Source of the DNA: Planctomycetota bacterium
Lineage (GTDB): Bacteria; Planctomycetota; UBA8108; JACQVS01
NCBI GenBank assembly: GCA_041569895.1
Contig: JBFFXF010000002.1
Span: forward strand, 1 to 63,576
Length of the DNA: 63,576 nt
Direction: 5' to 3'
Shown: positions 1 through 63,576 of the stretch, piece after piece
Layout: every line of letters begins with the position of its first letter
Numbering within the stretch: position 1 is the stretch's first letter
Translations under genes and position numbers: made by a program
Notes under the pieces: generated by a model
What the model saw: only the letters and a program-made list of their open reading frames with translations
What the model was told of the DNA's origin: nothing
The model's database searches: none

Positions 1-981
1 CTCGTAGGCGCGCACCGCCGCGAACTGGATCGGCGCCGACGTGGACGTATAGGTCTCGCTCGCGACCGCCGCCATCGCATCGAGAAGCCACCGCAGCGAC
101 GGGGGGAAGACGAAGCTGCCGAGCCGCCAGCCGCCGGCGCCGCACCACTTGCTGAGCCCGCCGCTGACGATGGTGCCCTCGGGATAGAACTGCGCGATGG
201 AGGTGTGCCCGCCGGTGAAGTCGAGCTCTCCGTAGATCTCGTCGGACAGCAGGATCACCCGGTGCCGCCGGGCGATGGTCGCCATCTCCTCGAGTTCTGA
301 CCTCGAGTACGTCAGTCCAGTCGGGTTGCTCGGGTACGTGATGACGACGATTCGCGGCCGGTCCGGGTCGATCTTGCAGACGCGCGACAGTCGCGACGGC
401 GTCAGCTTCCAGCCGGCCTCGCGCCGTGTCTGCACCTGGAAGACGCGGCGGCCGATGATGTTCGCCTGGGGGATGTAGGAGACCCACGCCGGGCTCGGGA
501 CCACGAGGTCGCCGTAGTAGACGAGCTGCAGCAGGAACATCAGCTCCTTCGAGCCCGGGCCGACCAGCACGTCGTCCGCCGTCGCGGGGAGCCCCTGCGT
601 CGTCCGGTAATACGACGCCACGGCCTCGCGCAGCGCGTCGAGCCCGCGGACCGGCAGGTAGTCCTTCTGGTGCGCGTTCTCTCGCAGCGCCGCGACGACC
701 GGCTCCGGCACCGGGAAGGGCGACTGCCCGAGCCCGAGACGGAACACCTCACGCCCGCTGCGCAGGAGCTCCGAGCAGCGCTGCTGGATGCTGATGGTGG
801 CCGAGGACGCCATGCCCCGGACGTTGAGGTTGAGCTGCACGCTCGGCATGAGATGGACGTGCTCGACGTCGCTCTCGGCAGTCTCCGGCGTCGTCTCCTT
901 CGACGTGGCCTTCTCCGGTGTGCTCGTCCCGTGCAGGCTCATCCGCGGTGGCGGGCTCTTGGACATGTCCATGCGAGTCAT
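1..981 (-). CDS. PLP-dependent aminotransferase, class I/II (5' part only; 3' end lies beyond the left window edge)
   Basis: Absent from the ORF track because it is open at the edge. My minus-strand translation from ATG 981-979 gives MTRMDMSKS...RLGLGQSPFPVPEPVVAALRENAHQKDYLPVRGLDALREAV...ITYPSNPTGL...ILLSDEIYGELDF...SGGLSKWCGAGGWRLG. These are the NPTG, SK PLP-lysine and GxR motifs of fold-type I aminotransferases. The frame stays open to nt 1. Confidence 0.8.
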   Translation of the reverse strand, partial: MTRMDMSKSPPPRMSLHGTSTPEKATSKETTPETAESDVEHVHLMPSVQLNLNVRGMASSATISIQQRCSELLRSGREVFRLGLGQSPFPVPEPVVAALRENAHQKDYLPVRGLDALREAVASYYRTTQGLPATADDVLVGPGSKELMFLLQLVYYGDLVVPSPAWVSYIPQANIIGRRVFQVQTRREAGWKLTPSRLSRVCKIDPDRPRIVVITYPSNPTGLTYSRSELEEMATIARRHRVILLSDEIYGELDFTGGHTSIAQFYPEGTIVSGGLSKWCGAGGWRLGSFVFPPSLRWLLDAMAAVASETYTSTSAPIQFAAVRAYE

Positions 982-1047
982 TGTAGCGCGCAGACGCCAT
1001 CCTTCATCCTCGGCCTGGAACAACGACATCCGGAGCCCTTTCGACGT

Positions 1048-1405
1048 GTCCGTACCCGTCCCCGTCCCCGTCCCCGTACCCGTGCCCGTGCCCGTGCCCG
1101 AAAGGTTACTCGACTTCGCCGGAGAAGAGAACGGGAACGCAGATGACGCAGATTGCGCAGATTACGCAGATCCACGAAGGCCTGGTCGCTGACTCCCTCT
1201 GATCTCCGATCTCCGATCTCGGGTCTCGGGTCTCTGATCTCGGGTCTCGGGTCTCTGATCTCGGAATCGGACGTCGGTATCGGAATCGGAATCGGACATC
1301 GGACTCCGAGTCGGAATCGGCATCGGACATCGGAGTCGGAATCGGTATCGGAGTCGGTCATCGGACTCCGCAACCAGAGCCTTCGAGGACGAGGACGAGA
1401 ACGGG
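1048..1405 (+). repeat. Mosaic intergenic repeat, copy A (P-L-Q-x-D-E-G)
   Basis: P 1048-1100 (about 9 CCCGTN units). Unique linker L 1101-1136. Q 1137-1172 (4 x 9 nt, RCGCAGATN). D 1201-1263 (9 x 7 nt, GATCTCN/GGTCTCN). E 1264-1370 (CGGANT units of 6-7 nt). G 1384-1405 (GAGGAC units). Lies between two minus-strand genes. Confidence 0.9.
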
Positions 1406-1467
1406 TTTTAACCGACGGCAGTCCCCCTCCCCCGGGGCCGCCGCCGGCCGTCGAGCTGCACCTGTCG

Positions 1468-4400
1468 CTACTCGGCGCAGGGTCCGCCGCCGCCGAAGCT
1501 CGGTGCCTCGACGACGTCCGGGCAGTCCTCGACGAGGATGCACGCGGGCTCGCCGTCGACCGCGGTCGGGTGCGGCGCCTGGCCGAGGAAGAGCCAGCCG
1601 AGCTCCGCGATGCCGTCGGAGATGTCGACCTGCCCGTCGCCGTTCCAGTCGAAGAGCGTGACGTTCGCCGGGTGGCTCACGGAGCCGTCGCCGCAGGGCA
1701 GCTCGACCGGGTTGCCGAGGAAGAGGAACCCGAAGAGACAGACCGCGTCGGAGATGTCGACGAGGCCGTCCTGGTTGCAGTCACCGCCGACCTGTCGGCC
1801 TCCCGGCGGCGGGGTCGGGTTGCCGGTGACGCGGACGTTGTCGACCGCCCACCACCAGTCGTCCTGTCCAACCCAGTGGAACGCGAAGACGACGCTCGAC
1901 TGGCCGGCCGCGGTCGGGACCCGGAAGACGCGCCGTGCGAAGAACGGCTCCTCGCCGGTGTCGACGAGGGCGCCGGTCCGGTAGGAGAAGATCGGGTCGA
2001 GGTAGGTCTCGCCGCCGTCGATGCTGACCAGCACCTCCTGGACGTCGCCGCTGACGACGGTCTCCGAGTCCCAGTGGAAGAAGACCTCCGACGCGCCGGA
2101 GAGGTCGAGCTCGGGCGTCACCAGCCACTCGTCCTCGCGCGGGTCCGGGTTGGCGTCCGACTCGAGGATCGCGAAGCCGAGCGACGGCAGGATCTGCCCG
2201 CGGATCTCGCCGGCGCGGAAGTTCTCGCTGTGGATGTTGACGTAGAGGTCCCCCGCCAGCAGGGAGGCCACGTCGACGTCGGCGACCGTGATGGTGCCGA
2301 TCTTCGGACTGCCGGCAGGCAGGGGGTAGAGCACCGGCCCCGGCGTCCCGGCGGGTGCGCGGTGAATGTGCGCGTTGCTCTCCGGAGACGAGAGCCCCTC
2401 GAAGGTGATCTCGTAGGAGAGCTCGTTGGTGTCGGGATCGAAGATGAATCGCGCTTTGCCGGTGGCGTCGGTCTCGACCGGATCCGGAGCCTCCTGCGCG
2501 CCGTCGAGCACCGCGCCGAAGAGGTCGCCGCCGCGGCCGTGCTCGAGCCGGTTGACGGCGCGCTGGTCGACCTGCCCGCGGACGAAGCGCGTGGCCTTGT
2601 CGACCGTGCTCCACGTCTCCGCGCCGGTGTTCGGCGGATCCGCGAGGGAGACGGCGGTCATCGCGCCGAGTCCGGTGTCGAACGATTCCTCGAAGAAGGT
2701 GATCTCGCCACCGGAGGGCGGCGCCACGTCATCGACGATGATGTTGTCGACGCCGATGAACCAGTCGAAGTCGGGCTCGAAGTGTCGCAGGCGGAAGCGC
2801 GCGGTCTGCCCGGCGAACGCCGAGAGATCGATGTCGAGCCGCCCGAAGAAGCCGTCAGCGTTGTCATTGGTCGCGTCGGGCTCGATGTCGGCGATGCCCT
2901 CCATCTCGCCGCACGGATCGCCGTCGCGACGGCACGGGGCGACGCGGCGGAAGACGTTGACCCAGTTGAGCCCGCCGTCGGTCGAGACGTCGACGTCGAA
3001 GACCGCCGTGCCGTTGTTGTTGAGTTGCGCGGTGACGTCCATGTGCAGCCACGCGCCGCCGTCGCCGTCGGGGACGGTGAACTCGGGGCTCCAGAGGTCG
3101 TGCGACATGCCGCTGCCCTGCGCGTTGCTGCCCGACTGCGCGTCCGAGTCGGAGATGACGAACTGACCGGTCGAGGGGCGCCCGTCGAAGGTCGGCGGAT
3201 TGCTCCGGCCGCCGGGGTTGCCGATCGTCCACGTCGAGTCCTCCACCGGGTCGTTCTCGTCCTGGATGAAGTAGCCGGCGAGCTCGAGGGCCGCGTCGCT
3301 CGCGTAGCTCTCGAAGTCGTCCGCGAACGCGACGTTGCCGGTCGAGAGGACGGCGCGGCAGGTGAGCGGACTGCAGTCCGGCGGCGCCGCCGGATCGCTG
3401 AACACCGCGAGCTCGAACTCGAGAATGCCGCCCGTCGCCTGGAGCGTCTCGTCGTCGACCGAGACCGAGAAGCTGCTCGCGTCCGGAGCCAGCGTCTCGA
3501 GCTCGACGCCGTCGAGGAAGAGCTTGAACCCGGCGATGCCGAGGTTGACGCCGGGATCCCAGCTCAGGTCGACGGTCTTGGCGACCTGGTCGGTGCTGCA
3601 GCTCAGGCCGGACGGACAGACGAGGGTGTCGATCTCGTTCGAGACGCACTCGCGATCGGCGCTGCCGCCGATGATCGGCAGAAGCGTGTAGCTGACGTCC
3701 TGCCCGCCCGCCGGGGGCGCGTCGTCGGTGAAAGACGTCGCGTCGGGGCCGAGCTCGGCGACCGTGCGGCCGCCCTGCTCGACGACGTAGCCCTCGGCGC
3801 ACTCCGCGCCGAGCCCGTTCCACGATCCGGTGACCGTGGTGTTGAGCGCGTTGAAGCTGACGCCGAAGCCGCGCAGGCCGCAGTCGCACGGATCGCACAC
3901 CTCGGTCGTGCCGGTGACGATGACGTCGTCGATCGCCCACCACCAGTCGTCCTGGCCGACCCAGTGGAACGCGAAGGCGACGCTCGCCTCGCCGGCCGCC
4001 TCGGGGACCGAGAAGATGCGCTCGGCGTAGTACGGCTCCTCGCCGCGATCGAAGAGGGCGCCGGTGGTGTAGGAGAAGATCGGCGCGCTCTCGAAGGTCT
4101 CGCCGCCGTCGAGGCTGAGCAGGACCTCCTGGACGTCTCCGTTGACCACGGTCTCCGACTTGAAGTGGAGAAAGACCTGGGTGTACGTCGAGAGGTTGAG
4201 GGACGGCGTGACGAGGAACTCGTCCTCGGCCGGATCGGGGTTGGCGTCGGAGTCGAGGATGGCGAAGTCGGGATCGGCGCCCGCGTGGTTCAGCCGGTTG
4301 ACCCCTCTTCCCGAGACCGCGCCGGGCGTGTACCGGCCGCCCTTGTCGGTCGTGTGCCAGGTCTCCGTCCCCGAGTTGCCGGCAGCCGAGACGACGCTCA

Positions 4401-5808
4401 TCGCGCCGAGGCCGCCGGTGAAGTCCTGCAGCGAGAGCGCCGCGCAGTCACCGCCGGACGGCGGCGCGATGCTGTCGACCTGGACGTTGTCGATGGCGAT
4501 CCACCAGTCGTCGTTGGGCTCGAAGTGGCGGAACCGGATTGCCACATCCGCGGCGTCACCGGCGACCGCCGAGATGTCGACGTCGAGCCGGCCGAAGTAT
4601 CCATCGGTGTTCGTCGTGTCGGCGAGCGGCTCGGCGGTGCGACCCGGGGCGATGCGGCGAAAGACGTTCGTCCACGACGCGCCGCCGTCCGTCGACACGT
4701 CGATGTCGAAGATCGCCTCTCCGTTGTCGTTGAGCTGCGCCGAGACGTCGGCGTGGAGCCAGACGGTGTCGCTGCCCTCGGTGGAGAAGCTCGGCGTGAT
4801 CAGGTCGTGCGACATGCCGCTTCCGGGGGGGTTGGAGCCGCTCCCCGCGTCGGAATCGGAGATCATGAAGCCGCCGATCGACGGCGTGCCGTCGAGCGTC
4901 GGCGGATTGGCGCGTCCGCCGGGATTGGTGATCGTCCAGGTCGAGGTCTCGACGGGGGTGTTCGCGTCGACGATCTGCCACCCCGCCGCGACGACGTCGG
5001 CGTCGCTGGCGAAGTTGTTGAATCCCTCGAGGAGGAAGAGCGCCGGATCGTCGAGCGGCGGGACGGGAAGGCCGGCGTCCTCGGGACCGCCGAGCGCCTC
5101 GATCTCCTCGTCGGAGAGCGCCGAATCGCGGATCTGGAAGCTGTTGACGAGGATCTCGGACGGCACGTCGCCGTCGTTGTCGCCGAAGAGGATGATGCCG
5201 TCGCTGTCGCCATCGTTCGCCGAGAAGAGGGACCAGCGGCCGTCGAGCCCGCCGACGGCGACCTCGTTGACGAGCGTGCCGTCGAGGAACAGCCGGAAGA
5301 CGTCCGCCCCGGTGTCGACGACCAGGGCGATCCGGTGCCAGCCCGCGTCGACGCAGCCGTCGTAGTCGCCGGAGATCCCGAGACCACCCGCCGGGTTGAC
5401 GAACATGTCGCCGTCGTTCGAGTTCCCCGTGTTCGTCTGGTAGATCGACACCCACGTGCCGGAGCAGTCGGGGTTGCGGTCCGGCACTTGCATATCCACG
5501 ATGATCGTGTACTGGTTGACGAAGTCCCCGCCGCCGTTCGGCGCGAGCGCGGTGAACAGGCGGAAGTGCGTGCTTCCGGAGATGCGGGCCACGGTCGCCC
5601 CGGCGTTGCCGTCGCCGTCGGTGTCGGCGGCCTCGAACGCGACGCTCGCCGCGCCGTCCGGCGGCTGCGCTCCCGCGATGGCGAGGCTCTTGAAGTTGGT
5701 GGCGATCAGGGTGCCGTTGAAGTCCCACTGGCGTGTCGTCGCGAGCGAGACGCGGCTTCCGGATACCAGCAGGACGACGAGCAAGAGATGACGGGCGAAC
5801 CGTGACAT
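1468..5808 (-). CDS. Large secreted LamG / MAM-like / CHRD multidomain protein with C-terminal dockerin-like module (paralog 1)
   Basis: ORF track, 1446 aa. AAGGAGG lies 5 nt upstream of ATG 5808. Signal peptide MSRFARHLLLVVLLVSG. LamG/Laminin_G_3-like N-terminus (QYTIIVDMQVP...WHRIALVVD). Two MAM-like A/B jelly-roll didomains (WTITNPGGRANPPTLDG...; ...DDWWWAIDDVIVTG). Also a CHRD insert and a dockerin-like C-terminus. Confidence 0.9.
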   Translation of the reverse strand: MSRFARHLLLVVLLVSGSRVSLATTRQWDFNGTLIATNFKSLAIAGAQPPDGAASVAFEAADTDGDGNAGATVARISGSTHFRLFTALAPNGGGDFVNQYTIIVDMQVPDRNPDCSGTWVSIYQTNTGNSNDGDMFVNPAGGLGISGDYDGCVDAGWHRIALVVDTGADVFRLFLDGTLVNEVAVGGLDGRWSLFSANDGDSDGIILFGDNDGDVPSEILVNSFQIRDSALSDEEIEALGGPEDAGLPVPPLDDPALFLLEGFNNFASDADVVAAGWQIVDANTPVETSTWTITNPGGRANPPTLDGTPSIGGFMISDSDAGSGSNPPGSGMSHDLITPSFSTEGSDTVWLHADVSAQLNDNGEAIFDIDVSTDGGASWTNVFRRIAPGRTAEPLADTTNTDGYFGRLDVDISAVAGDAADVAIRFRHFEPNDDWWIAIDNVQVDSIAPPSGGDCAALSLQDFTGGLGAMSVVSAAGNSGTETWHTTDKGGRYTPGAVSGRGVNRLNHAGADPDFAILDSDANPDPAEDEFLVTPSLNLSTYTQVFLHFKSETVVNGDVQEVLLSLDGGETFESAPIFSYTTGALFDRGEEPYYAERIFSVPEAAGEASVAFAFHWVGQDDWWWAIDDVIVTGTTEVCDPCDCGLRGFGVSFNALNTTVTGSWNGLGAECAEGYVVEQGGRTVAELGPDATSFTDDAPPAGGQDVSYTLLPIIGGSADRECVSNEIDTLVCPSGLSCSTDQVAKTVDLSWDPGVNLGIAGFKLFLDGVELETLAPDASSFSVSVDDETLQATGGILEFELAVFSDPAAPPDCSPLTCRAVLSTGNVAFADDFESYASDAALELAGYFIQDENDPVEDSTWTIGNPGGRSNPPTFDGRPSTGQFVISDSDAQSGSNAQGSGMSHDLWSPEFTVPDGDGGAWLHMDVTAQLNNNGTAVFDVDVSTDGGLNWVNVFRRVAPCRRDGDPCGEMEGIADIEPDATNDNADGFFGRLDIDLSAFAGQTARFRLRHFEPDFDWFIGVDNIIVDDVAPPSGGEITFFEESFDTGLGAMTAVSLADPPNTGAETWSTVDKATRFVRGQVDQRAVNRLEHGRGGDLFGAVLDGAQEAPDPVETDATGKARFIFDPDTNELSYEITFEGLSSPESNAHIHRAPAGTPGPVLYPLPAGSPKIGTITVADVDVASLLAGDLYVNIHSENFRAGEIRGQILPSLGFAILESDANPDPREDEWLVTPELDLSGASEVFFHWDSETVVSGDVQEVLVSIDGGETYLDPIFSYRTGALVDTGEEPFFARRVFRVPTAAGQSSVVFAFHWVGQDDWWWAVDNVRVTGNPTPPPGGRQVGGDCNQDGLVDISDAVCLFGFLFLGNPVELPCGDGSVSHPANVTLFDWNGDGQVDISDGIAELGWLFLGQAPHPTAVDGEPACILVEDCPDVVEAPSFGGGGPCAE
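1471..1788 (-). other. Dockerin-like Ca-binding repeat pair plus Cys-rich tail (paralog 1 C-terminus)
   Basis: GDCNQDGLVDISDAVCLFGFLFLGNPVELPCGDG...DWNGDGQVDISDGIAELGWLFLGQAPHPTAVDGEPACILVEDCPDVVEAPSFGGGGPCAE. Two DxNxDGxxDxSD loops, each followed by LxxLFxG, then a PC linker Cys and three tail Cys. Confidence 0.7.
2176..2523 (-). other. CHRD domain nested inside a MAM-like B domain
   Basis: 116 aa: LFGAVLDGAQEAPDPVETDATGKARFIFDPDTNELSYEITFEGLSSPESNAHIHRAPAGTPGPVLYPLPAG...GDLYVNIHSENFRAGEIRGQI. It sits between NRLEH and FAILESDANPDP, which are contiguous in the other B-domain copies (NRLNHAGADPDFAILDSDANPDP). Confidence 0.75.
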
Positions 5809-5871
5809 GGAAGCCTCCTTCTCCTACCGCTCTCGGGATGGTGCGGCGTGTCTCTCGAACTCTCGAACCCA

Positions 5872-5893
5872 GGCGGCGGAGAGCTCCGCCGCC
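5872..5893. promoter_or_regulatory. Near-perfect 22-nt palindrome/hairpin in the divergent region, just upstream of the TPR gene RBS
   Basis: GGCGGCGGAGAGCTCCGCCGCC: 10 complementary positions on each arm around a central AG. It is preceded by the tandem 8-mers TCTCGAAC TCTCGAAC (5853-5868). Confidence 0.4.
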
Positions 5894-5914
5894 AAGGAAG
5901 CATTGTATCCACGG

Positions 5915-6715
5915 ATGGTCCGGAATGCGGCAAGTTCCCTGAAAGAATCCCGTCGGCTTCCCGGCGGCGGCGCCCTGCGACACGCCGTTGCGATGGTCGC
6001 GCTCGTCGTGCTGGCGCCGATCGGTTGCGGCGAGCATGCCGGATCAACCGCGCCGCTGCCCGCGAAGGACTCCGGCGACCCGCGCGTCGACCGGGCTCTC
6101 GAGCTGATCGCCGCATCGCGTCCGGACGAGGCGAACGTGTTGCTCGAGGAGGTCCTCGATGGGTCCCCGCGCGACGCGCGCGCCCTGCTCTACGCCGGCG
6201 TGGCGCAGCAGCGCGCACAGCGGCCGGCGGCCGCGATCCCGTACTTCGAGAGAGCGCTCGCGCTCGAGGGCGGGCCGCCGGAGATCGATCAGGTCCATCA
6301 CTTCCTCGGCTGGTCTCTTCTCGATCTCGGCCGGCTCGAGGAGGCCCGTCGCGCCTTCGAGCGACACCTCGAGCTGCGTCCCGACGCGGCCGACTCGCAC
6401 TTCGCGATCGGCAGGATCGATCTCGAGGAGGGCGCGCTCGATGCCGCCGCCGTACGATTCCGTCGGGCGATCGAGCTCGACGCCGGGAACCCGCGCCGCC
6501 GGAGCCAGCTCGCCAAGTGTCACGTGCGGCTCGCCGATGTCGCCCTGCTGCGCGATCGGCTCGACGAAGCGCTCGAGGAGCTGCAGCGGGCGGTCGAGCT
6601 CGACCCGCGCATGCACCAGGCGCAGTACCGGCTCCACCGCGTGGCGACGCGCCTCGGACGCGAGCGGGAGGCCGCCGATGCGCTCGCGGCGTACGAGCGC
6701 TGGAGGCCGCGGTGA
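5915..6715 (+). CDS. TPR-repeat lipoprotein
   Basis: I chose the in-frame ATG 5915 inside ORF 5807..6715. It gives MVRNAASSLKESRRLPGGGALRHAVAMVALVVLAPIGCGEH, a lipoprotein-type signal. The rest is TPR-like (ALLYAGVAQQRAQRPAAAIPYFERALAL; HFAIGRIDLEEGALDAAAVRFRRAIELD). The 5807 start would overlap the divergent gene start at 5808. Confidence 0.75.
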   Translation: MVRNAASSLKESRRLPGGGALRHAVAMVALVVLAPIGCGEHAGSTAPLPAKDSGDPRVDRALELIAASRPDEANVLLEEVLDGSPRDARALLYAGVAQQRAQRPAAAIPYFERALALEGGPPEIDQVHHFLGWSLLDLGRLEEARRAFERHLELRPDAADSHFAIGRIDLEEGALDAAAVRFRRAIELDAGNPRRRSQLAKCHVRLADVALLRDRLDEALEELQRAVELDPRMHQAQYRLHRVATRLGREREAADALAAYERWRPR

Positions 6716-8373
6716 GGGGCGCACTGGCCGCCATGCTGCTCGCCGGCGTCGCACTCGCGTGCGCGACGTGGACGTCGTGCGACGCCACGGCGCGGCCGGC
6801 GCTCCACCTCGAGGACGTGACCGGGACGATCGGCGTCGGCGTGACGGTGGTGTCGGGACGCGCGCCATCGTCCGAGATCCTCGAGGTCAAGGGCGGGGGC
6901 GTCGCGCTGATCGACTTCGACTCCGATGGCGATCTGGACGTCTTCGTGCCCAACGGCGCGACGCTCGACGATCCCGAGAGCGGTCCCGGCGCGCGGTTGC
7001 TCGAGAACCTGGGCGGCCTGCGCTTCCGGGACGCGACGGAGGCGGCCGGCATCCGCCTGCGGCGCTGGTCGTTCGGCGTCGCGGTGGGGGACGCCGATGG
7101 CGACGGCCTCGACGACCTCGCCATCGCGTGCTTCGGACCGGACGTGCTCCTGCGCAACGCCGGCGGGCGCTTCGAGGACGTCTCGGCCGACGCGGGGATC
7201 GGCTCTCCGGCGTGGGGGACGAGCTGCGCCTTCGTCGACATCGACAGCGACGGCGACCTCGACCTCTACACGACGAACTTCGTCGAGTTCGACCCGCGGA
7301 GGCCGCCGCCGAGAGGTCGCTACATGGGCGTCGAGGTGATGGCCGGTCCGGCGGGCCTCGCGCCGGTGCACGACGTCCTCCTCGAGAACCTCGGCGACGG
7401 CCGCTTCCGCGACGTCAGCGAGTCGAGCGGCTGCCGCGCCGTGCCGCCCTCGACCGGCCTCAACGTCGTCACGCTCGACATCGACGGCGATGGCCGGCAG
7501 GACATCTTCGTCGCCAACGACTCGATGCCGAACTTCCTCTTCCGCAACCTCGGCGGAGGGCGGTTCGAGGAGATCGGCGCGCGCGCCGGGCTGGCGCTGA
7601 ACGCCGATGGCGCCGCACAGGCCAGCATGGGGATCGCCGTCGGCGACGTCGACGGCAACGGACTCGCGGATTTCTTCACGACCAACTTCTCGAGCGACAC
7701 CAACACGCTGCACGTCAACCTCGACGGCGCGACCTTCGAGGACCGCACCGCGCCGTACGGCCTGGGCATCGCCAGTGGACCCTTCGTCGGCTGGGCGAGC
7801 GCGTTCGCCGACCTCGACCACGACGGCGACGAGGACCTCCTGGTCTTCAACGGGCACGTCTACCCGGAGGCCGCGAGCGGCCTGCTCGACGCGGAGTACG
7901 AGGAGCGCCCGCTGCTCTTCGAGCGCCGCGGACCGCGCTTCGAGCTCGCCCGGCCGGGGAGCGCGGGCGCGTGGCTCGGCGCCCGCTACCGCGCCCGCAG
8001 CGCGGCGCTCGGCGACCTCGACGGCGACGGGGACGTCGACGTCGTCTTCACCGAGCTCAACGGCCCGCTCCACGTGCTGCGAAACGACGCCGCGTCGCGA
8101 GCCGGGTCGGCATGGCTGATCGTCGACCTCGAGGACCGCACCGGAGGCAACCGCCGCGGCATCGGCAGCCGTGTGACGCTCATCGCCGGAGAGCGCCGCC
8201 AGACCCGCTGGATCCACGGCGGCGGCCCGTTCCAGTCAGCGAGCTGGCAGGCAGCGCACTTCGCGGTGCCGAACCCGCCAGCGGAGGCAACCATCGAGAT
8301 CGCCTGGCCGGACGGGAAACCGCAGAGCGCGCGTGTGACGGGGTGGAACAGCAGGATGACCGTCTCGCGGTAG
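6712..8373 (+). CDS. CRTAC1/ASPIC-UnbV family FG-GAP (VCBS) repeat protein
   Basis: GTG 6712 overlaps the TPR gene stop (GTGA); the alternative start is ATG 6733. Signal MLLAGVALACATWTSC. FG-GAP repeats (IDFDSDGDLDVFV, AVGDADGDGLDDLAI, VDIDSDGDLDLYT, LDIDGDGRQDIFV, GDVDGNGLADFF, ADLDHDGDEDLLV, GDLDGDGDVDVVF). UnbV/ASPIC-like C-terminus (GNRRGIGSRVTLIAGERRQTRWIHGGGPFQS). Confidence 0.85.
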   Translation: MRGALAAMLLAGVALACATWTSCDATARPALHLEDVTGTIGVGVTVVSGRAPSSEILEVKGGGVALIDFDSDGDLDVFVPNGATLDDPESGPGARLLENLGGLRFRDATEAAGIRLRRWSFGVAVGDADGDGLDDLAIACFGPDVLLRNAGGRFEDVSADAGIGSPAWGTSCAFVDIDSDGDLDLYTTNFVEFDPRRPPPRGRYMGVEVMAGPAGLAPVHDVLLENLGDGRFRDVSESSGCRAVPPSTGLNVVTLDIDGDGRQDIFVANDSMPNFLFRNLGGGRFEEIGARAGLALNADGAAQASMGIAVGDVDGNGLADFFTTNFSSDTNTLHVNLDGATFEDRTAPYGLGIASGPFVGWASAFADLDHDGDEDLLVFNGHVYPEAASGLLDAEYEERPLLFERRGPRFELARPGSAGAWLGARYRARSAALGDLDGDGDVDVVFTELNGPLHVLRNDAASRAGSAWLIVDLEDRTGGNRRGIGSRVTLIAGERRQTRWIHGGGPFQSASWQAAHFAVPNPPAEATIEIAWPDGKPQSARVTGWNSRMTVSR

Positions 8374-8378
8374 CACTG

Positions 8379-8912
8379 GTCCCGTCCCCGTCCCCGTTCC
8401 CGTCCCCGTTCCCGTGCCCGGAAGAGCTACTCGACTCCGCCGGCGAGCCCTGAAGGCAGATGCACGGCAAGGAAGGCAGGAAGGCAGGAAAGCAGGAAGG
8501 CAGGAAAGCAGGAAGAGAGAAAGGGAACCGAGGACACGGAGCGACAGCGCGGCCGACGTCCGACGAGGACCGGAACGCAGATTACGCAGATTGCGCAGAT
8601 TACGCAGAAGGATGACCCGGGTTTCCGCGTCCTGACCGCTCATCTCGGAGTCGGAATCCGAATCGGTATCGGATTTCGGAATCGGAATCGGAATCGGTGT
8701 CGGACTCGGACTCGGAACTCGGACTCGGTCTCGGATCTCCGACCTCTGATCTCTGATCTCCGATCTCCGATCTCTGACCTCTGATCTCTGACCTCTGTCC
8801 TCCGATCTCTGTCTCAGTCTCGGTCTCCGTCCGACTCGGCCCGCTGTCTCGGTCTCCGTCTCAACTCGGCGGCGCTTCGCTGCGACTCCGGGACCGGGTC
8901 CGGGTCCGGGAC
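8379..8912 (+). repeat. Mosaic intergenic repeat, copy B, long variant (P-L-K-Q-x-E-D-P'-like)
   Basis: P 8379-8420. L 8421-8465. K 8466-8574 (GGCAGGAA 8-mers plus a unique tail). Q 8575-8608 (4 units). E 8644-8734. D 8735-8831 (degenerate). GGGACCGGGTCCGGGTCCGGGACC tail 8889-8912. Fills a convergent spacer and starts 6 nt after the stop at 8373. Confidence 0.9.
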
Positions 8913-8920
8913 CGCGTTTC

Positions 8921-11900
8921 TTACTCGCACGGCGGATGCGAATCGCACCCCAGATCTCCCGGTGAGCCCGGCTCGTCCGGGTCGAGCCCGCAGTTCTCGT
9001 GGCCCGGCGCTTCCGGCGCCGGCTGGCCGAGGAAGAGGAAGCCGAGGATGCGGATGCCGTCGGTGATGTTGATGGCGCCGTCGTTGTTGACGTCCTTGAC
9101 CTCCTGACACGAGATGTCCGGCTCGCCGAGGAAGAGGATGCCGAAGACCTTCACCGCGTCGGTGATGTTGAGAACGCCGTCCTGCGTCGTGTCGCCGCGC
9201 CGGAACTCGGTGCCGCCGCCCGGGCCGTCGGCGGTGACCATGACGTCGTCGATCGCCCACCAGCCGTTGCCGGGCTGGTAGAGGAATCCGAAGGCCACTT
9301 CGGTCTCGCCGGCGGCGTCGGGGACCTCGAATATGTACTCGTTGTAGATTACCTCGGCGTTGCCGGCGCTCCGCAGCAGCAGACCGCCGAGCTGGTACGA
9401 GAAGATCGGCTCCTCCGCGAACGTCTCGCCGCCGTCGAGGCTGAGCAGAATCGCCGCGGGTGACGCCGTCGCGAAGAGCGACGCCTTGACGTGCAGATAG
9501 ACGTTGAGCGCCTCCGAGCAGTCGATCGGCGGCGTGATGAGCGTCTCCTCCGAGAACCCCGGCCCGCAGAGCTCGTCGAAACCCGAGATCGCGAAGGCGT
9601 CGTCGAAGTGGTGCAGGCGACGGCCGTCGGCGCCGTCGGGGAACATGCCGCCGTTGAAGTTGAGCAGAGACACCGGAGTGCAGTCGGCGGTTGTCCAGGT
9701 CGCCACCTCTCCGTCCGGCGGCGGCGGCACGGTGGTCCAGTCGTCCGGGATGCCGTCCGAGAAGTCCTCGACCGGCAACAGGACGTTGCGGCCCCCGACG
9801 ACCGGCGTCGAGTCGACGCGCACGTTGTCCACCGCGATCCACCAGTCGTCGTCGGGCTCGAACTGCCGCAGCCGGACGCGCGCCTTGGCGCGTCCCGCGG
9901 CCTGGGCGCTGATGTCGACGTCGAGACGGCCGTAGAAACCGTCGGCGTTGCCGACCTGCGGTCCGCCCTCGAAGCCGTCGGGGATGTCCGCCAGCACTCT
10001 CGGCTCGACACCCGTGCGCGCGGGAGCGACGCGGCGGAAGACGTTGACCCACGTCGCGCCATCGTCCGGCGAGACGTCGACGTCGAAGACCACCGTGCCG
10101 TTGTTGTTGAGGACCGCGCTGACGTCCATGTGGAGCCAGACGGTGCCGACGCCCACGGCGCTGAAGGCGGGGCTCCAGAGATCGTGCGACCGGCCGGACC
10201 CCTGACCGTCGACGCCGCTCGCCGCGTCGGAGTCCGAGATGACGAACCGGCCCTCCGATGGCCGCCCGTCGGCCGTCGGCGGATTGGCGCGACCGCCCGG
10301 ATTGGTCACGGTCCACGCGGCGGTCTCGACGGGGTTGCCGACCTCGACGATCTGCCAGCCGGCGGCCTGGAGGTCGCTGTCGTCGGCGTAGCAGTCGAAG
10401 TCGTCGAAGAACAGCACGTCGTCGCCGACGATCCCGGGATCGAACTCCACCGTGCAGCTCAGCGGCAGGTTGGCGCACTGCTCCGGGTCGCCGCCGTTGA
10501 GGCGGATCTCGTAGTTGTACGTGCCGGCGCTGGGCAGCGACTCGTCGACGAAGTTTCCGACGTCGAGGGGCACGGTGCGCAGCGGGATGTCGTTGCGCGT
10601 GATCCGCCAGCCGGTGCCCGCGACGCCCTCGCCGGGATTCCAGCTGATCGACACGTTGCCGGTGGCCCGATCCGTGCAGCAGAGGAGGTCGGTCGGGCAC
10701 GCGAACGGCGCGCTCACCGGGATGCCCTCGGCCGACGGTCCGCCGAGCGCCGCGATGAATCCCGCCGAGAGCGCCTCGTCGCGGATCTGCACGCTGTTGA
10801 CGAGCCCGCCGGAGTTCTCGCTGTTCTCGTCCGCGAAGATGAGAATCCCCTCGAGGTCGCCGTCGTTGACGGTGTAGAGCGAGAAGCGTCCGTCGACGCC
10901 GAGCCCGGTGTTCTGTTGCGCTGGCGAGCCGTCGATGTAGCTCGAGTACGTGCCGTCGACCAGGTCGACGACGAGCGCGACGCGGTGCCACGTATCCGGC
11001 TCGATCGTGCCTCCGTAGTTTCCGGAGATGCCGATGCCGCTGTTCGACCCGTTCAGGTACCACTCGCCGTCGTTGGCGTTGTTGGTGTTCGTCTGGTAGA
11101 GACCGGCCCAGCCGGACTCGCCCCACACCGCGGCGTCGCCGGGGAACATCACGTCCATCACCAGCGTGTAGCGGTTGGTGAACTGTCCACCGCCGTTTGC
11201 GGGCAGGCCGGTGAACAGCTGGAAGTATGTCCCGCGGCCGTATCGCAGGACCTGCGCCTCCTCCCCGCCGATGGTCGCGGTCTCGAAGTCGAACTCCGGC
11301 TCGAACGCCGGCGCCGCGAATGCAGGGAGCAGATCGCGACCGCCCGAGGACGAGGAGAGGTCATCGTTGAAGTCGTACTGGTTGACGATGCCGCCGCACG
11401 GCACATCGGACCCCTCGACGGGCGTGGCAGTGACGAACGCCCCGCAGGTCAAGGTCGCGAAGCCGGGCGCGCCCGGAACCGACAGCTCGTACTGGTAGAT
11501 GCCGGGGCCGGGAACGGTATCGGTGAACGAGGACGCGTCGAGCGGCGGAGTGCCGACCTCGACGCCGTCGCGCAGGAGCCGGAGCGTCTGTCCGCCGGGG
11601 ACGTTGACGCCGGGCGTCCAGGTGAGGTCGACCACGCGCGTCTGCTGGTTCGCGCAGCACGAGAGCCCCGACGGCGCGACGAAGGTGTCGAGCGGCAGCG
11701 CCTCGCATGTCAGGATCGTCTCGCCCTCGCGAATCACCCGCACCGAATAGGTCGCACCGGCGATGCCGGGGACGTTCTCCTGAGTGAACGAATCGATGTC
11801 GCTCCCGAGGACATCGGAGAGCGCCGTGTCGCCGAGAAAGACGCGGTACGACAGGTCGCCGCAGCGCCCCGCGGGGAGCGGTCGCCACGCGACCGTCACC

Positions 11901-13228
11901 GAGCGGTTCTCCGCGTCGAAGCCGAGGGTGCGCGTGTTGAGGTTGGCGCAGTTGCACGGATCGGGACCGTTCGCGGTCACCATGACGTCGTCGATGGCCC
12001 ACCACCACTCGTTGCCGGGCCCGGCGTAGTGGAACGCGAACACCACCTCGGACTCGCCCGCGGCCTCCTCGATCTGGAAGACGCGCTCGTGATAGAAGGG
12101 CTCCTCGCCGGGATCGAAGAGGGCGCCCAGGTTGTACGAGAAGACCGGCGGCACGTCGGTGAAGGTCTCGCCGCCGTCGAGGCTGACGAGCACCTCCTGG
12201 GTGGCGCCGGTGGCGTCGATCTCTTCCCTGTAGTGGAGGAAGACGTCGTCCGCCTCGGTGAGGTCGAGGATCGGCGTGATCAGCCACTCGTCCTCGGGCG
12301 GGTCCGGATCGACGTCGGAGTCGATGATCGCGAACGGTGGATCGAGCCTGTGCACGCCGCGTCCGTCCTGCCACGGGAAGGTGTCGCCGTTGAAGCGGCC
12401 GCCCGGATCGTTCGTCGTCCACGTCTTGTCGCCCGAGTTCGGCGGATCGACCTCGGAGCGCAGCGTCCAGTTCGACGGGATGCCGGTGTTGAAGTCCTCC
12501 GGCCCGAGCATGATCACCTCGCCGCCGAGCGGCGGCGGCACGTCGTCGATGATCAGGTTGTCGACGGCGATCCACCAGTCCCAGTTCGGCTCGAAGTGCC
12601 GGAGGCGCACGCGGACCGCCGCCGAGTCCGCCGCCACGCCGGACAGATCGACGTGGAGACGTCCGAAGTAGCCGTCCGTGTTCTGCCGTGTCGGCCGCGG
12701 ATCGACGGGTCGCGACGGGGCAACGCGGCGGAAGGCGTTGGTCCACGTCGCGCCGTCGTCGAGCGAGACATCGATGTCGAAGATGCACGTCCCGTTGTTA
12801 TTGAGCTGCGCCGAGACGTCGGCGTGCAGCCAGACGGTGGTGGATCCCTCGGTGGAGAACTCCGGCGTCCAGATGTCGTGCGACTGGCCGGTCCCCGGAA
12901 TATTGGGGGTCTGCCCGCCGCAGGAGGCGTCGGAGTCGGAGATCAGGAACTGACCGGTCGACGGAAAACCGTCCTCACCCGGCGGATTCGCCCGGCCGGC
13001 GAAGTTGAGCACGGTCCACGTCGACGCGATGGCGCCGACGAGGTCGCAGTTGACGCGACCCTCCGGCGGGTCGTTCTCGTCGACGATCTGCCAGCCGGCG
13101 AGCTCCAGGTCGACATCGTCGAAGTACGACTCGAAGTCGTCGACGAGGAAGTCGACGGCGGCGACCGACCCACAGAAAGCGCACGTCAACGCGAAACAGA
13201 CGGAGAGCGAAACGATGCGAGCACGCAT
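8921..13228 (-). CDS. Large secreted MAM-like / LamG multidomain protein with C-terminal dockerin-like module (paralog 2)
   Basis: The track ORF is 8921..13351. I prefer ATG 13228 (GAGGAGG 4 nt upstream), which gives signal peptide MRARIVSLSVCFALTCAFCGSVAA. MAM-like A/B didomains (WTVLNFAGRANPPGEDG; NEWWWAIDDVMVTA), FN3-like modules, a central LamG (YTLVMDVMFP...WHRVALVVD), a second A/B pair and a dockerin-like end. Confidence 0.88.
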   Translation of the reverse strand: MRARIVSLSVCFALTCAFCGSVAAVDFLVDDFESYFDDVDLELAGWQIVDENDPPEGRVNCDLVGAIASTWTVLNFAGRANPPGEDGFPSTGQFLISDSDASCGGQTPNIPGTGQSHDIWTPEFSTEGSTTVWLHADVSAQLNNNGTCIFDIDVSLDDGATWTNAFRRVAPSRPVDPRPTRQNTDGYFGRLHVDLSGVAADSAAVRVRLRHFEPNWDWWIAVDNLIIDDVPPPLGGEVIMLGPEDFNTGIPSNWTLRSEVDPPNSGDKTWTTNDPGGRFNGDTFPWQDGRGVHRLDPPFAIIDSDVDPDPPEDEWLITPILDLTEADDVFLHYREEIDATGATQEVLVSLDGGETFTDVPPVFSYNLGALFDPGEEPFYHERVFQIEEAAGESEVVFAFHYAGPGNEWWWAIDDVMVTANGPDPCNCANLNTRTLGFDAENRSVTVAWRPLPAGRCGDLSYRVFLGDTALSDVLGSDIDSFTQENVPGIAGATYSVRVIREGETILTCEALPLDTFVAPSGLSCCANQQTRVVDLTWTPGVNVPGGQTLRLLRDGVEVGTPPLDASSFTDTVPGPGIYQYELSVPGAPGFATLTCGAFVTATPVEGSDVPCGGIVNQYDFNDDLSSSSGGRDLLPAFAAPAFEPEFDFETATIGGEEAQVLRYGRGTYFQLFTGLPANGGGQFTNRYTLVMDVMFPGDAAVWGESGWAGLYQTNTNNANDGEWYLNGSNSGIGISGNYGGTIEPDTWHRVALVVDLVDGTYSSYIDGSPAQQNTGLGVDGRFSLYTVNDGDLEGILIFADENSENSGGLVNSVQIRDEALSAGFIAALGGPSAEGIPVSAPFACPTDLLCCTDRATGNVSISWNPGEGVAGTGWRITRNDIPLRTVPLDVGNFVDESLPSAGTYNYEIRLNGGDPEQCANLPLSCTVEFDPGIVGDDVLFFDDFDCYADDSDLQAAGWQIVEVGNPVETAAWTVTNPGGRANPPTADGRPSEGRFVISDSDAASGVDGQGSGRSHDLWSPAFSAVGVGTVWLHMDVSAVLNNNGTVVFDVDVSPDDGATWVNVFRRVAPARTGVEPRVLADIPDGFEGGPQVGNADGFYGRLDVDISAQAAGRAKARVRLRQFEPDDDWWIAVDNVRVDSTPVVGGRNVLLPVEDFSDGIPDDWTTVPPPPDGEVATWTTADCTPVSLLNFNGGMFPDGADGRRLHHFDDAFAISGFDELCGPGFSEETLITPPIDCSEALNVYLHVKASLFATASPAAILLSLDGGETFAEEPIFSYQLGGLLLRSAGNAEVIYNEYIFEVPDAAGETEVAFGFLYQPGNGWWAIDDVMVTADGPGGGTEFRRGDTTQDGVLNITDAVKVFGILFLGEPDISCQEVKDVNNDGAINITDGIRILGFLFLGQPAPEAPGHENCGLDPDEPGSPGDLGCDSHPPCE
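8924..9199 (-). other. Dockerin-like repeat pair plus Cys-rich tail (paralog 2 C-terminus)
   Basis: RGDTTQDGVLNITDAVKVFGILFLGEPDISCQEVKDVNNDGAINITDGIRILGFLFLGQPAPEAPGHENCGLDPDEPGSPGDLGCDSHPPCE. Confidence 0.7.
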
Positions 13229-13443
13229 GGCGCCTCCTCGGAGAGAGGAACAGGATCCGGATCCTTGCCCTCGCGAAGCGCGAGAGCGGAACCGCGCGCG
13301 GGCGGCTCCTCGACCGCCCCCATCGTAGGACGCGTCGTGCCGGTTGCACAATGAAAATGGCGTGAGGTCTCCGCGAGCCGGCTTTACGCTGGAGTGCGGC
13401 CGGCCGACGGCTATGATGGCTGGCCGGGTGCGCTGCCCTTCAG

Positions 13444-16400
13444 ATGACGGGGTCCCTGTCGATGCGTGTTCGCCTTCTTGTTTGCCTTCTCCTCATCGTG
13501 TTCCTTGCCGTCGCGGCCCGTGATGTCCGTGCGGCGGACTGCAACCTCAACGGCGCCGATGACGCTGCCGACATCGCAGGCGGCGTGAGCGAGGACTGCA
13601 ACGCCGACGGCGTGCCCGACGAGTGCGAGGGGATGCTGCTCCGTCTCGGGCGTCGGGGGCAGACGATCGAGGTCGCGAACCGGCCGCGCGACGTGATCAC
13701 GGCCGACTTCGACGGCGACGGCGAGCTCGACATCGCGGCGGGCGTCCTCGGCAGTCGGAGCGCGAGCGTCCTGGTCTACCGCGGGCGCGGCGGCGGGGAG
13801 TTCGCGCCGCCCGAGACCTACCCGTCCGGCGCCCGCCTCGTGGGGATTGCCGCGTCCGATGTCGACGGTGACGGCGCCGTCGACATCGCGCTCGTCGACA
13901 CGGCGCGCCTGGTCGTGCGGTGGAACGCGGGCGACGGGAGCCTGGAGGAATCGACCGAGATCGACACCGGGGGCGGGACGGTGACGTTCGCGCCCATCGA
14001 CCTCGACGGCGACGGCATCGACGAGATCGTCACCACGAACCAGAGCGGCAACGAGGTGGTGATCTTCGCGCATTCGGGCGGCAGGACCCTCGTCAGCGCC
14101 GGTCGCCACCCGGTCGGCACGTTCCCGACGGCGGTGGCGGGCGGCGATCTCGACGGCGACGGTAACGTCGACCTCCTGACGTGCAACTGGCGCGCGAGCA
14201 GCATCTCGATCCTGCGCGGACTCGGCGGCGGCGAGTTCGCGCCGTCCGTCGAGCAGGTGCTGAGCGTCACGGACGCCCGGAACTTCGTGGTCGATGACTT
14301 CACCGGCAACGGCTTTCCCGACGTTGCGGTCCCGGGCCGGCAGGGGCTGGTCGTCCTCCACAACGACGGCGCCGGGCGGTTGATCGAGGTGCAGACGCTC
14401 GCGTTGACGCAGCTCTTCATCGCGTCCGCGGACCTCGACGGCGACGCGGATCCCGACCTCATCGTCGCGTCCGCGGGCGAGAAGAAGTTCTCGGTGATCG
14501 ACAACGACGGCGATGGCGTCTTTCGGGCGCGCCTGGAGTTCGGCGCGGGCGTGACGACGCGCGACCTGGCTGTCGGCGACCTCGACGGTGACGGCGACCT
14601 CGACCTCGTCGGCGCCGCCGACAACCCGGAGTCGCTGCCGATATTCTGGAACGGCGAGGAGAACAGCATCGCGATCGAGCAGACCACGCTGAGGATCGTC
14701 GAGCCGCCGCACGCCATCACCATGGGCGATCTCGACGGCGACGGCGACCTCGACGTCGCCACCGCGAACGGCCTCAGCGCCACCATCTCGATCATTCTCA
14801 ACGACGGCGAGGGAAACCTCCGGCTCAAGCAGCACGTCCGGGCGAACCACGGCAACGAGCGCGTCTACCTCAACACCATCACCTCCGGCGACCTCGACGG
14901 CGACGGCGACCTCGACCTCCTCACCGCGAGGCGCGACGCCGGCGACATCCGCGTTCTCAGGAACGACGGCAACGCGGAGTTCACCAGGGACGAGATCGAC
15001 GGCCGGCTGCGCACGGGTCGCTTCGCGTTCCACGTCGCCGCGGCGGACCTCGACGGCGACACGCGCTCGGATCTGCTCTGCGTCAACCAGGCGTCGAACA
15101 CCATCTCCGTCTTCCTGGACGACGACGACCGGTCCCTGCAAACCGGAACGCAGTACCGCGTTCCGTCGCAGCCGACGTCGGTCACGAGCGGCGACGTCGA
15201 CGGGGACGGTGACGAGGACGTGATCGTCTCGAGCCTGAGCGGCCAGAGCGTCACGGTGTTCCCGAACGACGGATCGGGCGTCCTGGGGCGGAGCACGGCG
15301 ATCCGCCTCGGCCAGTCGGCGGCGTTCGTGGTGGTGGGGGACTGGGACCGGGACGGTCACCGCGATCTGGCGACCGCGAACAACCCGAACCGCACCATCT
15401 CCGTGCTGCGCGGGCGCGGCGACGGCACTTTCGAGGAGCCGAGGCGTTTCGGCGTCGGCGACTATCCCTACTCGCTGACCGTGATCGACCTCGATGGCGA
15501 CGGCTTCGATGACCTGCTCGCGTGCACCAACGAGGCCCCTGGCGGAAACGACCTGCGCACCGTGACGCTGATGCTCAACGACGGCGCCGGCGGGTTCTTC
15601 GCGTCGGCGCGCTTCACGGTGGGCGTGCAGCCGCGCTACAGCGCTGCCGGCGACCTGGACGGCGACGGAGACAAGGATTTCGTCGTCGCGAACCACATCT
15701 CCGACGACCTGACGATCCACCTGAACCGCACGCCGCTGCGGACCGACGTGGACTACCTGTCCGAGATCTGCACCCCCGAGGACTTCCGCAAGCTGTCGCT
15801 GCGATCGCGGAGCCCGCCGATCGACCGGACGCTCAAGTACTCGGTGCCGGCGCGCGACGACGCGGGCCTCCTCGGCGTCGTCTACCAGAACTCGTGGCGC
15901 TACAGCCTGCACGAGAACTTCCTGCGCAGCGTCTTCCCCGACCGCTTCGCGGCGCTGACGAAGGAGGAGTACGATCGGATCACCGGGCTGCGCGCGACGC
16001 GCGAGTACTACGTCGGCGTGATCGCGCGCATCCGGACGCGGGACGGCATCGTCTACGGGTTCTCGATCGTCGCCGACCTGCGTGACCCGGAGGAGGCGCT
16101 GCGGCTCGACGAGGTGCGCCGCGTGTACGACCTGCTGCGCGGGACGTTCTCCGCCGGTCCGCTCGCGTACCGGCCGCTCGACGACATCGAGAAGCGCGCC
16201 GCGGAGCAATGGGTCGATCCCGGCTTCGACATCATCGACGTCGACACGTCGGGGATCGCGTTCCAGGCCTACACCCTGGGCGTCGGGTTCGGCCGCGTGC
16301 GGCTGATGGACGAGGCGCAGTTCAACAGGGCGAACGAGCGCGGATTGTTCACCTTCCAGGACCTCCTCGTTCTCGATCACGCGCCGCGCGACATCGAGGG

Positions 16401-18894
16401 TGTCGTCGGCGGCATCATCACCGGGAAGATCCAGAACGAGCTCAGCCACATCGCCGTGCGCACCTCGCGCCGCGGCACGCCGAACGCGTTCGTGACGAAC
16501 GCCCACGAGGTCTTCGCGGAATGGGAGGGGCGGCTGGCGCGTCTCGAGGTGACCCTCGACGGCTACGCCATCGCGCCGGCGACGTCGGCGCAGGCGGAGT
16601 CGTTCTGGGCGGAGAGCCGGCCGAGACTCGACGACCTGCCCATCGCCGATGAGGCCTACGGTCGGCTCGACTCGCTCCTCGAGATGGACCTCACCGGCAC
16701 GCCGGAGGCCCGCTACGGCGGCAAGGCGACCAACTTCGCGCGCCTGCAGCGGCTTCTCACCGGTGAGCTCGAGCGCTACCGCGAGGACGGCTTCGCCATC
16801 CCCGTGCGCCATTCGATCGAGTTCATGCGCTCGAACACCACCGACTCGTTCGTCGAGCGGGGCCGTCGTGTCACCTTCGAGGAGTACATCGCCGAGCTCC
16901 TCGCGTCCGAGGAGTTCCAGACCGACTCGGAGCTGCGCTTCCTGGCGCTCGAGGAGCTCCGTGACCGCATCGAGGACGACGGCGTCGTTTCGGCCGCGCT
17001 GTCGCGCAGCGTGGCGCTGCGAGTCGCGACGGTGTTCGGCGACACGACTCTCCCCGTGCGACACCGGTCATCGTCGAACGTCGAGGACCTGCTCGAGTTC
17101 AACGGCGCCGGGCTGTACGAATCCACCTCGGCGTGCGCTGCGGACGAGCTCGACCTCGACGACCGCGGCCCCTCGCGTTGCGGCGGCAACACGGACGAGC
17201 GCGACATCGCCAGGGCGCTCAGGCGAGTGTGGGGCAGCCTCTGGACGTTCCGCGCGTTCGAGGAGCGCTCGTTCTATCAGATCCCTCACCAGTCGGCCGC
17301 CATGGGCGTCCTCGTGACGCGCGCCTTTCCCGACGAGCTCGCCAACGGCGTCGCGTTCACGGGCAACCCGGCGAACCCGCTCGATCGGCGGTACATGATC
17401 GTCGTCCAGGCCGGCGAGGCGAGCGTCGTCAGCCCGGAGCCGGGCGTGATCAGCGAGCGCGTGTTCCTCGAGATGGACGTCGACGGCACCGTGTTGCACG
17501 TCTTTCGCGATCGCGCGTCCTCGCTGGTCCCGGAGGGCGGCCCCGTGATGACCGACGAGAAGTACCGCGAGCTCGGCGCCCTGATGTGGCACATCGACCG
17601 CAACTTTCCGGTCGACCCCGGCAAGCACGAGCGCGAGGCGGTGCTGCTCGACTTCGAGTTCAAGATCGAGGCGGACGGCGAGCTCGCGATCAAGCAGGTG
17701 CGGCCGTTCCTGATCTCGGCGCCGCTGCCCCCGGCGCCGACGTTCGCGCTGGTCGTCCCGCGCGACACCACCGCGTGCGCCGTCTTCAATGACACGCTCG
17801 CCGCCAGGAGCCCTCGCGAGGAGTACGAGGCGAAGAGCACCGTCGAGCTCGTCAGCGGCACGTTCGACCTGCCGACGCGGAGCACCGCCTTTACCATCGA
17901 CCTCGTGCGACAGGTGCGTCTCGGTCCGGACGCGACGGCGCTCGATCCGAGCGGACCCGGCGTCATGCGCGTCACGCGCGTGCCCGACGTCAACGACCGG
18001 GAGTTCACCGACTACTCGTTCCGCTTCGAGCAGGAGTTCGCCGCGCCCGGCGGCGAGACGTTCGTGCTGCAGTTCTCCGACTCGTTTCGGGCGCGTGGCG
18101 AGGAGCTGATCGACGGCGCCCACATCGTCGACGACGAGTATTTGACCAACCGGCTCGCGATGCGCGCGGAGCTCGGGGGCGTCACCGTCGCCGAGTACTC
18201 CTCGTGCGGCTACAGCCTGCTGCCGCTCTGGGAGGTCGAGGCGGGCCTCGACGACGGCACGGCGCTGCGGCTGCGCGAGCGCTTCCTGCCGTCGGAGAAC
18301 CTCGCCTCGACGGGACCGGCGGCGCTGGTCCGCGGAGAGGTCACCTTCCCCGGCGGCGTCACCCACGCGGTCTCCAGCTACTGGCGCCTCGTCTACGCGG
18401 CGCGCCGACACAACCTGAACGTGCGGTACTGGATCGTCCTCGATCCGCCGGTCGACGTGGCCGGCGTCGAGCGTCCGGTGCGGGTGGTCGAGTACGTCCC
18501 GCCGGAGCTCCTGCTCGACGTGCCCGAGGAGCCCGAGGCGAGCTACCTCGACGCCGACCTCAACGTCATCAAGCGGCTCGAGGTCGTGTCGCAGAGCAAG
18601 GTAACCATCGACGATCCGCGCTTCGTGCGCGGTGACGTCCTCGGCGACGGCGCCATCAACCTCTCCGACGCCATCCAGCTGCTCGACTACCTCTTCCGCG
18701 GCGGCGCGACGCCGCCCTGCCTCGACGCCGCGGACGCCAACGACGACGGCGCCGTCAACCTCTCCGACCCGGTGGGCATCCTCGCCCACCTCTTCCAGGG
18801 CGCGGGCGACCTGCCGGGGCCGTCGGGCGAGTGCGGCGAGGACCCGACGCCGGGGGACCGCCTCGAGTGCGCCAGCTTCCCGGCCTGCGATTGA
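13444..18894 (+). CDS. Secreted FG-GAP repeat protein fused to a PEP-utilising His (swivel) domain, a PPDK-type ATP-grasp domain and a C-terminal dockerin-like module
   Basis: ORF track, 1816 aa, ATG 13444. Signal peptide MRVRLLVCLLLIVFLAVAARDVRA. About 14 FG-GAP/VCBS repeats (e.g. GDLDGDGDLDLVGAA). Then GGIITGKIQNELSHIAVRTSRRGTPN, then ARYGGKATNFARLQ...VRHRSSSNVEDLLEFNGAGLYES, and a dockerin-like end. Confidence 0.88.
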   Translation: MTGSLSMRVRLLVCLLLIVFLAVAARDVRAADCNLNGADDAADIAGGVSEDCNADGVPDECEGMLLRLGRRGQTIEVANRPRDVITADFDGDGELDIAAGVLGSRSASVLVYRGRGGGEFAPPETYPSGARLVGIAASDVDGDGAVDIALVDTARLVVRWNAGDGSLEESTEIDTGGGTVTFAPIDLDGDGIDEIVTTNQSGNEVVIFAHSGGRTLVSAGRHPVGTFPTAVAGGDLDGDGNVDLLTCNWRASSISILRGLGGGEFAPSVEQVLSVTDARNFVVDDFTGNGFPDVAVPGRQGLVVLHNDGAGRLIEVQTLALTQLFIASADLDGDADPDLIVASAGEKKFSVIDNDGDGVFRARLEFGAGVTTRDLAVGDLDGDGDLDLVGAADNPESLPIFWNGEENSIAIEQTTLRIVEPPHAITMGDLDGDGDLDVATANGLSATISIILNDGEGNLRLKQHVRANHGNERVYLNTITSGDLDGDGDLDLLTARRDAGDIRVLRNDGNAEFTRDEIDGRLRTGRFAFHVAAADLDGDTRSDLLCVNQASNTISVFLDDDDRSLQTGTQYRVPSQPTSVTSGDVDGDGDEDVIVSSLSGQSVTVFPNDGSGVLGRSTAIRLGQSAAFVVVGDWDRDGHRDLATANNPNRTISVLRGRGDGTFEEPRRFGVGDYPYSLTVIDLDGDGFDDLLACTNEAPGGNDLRTVTLMLNDGAGGFFASARFTVGVQPRYSAAGDLDGDGDKDFVVANHISDDLTIHLNRTPLRTDVDYLSEICTPEDFRKLSLRSRSPPIDRTLKYSVPARDDAGLLGVVYQNSWRYSLHENFLRSVFPDRFAALTKEEYDRITGLRATREYYVGVIARIRTRDGIVYGFSIVADLRDPEEALRLDEVRRVYDLLRGTFSAGPLAYRPLDDIEKRAAEQWVDPGFDIIDVDTSGIAFQAYTLGVGFGRVRLMDEAQFNRANERGLFTFQDLLVLDHAPRDIEGVVGGIITGKIQNELSHIAVRTSRRGTPNAFVTNAHEVFAEWEGRLARLEVTLDGYAIAPATSAQAESFWAESRPRLDDLPIADEAYGRLDSLLEMDLTGTPEARYGGKATNFARLQRLLTGELERYREDGFAIPVRHSIEFMRSNTTDSFVERGRRVTFEEYIAELLASEEFQTDSELRFLALEELRDRIEDDGVVSAALSRSVALRVATVFGDTTLPVRHRSSSNVEDLLEFNGAGLYESTSACAADELDLDDRGPSRCGGNTDERDIARALRRVWGSLWTFRAFEERSFYQIPHQSAAMGVLVTRAFPDELANGVAFTGNPANPLDRRYMIVVQAGEASVVSPEPGVISERVFLEMDVDGTVLHVFRDRASSLVPEGGPVMTDEKYRELGALMWHIDRNFPVDPGKHEREAVLLDFEFKIEADGELAIKQVRPFLISAPLPPAPTFALVVPRDTTACAVFNDTLAARSPREEYEAKSTVELVSGTFDLPTRSTAFTIDLVRQVRLGPDATALDPSGPGVMRVTRVPDVNDREFTDYSFRFEQEFAAPGGETFVLQFSDSFRARGEELIDGAHIVDDEYLTNRLAMRAELGGVTVAEYSSCGYSLLPLWEVEAGLDDGTALRLRERFLPSENLASTGPAALVRGEVTFPGGVTHAVSSYWRLVYAARRHNLNVRYWIVLDPPVDVAGVERPVRVVEYVPPELLLDVPEEPEASYLDADLNVIKRLEVVSQSKVTIDDPRFVRGDVLGDGAINLSDAIQLLDYLFRGGATPPCLDAADANDDGAVNLSDPVGILAHLFQGAGDLPGPSGECGEDPTPGDRLECASFPACD
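16330..17712 (+). other. PEP-utilising-enzyme mobile His domain followed by PPDK_N-like (PEP/pyruvate-binding, ATP-grasp) domain
   Basis: The candidate phospho-His is codon 16447-16449 in ELSHIAV. The ATP-grasp part runs from ARYGGKATNF (16708) to ELAIKQVRPFL (17712) and contains RSSSNVEDL and WGSLWTFRAFEER. I saw no PEP-utiliser C-terminal TIM-barrel. Confidence 0.7.
18628..18891 (+). other. Dockerin-like repeat pair plus Cys-rich tail (FG-GAP/dikinase-like protein C-terminus)
   Basis: RGDVLGDGAINLSDAIQLLDYLFRGGATPPCLDAADANDDGAVNLSDPVGILAHLFQGAGDLPGPSGECGEDPTPGDRLECASFPACD. Confidence 0.7.
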
Positions 18895-18927
18895 CCATGA
18901 CGACATGATCCACGACTTTGCAAGTAA

Positions 18928-18973
18928 CCCGTCCCCGTCCCCGTCCCCGTCCCCGTACCCGTTCCCGTGCCCG
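18928..18973. repeat. Mosaic repeat, copy C (P module only)
   Basis: CCCGTCCCCGTCCCCGTCCCCGTCCCCGTACCCGTTCCCGTGCCCG: 8 units, C-rich on the plus strand. Begins 34 nt after the stop at 18894 and ends 8 nt before ATG 18982. Confidence 0.9.
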
Positions 18974-18981
18974 ATCTCCCC

Positions 18982-20076
18982 ATGTCGATGACCTCCAAGC
19001 CGACCAGAAGACACATCGCCGCCATCCCCGCACTCGCGCTCGCCGCGCTCGTCGTCGCGCCGTTCGCGAGCCACACGCCGGTCGATGCGCACCGCAACGT
19101 CGGCGGCGCGCTCGGCTTCATCGATCGCACCGGCGCGCTCGTCGTCAGCGACGTCGAGCTCCACGCCGTCGGGGAGTTCTCCTGCGGGCGAGCGCGCTTC
19201 AAGCTGCACGAGAAGTTCGGCTACCTCGATCGCTCCGGGCGCCGCGTGATCGCCCCGCGCTTCGAGGAGGCGGGGGACTTCTCCGAGGGGCTCGCGGCGG
19301 TCCGCCTCGGGGAGCGCTTCGGCTTCATCGACCGGGACGGCCGCTTCGTCATCCCGCCGCGCTTCGCGCGCGCTGACGCGTTCTCGGAGGGGCTGGCGCG
19401 TTTCGCGACCGGCGGCGACGCCGGCAGCCGGTTCGGGTTCATCGACACCACCGGCGCCGTGGTCATCAAGCCGCGCCTCGCGAGCGTCGAGCGATTCAGC
19501 GAGGGACGCGCCGTGTTTCGCGACGAGAGTGGGCTCGCCGGATTCATCGATCGCGGCGGCGAGGTCGTCATTCCGCCGCGCTTCGAGCGCGCCCACGCGT
19601 TCAGCGAGGGGCGGGCTCGCGTGCGCGTCGGCGGGCGGTGGGGGTTCATCGACGCGGGCGGCGCTCTCGCAATCGAGCCTCGCTTCGACGGCGCGTTCGA
19701 CTTCTCCGGCGGTCTCGCCATCGTGCGATCGGGGCGCCTCCATGGGGCCATCGACGTCGATGGCCGCGTCGTCCTGGAGCTGCGCTTCGAGGCGATGGAG
19801 AGCTTTCGCGAGGGCCTCGCCCGCGCGCGCCTCGGCGGGCGGCAGGTCGTCATCGATCGGCGCGGGAACGAGGTGCTGACGACGCCGCACCGGCTTCTCG
19901 ACGGGTTCTCGGCGGGACTCGCGCCGGTCGCCGTCGATGGTCGGGTCGGCTTCATCGACCGCACCGGGGCGCTCGTCGTGACGCCCGCCTTCGAGCGCGC
20001 CTGGGGTTTCTCCGGCGGACTCGCGCGCGTCGTGGTGGCCGCCACCGGAGGCCGGCTCGCACGGGGGCCGAAGTGA
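18982..20076 (+). CDS. WG-repeat (KWG) containing protein
   Basis: The track ORF starts at GTG 18967, inside the P repeat. I prefer ATG 18982 (MSMTSKPTRRHIAAIPALALAALVVAPFA). About nine FGFIDxxGxxVIxPRFxxAxxFSEGLA repeats. The stop overlaps the next start (TGATG). Confidence 0.85.
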   Translation: MSMTSKPTRRHIAAIPALALAALVVAPFASHTPVDAHRNVGGALGFIDRTGALVVSDVELHAVGEFSCGRARFKLHEKFGYLDRSGRRVIAPRFEEAGDFSEGLAAVRLGERFGFIDRDGRFVIPPRFARADAFSEGLARFATGGDAGSRFGFIDTTGAVVIKPRLASVERFSEGRAVFRDESGLAGFIDRGGEVVIPPRFERAHAFSEGRARVRVGGRWGFIDAGGALAIEPRFDGAFDFSGGLAIVRSGRLHGAIDVDGRVVLELRFEAMESFREGLARARLGGRQVVIDRRGNEVLTTPHRLLDGFSAGLAPVAVDGRVGFIDRTGALVVTPAFERAWGFSGGLARVVVAATGGRLARGPK

Positions 20077-23000
20077 TGCGCGTGCCGGTGACCGCCGTTC
20101 CCATCGCCGTGGTCGCGCTCTTCGCGCTCTTCGCGCTCCAGGGGCCCGCTGCCGCCGACATCGCGCAGTGGGACCTCGACGGCGGCCTCGAGCCGACCGC
20201 AGGACCGGGCAGGGCGCTCGTCGCGGGCGCGGCCCCGCCGGCGTTCGCGCCCGACGTCACCTTCGTCGAGGACGTCATCGGACGCGAGCCGGCGCTCGTC
20301 GCGCGTTTCTCGCGTGGAACCTTCCTGCGTATGGAGCACGGGCTGGCGCCGAACGGCGGCGGGACGCGTCTCAACCGCTACACGGTCGTCATGGACGTCC
20401 TCTTTCCCGACGGCACCTCGGGCTGGCAGGCGCTTCTCCAGACCGACGAGTCGAACTCCACCGACGGCGAGTGGTACGTGCAGCCCGACCTCCAGGGCGG
20501 CGGCATCGGCATCTCGGGCAACTACGGCGGCCAGGTCCCGGACGGCGTCTGGCACCGGCTCGCGCTCGTCGTCGACCTGGTGGCGGGCACGTACACGAGC
20601 TTCATCGACGGCCGGCGCGTGCAGCAGAACACCGGTCTCGACCTCGACGGGCGCTTCTCGATGGGCCCCGCCGCGTTGCTCTTCGCCGACGAGAACGAGG
20701 AGAACGCCGCCGGTTTCGTCAATAGCGTGCAGGTCCGCGACGAGGCGCTGACCGAGGAGGAAGTCGCGGCGCTCGGAGGACCGACGGCGGACGGCGTGCC
20801 CCTCGGCGCTCCCGCCGCGCCGGTGCCGGTCGGTCTCTGGGAGTTCGACGACCCGGACGACCTGACGCGTGCGACGATCGGCATCGACCTCGTGCGCAGC
20901 GGCGCGCACCGTGCTGTGGCGGGGAGCGTCCCCGGCGATGGCGCCACGCGTGTCGGACCGGGGAGCCACTACCGCTGCGAGCACGGCATCGCGCCGGCGG
21001 CGGGTCAGCGGTTCGTCAACGAGTACAGCCTCGTCTTCGACATCCGGCTGCCGTCGATCGGCCCGTGGTACGCGCTCTATCAGACGAACACCGGCAACGC
21101 CAACGACGGCGACTGCTTCATCGACCCGTCCGGTCGCATCGGCGTGGGCTCGACCGGCTACTCGGAGCCGGTGGCCGAGGCGGACACGTGGCACCGCGTC
21201 GTCATCGTCGTCGACAACGCCCGCGGGCGGTTCGAGATCACCCTCGACGGCCGGCGTGTCCTCGACGGCGCGCCGCAGGACGTCGACGGGCGCTTCTCGC
21301 TCGATCCCGAGGTGCTCTTCCTCGCCGACGACAACGGCGACGACGGCTGGATCGACGTCTCGCTGCTGGCGATCCACGACCGCGCGCTCTCGCCCGGAGA
21401 GACGATCGCGCTCGGCGGCGCCGGCCCGTTCGATCCGCAGAACCGACCGCCGGTGGTCCTCGGCGCGACGGGGCCCGAGGAGGGCGAGGTCGGCGTCGAG
21501 TACACGTTCACCTTCCAGCTCGACGATCCCGACGGCGATCGCGTCCGGGCGCGCATCGACTGGGGCGACGGCACCTCCAGCCCGTGGACACCGCTCGCCG
21601 ACACGCCCGCGACCCTGGAGCTGCGTCACCGCTTCGAGGGCACGGGCTTCCTCGACGTCCGCGTCGAGGCGCGGGACGAGCACGGCGCCGGGAGCGGAGC
21701 GCGCGCGGCGCATCGGATCCGCGTCACCGGGGACGTGCCGGTGCGCTTCCTGACGATGCCCTACCTCCAGAACGTGCGGACCGACGGCATCACGATCATG
21801 TGGGAGCTCGACGCGCTGACGTCGTGCGAGGTCGCCCATGGCGTCGACGCCGGCCTCGGTCGAGTGGAGACGTGCGCCGTGCAGCCGTCCGGGTTCGGCA
21901 CGTTCATCTACAAGGCAACGCTGCGCGGGCTCGAGCCCGGCACCGTCTACCACTACCGCGCCGTCGCCGGAGGCGTGGCGGGCGAGGATCGCCTCTTCCG
22001 CACCGCGCCCGCCGGCGAGGCGGATTTCTCCTTCGGCGTCTGGAGCGACAGCCAGGGCACCAACCACGGCGCGTACCCGCCGGACCCCCTCGAGCCGACC
22101 AAGTCGATGATGGCGCACATGGCCGGCCAGCGGGTCGACTTCGCGGTGACGGCGGGCGACCTGGCGGAGGACGGCGGCAGCTACGGCGACACGCGCAGCT
22201 TCTACCTCGATCGGGTGGCGAAGTTTCTCGGCCAGGAGGTGCCGTGGTTCGTCGCGTGGGGAAACCACGACGTCGGGCGCTCCGCGGTGATCCGCAAGTT
22301 CGCCGACATGCCGAGCGGCGAGCGGCCGGGCTTCGACCCCGGGTGGGGGAGCTTCTCGTTCGACTACGGCGGCTGTCACTTCATCTGCATCGACTTCAAC
22401 ACCGATCGCGCCGACATCGTCAACTGGCTGGAGGGCGACCTGCGCTCGCCCGCGGCGCGGCAGGCGAAGTTCACCTTCCTCTTCGTCCACGTGCCGCCGT
22501 ACTGCGAGCTGTGGATCGACGGCGACGGCTGGTACCGGGCCAACCTCGTGCCGCTGATGGAGCGCTACGGCGTCGACGTGTGCTTCAGCGGTCACACGCA
22601 CGAGTACGAGCGGGGCCTGCTCAACGACACGTTCTACTGCATCACCGGCGGCGGCAGCTGGCTCGATTTTCCCGAGAACCTCGTCCGCGACTGGCCGCAC
22701 ATGACGGTCGGCGGGCATCACGACCTGCCGACAGGCATCGACAAGGGCCTCGTCAACGAGTACGTCCTCGTCGAGGTCAAGGGTGACACGCTGACGTGCA
22801 GCATGTACGCCTTCAACTTCGACGGCAGCGTGCGCGGCGTGCTCGACGGCTTCTACAAGTGCGAGGCGACCACGGGCGAGTTCGTCGACGAGAGCGGCGA
22901 CGGCATCCCCGACCGGCCTCCGGACGATCGACTGTGCGTGTCGTGCGCCACCGATCTCGCGTGCGCGGCGGATCCGTTCGCCAGGGAGGTGACGCTCGCG

Positions 23001-24665
23001 TGGACGCCGGCGCGCGACCTCGACGCCACGGGCTACGAGGTCGTCCGTGACGGCGAGGTGATCGCCGGCCTGCCGCTCGATGCGGACTCGTTCGTCGACA
23101 CGCACGCGCCGTGGCGGGGACCGGAGCGGACGTTCAACTACGGGCTGCGCGTCGTCGGCGGGACCGACGCGGATCTCTGCCCCGTCCTCGAGTGCCGCGG
23201 GACGCTCCCGGGAGGCGACGTGCGGCTCGCGGAGGACTTCGACGCGTACGCCGACGACGTCGAGCTCGAATTCGCGAGCTGGTTCCCGGTCGACGTCAAC
23301 GACCCGCTCGAGGTCGCGGCGTGGACGGTGACCAATCCCGGCGGTCGCGCCAACCCGCCGACCAGGGACGGCACGCCGTCGACCGGCGGGTTCGTCATCT
23401 CCGACTCCGACGCAGGCGGCAGCCCGCAGCGCGAGAACGTCCCCGGAAGCGGCATGTCGCACGACCTCTGGAGCCCGATCTTCAGCTGCGAGGGCATGAG
23501 CGCCGTGTGGCTGCACATGGATGTGTCGGCGCAGCTCAACAACAACGGCGAGGCGGTGTTCGACGTCGACGTCTCGGGCGATGCGGGGGAGACGTGGCGC
23601 ACCGTCTTCAGGCGCGTCGCGCCCGACCGCACCGAGCATGCTCCGCGTGTGTCGATCGACAACGCCGGCGGGTTCTTCGGCCGTCTCGACCTCGACCTGA
23701 GCTCGGTCGCGGCCGGGCGGGAGAACGTCCGCTTCCGGCTGCGTCACTTCGAGCCGAACTGGGACTGGTGGGTGGCGGTCGACAACGTCGTCGTCGACGA
23801 TGCGCCGCCGCCCTCGCCGGGACGCGCTGTCGTGCTCGACGAGGACTTCGCAGACGGCATCCCGGCCGCCTGGACGGTGCGCGGCCTGCGGTCGGGAGAC
23901 TCGACCTGGACGACGAACGATCCGTGCCGCCGCGGCATCGCGTGGAACGGCGGCCAGTTCCCCTATCTGGGCGGTCGCGCCGTGCACCGCCTGCGACCGC
24001 CGTTCGCCATCCTCGACTCCGACTGCGACCCGGACCTCGAGGAGGACGAGCTGCTCATCACGCCGGTGCTCGACTGCTCGCGATTCACGTCGGTGGTGCT
24101 CGAGTGGAGCTCCGAGCTCATCTACCACCCGTCGGCGACGCACGAGGTCCTCGTCAGCGTCGACGGCGGCGAGACGTTCGCCCCGGAGCCGCTCTTCTCC
24201 TACGGGCGCGGCGCGCTCATCGACCCGGGTGAGGACCCGGTGTTCGCCGAGAGGATCCTCGAGGTGCCGATGGCCGCCGGCGAGCCCGCCGTCGCCTTCG
24301 CGTTCCGGCTGGCCGGCGATGGCGGCAACTGGTGGTGGGCGATCGACGACGTCCGCGTCACGGGGAGCGGGCCGTCGGTCGGCGGGGGCCGCGTGCCGGG
24401 AGACTGCAACGGCGACGGCGCGCTCGACCTCTCCGACGCGGTGTGCATCTTCCTCCACCTCTTCGCCGGCGGCGCGCCGCTCCCGTGCGGCGATGGCACC
24501 ACCGGCGACCCCGCGAACGTCGCCCTGCTCAGCGCCAACGGCGACGCCGTGGTGGATATCTCGGACGGGATCCACATGCTGCAGTTCCTCTTCAACGGCG
24601 GCCCGGCGCACGCGCTCGGGACGGCGTGCCGCGAGATCGACGGGTGCGGGGAGATGTGCAGGTGA
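20076..24665 (+). CDS. Large secreted LamG x2 / PKD / purple-acid-phosphatase-like / MAM-like protein with C-terminal dockerin-like module (paralog 3)
   Basis: ATG 20076 lies inside track ORF 19638..24665 and gives signal peptide MRVPVTAVPIAVVALFALFALQGPAAA. Two LamG_3-like domains, PKD-like (VEYTFTFQLDDPDGDRVRARIDWGDG), metallophosphatase, FN3-like, an A/B didomain (WTVTNPGGRANPPTRDG; GNWWWAIDDVRVTG) and a dockerin-like end. Confidence 0.88.
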   Translation: MRVPVTAVPIAVVALFALFALQGPAAADIAQWDLDGGLEPTAGPGRALVAGAAPPAFAPDVTFVEDVIGREPALVARFSRGTFLRMEHGLAPNGGGTRLNRYTVVMDVLFPDGTSGWQALLQTDESNSTDGEWYVQPDLQGGGIGISGNYGGQVPDGVWHRLALVVDLVAGTYTSFIDGRRVQQNTGLDLDGRFSMGPAALLFADENEENAAGFVNSVQVRDEALTEEEVAALGGPTADGVPLGAPAAPVPVGLWEFDDPDDLTRATIGIDLVRSGAHRAVAGSVPGDGATRVGPGSHYRCEHGIAPAAGQRFVNEYSLVFDIRLPSIGPWYALYQTNTGNANDGDCFIDPSGRIGVGSTGYSEPVAEADTWHRVVIVVDNARGRFEITLDGRRVLDGAPQDVDGRFSLDPEVLFLADDNGDDGWIDVSLLAIHDRALSPGETIALGGAGPFDPQNRPPVVLGATGPEEGEVGVEYTFTFQLDDPDGDRVRARIDWGDGTSSPWTPLADTPATLELRHRFEGTGFLDVRVEARDEHGAGSGARAAHRIRVTGDVPVRFLTMPYLQNVRTDGITIMWELDALTSCEVAHGVDAGLGRVETCAVQPSGFGTFIYKATLRGLEPGTVYHYRAVAGGVAGEDRLFRTAPAGEADFSFGVWSDSQGTNHGAYPPDPLEPTKSMMAHMAGQRVDFAVTAGDLAEDGGSYGDTRSFYLDRVAKFLGQEVPWFVAWGNHDVGRSAVIRKFADMPSGERPGFDPGWGSFSFDYGGCHFICIDFNTDRADIVNWLEGDLRSPAARQAKFTFLFVHVPPYCELWIDGDGWYRANLVPLMERYGVDVCFSGHTHEYERGLLNDTFYCITGGGSWLDFPENLVRDWPHMTVGGHHDLPTGIDKGLVNEYVLVEVKGDTLTCSMYAFNFDGSVRGVLDGFYKCEATTGEFVDESGDGIPDRPPDDRLCVSCATDLACAADPFAREVTLAWTPARDLDATGYEVVRDGEVIAGLPLDADSFVDTHAPWRGPERTFNYGLRVVGGTDADLCPVLECRGTLPGGDVRLAEDFDAYADDVELEFASWFPVDVNDPLEVAAWTVTNPGGRANPPTRDGTPSTGGFVISDSDAGGSPQRENVPGSGMSHDLWSPIFSCEGMSAVWLHMDVSAQLNNNGEAVFDVDVSGDAGETWRTVFRRVAPDRTEHAPRVSIDNAGGFFGRLDLDLSSVAAGRENVRFRLRHFEPNWDWWVAVDNVVVDDAPPPSPGRAVVLDEDFADGIPAAWTVRGLRSGDSTWTTNDPCRRGIAWNGGQFPYLGGRAVHRLRPPFAILDSDCDPDLEEDELLITPVLDCSRFTSVVLEWSSELIYHPSATHEVLVSVDGGETFAPEPLFSYGRGALIDPGEDPVFAERILEVPMAAGEPAVAFAFRLAGDGGNWWWAIDDVRVTGSGPSVGGGRVPGDCNGDGALDLSDAVCIFLHLFAGGAPLPCGDGTTGDPANVALLSANGDAVVDISDGIHMLQFLFNGGPAHALGTACREIDGCGEMCR
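21735..22860 (+). other. Purple-acid-phosphatase-like calcineurin-type metallophosphoesterase domain
   Basis: FN3-like lead-in (PYLQNVRTDGITIMWE...YHYRAV). Metal-ligand motifs FGVWSDSQG, VTAGDLAEDG, FVAWGNHD, FLFVHVPP and FSGHTHEYERG. Confidence 0.75.
24395..24662 (+). other. Dockerin-like repeat pair plus Cys-rich tail (paralog 3 C-terminus)
   Basis: PGDCNGDGALDLSDAVCIFLHLFAGGAPLPCGDGTTGDPANVALLSANGDAVVDISDGIHMLQFLFNGGPAHALGTACREIDGCGEMCR. Confidence 0.7.
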
Positions 24666-24708
24666 TTGGGGGGGTGGTCGGAGGCCGATGACGACGACGA
24701 GGCCGAGG

Positions 24709-25141
24709 CCGATTCCGACTCCGATACCGATACCGATGCCGATGCCGTTGACAAAACTCGCTGGACGACGCCAAGACGGTCACGGTCACGGTCACGGCAC
24801 ACGGTCCACGGGTCACGGTCCACGGTCCACGGTCCACGGTCCAGGGGTCACGGCCACCGTCCAGGCCAGGGTTGGACCCGTGCTCGTGCTCCGTATCCGT
24901 GTTCCGTCTCCGTTGTCTTTACCGTCGCCGTAAACAGAGAACCGATTCCGATTCCGACTCCGATACCGATACCGACTCCGATGTCCGAGACGGAGGAGCT
25001 GCTTTTGACTTAGGTTCTCCCCAATCTGCGTAATCTGCGCAATCTGCGTTCCCGTTCTCTTCGCCGGCGAAGTCGAGTAACCTTTCGGGCACCGGAACGG
25101 GCACGGGGACGGGAACGGGGACGGGGACGGGGACGGGAACG
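24709..25141 (-). repeat. Mosaic intergenic repeat, copy D (reverse orientation: E'-H-E'-x-Q'-L'-P')
   Basis: E' 24709-24747. H 24778-24866 (GGTCAC and ACGGTCC units). E' 24942-24987. Q' 25023-25048 (3 units). L' 25049-25086. P' 25087-25141 (G-rich on plus). The reverse complement of 25042-25092 equals 1094-1144 with one mismatch. Confidence 0.9.
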
Positions 25142-25159
25142 TAACGCTGGGGTGGAAAC

Positions 25160-26665
25160 ATGAGTCTGCTCGGTATCGACGTCGGCACCACGGGATGCAA
25201 GGCGGCGGCCTTCTCGCTCGACGGCGAGTGCATCGCCTCGGCCTATCGCGAGTATCCGATGCTCCACCCGGGGGACGGCCTGGCGGAGCTGGACAGCGTC
25301 GATGTGTTCACCAGGATCCGGCAGTGCGTCGCGGAGGTCGCCCGCGCGACGTCCAGCGATCCGATCACCGCGCTCAGCGTCAGCTCGATGGGCGAGGCGA
25401 TGGTGCCGGTCTCGCGCGATCGGGAGATCCTCGGCAACAGCATCCTGATGGTCGACCTGCGCGGCTCGGAGTACGTCGACAGACTGCGTGAGCGCATCGG
25501 GCAGGAGGAGTTCTACGAGATCAACCCGAACATCCTCGGACCGAACTACTCGCTCCCGAAGCTGCTCTGGGTCCGCGACAACCAGCCGGACGTGTGGAAG
25601 CGCACCTGGAAGTTTCTCAACTGGGGCGACCTTGTGCCGGTGCTCCTCGGCGGCGAGCCGGTCGCCAGCCACACGCTGGTCAACCGCACGCTGCTCTACG
25701 ACATCCGTCGCGAGGACTGGTCCGACCGGCTCCTCGAGCTCACCGGGCTCGATCGCGAGAAGCTGCCGCGTCCGGTTCACAGCGGCACCGACGCCGGCAC
25801 GGTGAGCGACGCGATCGCCGACGAGTTCGGGCTGCCACGAGGCGTGCGGATGATCGTCGGCGGCCATGATCAGGGGTGCAACTCGCTCGGCGCCGGGATC
25901 CACGAGGCGGGCAAGGCGGTGTGCGGCATGGGGACGTTCGAGTGCATCACGCCGGCCTACGATCACATCCCGCCGACGGCGGAGATGCTGCCGCGAGGGC
26001 TGAACGTCGAGCATCACGTCATCCCCGGACTCTACGTCTCCTTCATCTTCAACCAGAGCGGCTCCCTGGTGCGCTGGTTTCGCGACACGTTCGCGTCGGC
26101 GGACCGGAAGCTGCTCCGCGAGGGCGAGGACATCTACGACGTCCTGACGGCGGAGATGCCGGCGGACCCGACGCGCCTCCTGGTGCTGCCGCACTTCGAG
26201 ATCACCGGCACGCCGGACTTCGTCACCGACTCTGCCGGCGTGATCGCCGGGCTGAAGAACGACACGACGCGCGGCGAGATCCTCAAGGCGATCATGGAGG
26301 GCGCGACGTTTTATTTCGTCGAGGGCATCGACGGGCTGCGCGAGGTCGGCATCGACATGCGCGAGCTGGTCGCCACCGGCGGCGGCGCGAAGTCGGACGC
26401 GTGGCTCCAGATCAAGGCCGACATCCTCGGCGTCCCGTTCGTCCGGCCGCGGATCACCGAGTGCACCATCCTCGGCGCGGCGATGCTCGCGGGAATCGCC
26501 ACCGGAGCCCTCGCGGACCCTGCGGACGCCACGCGCCGATTTGTCGTCCGCGAGCGCGTCTTCGAGCCCGACCGCGCCCGCCACGAGCGCTACCGCGAGC
26601 AGCACGAGCTCTACCGCCGACTCTACCCCGCGCTGAAGGATATCCAGGCGCGCCTCTCCGTGTGA
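25160..26665 (+). CDS. FGGY-family carbohydrate kinase (xylulokinase-like)
   Basis: ORF track, 501 aa, ATG 25160. N-terminal MSLLGIDVGTTGCKAAAF (actin-fold phosphate-1 motif). VGGHDQGCNSLGAG. C-terminal ELVATGGGAKSDAWLQIKADILG. Confidence 0.9.
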   Translation: MSLLGIDVGTTGCKAAAFSLDGECIASAYREYPMLHPGDGLAELDSVDVFTRIRQCVAEVARATSSDPITALSVSSMGEAMVPVSRDREILGNSILMVDLRGSEYVDRLRERIGQEEFYEINPNILGPNYSLPKLLWVRDNQPDVWKRTWKFLNWGDLVPVLLGGEPVASHTLVNRTLLYDIRREDWSDRLLELTGLDREKLPRPVHSGTDAGTVSDAIADEFGLPRGVRMIVGGHDQGCNSLGAGIHEAGKAVCGMGTFECITPAYDHIPPTAEMLPRGLNVEHHVIPGLYVSFIFNQSGSLVRWFRDTFASADRKLLREGEDIYDVLTAEMPADPTRLLVLPHFEITGTPDFVTDSAGVIAGLKNDTTRGEILKAIMEGATFYFVEGIDGLREVGIDMRELVATGGGAKSDAWLQIKADILGVPFVRPRITECTILGAAMLAGIATGALADPADATRRFVVRERVFEPDRARHERYREQHELYRRLYPALKDIQARLSV

Positions 26666-26735
26666 CTCGTACTCGTCCTCGTCCTCGTCCTCGATCCCGT
26701 CCCCGGTCCCGGTCCCGTGCCCGGCCCCGTGCCCG
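26666..26735 (+). repeat. Mosaic repeat, copy E (G'-P)
   Basis: G' 26666-26694 (CTCGTC units) starts immediately after the stop at 26665. P 26695-26735 (CCCGTCCCCGGTCCCGGTCCCGTGCCCGGCCCCGTGCCCG). Convergent spacer. Confidence 0.85.
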
Positions 26736-26829
26736 AAGATTATCGTCGTCACCGCGACGGCCGACGTCGGGGCCGATCGCCGCAGTTCGAAACCGAGACC
26801 GAGGCAAGGGACCGACACGGAGAGAGACG

Positions 26830-27255
26830 CTACCCGGGAACGTCCTGAACGCGGATCACGCTGGAAGCGAAGGGCGTCTGCTCCAGCGCGTTGCACAACC
26901 GCTCGTCGCCGGTCACCAGGCGTCCATTGAGGGCCAACGCCAGTGCGACGTAGAGGCTGTCGTAGACGGTGCGCGAGACGTCGACGGCCAGCTCGAGAGC
27001 AGCATCCAGGAGCGGCGGAGACGGATGGGATTCGAGCGGTACAGCACTCAGAGCTCGAAGAATCGACCGCGCCTCGGCGTCACTCAGTTCGCCCCGGACT
27101 ACCTTCTTCCACAGGATATTGCCGAACTCCGGAAAGAACAGATCCGGTACGTGGAGGTCACGGCCATGATCCAGGAGTCGAGCGGCGAATCGAGAGTGGA
27201 TCTCGGGCACATACCACTTCACTCCGACGCTCGCGTCCACGACGAGGCAGCTCAT
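26830..27255 (-). CDS. vapC: Type II toxin, PIN-domain ribonuclease VapC family
   Basis: ORF track, 141 aa. MSCLVVDASVGVKW... has the N-terminal acidic PIN residue. Also ...TVYDSLYVALAL... and ...LVTGDERL. The ATG overlaps the stop of the upstream antitoxin gene (ATGA). Confidence 0.85.
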   Translation of the reverse strand: MSCLVVDASVGVKWYVPEIHSRFAARLLDHGRDLHVPDLFFPEFGNILWKKVVRGELSDAEARSILRALSAVPLESHPSPPLLDAALELAVDVSRTVYDSLYVALALALNGRLVTGDERLCNALEQTPFASSVIRVQDVPG

Positions 27256-27482
27256 CGCGTTCGATCATCCGCCAACAGCTCCGCGCTGTCCGTGTGTTTG
27301 CGACCCGCCAGCTTCTTGCGGATGCGCTGAGCCAGTCCTCGAGCTCTCGACATGTCCACTCGCGAGGCCCGCTCCAGAATGTCCCTCAGCTCGGCTTCCA
27401 GCGACCGACCATGGGCGCGAGCTCGCTTCTTGAGGTTTTCGAGGACCTTTCGATCGACGTCTCTCACAAGTACCTGGGCCAT
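27252..27482 (-). CDS. vapB: Type II antitoxin, ribbon-helix-helix (FitA/VapB-like)
   Basis: ORF track, 76 aa. MAQVLVRDVDRKVLENLKKRARAHGRSLEAELRDILERA is an RHH pattern. GGAGG lies 6 nt upstream of ATG 27482. Confidence 0.8.
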   Translation of the reverse strand: MAQVLVRDVDRKVLENLKKRARAHGRSLEAELRDILERASRVDMSRARGLAQRIRKKLAGRKHTDSAELLADDRTR

Positions 27483-27519
27483 CGCAAGCCTCCAAGGAAG
27501 TCACAACCAAACGTTTGAT

Positions 27520-27536
27520 GCTATCATAATGATAGC
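27520..27536 (-). promoter_or_regulatory. Candidate vapBC operator: perfect 8-1-8 palindrome overlapping a -10-like hexamer
   Basis: GCTATCAT-A-ATGATAGC, about 40 nt upstream of the vapB ATG. On the minus strand it contains TATGAT (27528-27523). The local sequence is visibly AT-richer than its surroundings. Confidence 0.5.
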
Positions 27537-27724
27537 GTCATGGTCGTGATCAGTCCAGGGAAGACTTCAGTTTTCTTCGCGCGCCGGAGGCCAACGGAGA
27601 ATCCCGAAGTTTCTCGGATCGGAATCCGGCTCTCGCTTGCCGACCGGGCGAGTGAGTTCGACCACGTGCTACGCGTGCGATTTCGGAGGACGGCCCTCCA
27701 GCCGCGCGCAGCCTGACGGCGCTC

Positions 27725-29068
27725 TCACTTCCCCGTCGCCGACCGGCGTGCTTCGCCGATGCAGTACAGGTGGCGCGTGCCCCGGATGTAGATGCGGCCG
27801 CCGCTGATCGCCGGGGACGCGGCGCAGTCCTCGCCGAGCTCGTTCTCGGCGACTCGGTCGAAGGTCTCGCCGGGGCGGACCACGGTCATGACGCCGTCGT
27901 CGGCGAGGAAGTACACCAGGCCGCCGGCCGAGACCAGGGAGGCGCTGTATCGCGAGCCGAGGCGCTTCATCCAGTGCCGTGTTCCCGTCGGCGCGTCGAA
28001 ACAGCTGGCGATGCCACCATCGGACACCACCAGGAAGTGCTTCCCGACGACGATCGGCGAGGGGACGTACGCGGCGCCGCGGTTCGTCCGCCAGGCGATG
28101 TGCGTGTCGGTCACGTTGCCGGAGCCGTCCGGGCGGATGGCCAGGATATGGTGCTCCGGGTAGCCGGCGGTCAGGAAGAGCAGCTTCCCGTCGTACACCA
28201 TCGAGGCGACGAATTGCTCGGTCGGCCCGTCGATCACCCAGTGCCGGTTGCCGGTGCCCGGGTCGTAGCTCGCCACCGACTTGCTGCCCGAGAGGATCAT
28301 CTGCGTCCGCCCGTCGATCTCGCGAATGATCGGCGTGACGTAACTGCGCGTCTTGTTCTCGCGGTCGATTCGCCAGCGAACGCGTCCGTCCTCGCGATCG
28401 AGCGCCACGATCCAGGCGTCGCCGTCGTGGTCTCCATTGACGATGGCGAGGTCCTCGTGCAAGACGGGGCTGCTGCAGAAGCCGTGTGCGCTGATGAACT
28501 CGCCGGGTTTCGCCTCCCACTTCCTGTTGCCCTCGAGGTCGTACGCCGCGACGACGACACGGCCCACGGTGACCGGCCTGGGAGTCGATACGTTCGGGGC
28601 GGGTACCGTCCTGCCGTCGGTCTCGAGAAACGTGACGACGATGAGCTCGCCGTCGGTGACCGGAGTGCTCGAGGCGTAGCTGTTCAGGTGGTGCTTGGTC
28701 TCGAGGAGCGACTCGAGCACCGTGCGGCGCCACACCTCGCTGCCGTCGGCGCGATTGAGGCAGAGGAGGACTCTCTCCTTCTTCTCCTTCAGGCAGGAGA
28801 CGAGGAAGATGCGATCGCCCCAGACGATCGGCGAGGCATGGCCCTCACCCGGAACCACGACCTTCCACGCGATGTTCTCGCCGGTCTCGCCGTTCCAGCG
28901 CGCCGGGACGCGCTTCTCGAGACTCGTCCCGTCGCCCCGCGGCCCGCGCCAGCCGTTCCAGCTCTCCGCGATGGCCGACGGCGCGGCGGCGAGGACGAGG
29001 ATGACGACCAGGGGCCTGACGATCCGGTCGAGCGAGCCCCTTCCGATAAACCTCACGGTGCGTGTCAC
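27725..29068 (-). CDS. PQQ-like beta-propeller repeat protein (BamB-like fold), secreted
   Basis: ORF track, 447 aa, GTG start 29068 with GGAGAG upstream. Signal ...VVILVLAAAPSAIA, then the WNGWRGPRGDGTS motif typical of this family. Repeated propeller blades. Confidence 0.85.
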   Translation of the reverse strand: MTRTVRFIGRGSLDRIVRPLVVILVLAAAPSAIAESWNGWRGPRGDGTSLEKRVPARWNGETGENIAWKVVVPGEGHASPIVWGDRIFLVSCLKEKKERVLLCLNRADGSEVWRRTVLESLLETKHHLNSYASSTPVTDGELIVVTFLETDGRTVPAPNVSTPRPVTVGRVVVAAYDLEGNRKWEAKPGEFISAHGFCSSPVLHEDLAIVNGDHDGDAWIVALDREDGRVRWRIDRENKTRSYVTPIIREIDGRTQMILSGSKSVASYDPGTGNRHWVIDGPTEQFVASMVYDGKLLFLTAGYPEHHILAIRPDGSGNVTDTHIAWRTNRGAAYVPSPIVVGKHFLVVSDGGIASCFDAPTGTRHWMKRLGSRYSASLVSAGGLVYFLADDGVMTVVRPGETFDRVAENELGEDCAASPAISGGRIYIRGTRHLYCIGEARRSATGK

Positions 29069-29098
29069 GATGCTCTCCAGGATGATCTCGGGTCAGAA

Positions 29099-29134
29099 TC
29101 GACGCAGAGTCGACGCAGAGTCGTCGACGCAGAG
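29099..29134. repeat. Three copies of the 11-mer TCGACGCAGAG in a divergent promoter region
   Basis: Copies at 29099-29109, 29110-29120 and 29124-29134. They lie 31-66 nt upstream of GTG 29068 (minus-strand gene). The ACGCAGA core resembles the Q unit ACGCAGATT. Confidence 0.8.
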
Positions 29135-29270
29135 AGCCGACTCGGCGGCATGCCGGCTCATTGTACCGGCGCGGCGATCAAAGGGAACTCCGGGGGACTC
29201 CCTTGATCCGTCGTGCGGGCTCGAATAGACTGGCGCAGCCATTGAACATGGGGAGCACGGAGAGCGCGAC

Positions 29271-30641
29271 ATGCTGACGATCTACTCCGATTACGACCGC
29301 CGACCGAACCACTGTGACGGCCTGTCACGGCGCGGCTTCCTGAAGATCGGCGGCATGGCCGCCGGCGGTCTCTCACTCGCCCAGCTCCTGCGCGCCGAGT
29401 CCGAATCCGGCACCGGCAGCAACCACAAGGCGATCATCAACGTCTACCTCCCCGGCGGTCCGGCTCACCTCGACATGTTCGATCTCAAGCCCGACGCGCC
29501 GAAGGAGATCCGCGGCGAGTTCAGACCGATCGAGACCAACGTCTCGGGAATCCAGATCTGCGAGCTCTTCCCGCGTCTGGCCTCGGTGATGGACAAGTTC
29601 GTCATCATCCGCTCGATCGCCGACGCGGACGGCCGGCACGACTGCTACCAGTGCATGACCGGCCACAAGAAGGGCAAGGAGTCGCCCCCCGGCGGCTGGC
29701 CGCAGCTCGGCGCGTACGTGTCGAGGCTCCAGGGGCCGGCGGCGCGCGGCACACCGCCGAACCTGTCGTTGATGTATCCGACCGGAAACCGCACGTGGGG
29801 CGAGGCGGGCACCGGCGGCTTCCTCGGCCACTCGCACACGCCGACGCAGCTCGTCAACAAGGACCCGAATCACCGCGCCGACAACATGACGCTGCGCGGC
29901 ATCACGCTCGAGCGGCTCCACGATCGCTACCGGCTGATGCGCTCGCTCGACTCGTTCCGGCGAGAGATCGACACCTCGGGCGTCATGGACGGGATCGACA
30001 CCTTCACGGAGCAGGCGGTCGACATCCTGTCGTCGTCGGGGCTCGCGCGGGCGCTCGACCTCTCGGAGGAGGACCCGCGCATCGTCGAGCGCTACGGCGA
30101 GAACATCCCCAAGTACCAGCGTGACGGCGCGCCGAAGATGGTGCGCAACTTCCTCGTCGCACGACGACTCGTCGAGGCCGGCGCGCGCGTCGTGTCGCTC
30201 AACTACAGCCGCTGGGACTGGCACGGCGGCGACGGCATGAACTTCCCGCGCTCGCGCCAGGAGTTCCCGCTGCTCGACTCCGGCCTGTCGGCGCTGCTGA
30301 TGGACCTCTCGGAGCGCGGCCTCGACAAGGACGTCTCCGTCGTCGTCTGGGGCGAGTTCGGACGCACGCCGAAGATCAACAAGAAGAACAGCCGCGACCA
30401 CTGGCCGAAGGTGTCGTTCGCGCTGCTCGCGGGCGGCGGCATGCGCACGGGCCAGGTGATCGGCGAGACCAACCGCAACGCCGAGTACCCCATCAAGCGC
30501 CCGGTCACCTTCCAGGAGGTCTTTGCGACCCTCTACCACAACGTCGGCATCGACGTCTCGACCACCCGCGTGCGCGACCTCCAGGGACGCCCGCACTACC
30601 TGGTCGACCCGGGAGTCGAGCCGATGCGCGAGCTGGTGTAG
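29271..30641 (+). CDS. DUF1501 domain-containing (sulfatase-like) protein with Tat signal
   Basis: ORF track, 456 aa. GGAGAG upstream. Twin-arginine signal SRRGFLKIGGMAAGGLSLAQLL. Also YLPGGPAHLDMFDLKP and NSRDHWP motifs. Confidence 0.88.
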   Translation: MLTIYSDYDRRPNHCDGLSRRGFLKIGGMAAGGLSLAQLLRAESESGTGSNHKAIINVYLPGGPAHLDMFDLKPDAPKEIRGEFRPIETNVSGIQICELFPRLASVMDKFVIIRSIADADGRHDCYQCMTGHKKGKESPPGGWPQLGAYVSRLQGPAARGTPPNLSLMYPTGNRTWGEAGTGGFLGHSHTPTQLVNKDPNHRADNMTLRGITLERLHDRYRLMRSLDSFRREIDTSGVMDGIDTFTEQAVDILSSSGLARALDLSEEDPRIVERYGENIPKYQRDGAPKMVRNFLVARRLVEAGARVVSLNYSRWDWHGGDGMNFPRSRQEFPLLDSGLSALLMDLSERGLDKDVSVVVWGEFGRTPKINKKNSRDHWPKVSFALLAGGGMRTGQVIGETNRNAEYPIKRPVTFQEVFATLYHNVGIDVSTTRVRDLQGRPHYLVDPGVEPMRELV

Positions 30642-30648
30642 GCCTGAC

Positions 30649-31920
30649 TCACGACCCCGACGAGACGTCGTAGCAGAAGAGGAGCTCCTGGTCGCGCAGG
30701 TAGAGCTTGCCGCCCGAGATCACCGGGTGGGTCCAGATGCGGCCGCGTGGGCTGCGGCGGTCGCTCAGGGGGCTGAGGCGGAAGCGGCCGTGCTCGCGGT
30801 ATCCGCGGGTGGTCGCCTCGACGAGCGCCACGGTGCCGTCGCGCTCGTCGACGCAGTAGAACCGCCCGTCGGCGTACGTGAGGCAGCCCTTGCCGAGCTC
30901 TCGCTTCTCGCTCCAGACCTGGTCGCCGGTCTTGAAATCCTGGCACGTCCAGCCGTTGCCGTCGGAGTAGCCGTAGATGTGCCCGTCGAGCAGCACGACG
31001 CCGCCGTGGTGGTTCTTCATGACGCGGTTGAAATAGACCTCCTCGACCGCGTTTCGCTTGCCGATCTTCAGCAGCTTGCAGCCGACGCCGTAGCCCGACG
31101 TGACGTAGACGTGACCGTCGTGGAAGATCGGCGTCGGGATCACCGCCGTGCGTCCCGGCCACTCGGCGCGCCAGAGAAGCCGGCCGTCCTTCGCGGCGAC
31201 GCCGGCGACGCTCTCCATCGTCAGCTGGATGTACTGCCGGACGCCGTTGTGCTCGGCGGCGATGATCGAGGAGTACTGCGCCCGGTCGCTGAACTTCTCG
31301 CTCTGCCAGACGCGCTTCCCGGTGCGCTTGTCGAGCGCGACGATGGCGCCCTTCCTGCCGCCCGGCGTGCAGACGACGAGGTTGCCATCGACGAGCAGTG
31401 ACTCGGTGTACCCCCAGCCCGGCGTGCGCCCGCCGAAGTCCTTCATCGCGCGGCGCCAGATGACCGTGCCCTTGGACCGCGAGACGCACACGAGATCGCC
31501 GCGCCCGCCGAGCGCGTAGAGCACGCGGCCGTCGACGGTGGGCGTGCCCCGCGGCCCGTCGCCCCAGCCGTTCGAGAGCAGCTCGCCGACCTCGGCGGAC
31601 CAGAGCTCCTTGCCCTTGTCGCCGATGGCGATCACGTGCTCGGTGCGGCCGCGACCGCCCATGGTGTAGACCGTGCCGTCGACGACCGCCGGACCGGAGT
31701 AGCCGATGCCGGCGTCGCGGAAGAGCCACACGCGCTTCGGGCCATCGTCGGGCCACGACTTCAGCAACCCGGTCTCGGTGGAGATATCGTTCCGATTCGG
31801 GCCGCGCCACTGCGGCCAGTCGGTGGTGGAATCGCTGGCGAGGCCGTCAGCGGCGACGAGGACGGCCGCGAGCGACGCGGCGAGCGCGACGCGGGAGGTC
31901 TTCAGGCTCATCTGGATCAT
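30649..31920 (-). CDS. PQQ-like beta-propeller repeat protein, secreted
   Basis: I chose ATG 31920 inside track ORF 30649..32031 (GGAGAAG upstream). The longer form would overlap the 31964 gene. MIQMSLKTSRVALAASLAAVLVAADG signal, then WPQWRGPNRND. Confidence 0.85.
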   Translation of the reverse strand: MIQMSLKTSRVALAASLAAVLVAADGLASDSTTDWPQWRGPNRNDISTETGLLKSWPDDGPKRVWLFRDAGIGYSGPAVVDGTVYTMGGRGRTEHVIAIGDKGKELWSAEVGELLSNGWGDGPRGTPTVDGRVLYALGGRGDLVCVSRSKGTVIWRRAMKDFGGRTPGWGYTESLLVDGNLVVCTPGGRKGAIVALDKRTGKRVWQSEKFSDRAQYSSIIAAEHNGVRQYIQLTMESVAGVAAKDGRLLWRAEWPGRTAVIPTPIFHDGHVYVTSGYGVGCKLLKIGKRNAVEEVYFNRVMKNHHGGVVLLDGHIYGYSDGNGWTCQDFKTGDQVWSEKRELGKGCLTYADGRFYCVDERDGTVALVEATTRGYREHGRFRLSPLSDRRSPRGRIWTHPVISGGKLYLRDQELLFCYDVSSGS

Positions 31921-31963
31921 CCGGTGCTTCTCCACTGGTTGTGACGTTTGATCTGCCCGGCGA

Positions 31964-33187
31964 CTACTTCTCCGGGGCACCTCGACCGGCGGGCGCCAGC
32001 ATCTCGAGATCGCGAAACCGCACCTCGACATCCTGACCGCCGTGGACCTGGAGCGCGATGAGGCCCTCGCGCCGGCCCGGGTCGTCCCGCACCTCGCTGA
32101 ACTTCGCGCCGTTGACGTGCACGGCGACGCGCTTCCCGTGCGCGGAGACGGTCATCTCGTTCCACTCGCCGGGCCGGAAGTGCTTCTCGAACACCTTCGC
32201 GGCCGGCCTCGCGACCCAGCCGCGGCCGCCGGTCTCGTAGAGCCCACCGGTGTCCCGCGCCGCGTCGATGTCGGCCTGGAAGCCCGCGATGCCGAGGTCA
32301 CCGGGCTGCTTCTCCGTGCGGAAGTAGAAGCCGCTGTTCCCCTCGGTCGCCCTGAACCGCATTCGTATCGTGAAGTCCTTCTGCGGCGCATCGAGGAAGA
32401 GGTGGCCGTGTCGCTTCTCGCTCGCCGGGTTGCGGCCGACGATGGCGCCGTCCTCGATCGTCCACGTGCCGCCGCCCTCGGCGGTCCAGCCGTCGAGGCT
32501 CTTGCCGTCCCAGAGCGGCTTCCAGCGGTGCCGGCCGAGGTCCTTCAGGCGGATGGCGCGCCAGCGCACGCTGGCGGACTCGGGCTTGCCCGGCTTCGGC
32601 CGGTAGCTGTGGACCTGGAGGCCGATGAAGCCCTCGAGGGTCATCGAGTCGACCAGGTCGGCAGCGGGCACGCCGTTCAGCCAGGTGCGGATCGAGTCGC
32701 CGCGGCAGACGACGCGAAACGCGTTCCACTCGCCGTGGCGCAGCGCGCGGCGCGCGGCCTCGTTGCCGTCGAGCGGGTAGAGCCAGCCGCGACGGTTCTC
32801 GTCGTAGATCCCGCCGCTCCAGAAGCGGGCGCGCTCGGTGTCCGGGTCGATCTCGACCTGGTACCCGCCGACACGGCCGTTCGGCCGCACCAGGCTGCGG
32901 ATCTGAACGCCCGAGTTGAGCACCGGGTCGACCTTGAACTCGAGCTCGAGCACGAAGTCGCCGTACGTCCGCTCCGTGACCAGGAACGTGTTCGGCGTCC
33001 TCGGCGCCGTCGTGCCGACGATCGTGCCGTCCTCGACGCGGTAGGTCGCCTTGCCGCCGAGCCGCTTCCACCCGCGCAGGGTCGCGCCGTCGAAGAGATC
33101 GACGAAGCCATCAGCGGAGGTCTCGTCGGCGGGAAGGGCCGTGGCGACGGCGAGGCAGGTTGTCAGGGCGAGGAGGGGGAGTTTCAT
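31964..33187 (-). CDS. Tandem DUF1080 (3-keto-disaccharide hydrolase-like) domain protein
   Basis: ORF track, 407 aa. Signal MKLPLLALTTCLAVATALPA. Two copies of the LFDGxxLxGW...GxIxG...FxLxxEF pattern (FVDLFDGATLRGWKRLGG...; LWDGKSLDGWTAEGGG...). Confidence 0.85.
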   Translation of the reverse strand: MKLPLLALTTCLAVATALPADETSADGFVDLFDGATLRGWKRLGGKATYRVEDGTIVGTTAPRTPNTFLVTERTYGDFVLELEFKVDPVLNSGVQIRSLVRPNGRVGGYQVEIDPDTERARFWSGGIYDENRRGWLYPLDGNEAARRALRHGEWNAFRVVCRGDSIRTWLNGVPAADLVDSMTLEGFIGLQVHSYRPKPGKPESASVRWRAIRLKDLGRHRWKPLWDGKSLDGWTAEGGGTWTIEDGAIVGRNPASEKRHGHLFLDAPQKDFTIRMRFRATEGNSGFYFRTEKQPGDLGIAGFQADIDAARDTGGLYETGGRGWVARPAAKVFEKHFRPGEWNEMTVSAHGKRVAVHVNGAKFSEVRDDPGRREGLIALQVHGGQDVEVRFRDLEMLAPAGRGAPEK

Positions 33188-33219
33188 TGTCGGTTGTCCT
33201 GTTGGCCCGCAAATTGATT

Positions 33220-33394
33220 TCGTGCTCGTGCTCGTCCTCGATCCGCGTTCGACACCGAGACCGATTCCGATTCCGACTCCGATTCCGATGACCGATTCCG
33301 ATGTCCGATACCGATTCCGACTCCGATACCGATACCGAGTGGGTAGGACTCTCTCTCAATCTGCGTCATCTGCGTTCCCGTCCTCGTCCTGCGG
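33220..33394 (-). repeat. Mosaic repeat, copy F (reverse orientation: G'-x-E'-x-Q'-GGGAAC')
   Basis: G' 33220-33240. E' 33261-33337. Q' 33358-33374 (2 units). 33375-33394 is the reverse complement of CCGCAGGACGAGGACGGGAA. No P module. Confidence 0.85.
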
Positions 33395-33451
33395 TCGCCC
33401 GGAATGCGGAAGCCTACCACGACATCGCCCCGTCTCAAAGCGATCGATCGA

Positions 33452-34396
33452 TCACCGGTCGTTCGCGATGTCGTCCAGGAACGACTCGACGAGCTGCAGG
33501 AAGCGCGCCGGCGACTCCATGTGGAGCATGTGGCCCGCTCCGGGGACGTTGGCGATTCGCGTGCGCGGCGCGCGGTCCTTGATGGCGCCCGCGACGCGCG
33601 CGATGTCGGCGTGGTCCAGTGTCGGCACGAGCACGAGCACCGGCGGGCGCAGCCGATCGAGGAGCTCGATGGCCGGTCGCGGCACGCGGAAGAGCGTGCG
33701 GTCGAGCGAGAACACGCCGGCGTTGTCGACCACCAGTCGTCGCAGGCGATCCCGGAGCTCCGGTCGCGAGCGCGCCGAGGGCGCGAAGTGCGCGTCGTCG
33801 ATGAGGGCGCGGGCGAGCCCCTCCGCGCCATCGCGCTCGAAGACGCGGCTGAAGCCGGCGGCGCGCTCGAGGAACTCGCGCGACCACTCGAAGCCGCCGA
33901 GCGTCGGCGCCAGGAGCACGAGCGCGTCGACGCGCCCGGGATGCGCCAGCGCGAAGTCGAGCGCGAGCCCGCCGCCCATCGACACGCCGATGATCGTGAC
34001 GCGATCGACCCGCGCGCGATCGATCACGGCGAGCATGTCGTCGATCGGCGAGTGCTCGGCGACCGGCGCGGGCGAGCGGCCCCAGCCGCGGGGATCGTAT
34101 CGGATGACGCGGAAGCGGCGGGCGAGCTCGACGAACGCGTCGTCCCACTGGCGCAGGTCGATGGCGCCGCCGTTGACGAGAAGCAGCGCGCGCCCACGCC
34201 CGGCGGCCTCGATCCAGACACGTCCGTTCTGGACATCGGCCCAGCCCGCGGCGATCTCCGGCGGTGCGACCGCGTCCGCGGAGCGCCGGACGTCCGGCGC
34301 GCCGCACGAGCTGACACCGACGAGCAGCGCCAGCAGCGTCGGGCTCGACACCACCGCGAGCGCCGACCTCGATCGGCGGCGTCCGGTCATGCTCAT
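33452..34396 (-). CDS. Alpha/beta hydrolase
   Basis: ORF track, 314 aa. N-terminal signal-like segment. LLLVNGGAIDLRQWD. Nucleophile elbow GVSMGG. ...PGAGHMLHME. The ATG overlaps the stop of the upstream UDG gene (ATGA). Confidence 0.85.
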   Translation of the reverse strand: MSMTGRRRSRSALAVVSSPTLLALLVGVSSCGAPDVRRSADAVAPPEIAAGWADVQNGRVWIEAAGRGRALLLVNGGAIDLRQWDDAFVELARRFRVIRYDPRGWGRSPAPVAEHSPIDDMLAVIDRARVDRVTIIGVSMGGGLALDFALAHPGRVDALVLLAPTLGGFEWSREFLERAAGFSRVFERDGAEGLARALIDDAHFAPSARSRPELRDRLRRLVVDNAGVFSLDRTLFRVPRPAIELLDRLRPPVLVLVPTLDHADIARVAGAIKDRAPRTRIANVPGAGHMLHMESPARFLQLVESFLDDIANDR

Positions 34397-35139
34397 GACG
34401 GCACCTCGATGCCGAGCGCCGCGAGCTCGCGCGTCGCCGCCTCCGCCCAGCCGCGGTTGGCGGCGGGGCTCTGCGGGCTCGGGTGGAGGACGCGCCCGAT
34501 GGAGAACGGCAGCCCGTCGAGCGCGGCGCGAGCCCTCGACTCGGCGAAGTTGCCCACCCCGACGACGAACCGCGGCGCGGTCGCCTCGATGCTCTCGCGC
34601 AGAGCGGCGTCGCAGATCTCGAAGAGCCGATCGCGCGTCGTCCGCGGCAGCTTGTCGGGCGTCCGGTTGCGGCCCGATGCCTCCATGAAGACGAGCGGGC
34701 AGTAGTTCAGGATGAAGAAACGGCTGAAGAAGCGCCGCGGCGTCTTGAAGCGCTCGCGCGCCCAGCCCCAGAGCCGCGCGCCGCTGACCTCGCTGCGCGG
34801 ACAGTCGAACCCGAGCACCGGCCGCTTCGGGTGCTCGCGGGGCGGCTTCCCGACCCGCCCGCGAACTCCGAGCCAGTCACGCACCAGCGCCACCTCGCCG
34901 AACGGCACCCCGGTCTGCGCCATGCCGAACGGCCCGGGGTTCATCCCCACGAGCACCGCCTCGCACCCGCGGCGCGCGTGACGGCGGATGTAATCCTCGT
35001 GCGCCTCGCGTGCGTAGACGAGCGGGTTGTAGACGTAGGCCACGGGCGCGGAAAAGCGAAGCGATGCGAGCTGGCGGGTGAGCTTGCGGGAGATGGCGAT
35101 GAGCTGCTCGTTCACGTCAGGCACCGTTCGTCTGTCCAC
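34393..35139 (-). CDS. SMUG1-type (family 3) uracil-DNA glycosylase
   Basis: ORF track, 248 aa (GTG 35139; the exact start is uncertain). VLVGMNPGPFGMAQTGVPFGEVALVRDWLGV, HPKRPVLGFDCPRSEVSGARLWG and LHPSPQSPAANRGW closely match the conserved SMUG1 motifs I remember from animal SMUG1. Confidence 0.88.
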   Translation of the reverse strand: MDRRTVPDVNEQLIAISRKLTRQLASLRFSAPVAYVYNPLVYAREAHEDYIRRHARRGCEAVLVGMNPGPFGMAQTGVPFGEVALVRDWLGVRGRVGKPPREHPKRPVLGFDCPRSEVSGARLWGWARERFKTPRRFFSRFFILNYCPLVFMEASGRNRTPDKLPRTTRDRLFEICDAALRESIEATAPRFVVGVGNFAESRARAALDGLPFSIGRVLHPSPQSPAANRGWAEAATRELAALGIEVPS

Positions 35140-35338
35140 GTTCCCGTTCCCGGAATACCGAAGAGAAGACTCATGAGGAAGGCAAGAAACGCCAGGAAAG
35201 CAGGAAACGGATGGACTGATGGGGTTGCTCTTCGTGAGCGCCTCGCCTCTCGGGGAGTCCTCGAACCGACGTGGGACATCCGAAGCAGAACACCCAAACC
35301 CGCTTCCTGCCCTCCTCTTCCTCCTGATTTCCTCATGA
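35139..35338. repeat. Mosaic repeat, copy G (short P, K-like block and inverted K-like block)
   Basis: CGTTCCCGTTCCCGG 35139-35152. Purine-rich K-like block 35176-35210. Pyrimidine-rich inverted block 35300-35334. A perfect 10-bp inverted repeat, TCATGAGGAA (35171-35180) / TTCCTCATGA (35329-35338), overlaps the stop codon at 35333-35335. Confidence 0.7.
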
Positions 35339-38300
35339 ATCGTCGGCAGAAAGCGCTCCCGCCGCCAGGAAAGCCAGCAGGTCCGCCATCCCCCGCACGT
35401 CGATCTCCTTCTCCAGGCCCTCCGGCATGAACGACACGCCGCTGCTTCTCAGCGCGCGGATCTCCGATCGCAGGATGGTCTCGCTGCGCCCGTCCGCCAG
35501 ACGGAGGGTCAGCGCCGTGGCGGTCTCCGACGTGATCGCACCCGCCAGGGAGCGGCCGTCTCGGGTGACGACGAGGTAGCCGATGAACTCCGGGGCCACC
35601 TCGCGGTTCGGGTCGAGGACGTTCAGCACCACGCTCTCCGCGCCGCGTGCGAGCATCGCGACGAGGTTGGGGCCGATCTCGTTGCCGACGCCGCCGACGC
35701 GGTGACACGTCGCGCAGCTCTTCTCGAAGAGCTTCCGGCCACGGTCGGGATCGCCCTCGATGTCGAGCGCGTCACGGTACTGCGCGACCACCGCGCTCCG
35801 GTCCGTGGTCGAGGCCTCGCCGAGCAGCTCGCGGGCGCGCTCGCGGATCGTCGGATCCGGATCGTCGCGCAGGAGGCGCACGCGCACCGGGTCGAGGTCC
35901 GTCGCGAGCAGGGCGCCGCCCTCGATGGCGTCGAGCACGGCGCGGACTCGCGCCGCGCTCCCGAAGAGGAGCTCTGCCGCGCTGCGGCGGGCCTCGGGCC
36001 CGAGCTCCGGCCACGCCGCGATCACCGCCCGGGGCACCGCGGCGTCGTCGAAGCGCGACAGCGCCGAGAGCGCCGCGCGCTGGACCTCGACCGGTTCGCG
36101 ACTCGAGACGAGCTCGACGAGGAGCTCGCCGTCGGGGGAGAACGAGCCGAGCGCCAGCGTGCGCGCCGCCTCGGCGCGTCGTGCCGCATCGGCCTCGCGA
36201 TCGCGGGCGATCGAGCGCGCATTCGCCAGGAGCTCGTCGAAGAGCTCGCTGGCCTCGGTGTCGCCGAGCGTCGCCTCGAGCGGGCTTCCGGAACGCCCCA
36301 GTCCGTCGCCGAGGCTCGCCAGCAGGGCGTTGCCCGTCTCGCGGTCCCCGGAGGGAAGCGATCGGACCGCAGCGAGGACCTCGGCGATGGCGTCGCGCTC
36401 GCCCCTCGCGCCGACCTGCGCCGCCAGCCGGCGAAGCAGCTCGCCGCCGTGGCCGGTTTGCCGAAAACGCTCGTCGTCCAGCAGCAGCGCCAGCACGCGC
36501 CCCGCGCCTCGCGCCAGCGAGCTCTGGATGGCGATGCGCATCCACGTGTCGGCGCCGTCTCGCCTCGCCAGCTCGGCCAGCGCGTCGAGACGCCGTGACT
36601 CCTCGAGCTCGCCGAGAACGAACGCCAGCTGGTACCTGACGCGCATGTCGTCGTCCGCCGTCATCGCATGGAGTCGTCGCCGCACTTCGGCGGATCGACC
36701 GGCGACGCGCTCCGCGAGCAGCACGGCGCGCTCGCGGACGCGCGGGTGCGGGTCGGCGAGCGCGCCGACGACGACGTCCGCGGCGAGAGCTCCGAGCCCG
36801 TCGAGCGTGGCGAGCGCGTGCAGTCGGCCCACGGGGCTTTTCGAGCGGCGCGCGAGCCGCTCGAGCGGCTGCACCGCCGCGTGGTCCTGCTTCTCGAAGA
36901 GCAGTCGCTGGGCCGTCTCGCGATGCCACGCGTTCGGGTGCTCGAGGAGTCGGACGAGCGTCGCGGTGTCGGAGCGATCGACGACGCACTCGCTGCCGCG
37001 GCGCAGCGGACCACTTTCCGGCTGCCCATCCCACACGACGCGCCAGATGCGTCCGCGGTCGCGTCCGCTCGTCAGGTCCAGGTGGCGCTTGATGACCGGC
37101 GGCAGGCTCGCCGGGTGCTCGATCACCTCGCGGTACATGTCGATCACGTGCAGCGTGCCGTCCGGCGCGTTGGCGAGCTGCACCGGCCGGAACCAGATCT
37201 CGCGCGAGGCGAGGAACTCCCGATCGCGATCGGCGCGCATCGCTCGCAGGCCGACGCCGTCGGGCTCGAGCCGCTTGCGGTGGACCAGATTGCTGCCGAC
37301 GTCGCCGACGAAGAGCTGGCCGCGGAACTCGTCGGGCCACGCGTCCCCTCGATAGACCGTGATGCCGGTCGATCCGGTGAAGTACCCGGCGGGGCGACCA
37401 CCGCCCTCGACCGGGCCGGGCACGGCGCCCGCCACGCGCAGTCGCGTGCGCACGATGCGCCACGGCTCGACCGGACTCAGCCGGAACACCTCCGCCTGCC
37501 CGCCGTCGGTCGCGATCAGCACCCTCGGCCCGGGCGCGGCGAGGTGCGGGTTGCGCGCGAGGTGGCGCTCGTCGTACATGACGAGCTCGGCGTGGCTGCT
37601 GTTCGAGCACACGAACTTCCGTCCCCAGTCATCGAACGACAGCCCGTGCTGCGCGCCGCCGCTCGTCGCCGCGATGTCGAGGGTGCGAGGATCGAACGAG
37701 AAGTCGCGCCGGCCGAGGACGAGGGGCGGCCCGTCGCGACCCGGCACGCGCACCGTGCCGCCGGAGCTGCTCGTCGCGCCGTGGATGCGGTTGTCGAGCC
37801 CCCAGCGGAACGAGTTGAGCAGCCCCTGGACGTTGCCGCGGCCGAAGCCGGTGAACGCGACGCGGCGGACGTCGGCGCGCCGGTCTCCATCGGTGTCCTC
37901 GAGGTAGAGGATATCGGGAGCCACGGCGACGAAGACGCCATCGCCGGAGCGGATCACCGCGGTCGGCCACGAGAGGCCGTCCGCGAAGATGGCGCTCGCC
38001 TCGAAGCGACCGTCACCGTCGGTGTCCTCGAGCAACCGCACCTCGCCGAGGTTCTCGTCGGCCTGCTCGCTGTAGCCGCGCATGCACACGACCCAGAGGC
38101 GGTTCGACTCGTCGAACGAGATCGACACCGGGTCGGCCACCTGCGGCTCGGCGGCGACGAGCTCGACGCGGAACCCCTCGAGGACGACGAGCGCCTCGAG
38201 CGAGTCGGACGGCGACCTCGGTTCGATGCGGGGGAGCTCGTCGCGATAATCCTCCTCGGCGCCCAGGAAGTCGGCGCGAAAGCCCGCGGGCGCACTGGCG

Positions 38301-38359
38301 ATAACACTGGCGAGGACGACGGCGAGGAGCCGTCGTCGCGGCACTCGTCGCGAATTCAC
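35333..38359 (-). CDS. PVC-type heme-binding CxxCH protein (membrane-bound-dehydrogenase-like propeller + HEAT repeats + cytochrome c domain)
   Basis: ORF track, 1008 aa, GTG 38359. Signal LLAVVLASVIASAPA. FRVELVAAEPQVADPVSISFDESNRLWVV and EDTDGDGRFE. HEAT-like repeats. C-terminal CATCHRVGGVGNEIGPNL. Confidence 0.85.
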   Translation of the reverse strand: MNSRRVPRRRLLAVVLASVIASAPAGFRADFLGAEEDYRDELPRIEPRSPSDSLEALVVLEGFRVELVAAEPQVADPVSISFDESNRLWVVCMRGYSEQADENLGEVRLLEDTDGDGRFEASAIFADGLSWPTAVIRSGDGVFVAVAPDILYLEDTDGDRRADVRRVAFTGFGRGNVQGLLNSFRWGLDNRIHGATSSSGGTVRVPGRDGPPLVLGRRDFSFDPRTLDIAATSGGAQHGLSFDDWGRKFVCSNSSHAELVMYDERHLARNPHLAAPGPRVLIATDGGQAEVFRLSPVEPWRIVRTRLRVAGAVPGPVEGGGRPAGYFTGSTGITVYRGDAWPDEFRGQLFVGDVGSNLVHRKRLEPDGVGLRAMRADRDREFLASREIWFRPVQLANAPDGTLHVIDMYREVIEHPASLPPVIKRHLDLTSGRDRGRIWRVVWDGQPESGPLRRGSECVVDRSDTATLVRLLEHPNAWHRETAQRLLFEKQDHAAVQPLERLARRSKSPVGRLHALATLDGLGALAADVVVGALADPHPRVRERAVLLAERVAGRSAEVRRRLHAMTADDDMRVRYQLAFVLGELEESRRLDALAELARRDGADTWMRIAIQSSLARGAGRVLALLLDDERFRQTGHGGELLRRLAAQVGARGERDAIAEVLAAVRSLPSGDRETGNALLASLGDGLGRSGSPLEATLGDTEASELFDELLANARSIARDREADAARRAEAARTLALGSFSPDGELLVELVSSREPVEVQRAALSALSRFDDAAVPRAVIAAWPELGPEARRSAAELLFGSAARVRAVLDAIEGGALLATDLDPVRVRLLRDDPDPTIRERARELLGEASTTDRSAVVAQYRDALDIEGDPDRGRKLFEKSCATCHRVGGVGNEIGPNLVAMLARGAESVVLNVLDPNREVAPEFIGYLVVTRDGRSLAGAITSETATALTLRLADGRSETILRSEIRALRSSGVSFMPEGLEKEIDVRGMADLLAFLAAGALSADDS

Positions 38360-38399
38360 CCGGACATTATAGCGGAAACGACAGGCCCGGGCGCCCGCT

Positions 38400-38427
38400 T
38401 TGCACCCCCGTTGCGTTCAAGTACAAT
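38400..38427 (+). promoter_or_regulatory. Sigma70-like promoter candidate for the 38508 gene
   Basis: TTGCAC (38400-38405), a 16-nt spacer, then TACAAT (38422-38427). The inverted repeat GTACAA-N9-TTGTAC begins at the -10 element. Confidence 0.4.
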
Positions 38428-38507
38428 ACGACGGCTGTTGTACCGAGTACCACCAGCTCACCCGGGCTGTCCGGGCTCAACTGCCTGCCGGAGCACGAAC
38501 CCGACGA

Positions 38508-41500
38508 ATGAATCGCCTATACCCCGTCACCACGTCCTTCGTCGTCCTGGTCCTCACCGGTCATCTGCTCGCGGGAGGACCGCCTCCGGAGTTCTCGTCG
38601 GCGCACTGGATCTGGCGTCAGGCGGAGAGCCCGGACGGCGAGGTGGCGCATTTCCGCAAGGTCTTCGAGTTGCCGGGCGCGGTCGCCGGCGCGCGTCTGT
38701 CGGCGACGTGCGACAACCAGATGGACGTGTACATAAACTCGAAGCGCGTGCTCAGGAGCGGCACGTGGGAGCGCCCGGTCGCCGCCGACGTCAAGGGTGC
38801 GCTGCGCGCCGGATCGAATGTCATCGCCGTGCGCGCGAGGAACCAGGGCAGCATCGCGGGCCTGCTCCTCGAGCTGCGCGTCAAGGTCGGCGATGACGAG
38901 CGCGTCATCGTGACCGACGACTCGTGGCTGGTCGCGGGTCGGCCGTCACGCGGCTGGCGCGGGCTCGACCACGACACGAGCGACTGGGCACGCGCCCACG
39001 TCCACGGCAAGTACGGCGTCGGGCCGTGGGGCACGCTGCCGAAGGGCGGGCCGGCGGTCCAGCTTTCGACGCCGGCCGATGCCGTCGAGTCGCTTCCCGG
39101 TTTCCGCGTGGAGCTGCTCTACTCGGTACCGAAGCCCGAGCAGGGCTCGTGGGTGAGCCTGACGACGGATCCGAGGGGGCGGCTGATCGCGTCCGACCAG
39201 AACGGCGCGCTCTATCGCATCACGCCGCCGGCCATCGGCGGCGCGGCGGGAGACACGCGCGTCGAGCGGCTCGAGGTCGAGATCGGCTCGGCGCAGGGTC
39301 TGCTCTGCGCATTCGACAGCCTCTACGTCGTCATCAACGGCAACTCGCACGGACGCGGCAGCGGGCTCTATCGAGTTCGCGACACCGACGGTGACGACCA
39401 GTACGACGAGATCACCCAGCTGAAGCCGCTGCGCGGCGGCGGCGAGCACGGGCCGCACGCCGTCGTCCTCGCGCCGGACGGCGAGTCGCTTCTCGTCCTC
39501 GGCGGTAATCATACCGATGTGCCGGACGGGCTGGCCTCGAGCGCGGTGCCGACCAACTGGGGCGAGGACCTGCTGCTGCCGCGGCAGTGGGACGCCCGCG
39601 GGCACGCCCGCGGACGGCTCGCTCCCGGTGGCTGGGTCTGTCGCGTCGATCCGGAGGGCAAGGAGTGGGAGCTGATCAGCGTCGGCTACCGCAACCAGTA
39701 CGACGTCGCCGTCACTCCCGAGGGCGATGTCTTCACGTACGACGCCGACATGGAGTGGGACATGGGCGCGCCGTGGTACCGGCCGACGCGCGTCTGTCAC
39801 GTCACCAGCGGAAGCGAGTTCGGCTGGCGCTCCGGCACGGGCAAGTGGCCGACGTACTACCCCGACTCGCTGCCGGCGTTGATCGACATCGGCCCGGGCA
39901 GTCCGACCGGCGTCGGCGTCGGCACCGGCGCGAAGTTCCCCGCGAAGTACCAGCGTGCGGTCTACGCGCTGGACTGGACCTTCGGGACGATGTACGCCAT
40001 CCATCTCGAGCCCGCCGGCGCGAGCTACACCGCCACCAAGGAAGAGTTCGTCAGCGGTCGTCCGCTGCCGCTCACCGACGTCGTCATCGGACGCGACGGC
40101 GCGATGTACTTCACGGTCGGCGGTCGCGGGACGCAGTCCGGCCTCTATCGCGTCACGTACGTCGGTTCGGAGTCCACCGAGCCGGCCTCGCCGCTTGCCG
40201 ATCGAGCGGCTGCGCGGGCGCGCGAGACTCGCCGGTCGCTCGAGGCGTTCCACGGCCGCCGGGACCCGGCCGCGATCGACGCCGCGTGGCCGCACCTCGG
40301 GAGCGCGGACCGCTTCATCCGATACGCCGCCCGGATCGCCATCGAGCATCAGGACGTCGCTCTCTGGAAGGAGCGGGCGCTGTCGGAGCGTGATCCGAGG
40401 ACCGCGATCACGGCGCTCATCGCTCTGGCGCGACAGGGAGACGAGGAGCTGGCGGAGCGGGTCGTCGGGGCGCTCGAGCGCATCGACTTCGGCGCGCTCG
40501 ATCGGACGCGCAAGCTGGAGATCCTGCGCGCGTACGCCCTGGCCTTCATCCGTCTCGGCAAGCCCGACCGAGAGGACGCCGCGCGCATCGCCAGGCAGCT
40601 CGACGCGCACTATCCGGCGGGCGACGACATGCTCAACCGCGAGCTCAGCCGCGTGCTGGTGTATCTCGACTCGCCGACGGTGGTCGCCAAGACGCTGGAG
40701 CTGATGGCGCGGGCCGAGCCCGAGGGCGTGCCGGACATCCAGGCGCTCCTCGAGCGCAACAGGGGCTACGGCAACACCGTCATGGCGATGTTCCAGAACC
40801 GACCGGTGCGGCAGCAGATCCACTACGCGCTGGTGCTCCGGAACGTGCGCTTCGGCTGGACGCTCGAGCAGCGGAAGCAGTACTTCTCGTGGTTCCACGA
40901 GGCGGCGAAGGCGAAGGGCGGCGCGAGCTACCACGGCTTCCTGAACAACATCCGCAAGGAGGCGCTGGCGAACTGCTCGGACGCGGAGCGCCGGGAGCTG
41001 GCGTCGATCACCGGCGAGCAGATCAAGGTGGCGGACCAGCCGAAGGAGCTCCCGAAGCCGAAGGGACCGGGACGGCAGTGGACGGTCGACGACCTGCTGC
41101 CGCTCGTCGAGGGCGGGCTGCGACGCCGCAACTTCGAGAATGGCGAGCGCAGCTACCTCGCGGCCCGGTGCGGCACGTGCCACCGGTTCGACGGCGCCGG
41201 CGGCTCGGTCGGGCCCGATCTGACGGGCGTCGTCAGTCGGTTCTCCTGGCCGGACCTGCTCGAGGCGACGATCGAGCCGAGCAAGGTCATCTCGGACCAG
41301 TACGGCTCGACGATCGTCACGCGACGCGACGGATCGATCACCATCGGTCGCATCGTCGAGGAGAACGACGACGAGATCGCGCTTGTCGTCGATCCGATGG
41401 ACCTCGACAACCTGACGGTGGTGCCGAAGAAGGAGATCCTCCGAACGGCCCCGGCGCCGATCTCCCTGATGCCAGAGGGGCTGCTCGATCCGCTCAATCG

Positions 41501-41570
41501 CGACGAGGTGCTCGATCTGCTCGCGTATATGATGTCACGCGGCGATCCGAAGGACCGCGTGTTTCGTTGA
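38508..41570 (+). CDS. Heme-binding CxxCH protein with beta-propeller and HEAT-like repeats (paralogous type to 35333..38359)
   Basis: ATG 38508 inside track ORF 38400..41570 gives MNRLYPVTTSFVVLVLTGHLLAG. N-terminal jelly-roll (AHWIWRQAE...IAVRARNQG), propeller, HEAT-like part, then CGTCHRFDGAGGSVGPDL. Confidence 0.85.
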   Translation: MNRLYPVTTSFVVLVLTGHLLAGGPPPEFSSAHWIWRQAESPDGEVAHFRKVFELPGAVAGARLSATCDNQMDVYINSKRVLRSGTWERPVAADVKGALRAGSNVIAVRARNQGSIAGLLLELRVKVGDDERVIVTDDSWLVAGRPSRGWRGLDHDTSDWARAHVHGKYGVGPWGTLPKGGPAVQLSTPADAVESLPGFRVELLYSVPKPEQGSWVSLTTDPRGRLIASDQNGALYRITPPAIGGAAGDTRVERLEVEIGSAQGLLCAFDSLYVVINGNSHGRGSGLYRVRDTDGDDQYDEITQLKPLRGGGEHGPHAVVLAPDGESLLVLGGNHTDVPDGLASSAVPTNWGEDLLLPRQWDARGHARGRLAPGGWVCRVDPEGKEWELISVGYRNQYDVAVTPEGDVFTYDADMEWDMGAPWYRPTRVCHVTSGSEFGWRSGTGKWPTYYPDSLPALIDIGPGSPTGVGVGTGAKFPAKYQRAVYALDWTFGTMYAIHLEPAGASYTATKEEFVSGRPLPLTDVVIGRDGAMYFTVGGRGTQSGLYRVTYVGSESTEPASPLADRAAARARETRRSLEAFHGRRDPAAIDAAWPHLGSADRFIRYAARIAIEHQDVALWKERALSERDPRTAITALIALARQGDEELAERVVGALERIDFGALDRTRKLEILRAYALAFIRLGKPDREDAARIARQLDAHYPAGDDMLNRELSRVLVYLDSPTVVAKTLELMARAEPEGVPDIQALLERNRGYGNTVMAMFQNRPVRQQIHYALVLRNVRFGWTLEQRKQYFSWFHEAAKAKGGASYHGFLNNIRKEALANCSDAERRELASITGEQIKVADQPKELPKPKGPGRQWTVDDLLPLVEGGLRRRNFENGERSYLAARCGTCHRFDGAGGSVGPDLTGVVSRFSWPDLLEATIEPSKVISDQYGSTIVTRRDGSITIGRIVEENDDEIALVVDPMDLDNLTVVPKKEILRTAPAPISLMPEGLLDPLNRDEVLDLLAYMMSRGDPKDRVFR

Positions 41571-41606
41571 GCGTCGTGACGTGACCTGAGCGGGGCGCCG
41601 CGGAGG

Positions 41607-41658
41607 CCCGTGCCCGAGGATTCGGGAACGGGAACGGGAACGGCAACGGGTACGGGGT
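41607..41658. repeat. Mosaic repeat, copy H (short P facing P')
   Basis: CCCGTGCCCG (41607-41616), AGGATTC, then GGGAACGGGAACGGGAACGGCAACGGGTACGGGG (41624-41657). The two arms are complementary with one mismatch (potential hairpin). The G-rich array ends 4 nt before ATG 41662. Confidence 0.85.
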
Positions 41659-41661
41659 GCC

Positions 41662-43083
41662 ATGAAGACGTTTGTTCGGGGGGCGTGGAAGGACGCCGAC
41701 ACGAGGATCGAGGTCCGCAATCCGTTCGACGGATCGGTGATCGACACCGTGCCGGCATGCGATGCGGACGACGTGGAGGCGGCGCTCGCCGGCGCGGTCG
41801 AGGGCGCCGCGGTGATGCGGTCGGTCACCGCGCTCGAGCGCTCGCGCATCCTGTCGCGCGCCGCGGAGCTCCTCGAGGGACGTGCGGAGGAGCTCGGGCG
41901 GACGATCAGCAGCGAGGAGGGAAAGATCCTCGCCGAGGGCCGGTTCGAAGCGGTCCGCGCCGCCGAGATCCTCCGGCTCTCCGGCGAGGAGGCCAAGCGC
42001 CTCACGGGTGAGGTGGTGCCCCTCGACGCGGCGCCCGGCGGCGAGAACAAGCTCGGCTACACGCTGCGGGTGCCCTGCGGCGTCGTCGTGGCGATCTCGC
42101 CGTTCAACTTCCCGCTCCACCTCGTCGCGCACAAGGTCGGTCCGGCCCTGGCCGGCGGCAACGCCGTCGTCCTCAAGCCGGCGAGCGACACGCCGCTCTC
42201 GGCGCTCAAGCTCGTCGAGATCCTGATGGAGGCGGGGCTGCCGCCGCTGGCGCTCTCCTGCGTCACGGGAAGCGGCTCGAGCGTCGGCATGGCGCTCTGC
42301 TCCGACCCGCGCGTCCGCAAGATCAGCTTCACCGGCAGCTACGAGGTCGGCGAGCGCATCTGCAAGAGCGCCGGAATGAAGCGCGTCACCATGGAGCTCG
42401 GCTCCAACTCGCCGCTGGTGATCATGGACGACGCGGACCTCGAGCGGGTCGTCGAGGCGACCGCCGCCACCGGTTTCGCCAACGCCGGGCAGGTCTGCAT
42501 CTCGACGCAGCGCGTGTTCGCCCATCGCTCTGTCTACGGCGACTTCCTCGGCGCTCTGAAGACGCGCGTCGAGGCGATCACCACCGGGAACCAGCTCGAC
42601 GAGGGCACGGCGATGGGGCCGATGATCCGCGCCTCCGACGCGGAGCGCGTCGAGAAGTGGATCGCCGAGGCGGTCTCCGCGGGCGCCCGACTCGTCACCG
42701 GAGGACGGCGGAGCGGCGAGACGATGATGCAGCCGACCGTGGTCGCCGACGTCGATCGCTCGATGCGCATCAGTCGCGAGGAGGTCTTCGGTCCGGCGGT
42801 CGGCGTGGCGGCGTTCGACGACATCACGGAGGCGATCGCCGCCGCGAACGACACGGAGTACGGCCTGTCGGCCGGGATCTTCACGCGCGACATCGATCGT
42901 GCGGTGCGCTTCGCGGCCGGAGTCGACAGCGGCAACATCCACATCAACTGGGGGCCGCAGTGGCGCGCCGATCTGATGCCGTACGGCGGGCTGAAGAACA
43001 GCGGCATGGGCAAGGAGGGACCGCGCTACGCCGTCGAGGCGATGACGGAGGAGAAGATGGTCGTGGTCCACCTGCGGAGCTGA
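41662..43083 (+). CDS. NAD(P)-dependent aldehyde dehydrogenase
   Basis: ORF track, 473 aa. FNFPLHL, VLKPASDTP, catalytic Glu in MELGSNSP, catalytic Cys in GQVCISTQR, and EEVFGPAV. Confidence 0.92.
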   Translation: MKTFVRGAWKDADTRIEVRNPFDGSVIDTVPACDADDVEAALAGAVEGAAVMRSVTALERSRILSRAAELLEGRAEELGRTISSEEGKILAEGRFEAVRAAEILRLSGEEAKRLTGEVVPLDAAPGGENKLGYTLRVPCGVVVAISPFNFPLHLVAHKVGPALAGGNAVVLKPASDTPLSALKLVEILMEAGLPPLALSCVTGSGSSVGMALCSDPRVRKISFTGSYEVGERICKSAGMKRVTMELGSNSPLVIMDDADLERVVEATAATGFANAGQVCISTQRVFAHRSVYGDFLGALKTRVEAITTGNQLDEGTAMGPMIRASDAERVEKWIAEAVSAGARLVTGGRRSGETMMQPTVVADVDRSMRISREEVFGPAVGVAAFDDITEAIAAANDTEYGLSAGIFTRDIDRAVRFAAGVDSGNIHINWGPQWRADLMPYGGLKNSGMGKEGPRYAVEAMTEEKMVVVHLRS

Positions 43084-43088
43084 AACCG

Positions 43089-44729
43089 ATGGCGACGACG
43101 GCCGCCGACCTCCTTGTCGCCGAGCTCCGGGATCGCGGCGTTCCATTCGTCGCCACGCTGAACGGGCACGGGCTCGATCCCTTCTACGTCGCGTGCCGTC
43201 GCGGCGGCATGCGCGTCATCGACGTTCGCAACGAGCAGGCGGCGAGCTACATGGCCGAGGTCGCCGGCCGACTCAGCCGTTCTGTCGGCGTCTGCGCCGT
43301 GAGCGGTGCGGTCGCCCACGCCAACGCGCTCTCCGGCGTGCTCAACGCGCATCTCGACGGCGCCCCCATGCTCCTGATCACCGGCATCACGCCGATCGCC
43401 CGTCTCGGCCTGGGGGACTTCCAGGATTTCGACCCGGTGCCGATGACGCGGCCGATCACCAAGCTGTCGCGGGTCATCAGCACGCCCGAGAGTGTGGCGC
43501 GCATCGTCCACGATGCGTTCGTCGCGGCCACCACGGGGCGTCCCGGACCGGTGCACCTGGCGCTGCCGCTCGACGTCGCGGAGGCGCAAGTCGACCCGTC
43601 CCGCGTCGTGCGCTCGCGGGTGCGCTCGGGCGCCGTGCGCATCGACGACGCCGGGGATCCGGGGCTCGTGGTCGAGGCCGTCGAGCTGCTCCGCGAGTCG
43701 CAGCGTCCGGTCCTCGTCGCCGGGAGCGGCGTCCACTATGCGCGCGCCGAGAGGGAGCTCGCCAGCTTCATCAGGCGGCAGGAGATTCCCGTGGTGGTGC
43801 CGATCTGGGATCGCGGCAGCATCGCGACGCCGTTGCACGCGTTTCTCGGCGTCGTCGGTGCGGCGTCGGGTTCGGCGGAAATCCTCCCGGATGCGGACTT
43901 CGTGCTGCTCCTCGGCGCCGAGCCCGACTACCGGGTCGGGCAGTTGCAGCCGCCGATCGTCTCCCGCGATGCGAAGGTCGTTCGCGTTCACACCGATGAG
44001 GGACGCCTGCGAAGCGGCCTCGAGGCGGACGTGAGCATCCAGGGCTCGCCGCGCATGGTGCTGCGCGAGCTCGAGGAAGCCTGCGAGCAGCTCGACTGCC
44101 CCCCGGCGACGGCCTGGCTCGAGGAGGCCCGCGCGCGCCGCGATCAGTTCCGCCAGCGGTGCCGCGCATCGGCGGACAAGCTCTCGCCCGGCATCACCGG
44201 TCGCGACGTGGTGACGTCGATCCAGGTGATGCTCACCGACGACACCGTGCTGCTGGTCGATGGCGGCAACATCGGACAGTGGTTCCACCAGTTGCTCCCG
44301 GACCGCTATCCGGGCCACTGGGTGACGTGCGGCGCGAGCGGCGTCGTCGGCTGGGGCGTGCCCGGCGCGATGGCCGCCCGGGCGCTCCATCCCGAGCGCC
44401 CGGTGATCCTGCTCTCGGGTGACGGCTCGTTCACGTTCACGGTCGCCGAGCTCGAGTGCGCCGCGCGCCAGGGCCTGCCCTTCGTCGCGGTGATCGCCGA
44501 CGACGAGCAGTGGGGCATCTCGCTGACGGGCCACGTCGCGCGCTACGGCGCCCCGCTCTACAGCACCCTCGGCCCGACCCGCCTCGACCTCGTCGCCGAG
44601 GGCCTCGGCTGCGCCGGCATGCGCGTCGAGAACAAGGAGGAGCTCGCCCCGAGAATCCGCGAGGCCCTCTCCCTCGACCGCCCGGCAGTGATCCAGGTGC
44701 CGATCGTGCCGGGTGGTCCCCGCGGTTAG
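43089..44729 (+). CDS. Thiamine pyrophosphate-dependent enzyme (acetolactate synthase large subunit-like family)
   Basis: ATG 43089 inside track ORF 42657..44729, 5 nt after the ALDH stop. MATTAADLLVAELRDRGVPFVATLNGHG...NEQAASYMAEVAGRL. TPP motif LLSGDGSFTFTVAELECAARQGLPFVAVI. Confidence 0.88.
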   Translation: MATTAADLLVAELRDRGVPFVATLNGHGLDPFYVACRRGGMRVIDVRNEQAASYMAEVAGRLSRSVGVCAVSGAVAHANALSGVLNAHLDGAPMLLITGITPIARLGLGDFQDFDPVPMTRPITKLSRVISTPESVARIVHDAFVAATTGRPGPVHLALPLDVAEAQVDPSRVVRSRVRSGAVRIDDAGDPGLVVEAVELLRESQRPVLVAGSGVHYARAERELASFIRRQEIPVVVPIWDRGSIATPLHAFLGVVGAASGSAEILPDADFVLLLGAEPDYRVGQLQPPIVSRDAKVVRVHTDEGRLRSGLEADVSIQGSPRMVLRELEEACEQLDCPPATAWLEEARARRDQFRQRCRASADKLSPGITGRDVVTSIQVMLTDDTVLLVDGGNIGQWFHQLLPDRYPGHWVTCGASGVVGWGVPGAMAARALHPERPVILLSGDGSFTFTVAELECAARQGLPFVAVIADDEQWGISLTGHVARYGAPLYSTLGPTRLDLVAEGLGCAGMRVENKEELAPRIREALSLDRPAVIQVPIVPGGPRG

Positions 44730-44743
44730 ACCTGCGAGAAAGA

Positions 44744-45010
44744 TCCCGTCCCCGTCCCCGTCCCCGTTCCCGTCCCCGTTCCCGTTCCCGTTCCCGTTCC
44801 CGTGCCCGTGCCCGGTCCCGTGCCCGGTCCCGCCGACGCTCCGAAGAACATCCACAGATTACGCACATTGCGCAGATAAAGGAAAGCCGTTCGCACCGAC
44901 TCGGCGTCTGTGTCAGAATCGGTATCTGTCATCGGTATCTGTCATCGGAATCGGAGTCGGAATCGGACTCGGAATCGGAATCGGAATCGAGGACGAGGAC
45001 GAGGACGAGA
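44744..45010 (+). repeat. Mosaic intergenic repeat, copy I (P-L-Q-x-E-G)
   Basis: P 44744-44832 (15 C3-4 tracts, the longest P). Degenerate Q 44854-44878 (ACAGATTACGCACATTGCGCAGATA). E 44916-44989. G 44988-45010. Starts 15 nt after the stop at 44729. Confidence 0.9.
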
Positions 45011-45046
45011 GGCGCCGGACACTCGCATGCATCGCGGTACTTTCTC

Positions 45047-46084
45047 ATGAAACCCACACCACTCATCATCCTCACCATCCTCGCCCTCCCCATCGCTCTC
45101 CCCGCCGATGACCGTCCCCTGCGGGCCGGCATGATCGGGCTCGACACCTCGCACGTCATCGCCTTCACGAAAGTCTTCAACGCCCCCGACGCCACCGGGC
45201 CGCTCGCGTCGGTGCGGGTGGTCGCCGGGTTTCCCGGTGGCACGGACATCCCCGCCAGCCGCGATCGCGTCGCCGGGTTCACGACGCAGCTGCGCGACAT
45301 GGGGGTGACCATCTGCGAGAGCATCCCGGCGCTCCTCGCGCAGGTCGACGTCGTGCTCGTCGAGAGCGTCGACGGCCGGCCGCACCTCGAGCAGGTCGCG
45401 CCGGTCTTCCGCGCCGGCAAGCGCGTCTTCATCGACAAGCCGCTCGCCGGCTCGCTCGCCGACGCGGTGGCGATCGCCGAGCTCGGCAAGCGACACGGCG
45501 TGCCGTGGTTCTCGAGCTCCTCCCTGCGATTCGCTCCGGGAGTGATCGGCATGCGCCTCGAGAGCGAGCGCACCGGGCGGGTGATGGGTTGCGACGCGTG
45601 GGGGCCGTGCTCGCTCGAGCCGACGCACCCCGATCTCTTCTGGTACGGCGTCCACGGCGTCGAGATCCTCTTCACCATCATGGGGCCGGGGTGCGAGATC
45701 GTGTCGCGCGCGCACACGCCGGGCACCGATCTCGTCACCGGGATCTGGAGCGACGGTCGCATCGGCACGTTCCGCGGCATCCGCAGCGGCAAGGGAGGCT
45801 ACGGCGCGATGGTGTTCGGCGCGCGGGCGATCGCGCCGGCCGGCGAGTACCAGGGCTACCGGCCACTCTGCGAGGAGATCGCCAAGTTCTTCCTCGGTGG
45901 GCCACCGCCGGTCTCGCCCGAGGAGACCATCGAGATCTTCGCCTTCATGGAGGCGGCCGACGAGAGCAAGCGGCGTGGCGGCGGGCCGGTCCGCGTCGCC
46001 GACGTCCTCGAGCGGGCGCGCGCGCAGGCGGCGGTGCGGCTGCGGCGGTTCGGCGGGACTCCCAGGCGCGAGGGCGATTCCTGA
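45047..46084 (+). CDS. Gfo/Idh/MocA-family oxidoreductase with signal peptide
   Basis: ATG 45047 inside track ORF 44456..46084. MKPTPLIILTILALPIALPA signal. Rossmann-like RAGMIGLDTSHVIAF...VDVVLVESVDGRPHLE...FIDKPLA. Confidence 0.8.
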   Translation: MKPTPLIILTILALPIALPADDRPLRAGMIGLDTSHVIAFTKVFNAPDATGPLASVRVVAGFPGGTDIPASRDRVAGFTTQLRDMGVTICESIPALLAQVDVVLVESVDGRPHLEQVAPVFRAGKRVFIDKPLAGSLADAVAIAELGKRHGVPWFSSSSLRFAPGVIGMRLESERTGRVMGCDAWGPCSLEPTHPDLFWYGVHGVEILFTIMGPGCEIVSRAHTPGTDLVTGIWSDGRIGTFRGIRSGKGGYGAMVFGARAIAPAGEYQGYRPLCEEIAKFFLGGPPPVSPEETIEIFAFMEAADESKRRGGGPVRVADVLERARAQAAVRLRRFGGTPRREGDS

Positions 46085-46090
46085 CCGGGC

Positions 46091-47722
46091 TCACTCGTCG
46101 CCGAGATCGAGCCCGACAATGTCGTAGATGAGGCCCGTCGCGCCCATCAGCCGGCGCTCGCGGTTGCCGGTGTTGTAGAGGTTCGAGGCGAGCGTCGACT
46201 CCGTGCTCGCCAGGTTGGCGCGCGCCTCGAGCAGCTGGTTGACGTTGACCTCGCTCCGAAAGTACTGCTCGAGGCGCTGGCGATACACCGCCGCCGATTG
46301 CGCGATCGTCTCGACGAGCTTTCCGTGGTTCGCGTCGTTGTCGATCAGGCCCTGCGTCTCGGTGACGATGCGCCGGCGCATCAGGGTCTCCTCCGCCTCG
46401 AGTCTCGCCCTGAACTGGCGGATCTCGGCCTCGGCCTTGAAGCGCGTCGCGTTGAGTACGTGCTGGTCGTTCAGGCGCACCGTGACGCCACCGCCGACGA
46501 TCCACCCGTCGAGCCGATCGTCGAAGGTCTCCGATCCCACCGGGAAGAGCGTGCCCTCGAAGAACGTCGTCACGTCATATCGTCCCCGCAGCGCCTGCCG
46601 GCGCTGGAGCTCGGCGTTCTCGATGGCGTCGTTGAGGACGGTGAAGGTCGGGTTGTTCTCCCGGGCGCGTCGGATGAGCTCCCGCATCTTCTCGGGATCC
46701 TGCGCCTGGACGGCGTACTCGCTCAGACGGTAGGGCGGCGGCGGATCGATGGTGTGCTCCGCGTCGAGACCGATGCCGAGCTCGGCGAGCAGGTAAGTCA
46801 GGTATTCCTTGCGGTTCGACTCGTACTGGTTGCGCGTGGTTTCGGCCGTGTTGCGCGTCGACTCGACACGTCCGCGGTCCTCCTCGCGCAGCCGGTTATC
46901 GTCGACGAGCTCCTGGAGGTCACTGACGTATCGGGAGTAGATCTCGACAAGACGGTCGTAGTAGACGTAGAGGATGTAGTAGCTCAGCGCGTTGTCGACG
47001 TAGTCGCGGTAGGCGTCGAGGTAGTCGAGCTGCGCGCGCCGCGCCGTCGACTCCTGGAACGCCTGCGCGATGACGCGGTCCTGGCGGCGACGCGAGCCGA
47101 AGAACGGCTTCTCGACGCGCCCGCGCACGAGAACACCGCTCCCCTCCTCGCGGTCGTTGAGGTCGTCGAAGTGAAAGTTCGAATACGCGCCGCCGCTCTC
47201 GAGCGCCAGCAGCCCTCCCTCGAACGTCTCCTTCTCGATGCCGATCACCGCCTCCATCGTCGTTCCGAAGGCCCCGTCGCGGTTCGGGAAGTCGGCGAGA
47301 TCGGCGCGCGTCTCGACGAACGGCTCGAGCCGGCTGAGGTTGGTGCGGAACTCGTCGAGACCGTGCGCCGCCGCGATCATCTCCTCGCGCGCAGCCCGGA
47401 CGCGCGGGCTCCGTGCGTGGACGATGCGGACGATGTTCTCGAGGTTGATGCGGTAGGGGGGCGAGAACACGCCGGGGACGAGCGCATCGCCCGTCGTCTC
47501 GGTCTCCGCGGATCCATCGCGCGGTGGTCTCGGCGGACCGGTCTCTCCGCGCGCTTCGGCGGATCCCTCCGTGGCCCCGACGTCCATGCCCGTGCCGGCG
47601 ACGTCGCCCGTGCCACTCGTCGCGTCCGGATCGCCGTCCGGTGTCGGCGTCGGCATCGCACAGCCGGCGAGCGCGTGCAGGAGAATCGTCGTCGCCAGCC
47701 AGCCTGCGGCGGTCGTTCGCAT
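46091..47722 (-). CDS. TolC-family outer-membrane efflux protein (lipoprotein-type signal)
   Basis: I chose ATG 47722 (GAGGAGGA upstream) inside track ORF 46091..47776. MRTTAAGWLATTILLHALAGC lipobox. Two OEP-like coiled repeats (NPTFTVLNDAIENAELQRRQALRGRYDV...; LLEARANLASTESTLASNLYN). Confidence 0.75.
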   Translation of the reverse strand: MRTTAAGWLATTILLHALAGCAMPTPTPDGDPDATSGTGDVAGTGMDVGATEGSAEARGETGPPRPPRDGSAETETTGDALVPGVFSPPYRINLENIVRIVHARSPRVRAAREEMIAAAHGLDEFRTNLSRLEPFVETRADLADFPNRDGAFGTTMEAVIGIEKETFEGGLLALESGGAYSNFHFDDLNDREEGSGVLVRGRVEKPFFGSRRRQDRVIAQAFQESTARRAQLDYLDAYRDYVDNALSYYILYVYYDRLVEIYSRYVSDLQELVDDNRLREEDRGRVESTRNTAETTRNQYESNRKEYLTYLLAELGIGLDAEHTIDPPPPYRLSEYAVQAQDPEKMRELIRRARENNPTFTVLNDAIENAELQRRQALRGRYDVTTFFEGTLFPVGSETFDDRLDGWIVGGGVTVRLNDQHVLNATRFKAEAEIRQFRARLEAEETLMRRRIVTETQGLIDNDANHGKLVETIAQSAAVYRQRLEQYFRSEVNVNQLLEARANLASTESTLASNLYNTGNRERRLMGATGLIYDIVGLDLGDE

Positions 47723-47905
47723 GTTCCTCCTCGCGCCCTCGTCCTGTCGAATCACGCAGACCGCCGAGTCTCGCATACGATCCGGGGCGTTTCAACGTCG
47801 GGTTCGATCGGTTGTAATGAGAGCCGGGCTATTCGGGTGTCGCGGCGATCGATCGGTAGGGCCACCATCCCGTCGCGAGGTTGCGAAACAGATCTCGAGA
47901 AACCG

Positions 47906-48910
47906 ATGCTGATTCTTGCCGCTGCCGATGTCCGCCAGGCGCTGCCGATGCCCGATGCGATCGCGGCGATGCGCGAGGCGTTCGCCGCGCTCGCCGGAGG
48001 GCGCGCGCGGGTCCCGATGCGCGGCGTGCTCGACGTCGAACCGTACGCGGGCACGACCCTCGTCATGCCCTCGTTCCTCGGCGGCGACGGCGACGCCACG
48101 GACGACGCGCTCGCTGTCAAGGTGGTCTCCGTGTTCCCGCGCAATCCATCGCGGGGACTGCCGCTGATCCATGCCGCGGTCGTGGTCCTCGAGCCCGACA
48201 CGGGTCGCGTGGTCGCGCTCCTCGAGGGCGGCACGCTCACCGCCATCAGGACCGGCGCGGCGTCCGGTCTGGCGACAGATCTTCTTGCCCGGTCCGACGC
48301 TCGGGCCGTCGCCATGCTCGGCTGCGGCGTCCCGGCACGAACGCAGCTCGAGGCGGTGTGCGCTGTGCGCGATGTCGGGGAGGTCCGGGTCTACGGGCCG
48401 ACCGCCGCGCATGTCGAGGAGTTCATCGCGGACGTCGCCGGGCGGGAGCGCGTGCCGGCGGACCTCCGCGCCGCGTCGCGCGCCGACGAGGCGGTCGCGC
48501 ACGCCGACATCGTCTGCGCCGCGACGACCTCCGCCGAGCCGGTCTTCGACGATGGCTCCGTGCGTCCCGGCACCCACATCAACGCTATCGGCTCGTTCCA
48601 GCCCGACGTGCGCGAGATTCCCGCCGCCACCGTCCTCCGCGCCGTCGTCGTCGTCGACGACCGCGCCGCGGCGCTCGAGGAGGCCGGCGATCTGATCCTT
48701 CCGCTCAGGGAGGGACTGATCTCGGCCACGCACATCCGGGCCGACCTCGGCGAGCTGGTCTCCGGTCGCGCGTCCGGGCGTCGCTCGGACGACGAGGTGA
48801 CGCTCTTCAAGTCGGTGGGCGTCGCGGTCCAGGACGCGGCGGCGGCGCGGGTGGCGCTTCGGCGCGCCGAGGCGCGCGGGCTCGGCCACCGCGCCGCGCT
48901 CGAGTCATAG
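47906..48910 (+). CDS. Ornithine cyclodeaminase / mu-crystallin family protein
   Basis: ATG 47906 inside track ORF 46298..48910. MLILAAADVRQALPMPDAIAAMREAF. ...TAIRTGAASGLATDLLAR. Rossmann AVAMLGCGVPARTQL. ...THINAIGSFQPDVREI. Confidence 0.88.
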   Translation: MLILAAADVRQALPMPDAIAAMREAFAALAGGRARVPMRGVLDVEPYAGTTLVMPSFLGGDGDATDDALAVKVVSVFPRNPSRGLPLIHAAVVVLEPDTGRVVALLEGGTLTAIRTGAASGLATDLLARSDARAVAMLGCGVPARTQLEAVCAVRDVGEVRVYGPTAAHVEEFIADVAGRERVPADLRAASRADEAVAHADIVCAATTSAEPVFDDGSVRPGTHINAIGSFQPDVREIPAATVLRAVVVVDDRAAALEEAGDLILPLREGLISATHIRADLGELVSGRASGRRSDDEVTLFKSVGVAVQDAAAARVALRRAEARGLGHRAALES

Positions 48911-48953
48911 CACGCCTCGCGACACGCCGGCGGCACGGTACCGGGCGCTCCGG

Positions 48954-51900
48954 CTACTCCTCGGCGCAGACCGACGGGCACCCGAGCACCGGCACGCAGT
49001 CCGTCCCGAGCGCCGGTGGGTCGCCGCGCAGGAAGAGGTAGTTCAGCAGGGAGACGGCGTCGGCGAGATTGACGTCGCGGTTGCCGTCGATATCGAGCAT
49101 CTTCGTGTTTCCGGCGCTCTCGAGCGAGCCCTCGCACGGCAGGCGGTCATGCCGTCCGCCGAAGAGGATGCCGAGGATGAGCACGCCGTCGGTGACGTTC
49201 AGGACGCCGCTCTGGTCGACGTCGCCGGGCACCTGCAATCCGGGAAGCACCTCGACGTCCGCGCGACCGGGCGACCCGTGCACCGCGATGCTCGGCCTCC
49301 AGCTCGTCGCCTCGCCGAGCAGCTCGCGGTCGATCTCCGGATCGACCAGCACGAGCGAGTGTCCGTTGCCGTCGGTCTCGGGATACCAGTCGTCGTCGTA
49401 GCGGAACCGCGCGTAGGGGTACTCCGGAATCGCCGCATCGATCGGGCCCTCGAGCTCGATCAACTCACCGTTGTCGCTCAGCGAGCCCGAGAACTCGCCG
49501 AGGATCGTCATGCCGTCGCCGTGCAGCGAGACGAACGCCTCGCGATTGGCCACGATCACGCCGTACTCGCGCGGACCGAGCACGGGCGCGTCGTTGGGGT
49601 TGAACCGGAAGGTGACGCCGCGCGCGAACCGCACGTCCGCGAGTGACACCACCTGGTCGCTCGCGTTGTGCAGCTCGATGAACTCGAACTCCCGCGATCG
49701 GAACGGACTCTCGGGCGGCGGCTCGGGAGGATTGTACATCAGCTCGGTGATGAGGATCGGCGGCAGCTTCTCGAGGAAGATCGCCTCGGCGAGCCCGCCG
49801 CCGCCGAGGCCCTGGAGCAGGATGCGCGCCTTGACGACGGTGTTCCGCGTGATCATCACAGGCCCGCGGTACTCGATCGCGGTGTCGCCCTGCTGGCCCT
49901 GCCGCGAGCGCGGGTCGGACCCGTCGAGCGTGTAGAAGATCGTCGAGCCCGGCGGCCCCTCCATGGTGAGCTCGAGCCCGCCCTCGGGGATCAGACCGCC
50001 GTCAGGCGAGAGGACCGGAGCCGGCACCAGCTGGCTGTCCATCCAGAGGACGCGACCGATGAGCCAGTCCTTCATCAGTTCGACCTCTTCGTTGAAGGTG
50101 CGCGCCAGCGGGTTGGGGTTCGGCCAGAGGTAGCGGCCCAGGATGCGCCACTTCTGGAAGTTTCGCACGCTCGCCTCGCCCAGCAGCTCCGTGTGCTGAT
50201 CGATGCTTCCGATCAGCTTGTCGATCGAGAACTCGTCGGCGCGGAGCTCGATCCAGCGGTCGGAGTACGCCTTCTGGAACCCCGGATCGGCGAAGAGTCG
50301 CGGGTACCACGGGTACTGCTCCGAGCTGATCAGCCTGTAGTACCACCCATCCGACTTCCAGCCCTCGAGGTAATCGGCGTTGCGCAGCGACAGGTTGAAG
50401 TCCCAGAGAGGGCCCATGTTCAGCTTGCCGTCGCGGTCCTTGAACATGAACGTGCTCAGGCGGTAGCCATCGATGTTCTTGCAGAGCTCGGTGAGCAGGT
50501 GGTGATCGATGAACGCGCCGACGTCGATGTACTTCGCGTAGCCGTTCTCGGGATCGGCGAAATCCTGACCGGCGAGCGACCGGGCGAACTCCGTGAACCA
50601 GCCTCGCAGCCAGGCCTTCTGCTGGGCGGACGCGGATCGCGGGCCGCGCTCCTTGGGGTCGACGTAGAGCAGCGTCTGCGCCGCGAACCCCGGTCCGCCC
50701 GGAACCGCGAAACCCGAGTCGCCCGGGTCGTTGCGATCCTTCTTGAGAACGTACCCGCCGGTGACCTCGGGCTCGGCGGTCTCCGAGGGGTACAGCTTCT
50801 CGATGTCGACGCGGTTCTCGCCGAGCTTGATCTTCTCCATCAGCACGTAGACGCCCCAGTAGTGCGCCATGCCGATCTTCGGCGAGCGCCGCTCGTTGAG
50901 GAACAGCTCGCAGAAACGCGTACGCGCGGCGTAGCGGCCGATGTTGTTGCTCCACTCCATCGCGAGCACGTTGCGCATCAGCGACTTGTCCGAGTACGGC
51001 CCGTGGAGCACCCAGTCCGACTCCGCCGGCATGCCGAGGAGCGACGCGTCCTCGTCGTTTCCCCGCGCGTCCCAGATCTCGAGGCCGTAGTTCCCCTTCG
51101 GCCAGCCGGATGAGCTCGATCCGCGGCGCTTCATGCCTGCCGGGCCGATGTACCCCGGTGTGTCGACGATCCCCGTGCGCCCGCCCGCGGTCTCGATCGT
51201 GGCGACGTAGGCCGGAATGAAGGAGCTGCCGTTGGGCGCGCCGAACGGGTTGGCGATGACGATCGGCAGGTTCGAGTCGAAGTCGGCGGCGTTCTGGTCG
51301 ATGGCGATATAGGTGAGCGTCAGCGTCGGGCTCGGGACGCGGTCGGGTTGAAACGCACGCGCCCGGACGACACTGGTCACGTCGATCGGGATCGGATCGG
51401 TGAAGACCGTCGAGTCCTCCGTCGGCTGGCCGCCGTTGACCGTGTACCGGATGACCGCACCGGCCGCGTCGACGGAGAAGCCGAGATCGAAAGCCTCCAC
51501 GAACGTGCCGCTCGACTGCGACGGGACGGGCGCCGGGACGACACCCGGGAAACCCTGAGACCGGTTCGGCAGGCCCGGCGTCGACTCGGTGAAAAAGAGG
51601 GGCGCGTCGCGGGCGACCGAGAGTATGCGATCCGATCGAATCGACGGAGCGAGCAGGAAATCGCCGTTCGACGTCGTGAAGTTGAGCCCGTGAAACGCCA
51701 GCACGTTGTCACCCTCGCGCAGCAGCTCCCCGTGGCGCGAGATGTTGAACTCCACCTCGTTCGGCGCGGTGTTGTTGCTGGACGTCGCCCTCGAGTCGAA
51801 CGCCAGCTCGTCCGGCGCGTTGAAGCGCTCGATCTCGACTCCGTTGAGATAGGCGACGAAGCCGTCCTCGAATCGCATCGTCAGCATCAGCATGTCGAAC

Positions 51901-52604
51901 TCGACCGGGCCGTCGATCCGGAACGGCACGCGGATGAAGACCGACGAGTTGACGCGGTGCATGTCGGCCTCGATGTCGGTCGAGATGAACTCGTCGTACG
52001 GACTCTCGTCCCTGCGGTCGAAGCCGATCCCGATGGTCGCGGGCTTCCAGCCGGCGTCGTCGAAGTCGATCGCGGTCCACTCGGTGCCGAGAGCGTCGCT
52101 GTCCGGGACCAGGTAGCGCGCCCCGGCGCCCGGACCGAGCAGGTCCCTGGAGTCGGTCTCCATCGTGAAGCCGTACGAGACATCCGTCGGCTGCGCCGGC
52201 AACGACGGCCGGAACTCCGATGCGACCGAACCGTCGGCACGGATGAGCGCGAGGTACTCGCCGCCGCTCGACAGCCTGAAGTTGGTGTGCAGCTCGCCCT
52301 CGGTCCGCCTGCGGTCCTTGCCGGAGGCGAAGACGAGGAGAAACTCGCCCGGGAAGATCGTCCGCGCCGGAAACCGCCACTTCGCGCGGTCGGCGGGATC
52401 GTCCGTCAGCCGCCAGCTCTCGAGGCTGACCGGCTCGGCCGCGGCGTTGAAGAGCTCGATCCAGTCAGGACTGCGGTCGTCCTCGTCGACGAGCGTCAGG
52501 TCGTTCGACGACATCAGCTCAGTGATCACGACGTCCTGCGCCCGTCCCGGCGACAGCACGAGAACGAACACCGCGACAAGCCACCATGCGCTTCTGGGAT
52601 TCAT
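48954..52604 (-). CDS. Secreted CotH kinase-family protein with two lamin-tail (LTD) domains and a C-terminal dockerin-like module
   Basis: ORF track, 1216 aa. Signal MNPRSAWWLVAVFVLVLSPGRA. LTD (VVITELMSSN...DWIELFNAAAEPVSL; ILITELMYNP...FIELHNASDQVVSL). CotH core (LHGPYSDKSLMRNVLAMEWSNNIGRYAARTRFCELFLNE...YWGVYVLMEKIK). Confidence 0.88.
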   Translation of the reverse strand: MNPRSAWWLVAVFVLVLSPGRAQDVVITELMSSNDLTLVDEDDRSPDWIELFNAAAEPVSLESWRLTDDPADRAKWRFPARTIFPGEFLLVFASGKDRRRTEGELHTNFRLSSGGEYLALIRADGSVASEFRPSLPAQPTDVSYGFTMETDSRDLLGPGAGARYLVPDSDALGTEWTAIDFDDAGWKPATIGIGFDRRDESPYDEFISTDIEADMHRVNSSVFIRVPFRIDGPVEFDMLMLTMRFEDGFVAYLNGVEIERFNAPDELAFDSRATSSNNTAPNEVEFNISRHGELLREGDNVLAFHGLNFTTSNGDFLLAPSIRSDRILSVARDAPLFFTESTPGLPNRSQGFPGVVPAPVPSQSSGTFVEAFDLGFSVDAAGAVIRYTVNGGQPTEDSTVFTDPIPIDVTSVVRARAFQPDRVPSPTLTLTYIAIDQNAADFDSNLPIVIANPFGAPNGSSFIPAYVATIETAGGRTGIVDTPGYIGPAGMKRRGSSSSGWPKGNYGLEIWDARGNDEDASLLGMPAESDWVLHGPYSDKSLMRNVLAMEWSNNIGRYAARTRFCELFLNERRSPKIGMAHYWGVYVLMEKIKLGENRVDIEKLYPSETAEPEVTGGYVLKKDRNDPGDSGFAVPGGPGFAAQTLLYVDPKERGPRSASAQQKAWLRGWFTEFARSLAGQDFADPENGYAKYIDVGAFIDHHLLTELCKNIDGYRLSTFMFKDRDGKLNMGPLWDFNLSLRNADYLEGWKSDGWYYRLISSEQYPWYPRLFADPGFQKAYSDRWIELRADEFSIDKLIGSIDQHTELLGEASVRNFQKWRILGRYLWPNPNPLARTFNEEVELMKDWLIGRVLWMDSQLVPAPVLSPDGGLIPEGGLELTMEGPPGSTIFYTLDGSDPRSRQGQQGDTAIEYRGPVMITRNTVVKARILLQGLGGGGLAEAIFLEKLPPILITELMYNPPEPPPESPFRSREFEFIELHNASDQVVSLADVRFARGVTFRFNPNDAPVLGPREYGVIVANREAFVSLHGDGMTILGEFSGSLSDNGELIELEGPIDAAIPEYPYARFRYDDDWYPETDGNGHSLVLVDPEIDRELLGEATSWRPSIAVHGSPGRADVEVLPGLQVPGDVDQSGVLNVTDGVLILGILFGGRHDRLPCEGSLESAGNTKMLDIDGNRDVNLADAVSLLNYLFLRGDPPALGTDCVPVLGCPSVCAEE
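48957..49229 (-). other. Dockerin-like repeat pair plus Cys-rich tail (CotH protein C-terminus)
   Basis: PGDVDQSGVLNVTDGVLILGILFGGRHDRLPCEGSLESAGNTKMLDIDGNRDVNLADAVSLLNYLFLRGDPPALGTDCVPVLGCPSVCAEE. Confidence 0.7.
50040..51170 (-). other. CotH kinase-like core domain
   Basis: Runs from GMKRRGSSSSGWPKGNYGLEIWD, through LHGPYSDKSLMRNVL... and DGYRLSTFMFKDRDGKLNMGPLWDFNLS, to ...LMKDWLIGRVLWMD. Boundaries are approximate. Confidence 0.65.
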
Positions 52605-52717
52605 GAGACCCGTACCCGGTTTGCAGCGGCCGGTCGTCGGCCGCGGATTATCTCGACAGCACCCCCCGCAGCGACATGATACGTGTCGGCGGCACGTCTC
52701 TCAAGGGGATCCTGTGC

Positions 52718-53150
52718 TCCGATCCCGGTCCCGGACCCGTGCCCGATGAGGCAGCTCGACGCCGCTGGCGAGTTTTGACGGCAGACAACGGCAAGGAAGG
52801 CAGGAAGGCAGGAACGCAGGAAGAGAGAGACTGGAGAAGCGCATCCCACAGCGCGGAAGCGCGGTCGACGAACGACGAGGACGGGAACGCAGATTGCGCA
52901 GATTGCGCAGATTGGCGCAACGGTCGACTCGAGTGAACCCATCCGAGTTCTCTGACCGCAGCATCGGAATCCGAATCGGAATCGGATCTCGGAGTCGGAT
53001 CTCGGAGTCGGAATCGGAGTCGGTGTCGGTATCGGAGTCGGTATCGGTTCTCTGTCTCTGATCTCTGTCTCTGTCCCGGACCCACTCCGACCCGAAGGTC
53101 GATCGAGGACGAGGACGAGCTCGGGAACGGGAACGGGAACGGGAACGGGA
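52718..53150 (+). repeat. Mosaic intergenic repeat, copy J, long variant with inverted P ends (P-L-K-Q-x-E-D-x-G-P')
   Basis: P 52718-52745. L 52746-52789. K 52790-52886. Q 52887-52913 (3 units). E 52961-53046. D 53047-53076. G 53104-53120. P' 53123-53150 (GGGAAC x4). This is the only copy in a divergent (start-to-start) spacer. Confidence 0.9.
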
Positions 53151-53226
53151 GGTGTGGAGACTTTCATTCATCCCCCCGATCTGCGAGCATGTTCCGGATC
53201 TGAAAGAAACTCCCGGAGGTCGACTC

Positions 53227-54381
53227 ATGCCTTCTCCGTCCGTTCTTTTTCTCGTCTCCACCGCCGCGCTCCTCGCTCCCGACGAGGTGCCCGGGCCGGT
53301 TGCGGCGTTCCTTCATGCGGCCCGTTCGGTCGGGCCCGAGGGGGCGGGCAACGTCGCTGCCGGTCGCGCGTGGCGCGAGCTCGTTGGCGCCGTCGGCGCG
53401 GATGCCGTGCCCGCGTTGCTCGCCGGTCTCGATGGCGCGTCTCCGGTCGCAGCGAACTGGATCCGCAGCGCGGTGGACGCCGTCGCGGGGCGCGGCATCG
53501 CGAAGGGGCAAGCGCTTCCGCGCGAGCGCCTCGAGAAGTTCCTGCTCGATCGCAGTCACGATCCTCGCGCCCGGCGCCTGGCGTGGGAGCTCCTCGTTCG
53601 CGTCGAGCCGGCGGCGCGGGAGCGTCTCGTCGCCGGAATGCTCGACGACCCCAGCGTCGAGCTGCGTCGTGAGGCGGTCGCGCGTCTCGTGAGGCAGGCC
53701 GAGGCGGCTGGCGATGGCGACGACGCGACGCGGGCGCGGTCGATCTACCGCAAGGCGCTCACCGCGTCGCGCGACGTCGATCAGATCAACGAGATCGCCA
53801 GACGGCTGCGCGACCTCGGCGAGGAGGTCGATCTGGTGCGTCACTTCGGTTTCCTGACGCGGTGGAGCCTCATCGGTCCCTTCGACAACAGCGAGCGATC
53901 CGGTTTCGACGCGGTCTTTCCGCCGGAGCGTGGCGTCGACCTCGACGCGGCGTGCGAGGGGCTCGACGGGCCGGCGCGCTGGACCGAGCATGTCTCGACG
54001 CACGAGCTCGGCATCGTCGATCTCAATCGCGCCATCGCGCACCGCAAGGAGGTCACCGCGTACGCTCATACCCCGTTCACGAGCGAGCGGGAGCGGGACG
54101 TCGACTTTCGTCTGGCGACGGTCAACGCCTTCAAGCTGTGGCTGAACGGCGAGCTGATCTTCGCGCGCAACGAGTACCACCACGGCACGGAGCTCGACCA
54201 CTACCGGGCCCGGGGGCGCCTCCGGGCCGGCCGCAACGACATCCTGCTGAAGGTCCTCCAGAACGAGCAAACGCAGGACTGGGCGGACCACTGGCGATTT
54301 CAGATCCGCGTGTGCGACGCGACCGGGACCGCGGTGCTGTCCGCGGACGGCGAGAGCGCGGCGGCGGGAGGGTCGCGATGA
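53227..54381 (+). CDS. Hypothetical secreted protein (HEAT-like helical N-part, beta-sandwich C-part)
   Basis: ATG 53227 (GGAGG 7 nt upstream) inside track ORF 53152..54381. MPSPSVLFLVSTAALLAP. Helical repeats (DPRARRLAWELLVRV, DPSVELRREAVARLV). The C-part WSLIGPFDN...FKLWLNGELIF...ILLKVLQNE resembles sugar-binding jelly-rolls. Function unknown. Confidence 0.7.
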   Translation: MPSPSVLFLVSTAALLAPDEVPGPVAAFLHAARSVGPEGAGNVAAGRAWRELVGAVGADAVPALLAGLDGASPVAANWIRSAVDAVAGRGIAKGQALPRERLEKFLLDRSHDPRARRLAWELLVRVEPAARERLVAGMLDDPSVELRREAVARLVRQAEAAGDGDDATRARSIYRKALTASRDVDQINEIARRLRDLGEEVDLVRHFGFLTRWSLIGPFDNSERSGFDAVFPPERGVDLDAACEGLDGPARWTEHVSTHELGIVDLNRAIAHRKEVTAYAHTPFTSERERDVDFRLATVNAFKLWLNGELIFARNEYHHGTELDHYRARGRLRAGRNDILLKVLQNEQTQDWADHWRFQIRVCDATGTAVLSADGESAAAGGSR

Positions 54382-55613
54382 GAGCGCTTCTGCTGGTGAT
54401 TCCGATCGTCGTGCTCGCCGTCGACGCGCTCGAGGGCGGGGACTGGCCGCAGTTCCGGGGACCGGGGAGCCGCGGCGCGGCCACCGGCGCGGATGACCGC
54501 GAGGGAACGCTGCCGCTGACTTGCGATGGCGACAGCGTCGCCTGGCGGAAGCCGCTGCCCGGGCGCGGGCTCTCGAGCCCGATCGTCGTCGGTGGCCGCG
54601 TCGTCGTCACTGCCAACAGCGGCGCCAGGCAGGACCGCCTGCACGTGCTCTGCCTCGACGCCCGCTCCGGCGACCAGATCTGGGAGCGACAGTTCTGGGC
54701 CACCGGCATGACGCGCTGCCACCCGAAGACCTCGATGGCCGCGCCGACGCCGGTGTCGGACGGCGAGCGCATCGTCGCGCTGTTCGCGTCGAACGACGTC
54801 GTCTGTCTCGACCTCGACGGCAACCTCCTCTGGCTGCGCGGGCTCAACAGCGACTACCCGCAGGCGTCGAACAGCGTCGGCATGGCGTCCTCGCCGGTGC
54901 TCGCCGGGGACACCGTCGTCGTGCAGCTCGAGAACGACAGCGACTCGTTCGCGGCCGGGCTCGATCTCGGGACCGGCGTGAACCGCTGGAAGATCTCGCG
55001 CCCCGCCTCGGTCAACTGGTCGTCACCCGTCGTGCTGGCGCATCCGGTCGCGGACAGCGGCGGCCCGGCCACGGTCGTCCTGCAGTCGACGCGCAAGGTC
55101 ACCGGGCACGATGCGCGCACCGGCCGCGAGCTGTGGGCCTGGGCGGAGCCGTGCAAGGGAATCCCGTCGTCGCTCGCGGCGGACAACCTCCTCTTCGTGC
55201 CATCCGACGGGCTGACGGCGTTGCGCCCTCTGGCGAACGGCGATCCGGAGATCCTCTGGCGCTCGCCGCGGCTCCGGACGACGACGGCATCGCCAGTCCT
55301 CTATCGCGGCCGCGTCTACGTGCTCACCGGCGATATCCTCAAGTGCGCCGAGGCCGGGGCCGGCGGGCTCTCCTGGCAGTTGCGGCTCGAGGGCCCGTTC
55401 AGCAGCACGCCGGTCGCCGCCGGCGGCCACCTCTACCTCTTCAACGAGAAGGGGCTGTGCCAGGTGGTGCGCGTCGACGTCGAGGAGGGCGGCAAGGGCG
55501 AGGTGGTCTCGAGGAGCGACATCGGCGAAACCATCCTCTGCACCCCCGCGATCGCCGGCGGCGCGATGTTCGTGCGCAGCGATCGGTCGCTGTGGCGCAT
55601 CTCCCGGCGCTGA
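54378..55613 (+). CDS. PQQ-like beta-propeller repeat protein, secreted
   Basis: ATG 54378 overlaps the upstream stop (ATGA), inside track ORF 53862..55613. MRALLLVIPIVVLAVDA, then WPQFRGPGSRGAA. Propeller blades. Confidence 0.85.
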   Translation: MRALLLVIPIVVLAVDALEGGDWPQFRGPGSRGAATGADDREGTLPLTCDGDSVAWRKPLPGRGLSSPIVVGGRVVVTANSGARQDRLHVLCLDARSGDQIWERQFWATGMTRCHPKTSMAAPTPVSDGERIVALFASNDVVCLDLDGNLLWLRGLNSDYPQASNSVGMASSPVLAGDTVVVQLENDSDSFAAGLDLGTGVNRWKISRPASVNWSSPVVLAHPVADSGGPATVVLQSTRKVTGHDARTGRELWAWAEPCKGIPSSLAADNLLFVPSDGLTALRPLANGDPEILWRSPRLRTTTASPVLYRGRVYVLTGDILKCAEAGAGGLSWQLRLEGPFSSTPVAAGGHLYLFNEKGLCQVVRVDVEEGGKGEVVSRSDIGETILCTPAIAGGAMFVRSDRSLWRISRR

Positions 55614-55615
55614 AT

Positions 55616-55682
55616 CGTTCCCGTTCCCGTCGGAGTTGGTCTCCGACAGCTCATCGCGGACGAGGACGAGGACGAGGACGAG
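55616..55682. repeat. Mosaic repeat, copy K (short P, hairpin, G)
   Basis: CGTTCCCGTTCCCGTC 55616-55631. 7-bp stem hairpin GTCGGAG-TTGGT-CTCCGAC 55629-55647. GAGGAC units 55658-55682. Convergent spacer. Confidence 0.85.
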
Positions 55683-55698
55683 TCGGGACCCCGCCCGT

Positions 55699-56529
55699 TC
55701 ACCGCACGGGGCCCATGCACTGGATGCCGTTTCCGTGCCACACCGACGCAATCTCGTCGCGCGAGAGCAGGACCCGGCCTTCGAGCGGATCCCAGATCTC
55801 GTAGTCGTCGCCCGCCATTCCCATGAAGGTCACCGCGTGTCCCTCGTGGCCGACCGCCGGGTGGTCCACGAAGAGGATCGCGGGCGAGCGCACGTCCTCG
55901 AGGCGCGAGAACCTCTCGTTGAGCGTCTCGTGCTCGATTCCGTACGTCGCCAGAGCGTAGCGCATCTGCCCGGGGCTGGTGCCGAGCACGGTGGTGCCCA
56001 TCAGGTCCGCCGCCTCCGGCTCGGTCACCGGGAGGCCGTAGGAACGGGCGACGTTGGCGATCGCCGCGGCCGCGCAGCTCGAACCGGAAGACTGGAGAAC
56101 GACTCCGTTTTCCGAGACGGAGTCCGCCAGCCGGTCCGCGACGCGCACTTCCAGCGCCGCGGCGGTCAGCGAGACGGAAGTGATGAGGAGCGTCGAGCAC
56201 AAGACGAGGCGGCGCCGTTTGCGGTGGCGCGTCAGCAGCGCCAGCGCCGAGGTGTAGCTCGAGACATAGCCGAGGAGAACGACGAGCGCTGACCACGTCA
56301 CGCCGCTGGCGTGGCGCTGGAGCCAGAGTGGAAGCACCTGGCAGACGCGATCGGAGAGCTGCGCGCCGACCGGAACGGCGAGAAGAACGAGCAGGGCGCT
56401 CGACATTGGCAGGATCCACCGGTCGTGCCGGTGGGCGGTCTCGACCGTCACCGAGGGCCGGCGGGCACGCAGCGACCGCGCGCGAAACACGCCGAGCGCC
56501 ACCGCCAGGAGCACCGCGAGCAATGGCAT
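55699..56529 (-). CDS. Membrane protein with C-terminal peptidase C39-like (papain-fold) domain
   Basis: I prefer ATG 56529 inside track ORF 55699..56763, which leaves room for the divergent 56732 gene. Four hydrophobic helices. Then VLQSSGSSCAAAAIANVARSYG (candidate Cys) and ...VGHEGHAVTFMG (candidate His). Confidence 0.7.
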   Translation of the reverse strand: MPLLAVLLAVALGVFRARSLRARRPSVTVETAHRHDRWILPMSSALLVLLAVPVGAQLSDRVCQVLPLWLQRHASGVTWSALVVLLGYVSSYTSALALLTRHRKRRRLVLCSTLLITSVSLTAAALEVRVADRLADSVSENGVVLQSSGSSCAAAAIANVARSYGLPVTEPEAADLMGTTVLGTSPGQMRYALATYGIEHETLNERFSRLEDVRSPAILFVDHPAVGHEGHAVTFMGMAGDDYEIWDPLEGRVLLSRDEIASVWHGNGIQCMGPVR

Positions 56530-56731
56530 GATCGTTCTCTTCCCGATCCGCGCTCCCGGCTCGTCCCCCTCCTTCGCCCTCGTCCCGCCGATGAGGCAAG
56601 GCCCCTCCGGGAGTATAGCATCACCCCACCCGAAGTGCTGACACCGGACGCCGCCCGGCGTATACTCGGGCCTGCCTGTGTAGGCGGCATTAAGGGGTGC
56701 GCAGCCTTTCGGGAGCCGAATCGGGAGTGCC

Positions 56732-57577
56732 ATGATCGCGCAGAACGACAGGGAGCGTCTCACGGCGGTGCTCGAGGCGATGCTCCGACGCCCGCGTCTG
56801 CTTCCTGCGCAGACGCTTCGACACCTCGAGGATCACCTCGACTCGACCGACGACAACGTCGCCGCGTTCCTGCGTGTCGCCGCCAGCCAGCTCGAGGAGT
56901 ACGAGCTCGACATTCTCCTCGCGCCGGCGTTCACGCCGAGCTTCGAGGAGCAGGTGGAGGTGGCGACGCCGCTCCGGGCGTATCGGCCCGCGGCCGGCGA
57001 CATCCCGGCGATCGTCGCGGAGCTTCTCGAGAGAGTCGCGACCTGTCCGGTGGTGCTTCCCGGAAACGAGCTCGCCGACTTGACGCTCCACGAGGTGCTC
57101 GTGTCGCGCTGGGTCGCGCTGCTGCGCCTCGAGCACGCGCCGCCGACCGAGGTGGCGTCGTCGATCGAGGAGGTGCTGCCGGCCGAGCTCGTCGCCGTGG
57201 CGCTCGCCAACGTCCGCCGCAAGGGGTTCACGCAGGGACACCAGGAGTGGTTCGCGCGCTTCGTGCCCTTCGCGGTGGACCGGCACGCCGTCGACCGCGA
57301 GTCCCTCGACGTCCTCGCCGACTTCCTCGCGTCCCAGCCATCACTCGACCAGGAGGAGCTGCAGGACCGCCTCGAATCCCTGCTCAAGGCGTCGGTCGAG
57401 GCCGGCACCTTCGCGCAGAAGGGCCGCATGTACTGGTCGAGCGACGTCGCCGAGCATCACCAGTTCCGCGGCCAGGGAGTCGTCGACGAGCAGGACGTCG
57501 AGAAGCGCATGCGGGAGATCGACGTCCTCGAAACCCTCCGCTCCGACCTCCGCGCCTTCGGCGACGTACTGGGCTAA
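56732..57577 (+). CDS. Hypothetical protein
   Basis: ORF track, 281 aa. ATG with GGGAG upstream. GC3-rich codon usage and non-repetitive composition. I recognise no domain. Confidence 0.6.
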   Translation: MIAQNDRERLTAVLEAMLRRPRLLPAQTLRHLEDHLDSTDDNVAAFLRVAASQLEEYELDILLAPAFTPSFEEQVEVATPLRAYRPAAGDIPAIVAELLERVATCPVVLPGNELADLTLHEVLVSRWVALLRLEHAPPTEVASSIEEVLPAELVAVALANVRRKGFTQGHQEWFARFVPFAVDRHAVDRESLDVLADFLASQPSLDQEELQDRLESLLKASVEAGTFAQKGRMYWSSDVAEHHQFRGQGVVDEQDVEKRMREIDVLETLRSDLRAFGDVLG

Positions 57578-57578
57578 G

Positions 57579-57798
57579 CCCCGTCCCCGTTCCCGTTCCC
57601 GTTCCGGTCCTCGAGGGCGCTGGTTGCGGAGCCCGATGACGGATTCCGATACCGATGACCGATACCGATGACCGATACCGATGACCGATTCCGACTCCGA
57701 TCGGAGTCGGATCTCGGAGTCGGATCTCGGAGTCGGGGTCGGAATCGGAGTCGGACTCGGCATCCGACCAAGCACGACTCCGCCTCCTCCCGTCCCCG
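57579..57798. repeat. Mosaic repeat, copy L (P, then E' facing E as a long palindrome)
   Basis: P 57579-57606. E' 57632-57700 and E 57701-57766 form inverted arms with a perfect 22-bp palindromic core, TCCGACTCCGA|TCGGAGTCGGA (57690-57711). Short CCCGTCCCCGTC at 57789-57800. Convergent spacer. Confidence 0.9.
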
Positions 57799-59403
57799 TC
57801 AAGCCGACGCCGTCTTCTCCGCCGTTTCCGGCTCGATGCCGGCGAGCTCCTGGAGCATGCGCCAGTTGAGGCGGCGGTCCTCGTTTGCCTTCAGCAGCGT
57901 CTCCGACGGCTTGCCGTCCTTGTCGAGATGCTTCTCGAAGCGGCCCTCGGTGCGCGCGAAGGTCACGAAGTCCACCGGCTCGCCGGTCTTCGGATCGACG
58001 TACCAGTCCTTGGTCGCCGCCGGGTTGCCCTTCAGGGACAGCCGGTCGCGGATGCGCTCGCCCTGCGAGGGATCGTAGATCAACAGTGGGAACGCGCGCG
58101 AGTCGACCGCGAGCTTCGCCTGCGCGGCCGCCAGGTGGTCGCCGACGCCGTGCTCGGGCTGGCAGGTCGTGAAGGTGATGACCACCGACGGGCCCTTGTG
58201 CTCGTTGGCCGCCAGGATCGCCTTGTAGAAGTGGTTGACGTGCGCCGCCGTCGTCTGCGCGACGAAGACGTCCGGGTGCGCCATGATGATCTGGGCGAGC
58301 TCCTTTCGCCGCTCGGTCTTGCCGCCGACGGCGGTGCCGTGCTCGCTCATCTTCGTCCGCTGACTCATGTAGGTCGCAGTCGACGCCTGTCCGCCCGTGT
58401 TGCTGTAGACCTGGGTGTCGAGGACGATGACGTTGATGTCCATGCCGCTGATCAGCATGCGCGACAGCGCCTGGAACCCGATGTCGAGCATCGCGCCGTC
58501 ACCGCCGATGCACCAGAGCTTCTTGTCCTTCCATCCCTGCTGGTTCCACTTCGCTCGCACGCCCATCGCGTACGTCGGGACGTTCTCGAAGAGCGAGTTC
58601 GACCAGGGCAGGTTGTAGGGATTGTAGGGGTACGTCGACGTGTACACCGTGTTGCACCCGGTCGCGGCGAGGAGCCCGACGTTCTCGGGCCCGTAGACGA
58701 AAGTGGTCGCAGCGACCATCATGCGGAGCACGGTCGCCTCGCCGCACCCGGCGCAGCTTCCGGCGCCGCCGACGTACTGCAGCGACCGATCGGCGAGCAT
58801 CATGTCGGCGAGGACCTTCTCCATGATGAACTCGTCGGGCGTCGGGCCGACCTTGCGGAAGAAGTCGAACTTCTTCTTGTAGAGCGGCATGTTGTGGTCG
58901 GTCTTCTTGATCATGCGCAGGGCGTCGTCGTCGCAGACCGCGACGCACTCCGCGCAGCCCTTGCACTTCGTCGGATCGATGAAGATCCCGAAGTACCCGG
59001 GCTCCTTCTTCTGCTTCTCGCGGGCCGTCCAGTACTTCCTGGTCTTCGCCCAGTCGGCGCGCACGGACTCGCGTTCGGACCCCGGCAGATCCGCGAGGTG
59101 GGTCTCGAGGGTCTCCTCGGAGATCACCTTGCCGAGAATCGCCGTGTCCGGGCACTCCGTGACGCAATCCATGCAACCGACGCAGTTCTCCTGGATGAAC
59201 TCGGGGATCTCCGGAGCGATGAACGAGAAGTCGCGCAGCGCGCCCGTCGCCGCCGGGATGACGGAACGAGCAGTATCGAGGTCCGCCTCGAGCTCGATGT
59301 CACCCGTTCCCTTCTCGTAGAGGTCGACCACGCGATAGTTGAAGTTCCGGATGTCGACGACCTCGTGAGCCGACTTCGGCAACCGGGCAGGGGTGATAGC
59401 CAT
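57799..59403 (-). CDS. Pyruvate/2-oxoacid:ferredoxin oxidoreductase, ferredoxin + TPP-binding part (split PFOR, C-terminal half)
   Basis: ATG 59403 (the track starts at TTG 59406), with AAGGAGAG upstream. 4Fe-4S motifs CVGCMDCVTECP and CKGCAECVAVCD. TPP motif GGDGAMLDIGFQALS. Confidence 0.9.
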   Translation of the reverse strand: MAITPARLPKSAHEVVDIRNFNYRVVDLYEKGTGDIELEADLDTARSVIPAATGALRDFSFIAPEIPEFIQENCVGCMDCVTECPDTAILGKVISEETLETHLADLPGSERESVRADWAKTRKYWTAREKQKKEPGYFGIFIDPTKCKGCAECVAVCDDDALRMIKKTDHNMPLYKKKFDFFRKVGPTPDEFIMEKVLADMMLADRSLQYVGGAGSCAGCGEATVLRMMVAATTFVYGPENVGLLAATGCNTVYTSTYPYNPYNLPWSNSLFENVPTYAMGVRAKWNQQGWKDKKLWCIGGDGAMLDIGFQALSRMLISGMDINVIVLDTQVYSNTGGQASTATYMSQRTKMSEHGTAVGGKTERRKELAQIIMAHPDVFVAQTTAAHVNHFYKAILAANEHKGPSVVITFTTCQPEHGVGDHLAAAQAKLAVDSRAFPLLIYDPSQGERIRDRLSLKGNPAATKDWYVDPKTGEPVDFVTFARTEGRFEKHLDKDGKPSETLLKANEDRRLNWRMLQELAGIEPETAEKTASA

Positions 59404-59436
59404 CAAGCTCTCCTTTTACAGGACGTGTGTGCGCCG

Positions 59437-61452
59437 TCACGCCGACATTTGCTCGGCGGACAGTTGTCTGGCGCCGTCGAGCGAGCGATCAGAGATGAGC
59501 TCGGCCGGGATTTCGAAGGTCTCCTCGTATCCGCGGCGGATGCACTCGAGGTTGTCCTGGACGACCTGCTCGCCGCGCTTTCCCCACCAGCTGCGGACGG
59601 TCTTCTCGACGCCGGCCATGAGATCCTCGAAGCTGACGCCGGATCGCTCGGCGAATGGATTGACTCTGAGAAACACGCCGACCAGCACCACGCCCATCAT
59701 GCGGATGCGGAGCTCGGCGTTGGTCGCGACCTCCTCCGCGATCTTGAAAGTGTCCACGGCCAGGACGCGGGCCTTCTTTTCGCGGATGCGCTCCTTGGCC
59801 CACTCGGGGACGTCCGACCAGACCTCGTCCGCCGTGGTCTTGGTCGTGTTGAGGAACACGGAGCCGTTCTTGGCGAGACCGCGCAGCGGATCGCCGAGGT
59901 TCAGCGCGTTGGTGTCGATCAGCGAGATGAACTCGACGTGCTCGAGCTCGCAGTGCGTGCGGATCTTGTCGTCGGCGAGCGTCAGGTAGTGCGTCGTCGG
60001 CAGTCCCTTCTTGCTCGAGCCGTACTTCGGATACGCCTGCACCTGGAGGGCGAAGATCTCGCCCATCAGGTCGGCGATCACCTTGTTCGTCGTCACGCTT
60101 CCGTAGCCGCCGACCGAGTGGCCGCGCATGGCGAAGGCGCCCTGCGGTCGGACGTCCGGGTCGTACGGCGGCTCGAGAGCGGTCTCGTGCTTGATGCCGA
60201 CCGTCGAGTACTCCTTGAACTTGTCGCCCGCCACCGCGCGCTGCATGTTCTGGTAGATGGCGATGAAGTGCCCGGCGCGAACATCCCGGCTGCCGAGCCC
60301 GGCCGCGCACTGCAGCATCATCGGCAACTTGCCGACCTTGACGCCGGCCTCGCGATACTCTTCCAGGCCGAGTTGCGCGTCGATGTAGGCCGTCTTGATG
60401 TCGCGAGCGAGTGGGTTCGCTGGCGCCAGCGGGTCATCCATGCGCTCGACGACCGTGAACGCCTTGACCCCGGCGAGCGCCTCGAGGATCTCGGGTCCGG
60501 GGAAGGGCCGATAGCTCGCCACGTTGAGCACGCCCGCCTTGATCCCGAGGTGGTCGCGGATGTGGTCGATCGCCGCCTGCGCCGTCTCCATCATGCTTCC
60601 CATGCCGACGATGGCGAACTCGGCGTCTTCCATGCGGTATCCGTCGACGAGGGAGTAGCTGCGGCCCGTCTGCCGGGTGAACTCCTCCATCGCCTCCATG
60701 AGGCACGGCTTCATGTGCACGTAATAGTGTCGCTGGGCGATCTTGCCCTTCATGTAGCTGTCCTGGTCCTGCACGACGCCCGTCATCATCGGGGTGTCGT
60801 TGTGGAACAGGTTGAGGATGCGCTCCTGGGGCGGCCCGACGAACTCCTTCATCATCTCTGGGTCGATGAGGAGAACGTTCTCGATGGTGTGCGTCGTCAG
60901 GAAGCCGTCCTGGACGTTCATGAAGGGCGACTGGCACGCCTCGGCCGCGCGTCGCGCGATGAGCGCGAGATCGCCCGCCTCCTGCGCGTTGCGCCCGAAG
61001 AGGATGCCCCAGCCGCAGTCGGCGACGCTCATCACGTCGTCATGGCCCGCGTGGACGTTCAGGCTGTGGCTGGTCAGCGCGCGCGCGCCGATGTGGAATA
61101 CGATCGGCAGCCGCTTCCCCGAGATGGTGTAGAGGACCTCCTTCATGAGGACGAGGCCCTGGCCGCTGGTGAAGTTGGTGACGCGGCCGCCGGCGAGCGC
61201 GAAGCCCTCGCAGGTCGACGCCGCCGAGTGCTCCGACTCCGGCTCGATGAAGACGAGCTCGTCGCCCCAGAGGTTCTTCTTTCCGTTCGCCACCGCCATC
61301 GAGTACCCGCCGCCCATCGTCGTCGAGCTCGTGATCGGATAGGCGCAGCTTCCCTGCGTGATGTGGGTCTCCACCCACACGACGGCGCCGGCGCCATCCG
61401 TGCGCGTGGGGATCCCGGCATACGGGACCGACGTCTTCGGACTCTGGATCAT
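59437..61452 (-). CDS. Pyruvate/2-oxoacid:ferredoxin oxidoreductase, domains I-III (split PFOR, N-terminal half)
   Basis: ATG 61452 inside track ORF 59437..61695, with GGAAAGGAAAGGGA upstream. EPESEHSAASTCEGFALAGGRVTNFTSGQGL. AGVLNVASYRPFP. GHSVGGYGSVTTNK. Confidence 0.9.
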   Translation of the reverse strand: MIQSPKTSVPYAGIPTRTDGAGAVVWVETHITQGSCAYPITSSTTMGGGYSMAVANGKKNLWGDELVFIEPESEHSAASTCEGFALAGGRVTNFTSGQGLVLMKEVLYTISGKRLPIVFHIGARALTSHSLNVHAGHDDVMSVADCGWGILFGRNAQEAGDLALIARRAAEACQSPFMNVQDGFLTTHTIENVLLIDPEMMKEFVGPPQERILNLFHNDTPMMTGVVQDQDSYMKGKIAQRHYYVHMKPCLMEAMEEFTRQTGRSYSLVDGYRMEDAEFAIVGMGSMMETAQAAIDHIRDHLGIKAGVLNVASYRPFPGPEILEALAGVKAFTVVERMDDPLAPANPLARDIKTAYIDAQLGLEEYREAGVKVGKLPMMLQCAAGLGSRDVRAGHFIAIYQNMQRAVAGDKFKEYSTVGIKHETALEPPYDPDVRPQGAFAMRGHSVGGYGSVTTNKVIADLMGEIFALQVQAYPKYGSSKKGLPTTHYLTLADDKIRTHCELEHVEFISLIDTNALNLGDPLRGLAKNGSVFLNTTKTTADEVWSDVPEWAKERIREKKARVLAVDTFKIAEEVATNAELRIRMMGVVLVGVFLRVNPFAERSGVSFEDLMAGVEKTVRSWWGKRGEQVVQDNLECIRRGYEETFEIPAELISDRSLDGARQLSAEQMSA

Positions 61453-61613
61453 ATTCCCTTTCCTTTCCGGGAGTGATCTCGGGATGGGCAGTCGCTGGGG
61501 GTGGCGGCGGGGAGCGAACGGCGCAGGGGCGCGGGTCGTCTCGCGGAGAGACCCGTTGAACGAGGTGGAGACATGAACATCGTCACGACACACCTCCTTG
61601 GCCGTTCCGGCGG

Positions 61614-61638
61614 GGAAAAATGCGCCCCGGGGGGGCGA
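61614..61638 (-). terminator. Intrinsic-terminator-like hairpin plus U-run inside the PFOR 5' leader (attenuator or end of a short RNA?)
   Basis: The minus-strand RNA reads CGCCCC-CCC-GGGGCG followed by CAUUUUUCC. It is preceded directly by a 7-bp hairpin GACCGGC-CAGGUAC-GCCGGUC. It lies about 35-60 nt downstream of the predicted promoter and about 165 nt upstream of ATG 61452. Confidence 0.35.
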
Positions 61639-61679
61639 CCGGCGTACCTGGCCGGTCAGAACCCGCCGACTAGCAGGGC

Positions 61680-61708
61680 ATTCTATGAGATGCAAGGGTC
61701 TGTATCAA
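61680..61708 (-). promoter_or_regulatory. Sigma70-like promoter candidate for the split PFOR operon
   Basis: On the minus strand: TTGATA (61708-61703), a 17-nt spacer, then TAGAAT (61685-61680). This implies a 5' leader of roughly 220 nt. Confidence 0.45.
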
Positions 61709-61753
61709 CGACCAAACCCCTGTCGGCACCGGCCCCTTGGGGCCTCCCGGCTG

Positions 61754-61782
61754 TCGACCTGCCGCTCCCAACGGCCTATAAT
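61754..61782 (+). promoter_or_regulatory. Sigma70-like promoter candidate for the FAH-family gene
   Basis: TCGACC (61754-61759), a 17-nt spacer, then TATAAT (61777-61782). GGAGGAG follows 6 nt before ATG 61820. Confidence 0.45.
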
Positions 61783-61819
61783 ACTCGCTCCGCATTCGAG
61801 CAGCCCGGAGGAGCCGACC

Positions 61820-62626
61820 ATGAGGATCATCCGTTTCCTGGACGACCGGGGACACCCCCGTTACGCGGCGCAGTCGAAGGGCGGCGCGGCCCGCCTGATC
61901 GAGGGGGATATCTTCGGCGAGTTCTCGGTCACCGACCAGACGGTCGACATCGACAGCCCCCTCGCCCCGGTCACACCGCCGGCGATCCTCTGCATCGGGC
62001 TCAACTACCGGCTCCACGCCGAGGAGTCGGGGAGCAAGGTGCCGGAGCACCCGGTCGTCTTCCAAAAGAACGTCAACGCCGTCCAGAACCCGGGCGACCC
62101 GATCGTCCTGCCCCGCCACCTGCGCAGCGACCAGGTCGACTACGAGTGCGAGCTCGCGATCGTCATCGGCAAGCGCTGCAAGAACGTCCGGCGTGACGAC
62201 GCATTCGACGTCATCCTCGGCTACACCTGCGCCAACGACGTCAGCGCCCGGGATTGGCAGATCGCGCGCGGCGGCGGTCAGTTCTGCAAGGGGAAGGGAT
62301 TCGACACCTTCGCGCCGCTCGGCCCCTTCGTCGTCACCGCCGACGAGATCACCGACCCGAACTCGCTGCGCATCCGCACCGTGCTCAACGGCGAGGTGAT
62401 GCAGGACTCGAACACCTCGGACATGATCTTCGACGTCCCGGCGCTGGTCGAGTTCCTCACCGGCAGCACGACGCTCGAGCCCGGCACGGTGATCCTCACC
62501 GGCACCCCGAGCGGCGTCGGTTTCGCCCGCAAGCCCCCGGTGCTCCTCAAGTCCGGCGACGAGGTGACGGTCGACATCGAGCGCATCGGCTCACTGACAA
62601 ATCCCGTGGTCGACGAGACCGCCTGA
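61820..62626 (+). CDS. Fumarylacetoacetate hydrolase (FAH) family protein
   Basis: ATG 61820 inside track ORF 61598..62626. MRIIRFLDDRG. ...ILCIGLNYRLHAEE. ...DYECELAIVIGKRC. ...FCKGKGFDTFAPLGP. ...LTGTPSGVG. Confidence 0.9.
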   Translation: MRIIRFLDDRGHPRYAAQSKGGAARLIEGDIFGEFSVTDQTVDIDSPLAPVTPPAILCIGLNYRLHAEESGSKVPEHPVVFQKNVNAVQNPGDPIVLPRHLRSDQVDYECELAIVIGKRCKNVRRDDAFDVILGYTCANDVSARDWQIARGGGQFCKGKGFDTFAPLGPFVVTADEITDPNSLRIRTVLNGEVMQDSNTSDMIFDVPALVEFLTGSTTLEPGTVILTGTPSGVGFARKPPVLLKSGDEVTVDIERIGSLTNPVVDETA

Positions 62627-62806
62627 TCCGTTTCCCGTCGAGAGCGCGGCCGACGGACGACGGGGACGGGAACGCAGATTACGCAGATTGAGAAACGATC
62701 TGCCTCGCGTCTTGCGACTCTGTTCTCGGATCTCCGGTCTCTGTCTCTGACCTCGGAGTCGGAATCGGTCATCGGAATCGGACCGAGAACGAGGACGAGG
62801 ACGAGA
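62627..62806 (+). repeat. Mosaic repeat, copy M (vestigial P, K tail, Q-x-D-E-G)
   Basis: GTTTCCCGTC right after the stop. K-tail-like GCGCGGCCGACGGACGACGGGGACGGGAAC 62644-62672. Q 62672-62689 (2 units). D 62723-62755. E 62756-62781. G 62790-62806. Convergent spacer. Confidence 0.85.
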
Positions 62807-62825
62807 GGGGGGTGGCGAGGCGACC

Positions 62826-63576
62826 TCACAAGTCGGCGATCGCACTGGCCACCCGCTCGATCACCCGCTCGAGGCTGCCTCGTTCGGTGACGGCGATGGT
62901 CTCCTGGTAGATGCCCCGCCCCCAGCTTCCCGTCGACGGCAGGTAGGACGGGCCCCAGCCGCCGGTCAGGCCGATGACGACGATCGGCGTGTCGAAGCGC
63001 GCCCGCAGCTCGCGCTGGAGGAGGCTGTACGGCTCGCCCGGCGCGGCGATCCAGACGGCATCGCCCGTCCTCCAGAGGGTGACCTCGTAGGGGTACGAGC
63101 GCCCCGGCGGCAGTCGTTCGAGGCGCGCTGCCAGCCGGCGCATGCGCTCCGCCATCGCCCGCGCCTCCGCGATGCGGGGCTCGTCGCCCTCGGCCGCGGC
63201 CGATCGCTCCGCCGCCTGCCATCGCTCGAGCGACGCGCGCGCCTCGTCGAGAGCCGGCAGGTCCGGGCGGTAGGAGAGCGGCACGGTGACACGGTCGAGG
63301 CGCCAGCGCGCCGCCGCCCGTCTCGACCCCTCGTCGAGCGGCTCGTGCTCCCAGATCCCGAGGGTCGCGCCGGAGAGCAGCGGGCCCCGGTAGCGACAGC
63401 GAGTGCCCGCCGGTGGCAGCGCCTCGATCGCCGCCAGCGCCGCGAAGCCGAGCTCGCGTCCGTTGCGATCGGCGACGGCCGGATCGGCGACGTAGCCATC
63501 GCGCGGACCGAGGTCCCCGGAGGCGCCCTGGAAAAAGACGCAGGGGCATCCGGTCTCGCGCTCGACGACCTCGCGC
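62826..63576 (-). CDS. Hypothetical protein, 3' part (5' end beyond the right window edge); loosely ceramidase-like
   Basis: The track shows only a GTG-started 152-aa piece (62826..63284). The same frame stays open to nt 63576: REVVERETGCPCVFFQGASGDLGPRDGYVADPAVADRNGRELG...WRLDRVTVPLSYRPDLP... Product assignment is weak. Confidence 0.6.
   Translation of the reverse strand, partial: REVVERETGCPCVFFQGASGDLGPRDGYVADPAVADRNGRELGFAALAAIEALPPAGTRCRYRGPLLSGATLGIWEHEPLDEGSRRAAARWRLDRVTVPLSYRPDLPALDEARASLERWQAAERSAAAEGDEPRIAEARAMAERMRRLAARLERLPPGRSYPYEVTLWRTGDAVWIAAPGEPYSLLQRELRARFDTPIVVIGLTGGWGPSYLPSTGSWGRGIYQETIAVTERGSLERVIERVASAIADL

Follow-up and report, generated by a model that had tools for sequence, protein, structure and literature searches.

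A dispersed, lineage-specific family of intergenic mosaics built of short tandem repeats in a probable member of the Planctomycetota

The intergenic DNA of an uncultured high-GC bacterium, probably belonging to the Planctomycetota, harbours a family of mosaic elements that is specific to its lineage; the copies are dispersed and non-coding, and each chains together tandem arrays with units of 6–13 bases. The window (the whole stretch of DNA that was analysed) comprises 63.6 kb of one genome. Tandem Repeats Finder and direct reading confirmed, in type and position, the arrays at all 13 loci listed in an initial annotation of this DNA; the summed length of these loci is 3,035 nt, or about 59% of the intergenic DNA. 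Using a tandem-repeat detector of our own making (period 6–9, at least three units), we found that repeats cover 32% of the 5,108 intergenic bases compared with 1.4% of the 58,468 coding bases. Matches to the Q pattern CGCAGATKRCGCAGAT (13, against 0.00 expected), the E pattern TCGGANTCGGANTCGGA (39, against 0.05) and the P pattern CCCGTNCCCGTNCCCG (54, against 0.13) are all intergenic and so far above expectation that chance is excluded.

Modules, copies and common descent

The units are P (CCCGTN), K (GGCAGGAA), Q (RCGCAGATT), G (GAGGAC), and D and E, which consist of a TCGGA core plus one or two nucleotides (D is TC+TCGGA and E is TCGGA+N, and the 13-nt units are compounds of 6+7); short unique linkers connect the arrays. 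The initial annotation treated seven modules as independent, which they are not: D and E have the TCGGA core in common, and G is the near-complement of P (GTCCCC), so that the element ends are inverted hexamer arrays, with P on one side and P' or its one-base variant G on the other. A heptamer array within r4 (24776–24863) had not been named before. Unit variants within the P arrays are graded from CCCGTC outside to CCCGTG beside L, and this gradient is common to P arrays. The higher-order periodicities, 21 and 31 nt, nearly correspond to whole numbers of helical turns. The copies are as follows (x, number of units).

r1; 1048–1405; plus strand; short subfamily: P x8.5 (1050–1100), linker L (1108–1122), GGGAAC and Q x3.9 (1137–1171), CTGAC-motif spacer, D x10 (1197–1265; higher-order period 21), E x about 17 (1261–1372; higher-order periods 25 and 31), G x3.3 (1384–1403); 18 nt separate the P' end from an aminotransferase ATG at 1029 (minus strand)
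r2; 8379–8912; plus strand; long subfamily between convergent genes (stops 8373 and 8921): P x6.7, L, K x5.8 (8470–8515) and unique tail, Q x3.8 (8575–8608), E x13.7 (8645–8728), D x12.6 (8729–8815; the 7-nt unit at 8755–8761 is missing from two other assemblies), inverted P-like (TCCGGG) x4.7 (8887–8914)
r3; 18928–18973; plus strand; P x7.7 as the sole array, 34 nt beyond a stop (18894) and about 12 nt short of the following start codon; two more units (+CCCGTACCCGTT) in one related assembly
r4; 24709–25141; minus strand; short subfamily, reversed; in minus-strand reading P x9.3 (25141–25086), L with palindrome CTTCGCCGGCGAAG (25059–25072), Q x3 (25049–25023), E x7.7, 13-mer x2.2, heptamer (ACGGTCC) x13 (24863–24776), E x6.5; P' end 18 nt upstream of an FGGY kinase ATG (25160)
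r5; 26666–26735; strand unassigned; G' (CTCGTC) x6, then P x about 7, beginning immediately 3' of the FGGY kinase stop (26665)
r6; 33220–33394; minus strand; reversed; in minus-strand reading GGACGAGGAC-GGGAAC, Q x2, E x13–15, G-like (GAGCAC) x3.5; between an alpha/beta hydrolase stop (33452, minus) and a 3-keto-disaccharide hydrolase start (33187, minus); one more GCACGA unit in three other assemblies
r7; 35139–35338; plus strand; degenerate fragment of long type: P x2.5 touching the UDG start (35139, minus strand), degenerate K x3.8 (35176–35207), diverged tail
r8; 41607–41658; strand unassigned; mini hairpin in which a 6-nt loop separates P x2 from P' x5.7, its end lying 3 nt upstream of an aldehyde dehydrogenase ATG (41662); the same sequence occurs in an assembly only 98.5% identical to the window over that stretch
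r9; 44744–45010; plus strand; P x14.8 (44744–44832), degenerate Q x3 (about 44853–44877), 13-mer (ATCGGTATCTGTC) x2.7, E x7.7, G x3.7; between a TPP-enzyme stop (44729) and a GFO/IDH oxidoreductase start (about 45047)
r10; 52718–53150; plus strand; long subfamily, the sole copy located between divergent genes: P x4, L, K x3.8 (52794–52823) and tail, Q x3.4 (52888–52919), E x13.8 including 13-mers, D x4.3, G x2.7, inverted P' (CGGGAA) x4.8 (53122–53150); unique flank on each side, the left with a sigma-70-like site at 52704–52676 (minus strand)
r11; 55616–55682; plus strand; mini element between convergent stops 55613 and 55699: P x2.5, short palindrome GTCGGAGTTGGTCTCCGAC, G x4.2; one more GGACGA unit in one related assembly
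r12; 57579–57798; plus strand; fills the whole gap between convergent stops 57577 and 57799: P x5.3 first, then E' (13-mer CCGATACCGATGA x3.8, 57646–57694) opposite E (13-mer TCGGAGTCGGATC, 57701–57764) as a long imperfect hairpin, CCTCCTCCCGTCCCCG last; an additional CCCGTG and one extra 13-mer in one related assembly; all five short-read unitigs break at 57602, within P
r13; 62627–62806; plus strand; between convergent genes: degenerate P x2 immediately after stop 62626, unique pre-Q tail with homologues in r2 and r10, GGGAAC and Q x2 (62672–62689), D x about 5, E x4.8, G x3.8
Possible relative only; 29094–29136; plus strand; 11-nt array (GACGCAGAGTC) x3 whose core CGCAGA is Q-like, between divergent genes in a region otherwise free of elements

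The non-coding modular mosaic described in the initial annotation, with a conserved module order and variable unit number, module presence and orientation, is borne out by these copies; it is the independence of the modules that has to be given up. The order P-L-(K)-Q-...-D/E-G is kept in the seven large Q-bearing copies (r1, r2, r4, r6, r9, r10 and r13), but that of D and E is not fixed, D preceding E in r1 and r13 and following it in r2 and r10. Nor do all 13 loci carry the same module set, as had been proposed, since four of them (18928–18973, 26666–26735, 41607–41658 and 55616–55682) consist only of the end arrays P and/or G.

Copies r1 and r4 are near-identical from L to the pre-Q segment and differ at only a few positions before the Q array begins; in r2 and r10 the stretch P-L-K-tail-Q can be aligned end to end at roughly 80%. 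The homology of the unique linkers and spacers shows that the copies are related by descent, and the alignments indicate that they derive from common ancestors; the same comparisons group r1 and r4 as a short subfamily, and r2 and r10, with the fragments r7 and r13, as a long K-bearing subfamily. P and E arrays were found neither in about 110 fetched loci of other organisms nor at the orthologous gene in the two closest relatives examined.

Unit number among related genomes

The arrays are reproduced by the assemblies GCA_041613875.1, GCA_041567935.1 and GCA_041609175.1 and by Logan unitigs from five sequencing runs, so the assembly artefact that the initial annotation had named as a possible refutation does not account for them. 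These three independent MAG assemblies and five unitig sets match the elements at 99.7–99.9% identity, and every copy covered by independent assemblies is reproduced. In the overlapping stretches, six of the seven distinct indels are changes of whole units within arrays (7, 6, 6, 6, 12 and 13 nt), and the distinct substitutions number zero in the elements versus about 20 in coding sequence (L099 and the start of L121 left aside). Whole units have thus been gained or lost between genomes that are 99.7–99.9% identical. Replication slippage is the standard mechanism for such repeats, and probably produced these changes. Among the four assemblies, no copy was found to be present in one strain and absent from another. 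No reading frame survives the 7-, 8- and 13-nt periods and the indels of whole 7- and 13-nt units, and the exclusion of coding, previously argued from the mixed periods, is therefore upheld.

Position relative to genes, and possible role

Among intergenic regions of >60 nt, elements occur in 12 of the 13 that include a gene 3' end, compared with one of the six divergent regions (Fisher p=0.003). The distance from array to stop codon is 0–16 nt in most cases. Six copies or fragments are flanked by co-directional gene pairs, and in five of them the array lies 0–18 nt from the downstream start. All 11 canonical G-quadruplex motifs in the window are intergenic, and ten are P arrays. Since the ends are inverted, the C-rich strand reads inward from both sides and the G-rich, G-quadruplex-capable strand faces the flanking gene; it is directed at the nearest gene in 13 of 14 arrays (p=0.002). 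As a general rule, C-richness after stop codons fails (18 gene ends, mean skew +0.03, p=0.70), and the purine-rich side faces three gene ends instead. The orientation of Q relative to transcription is variable, intrinsic terminators show no excess and no canonical one is in place to end these genes, and folding energies are barely better than those of dinucleotide shuffles (z = -0.6, -3.0, -2.3 and +0.1).

We consider it probable that the family is a lineage-specific mosaic repeat with a BIME- or BOX-like organization and slippage-prone units, to which a boundary role might be ascribed. Tentatively, the ends of transcription units could be sites at which the element is tolerated or put to use. 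A polymerase passing a stop codon would encounter a G-rich, G-quadruplex-capable template strand, yielding a C-rich transcript, and would next meet self-complementary TCGGA/TCCGA arrays able to form hairpins. With such a template and such hairpins, the element may serve as a boundary that is not translated, as a pausing site or as a structure at the 3' end, roles of the kind proposed for REP/BIME, and the unit number, differing from strain to strain, would tune the boundary effect. Avoidance of divergent regions, however, would be equally expected of a functionless element selected against in promoters. The family may have spread by mobilization in trans via the inverted end arrays, or by recombination and template switching between arrays of different intergenic regions; mobility is unproven, because there are no target-site duplications at any copy and no transposase genes within the window.

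It is also conceivable, although doubtful, that these are selfish or neutral MITE-like miniature elements, trans-mobilized through P/P' arrays serving as terminal inverted repeats and devoid of host function, whose placement would result only from the selective loss of insertions that hit genes or promoters, and whose arrays would drift by slippage. The dispersed copies with homologous linkers, the inverted end arrays, the presence of both orientations, the avoidance of divergent regions, the weak structure signals, the failed stop-codon skew test and the absence of the family from the closest relatives examined (at the orthologous gene) are all consistent with this. Besides the missing target-site duplications and transposase, the lack of insertion polymorphism among the four assemblies argues against it, as does the way in which the elements fill gaps and abut stop codons rather than occupying random sites in otherwise unique intergenic DNA.

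A dedicated polar, bidirectional terminator or insulator seems rather unlikely. Here a C-rich P or G' transcript would load Rho, or a template-strand G-quadruplex would block polymerase, while polymerases heading out of the element toward a gene start would be unaffected; the association with gene 3' ends, the arrays abutting stop codons, the consistent G-quadruplex polarity (13 of 14) and the lack of excess intrinsic terminators would all fit. That polarity, however, follows automatically from the inverted ends and so lends little independent support, and the skew of C over G after stops is not significant across all gene ends. Moreover, termination at the six copies or fragments between co-directional genes (five within 0–18 nt of the downstream start) would silence the downstream gene, except where a promoter is contained in the element too.

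We regard as improbable a role of the arrays as binding or modification sites for a protein, for which the candidates are a nucleoid protein, a methyltransferase recognizing GANTC (in every E unit) or GATC (in many D units), and a CsrA-type RNA-binding protein titrated by the many GGA motifs of K, E and G. The near-helical 21- and 31-nt periods and the palindrome within L are compatible with such sites. GANTC, however, is not depleted in genes when codon usage is controlled (observed/expected 1.06), so that nothing points to a GANTC-specific system; the GGA motifs are one-stranded, yet elements are found facing either way with respect to transcription; and no candidate protein was found.

That microsatellites grew separately in each intergenic region under a common mutational bias, without common descent, is very improbable: whole-unit indels reveal active slippage, and the units are simple and mutually related, but this is contradicted by linker homology, the non-repetitive L, K tail, pre-Q segment and CTGAC spacer being common to copies in a kept order, as is the gradient of P unit variants. 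An assembly artefact or a coding sequence for repetitive peptides is almost inconceivable, for although short-read unitigs break within P arrays, the structure is the same in three MAG assemblies and five read sets, the periods and indels disrupt any reading frame, and the arrays begin beyond the ends of called genes.

Comparison with known repeats

Rfam gave nothing at gathering score and no match at E<=1 within any element, and a literature search found no description of the family. It belongs to no Rfam family, and the earlier view that it is not CRISPR, REP/BIME or BOX is supported. By its sequence, Q is not private to the element but is one arm of an unnamed hairpin repeat, found in this analysis in many phyla, whose arms consist of GGAAC + 4 x (CGCAGAT NN). 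With its GGAAC prefix, Q has the sequence and the four-unit, 9-nt periodic layout of one such arm. The cross-phylum repeat has an inverted partner arm 60–300 nt away in 53 of 98 loci and forms a simple hairpin of 80–300 nt, whereas the window's Q is set among other arrays without a partner arm.

Like the elements here, REP/BIME of enterobacteria and pseudomonads are hairpin-capable extragenic mosaics of few motif types in variable number and orientation, located at gene 3' ends and within operons but not in promoters, and they have been proposed to affect termination, mRNA stability and supercoiling. Each REP unit is a 20–40-nt imperfect palindrome with a GTAG or CGTC head and a link to RAYT transposases (PMC3733652). 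The present elements differ in having 6–13-nt direct repeats without such a palindrome and no known RAYT. BOX elements of Streptococcus pneumoniae are intergenic and non-coding, with fixed end modules and a variable count of middle modules, each module being a unique sequence of 45–59 nt and not a microsatellite. The analogy drawn earlier is apt for this common modular organization, but the sequences are unrelated and the phylum differs. MITEs, such as Correia elements, are small and non-coding, with inverted ends, and are dispersed in both orientations. All of this applies to the family here, but its ends are arrays of variable length rather than fixed inverted repeats, and neither a target-site duplication nor a parent insertion sequence was found.

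Intergenic arrays of 5–11-nt units have already been described (LSSR, Mrazek 2007, as summarized in PMC4679880), and G-quadruplex-capable G-rich arrays of variable unit number that shun divergent regions are known from Xanthomonas (GGGAATC) and Nostoc (GGGGAYT) (PMC4692102), so that the novelty lies in the mosaic arrangement and not in the existence of arrays. LSSR, the cyanobacterial STRR heptamers and the TAACTGA repeats of Beggiatoaceae, Cyanobacteria and Bacteroidetes likewise consist of head-to-tail units, are mostly intergenic, vary by slippage and have no known function, and they are scattered over phyla (PMC4679880). These, however, are single arrays of one unit, whereas the present family strings together six or seven types of unit in a conserved order, joined by unique linkers, and the chain is copied as a block.

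The Xanthomonas GGGAATC and Nostoc GGGGA(C/T)T repeats (the latter being cyanobacterial STRR1; Rehm et al. 2015, PMC4692102) resemble the present arrays in their short G-rich tandem units with at least four G-tracts, strong non-coding bias, under-representation between divergent genes, location tens of bases from gene ends, wide differences in unit number among close relatives and lack of linkage to gene function. The units are also similar (P' GGGGAC and Nostoc GGGGACT; E CGGAATC and Xanthomonas GGGAATC), although the unit here is a hexamer. In contrast to those repeats, in which the G-rich strand points away from the nearest gene, it points toward the gene in 13 of 14 arrays here, and the arrays are the terminal parts of a larger mosaic that also contains other arrays and unique linkers.

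Anatomy and common descent of the module arrays

The intergenic DNA of the window contains a mosaic of short tandem arrays, which is real, restricted to its lineage and prone to slippage, and which is a variant of already known types of intergenic repeat. The initial annotation had reported 13 loci (r1 to r13) and the modules from which they are built, and every one was borne out by Tandem Repeats Finder and direct reading. These modules are P, (CCCGTN)n; L, a unique linker; K, an array with a unique tail; Q, (RCGCAGATT)n with a GGAAC prefix; D and E, arrays with a TCGGA core; and G, (GAGGAC)n; a prime denotes the inverted form. The P pattern has 54 matches (0.13 expected), the E pattern 39 (0.05 expected) and the Q pattern 13 (0.00 expected), all of them between genes. 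Tandem repeats of period 6–9 occupy 32% of intergenic bases, compared with 1.4% of coding bases, and the 13 loci together make up about 59% of the intergenic DNA of the window.

Table. Intergenic copies and fragments of the element, with arrays and sites within them
r1, 1048-1405: P array with unit gradient, 1055-1100; imperfect L palindrome, 1109-1122
r2, 8379-8912: P array with unit gradient, 8381-8420; imperfect L palindrome, 8430-8443
r3, 18928-18973: P array with unit gradient, 18928-18973
r4, 24709-25141: newly listed units, 24776-24863 (ACGGTCC x13) and 24885-24913; perfect L palindrome, 25059-25072; P array with unit gradient, 25086-25141
r5, 26666-26735
r6, 33220-33394
r7, 35139-35338
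r8, 41607-41658
r9, 44744-45010: P array with unit gradient, 44745-44832; newly listed unit, 44918-44952
r10, 52718-53150: imperfect L palindrome, 52755-52768; newly listed unit, 52976-53023
r11, 55616-55682
r12, 57579-57798: newly listed unit, 57646-57694
r13, 62627-62806

The order P-L-(K)-Q-spacer-(D, E)-G, which had been described as conserved, holds in the seven copies that carry Q, except that D and E occur in either order. All modules listed previously are present, and several units have to be added to them, namely the heptamer of r4 and a number of 13-nt units, which are compounds of 6 and 7 nt (e.g. TCGGAGTCGGATC, CCGATACCGATGA and ATCGGTATCTGTC). Higher-order periods of 21 nt in D and of 25 and 31 nt in E are also recognized. 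Since G' (GTCCTC) differs from P (GTCCCC) at a single base, the two ends of an element are hexamer arrays in inverted orientation, as is explicit in r2, r8 and r10. D (TC followed by TCGGA, TCCGA or TCTGA) and E (TCGGA followed by N) have a common core, and because its complement, TCCGA, is also present, D can pair with E, or E' with E. Units of the P arrays are graded, from CCCGTC at the outer end through CCCGTT or CCCGTA to CCCGTG innermost, beside L, and this gradient suggests that P arrays may grow at their outer end and be copied as structured blocks. Linker L includes a GC-rich palindrome; r4 has it in perfect form (CTTCGCCGGCGAAG), whereas in r1, r2 and r10 it is imperfect. Judged from its sequence, it may be a binding site for a protein or form a small hairpin.

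Homology between copies extends to their unique parts. The segment from L to the start of the Q array is near-identical in r1 and r4, P-L-K-tail-Q of r2 aligns with that of r10 at roughly 80%, the pre-Q tail recurs in r13, and r1, r2 and r10 have a CTGAC spacer motif in common. Independent birth of each array is ruled out by this homology of unique linkers and spacers. On the same basis the copies fall into two subfamilies, a short one and a long one with K. The identity of the family, the common descent of its copies and the way in which they vary are established by direct comparison; the mechanism of their spread we infer.

Strain variation and assembly

The window organism is also represented in three other MAG assemblies (GCA_041613875.1, GCA_041567935.1 and GCA_041609175.1) and in unitigs of five sequencing runs, and all of these contain elements. 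The arrays are thus not an assembly artefact, because independent assemblies and unitigs carry them. Overlapping assemblies and unitigs align to the window at 99.7–99.9% identity. One contig (L099) reaches only 98.5%, owing to strong divergence over the final 270 nt of its alignment. In the comparison at 44345-44612, about 60 of the 76 mismatches fall in these last 270 nt and the remainder is about 99.7% identical. Possibly the TPP-enzyme gene has recombined or diverged at its 3' end, which lies beside the longest P array; alternatively, the end of the contig may be chimeric.

Seven distinct indels were found in the overlapping stretches, six of which are whole units within arrays (7, 6, 6, 6, 12 and 13 nt), and no substitutions were found within elements in these stretches.

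Table. Indels between the window and overlapping contigs or unitigs
8755-8761: one 7-nt D unit
18952: CCCGTACCCGTT
26826: 3 nt, outside any array
33219: GCACGA
55658: GGACGA
57598: CCCGTG
57646: the 13-mer CCGATACCGATGA

These whole-unit indels show that slippage operates over the time in which strains diverge. Five unitigs all stop at 57602, inside a P array. Among the other overlapping contigs and unitigs, L123 ends at 18953, L121 starts inside the P' array near 25104, and L099 breaks off about 130 nt short of the P array at 44744. The ends of short-read contigs and unitigs tend to fall at P arrays or within them, and the repeats probably limit assembly contiguity in this lineage. If the family is genome-wide, it would explain why short-read assemblies of the lineage shatter at gene boundaries, with unitigs and MAG contigs ending inside P arrays. 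It would then amount to around 5% of the genome, most of the non-promoter intergenic DNA being a hypervariable repeat mosaic, and would supply ready markers for strain typing.

Placement and possible function

A gene map was made from gene calls on overlapping public contigs, with GC3 and Pfam checks. Among intergenic regions of >60 nt, to which the count was confined, an element is present in 12 of the 13 that include at least one gene 3' end, compared with one of the six purely divergent regions (Fisher p=0.003). The sole element-free region with a gene 3' end is the promoter/operator region of a PIN/RHH toxin–antitoxin pair, and the divergent regions lacking an element consist of ordinary unique sequence. 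The one copy in a divergent region, r10, lies between two unique flanks, the left of which has a sigma-70-like site. Arrays are located 0–16 nt from stop codons in most cases, and end 0–18 nt before five start codons. A three-copy 11-nt array (GACGCAGAGTC) with a Q-like core was also seen at 29094-29136, between divergent genes and immediately before the start of a PQQ_2 gene.

Canonical G-quadruplex (G4) motifs, defined as at least four G-tracts of at least three G with loops of at most 7 nt, number 11 in the window. All are intergenic and 10 are P arrays; none is present in the 58 kb of coding sequence. In 13 of 14 P-type arrays the G-rich strand points to whichever gene is nearest (p=0.002), a polarity that results from the inversion of the element ends.

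Judged from this placement and from their potential to form structures, from which we infer function, the elements may have a role at transcription-unit boundaries, a suggestion that we offer tentatively and regard as rather doubtful. Intrinsic terminators (a GC-rich hairpin plus a U tract) were recognized at 5 and 7 sites, compared with 5.8 and 6.0 expected, with only two weak matches in elements, and a scan of the window gave no excess of sigma-70 promoters. Folding energies are only marginally better than those of shuffled sequences, because shuffles of such composition fold equally well. A phase-variable contingency locus would have its repeat within an ORF, or between -35 and -10 of a promoter, where unit number switches a gene on or off; all arrays lie outside ORFs, and their neighbors encode ordinary metabolic or secreted proteins according to Pfam. 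Loading of Rho by C-rich arrays after stop codons is not supported as a general rule, the C over G skew having a mean of +0.03 at 18 gene ends (p=0.70). GANTC is present in every E unit and GATC in many D units. Under a Markov model, genes seemed poor in GANTC, but this effect disappears when synonymous codons are shuffled (observed/expected 1.06), which leaves no sign of a dedicated methylation or restriction system. If genome-wide, the family would be a natural test system for G4-capable or hairpin-forming arrays as marks of transcription-unit ends; to our knowledge, the terminators and promoters of Planctomycetota are poorly known.

Occurrence elsewhere and genomic setting

Within the searches made, only the window organism was found to carry P, E, D and G arrays or the mosaic as such. 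The P+L pattern gave no matches in JGI metagenomes, about 110 loci of other organisms contain neither the P nor the E pattern, and the P'-Q junction pattern matched five loci, all of them ordinary Q hairpins. Relatives at 71–75% protein identity lack arrays in the intergenic regions beside orthologous genes. No Rfam family is involved: there were no matches at the gathering score in the window, the lone one at E<=1 being a chance match inside a gene. The sequence strings of the elements were not found in the searched literature, nor was any paper on such mosaics in planctomycetes.

Intergenic arrays with units of 5–11 nt are known, and unexplained, in scattered bacteria, among them long simple sequence repeats (Mrazek 2007) and TAACTGA repeats, both reviewed in PMC4679880. 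Like long simple sequence repeats, the present arrays run head to tail, are longer than expected by chance and differ in unit number between close strains. The closest case to have been described is that of the G4-forming GGGAATC/GGGGA(C/T)T repeats of Xanthomonas and Nostoc (Rehm 2015, PMC4692102), in which the G-rich strand is coding after stops and non-coding before starts. Both are biased toward non-coding DNA, avoid divergent regions, lie close to gene ends and vary in unit number, and ten window P arrays likewise match the canonical G4 motif, as predicted from sequence. This situation is different from that of the single arrays portrayed there in that the window arrays have the opposite strand polarity (13 of 14) and are set within a mosaic; the polarity is a concrete difference that lends itself to testing. 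One survey notes an over-representation of G-patterns in Isosphaera pallida (PMC4060949), so related arrays may exist in cultured planctomycetes.

In mosaic organization and placement, REP/BIME and BOX elements come closest, but these are built of palindromic units or of long unique boxes. The boxA-(boxB)n-boxC organization is analogous by description, with units of 45–59 nt rather than 6–13 nt and a different host. As in REP/BIME, the window elements are extragenic, lie at 3' ends or within operons (12/13 regions vs 1/6) and vary in motif number and orientation. A REP unit is an imperfect palindrome of 20–40 nt with a GTAG or CGTC head; an inverted-repeat search revealed no recurrent unit of this kind, only array-against-array pairing, and CGTC exists in P only as part of the hexamer, so the initial judgment against REP/BIME stands. 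A defining feature of MITEs is lacking, in that no target-site duplications were seen by eye at the flanks of any copy, and no transposase is encoded in the window. The ends are inverted (P/P' in r2, r8 and r10; P/G in r1, r9, r11 and r13), in the form of variable arrays rather than fixed terminal inverted repeats. CRISPR arrays have direct repeats of about 23–55 nt and unique spacers of similar length, and were rightly dismissed at the outset, since the 6–13-nt units here stand head to tail with no spacers and no Cas domain turned up among about 35 window proteins scanned against Pfam.

Module Q has a wider distribution. The pattern GGAACGCAGATKRCGCAGAT occurs at at least 98 loci in one-genome-per-species contigs, the listed matches belonging to Bacteroidota, Chloroflexota, Methylobacter, Elusimicrobiota, Nitrospirota, Planctomycetota and other groups. 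In these listed loci the motif is one arm of an 80–300-nt hairpin, and an inverted partner lies 60–300 nt away in 53 of the 98. The arm is composed of AAT-GGAAC and four tandem units of about 9 nt (CGCAGAT NN), with GAT at offsets 8, 17, 26 and 36. Among the matches listed, the hairpin is intergenic in 38 of 40 evaluable loci, and no recurrent neighbor gene was found for the 98.

Table. Hairpins in other contigs
L095, 2558-2649: Q hairpin
L012, 6276-6381: Q hairpin
L072, 1840-2135: Q hairpin
L072, about 1900-2050: hairpin with other arms
L006, near 2450-2650: hairpin with other arms
L073, 300-340: hairpin with other arms
L111, 6350-6545: hairpin with other arms
L110, 5672-5760 and 21136-21335: hairpins with other arms

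Rfam gave nothing real for the Q hairpin at 18 and at 8 cross-phylum loci, viral contigs contained no match to the Q pattern, and PLSDB plasmids none to r2 or a typical Q hairpin. This GGAAC-(CGCAGAT)4 hairpin, found in neither Rfam nor the searched literature, merits a census of its own. Of two metagenome copies of one hairpin (L112, 6761-6900, and L115, reversed), one has exactly one 9-nt unit (TCCTCTGCG) more than the other in its 3' arm, and thus slippage also acts on the cross-phylum family. The window Q arrays match the arm consensus in sequence and 9-nt layout, with GAT at offsets 8, 17, 26 and 35–36, and an inverted Q' partner is absent from every window element; window Q is a hairpin arm of this kind without a partner. 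Other planctomycete contigs contain the intergenic hairpins with other arms, tandem 7–9-mers of unrelated sequence (GAACCACAAAGACACAAAGG, GGACCGCGAACGAGCGCGAAT, GGAACACTCATCGACACTCATCG, ACGCAAAGG/ACGCAGAGG, GTGTTCCGG and TTCCAGG). The comparison suggests that tandem-repeat-armed hairpins may be a general architecture rather than a single sequence family.

A joint reading, which we consider improbable, is that the elements are an undescribed class of polar 'punctuation' cassettes at transcription-unit ends, tuned by slippage, with Q tied to the cross-phylum hairpins and to a conserved factor. Such cassettes would be modular sequences prone to non-B DNA structures, combining G4/i-motif end arrays, which always face the gene alongside, with K and G arrays rich in purines and TCGGA arrays able to pair with themselves. 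Their effect on transcription, as polar stops or insulators, would differ in strength from strain to strain through slippage, and Q would link them to a wider unnamed family of hairpins with tandem-repeat arms in Bacteroidota, Chloroflexota, Planctomycetota, Proteobacteria and other phyla. Sharing on that scale would imply that CGCAGAT arrays are recognized by a conserved factor of the host or of a mobile element.

The window has a G+C content of 69% and gene families typical of Planctomycetota by Pfam: DUF1501, DUF7133 with HEAT repeats and cytochrome c, 3-keto-disaccharide hydrolase, PQQ_2 propellers, FG-GAP/ASPIC, dockerin and CotH. Its aldehyde dehydrogenase has its best named matches in planctomycete MAGs (75% identity), and protein similarity searches found no close cultured relative. 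On these grounds the window organism is probably a planctomycete. No tRNA or tmRNA is encoded in the window. The toxin–antitoxin region comprises:

26830-27255, minus strand: PIN-domain toxin
27252-27482, minus strand: FitA-like RHH antitoxin
27520-27536: palindrome GCTATCATAATGATAGC, upstream of the pair, a putative operator

CTAG occurs once in the 63.6 kb, compared with about 55 expected, and GGNCC and CCNGG are rarer in genes than in synonymous-codon shuffles (z around -13 and -10, respectively). CGNCG, TCGA and GATC are enriched.
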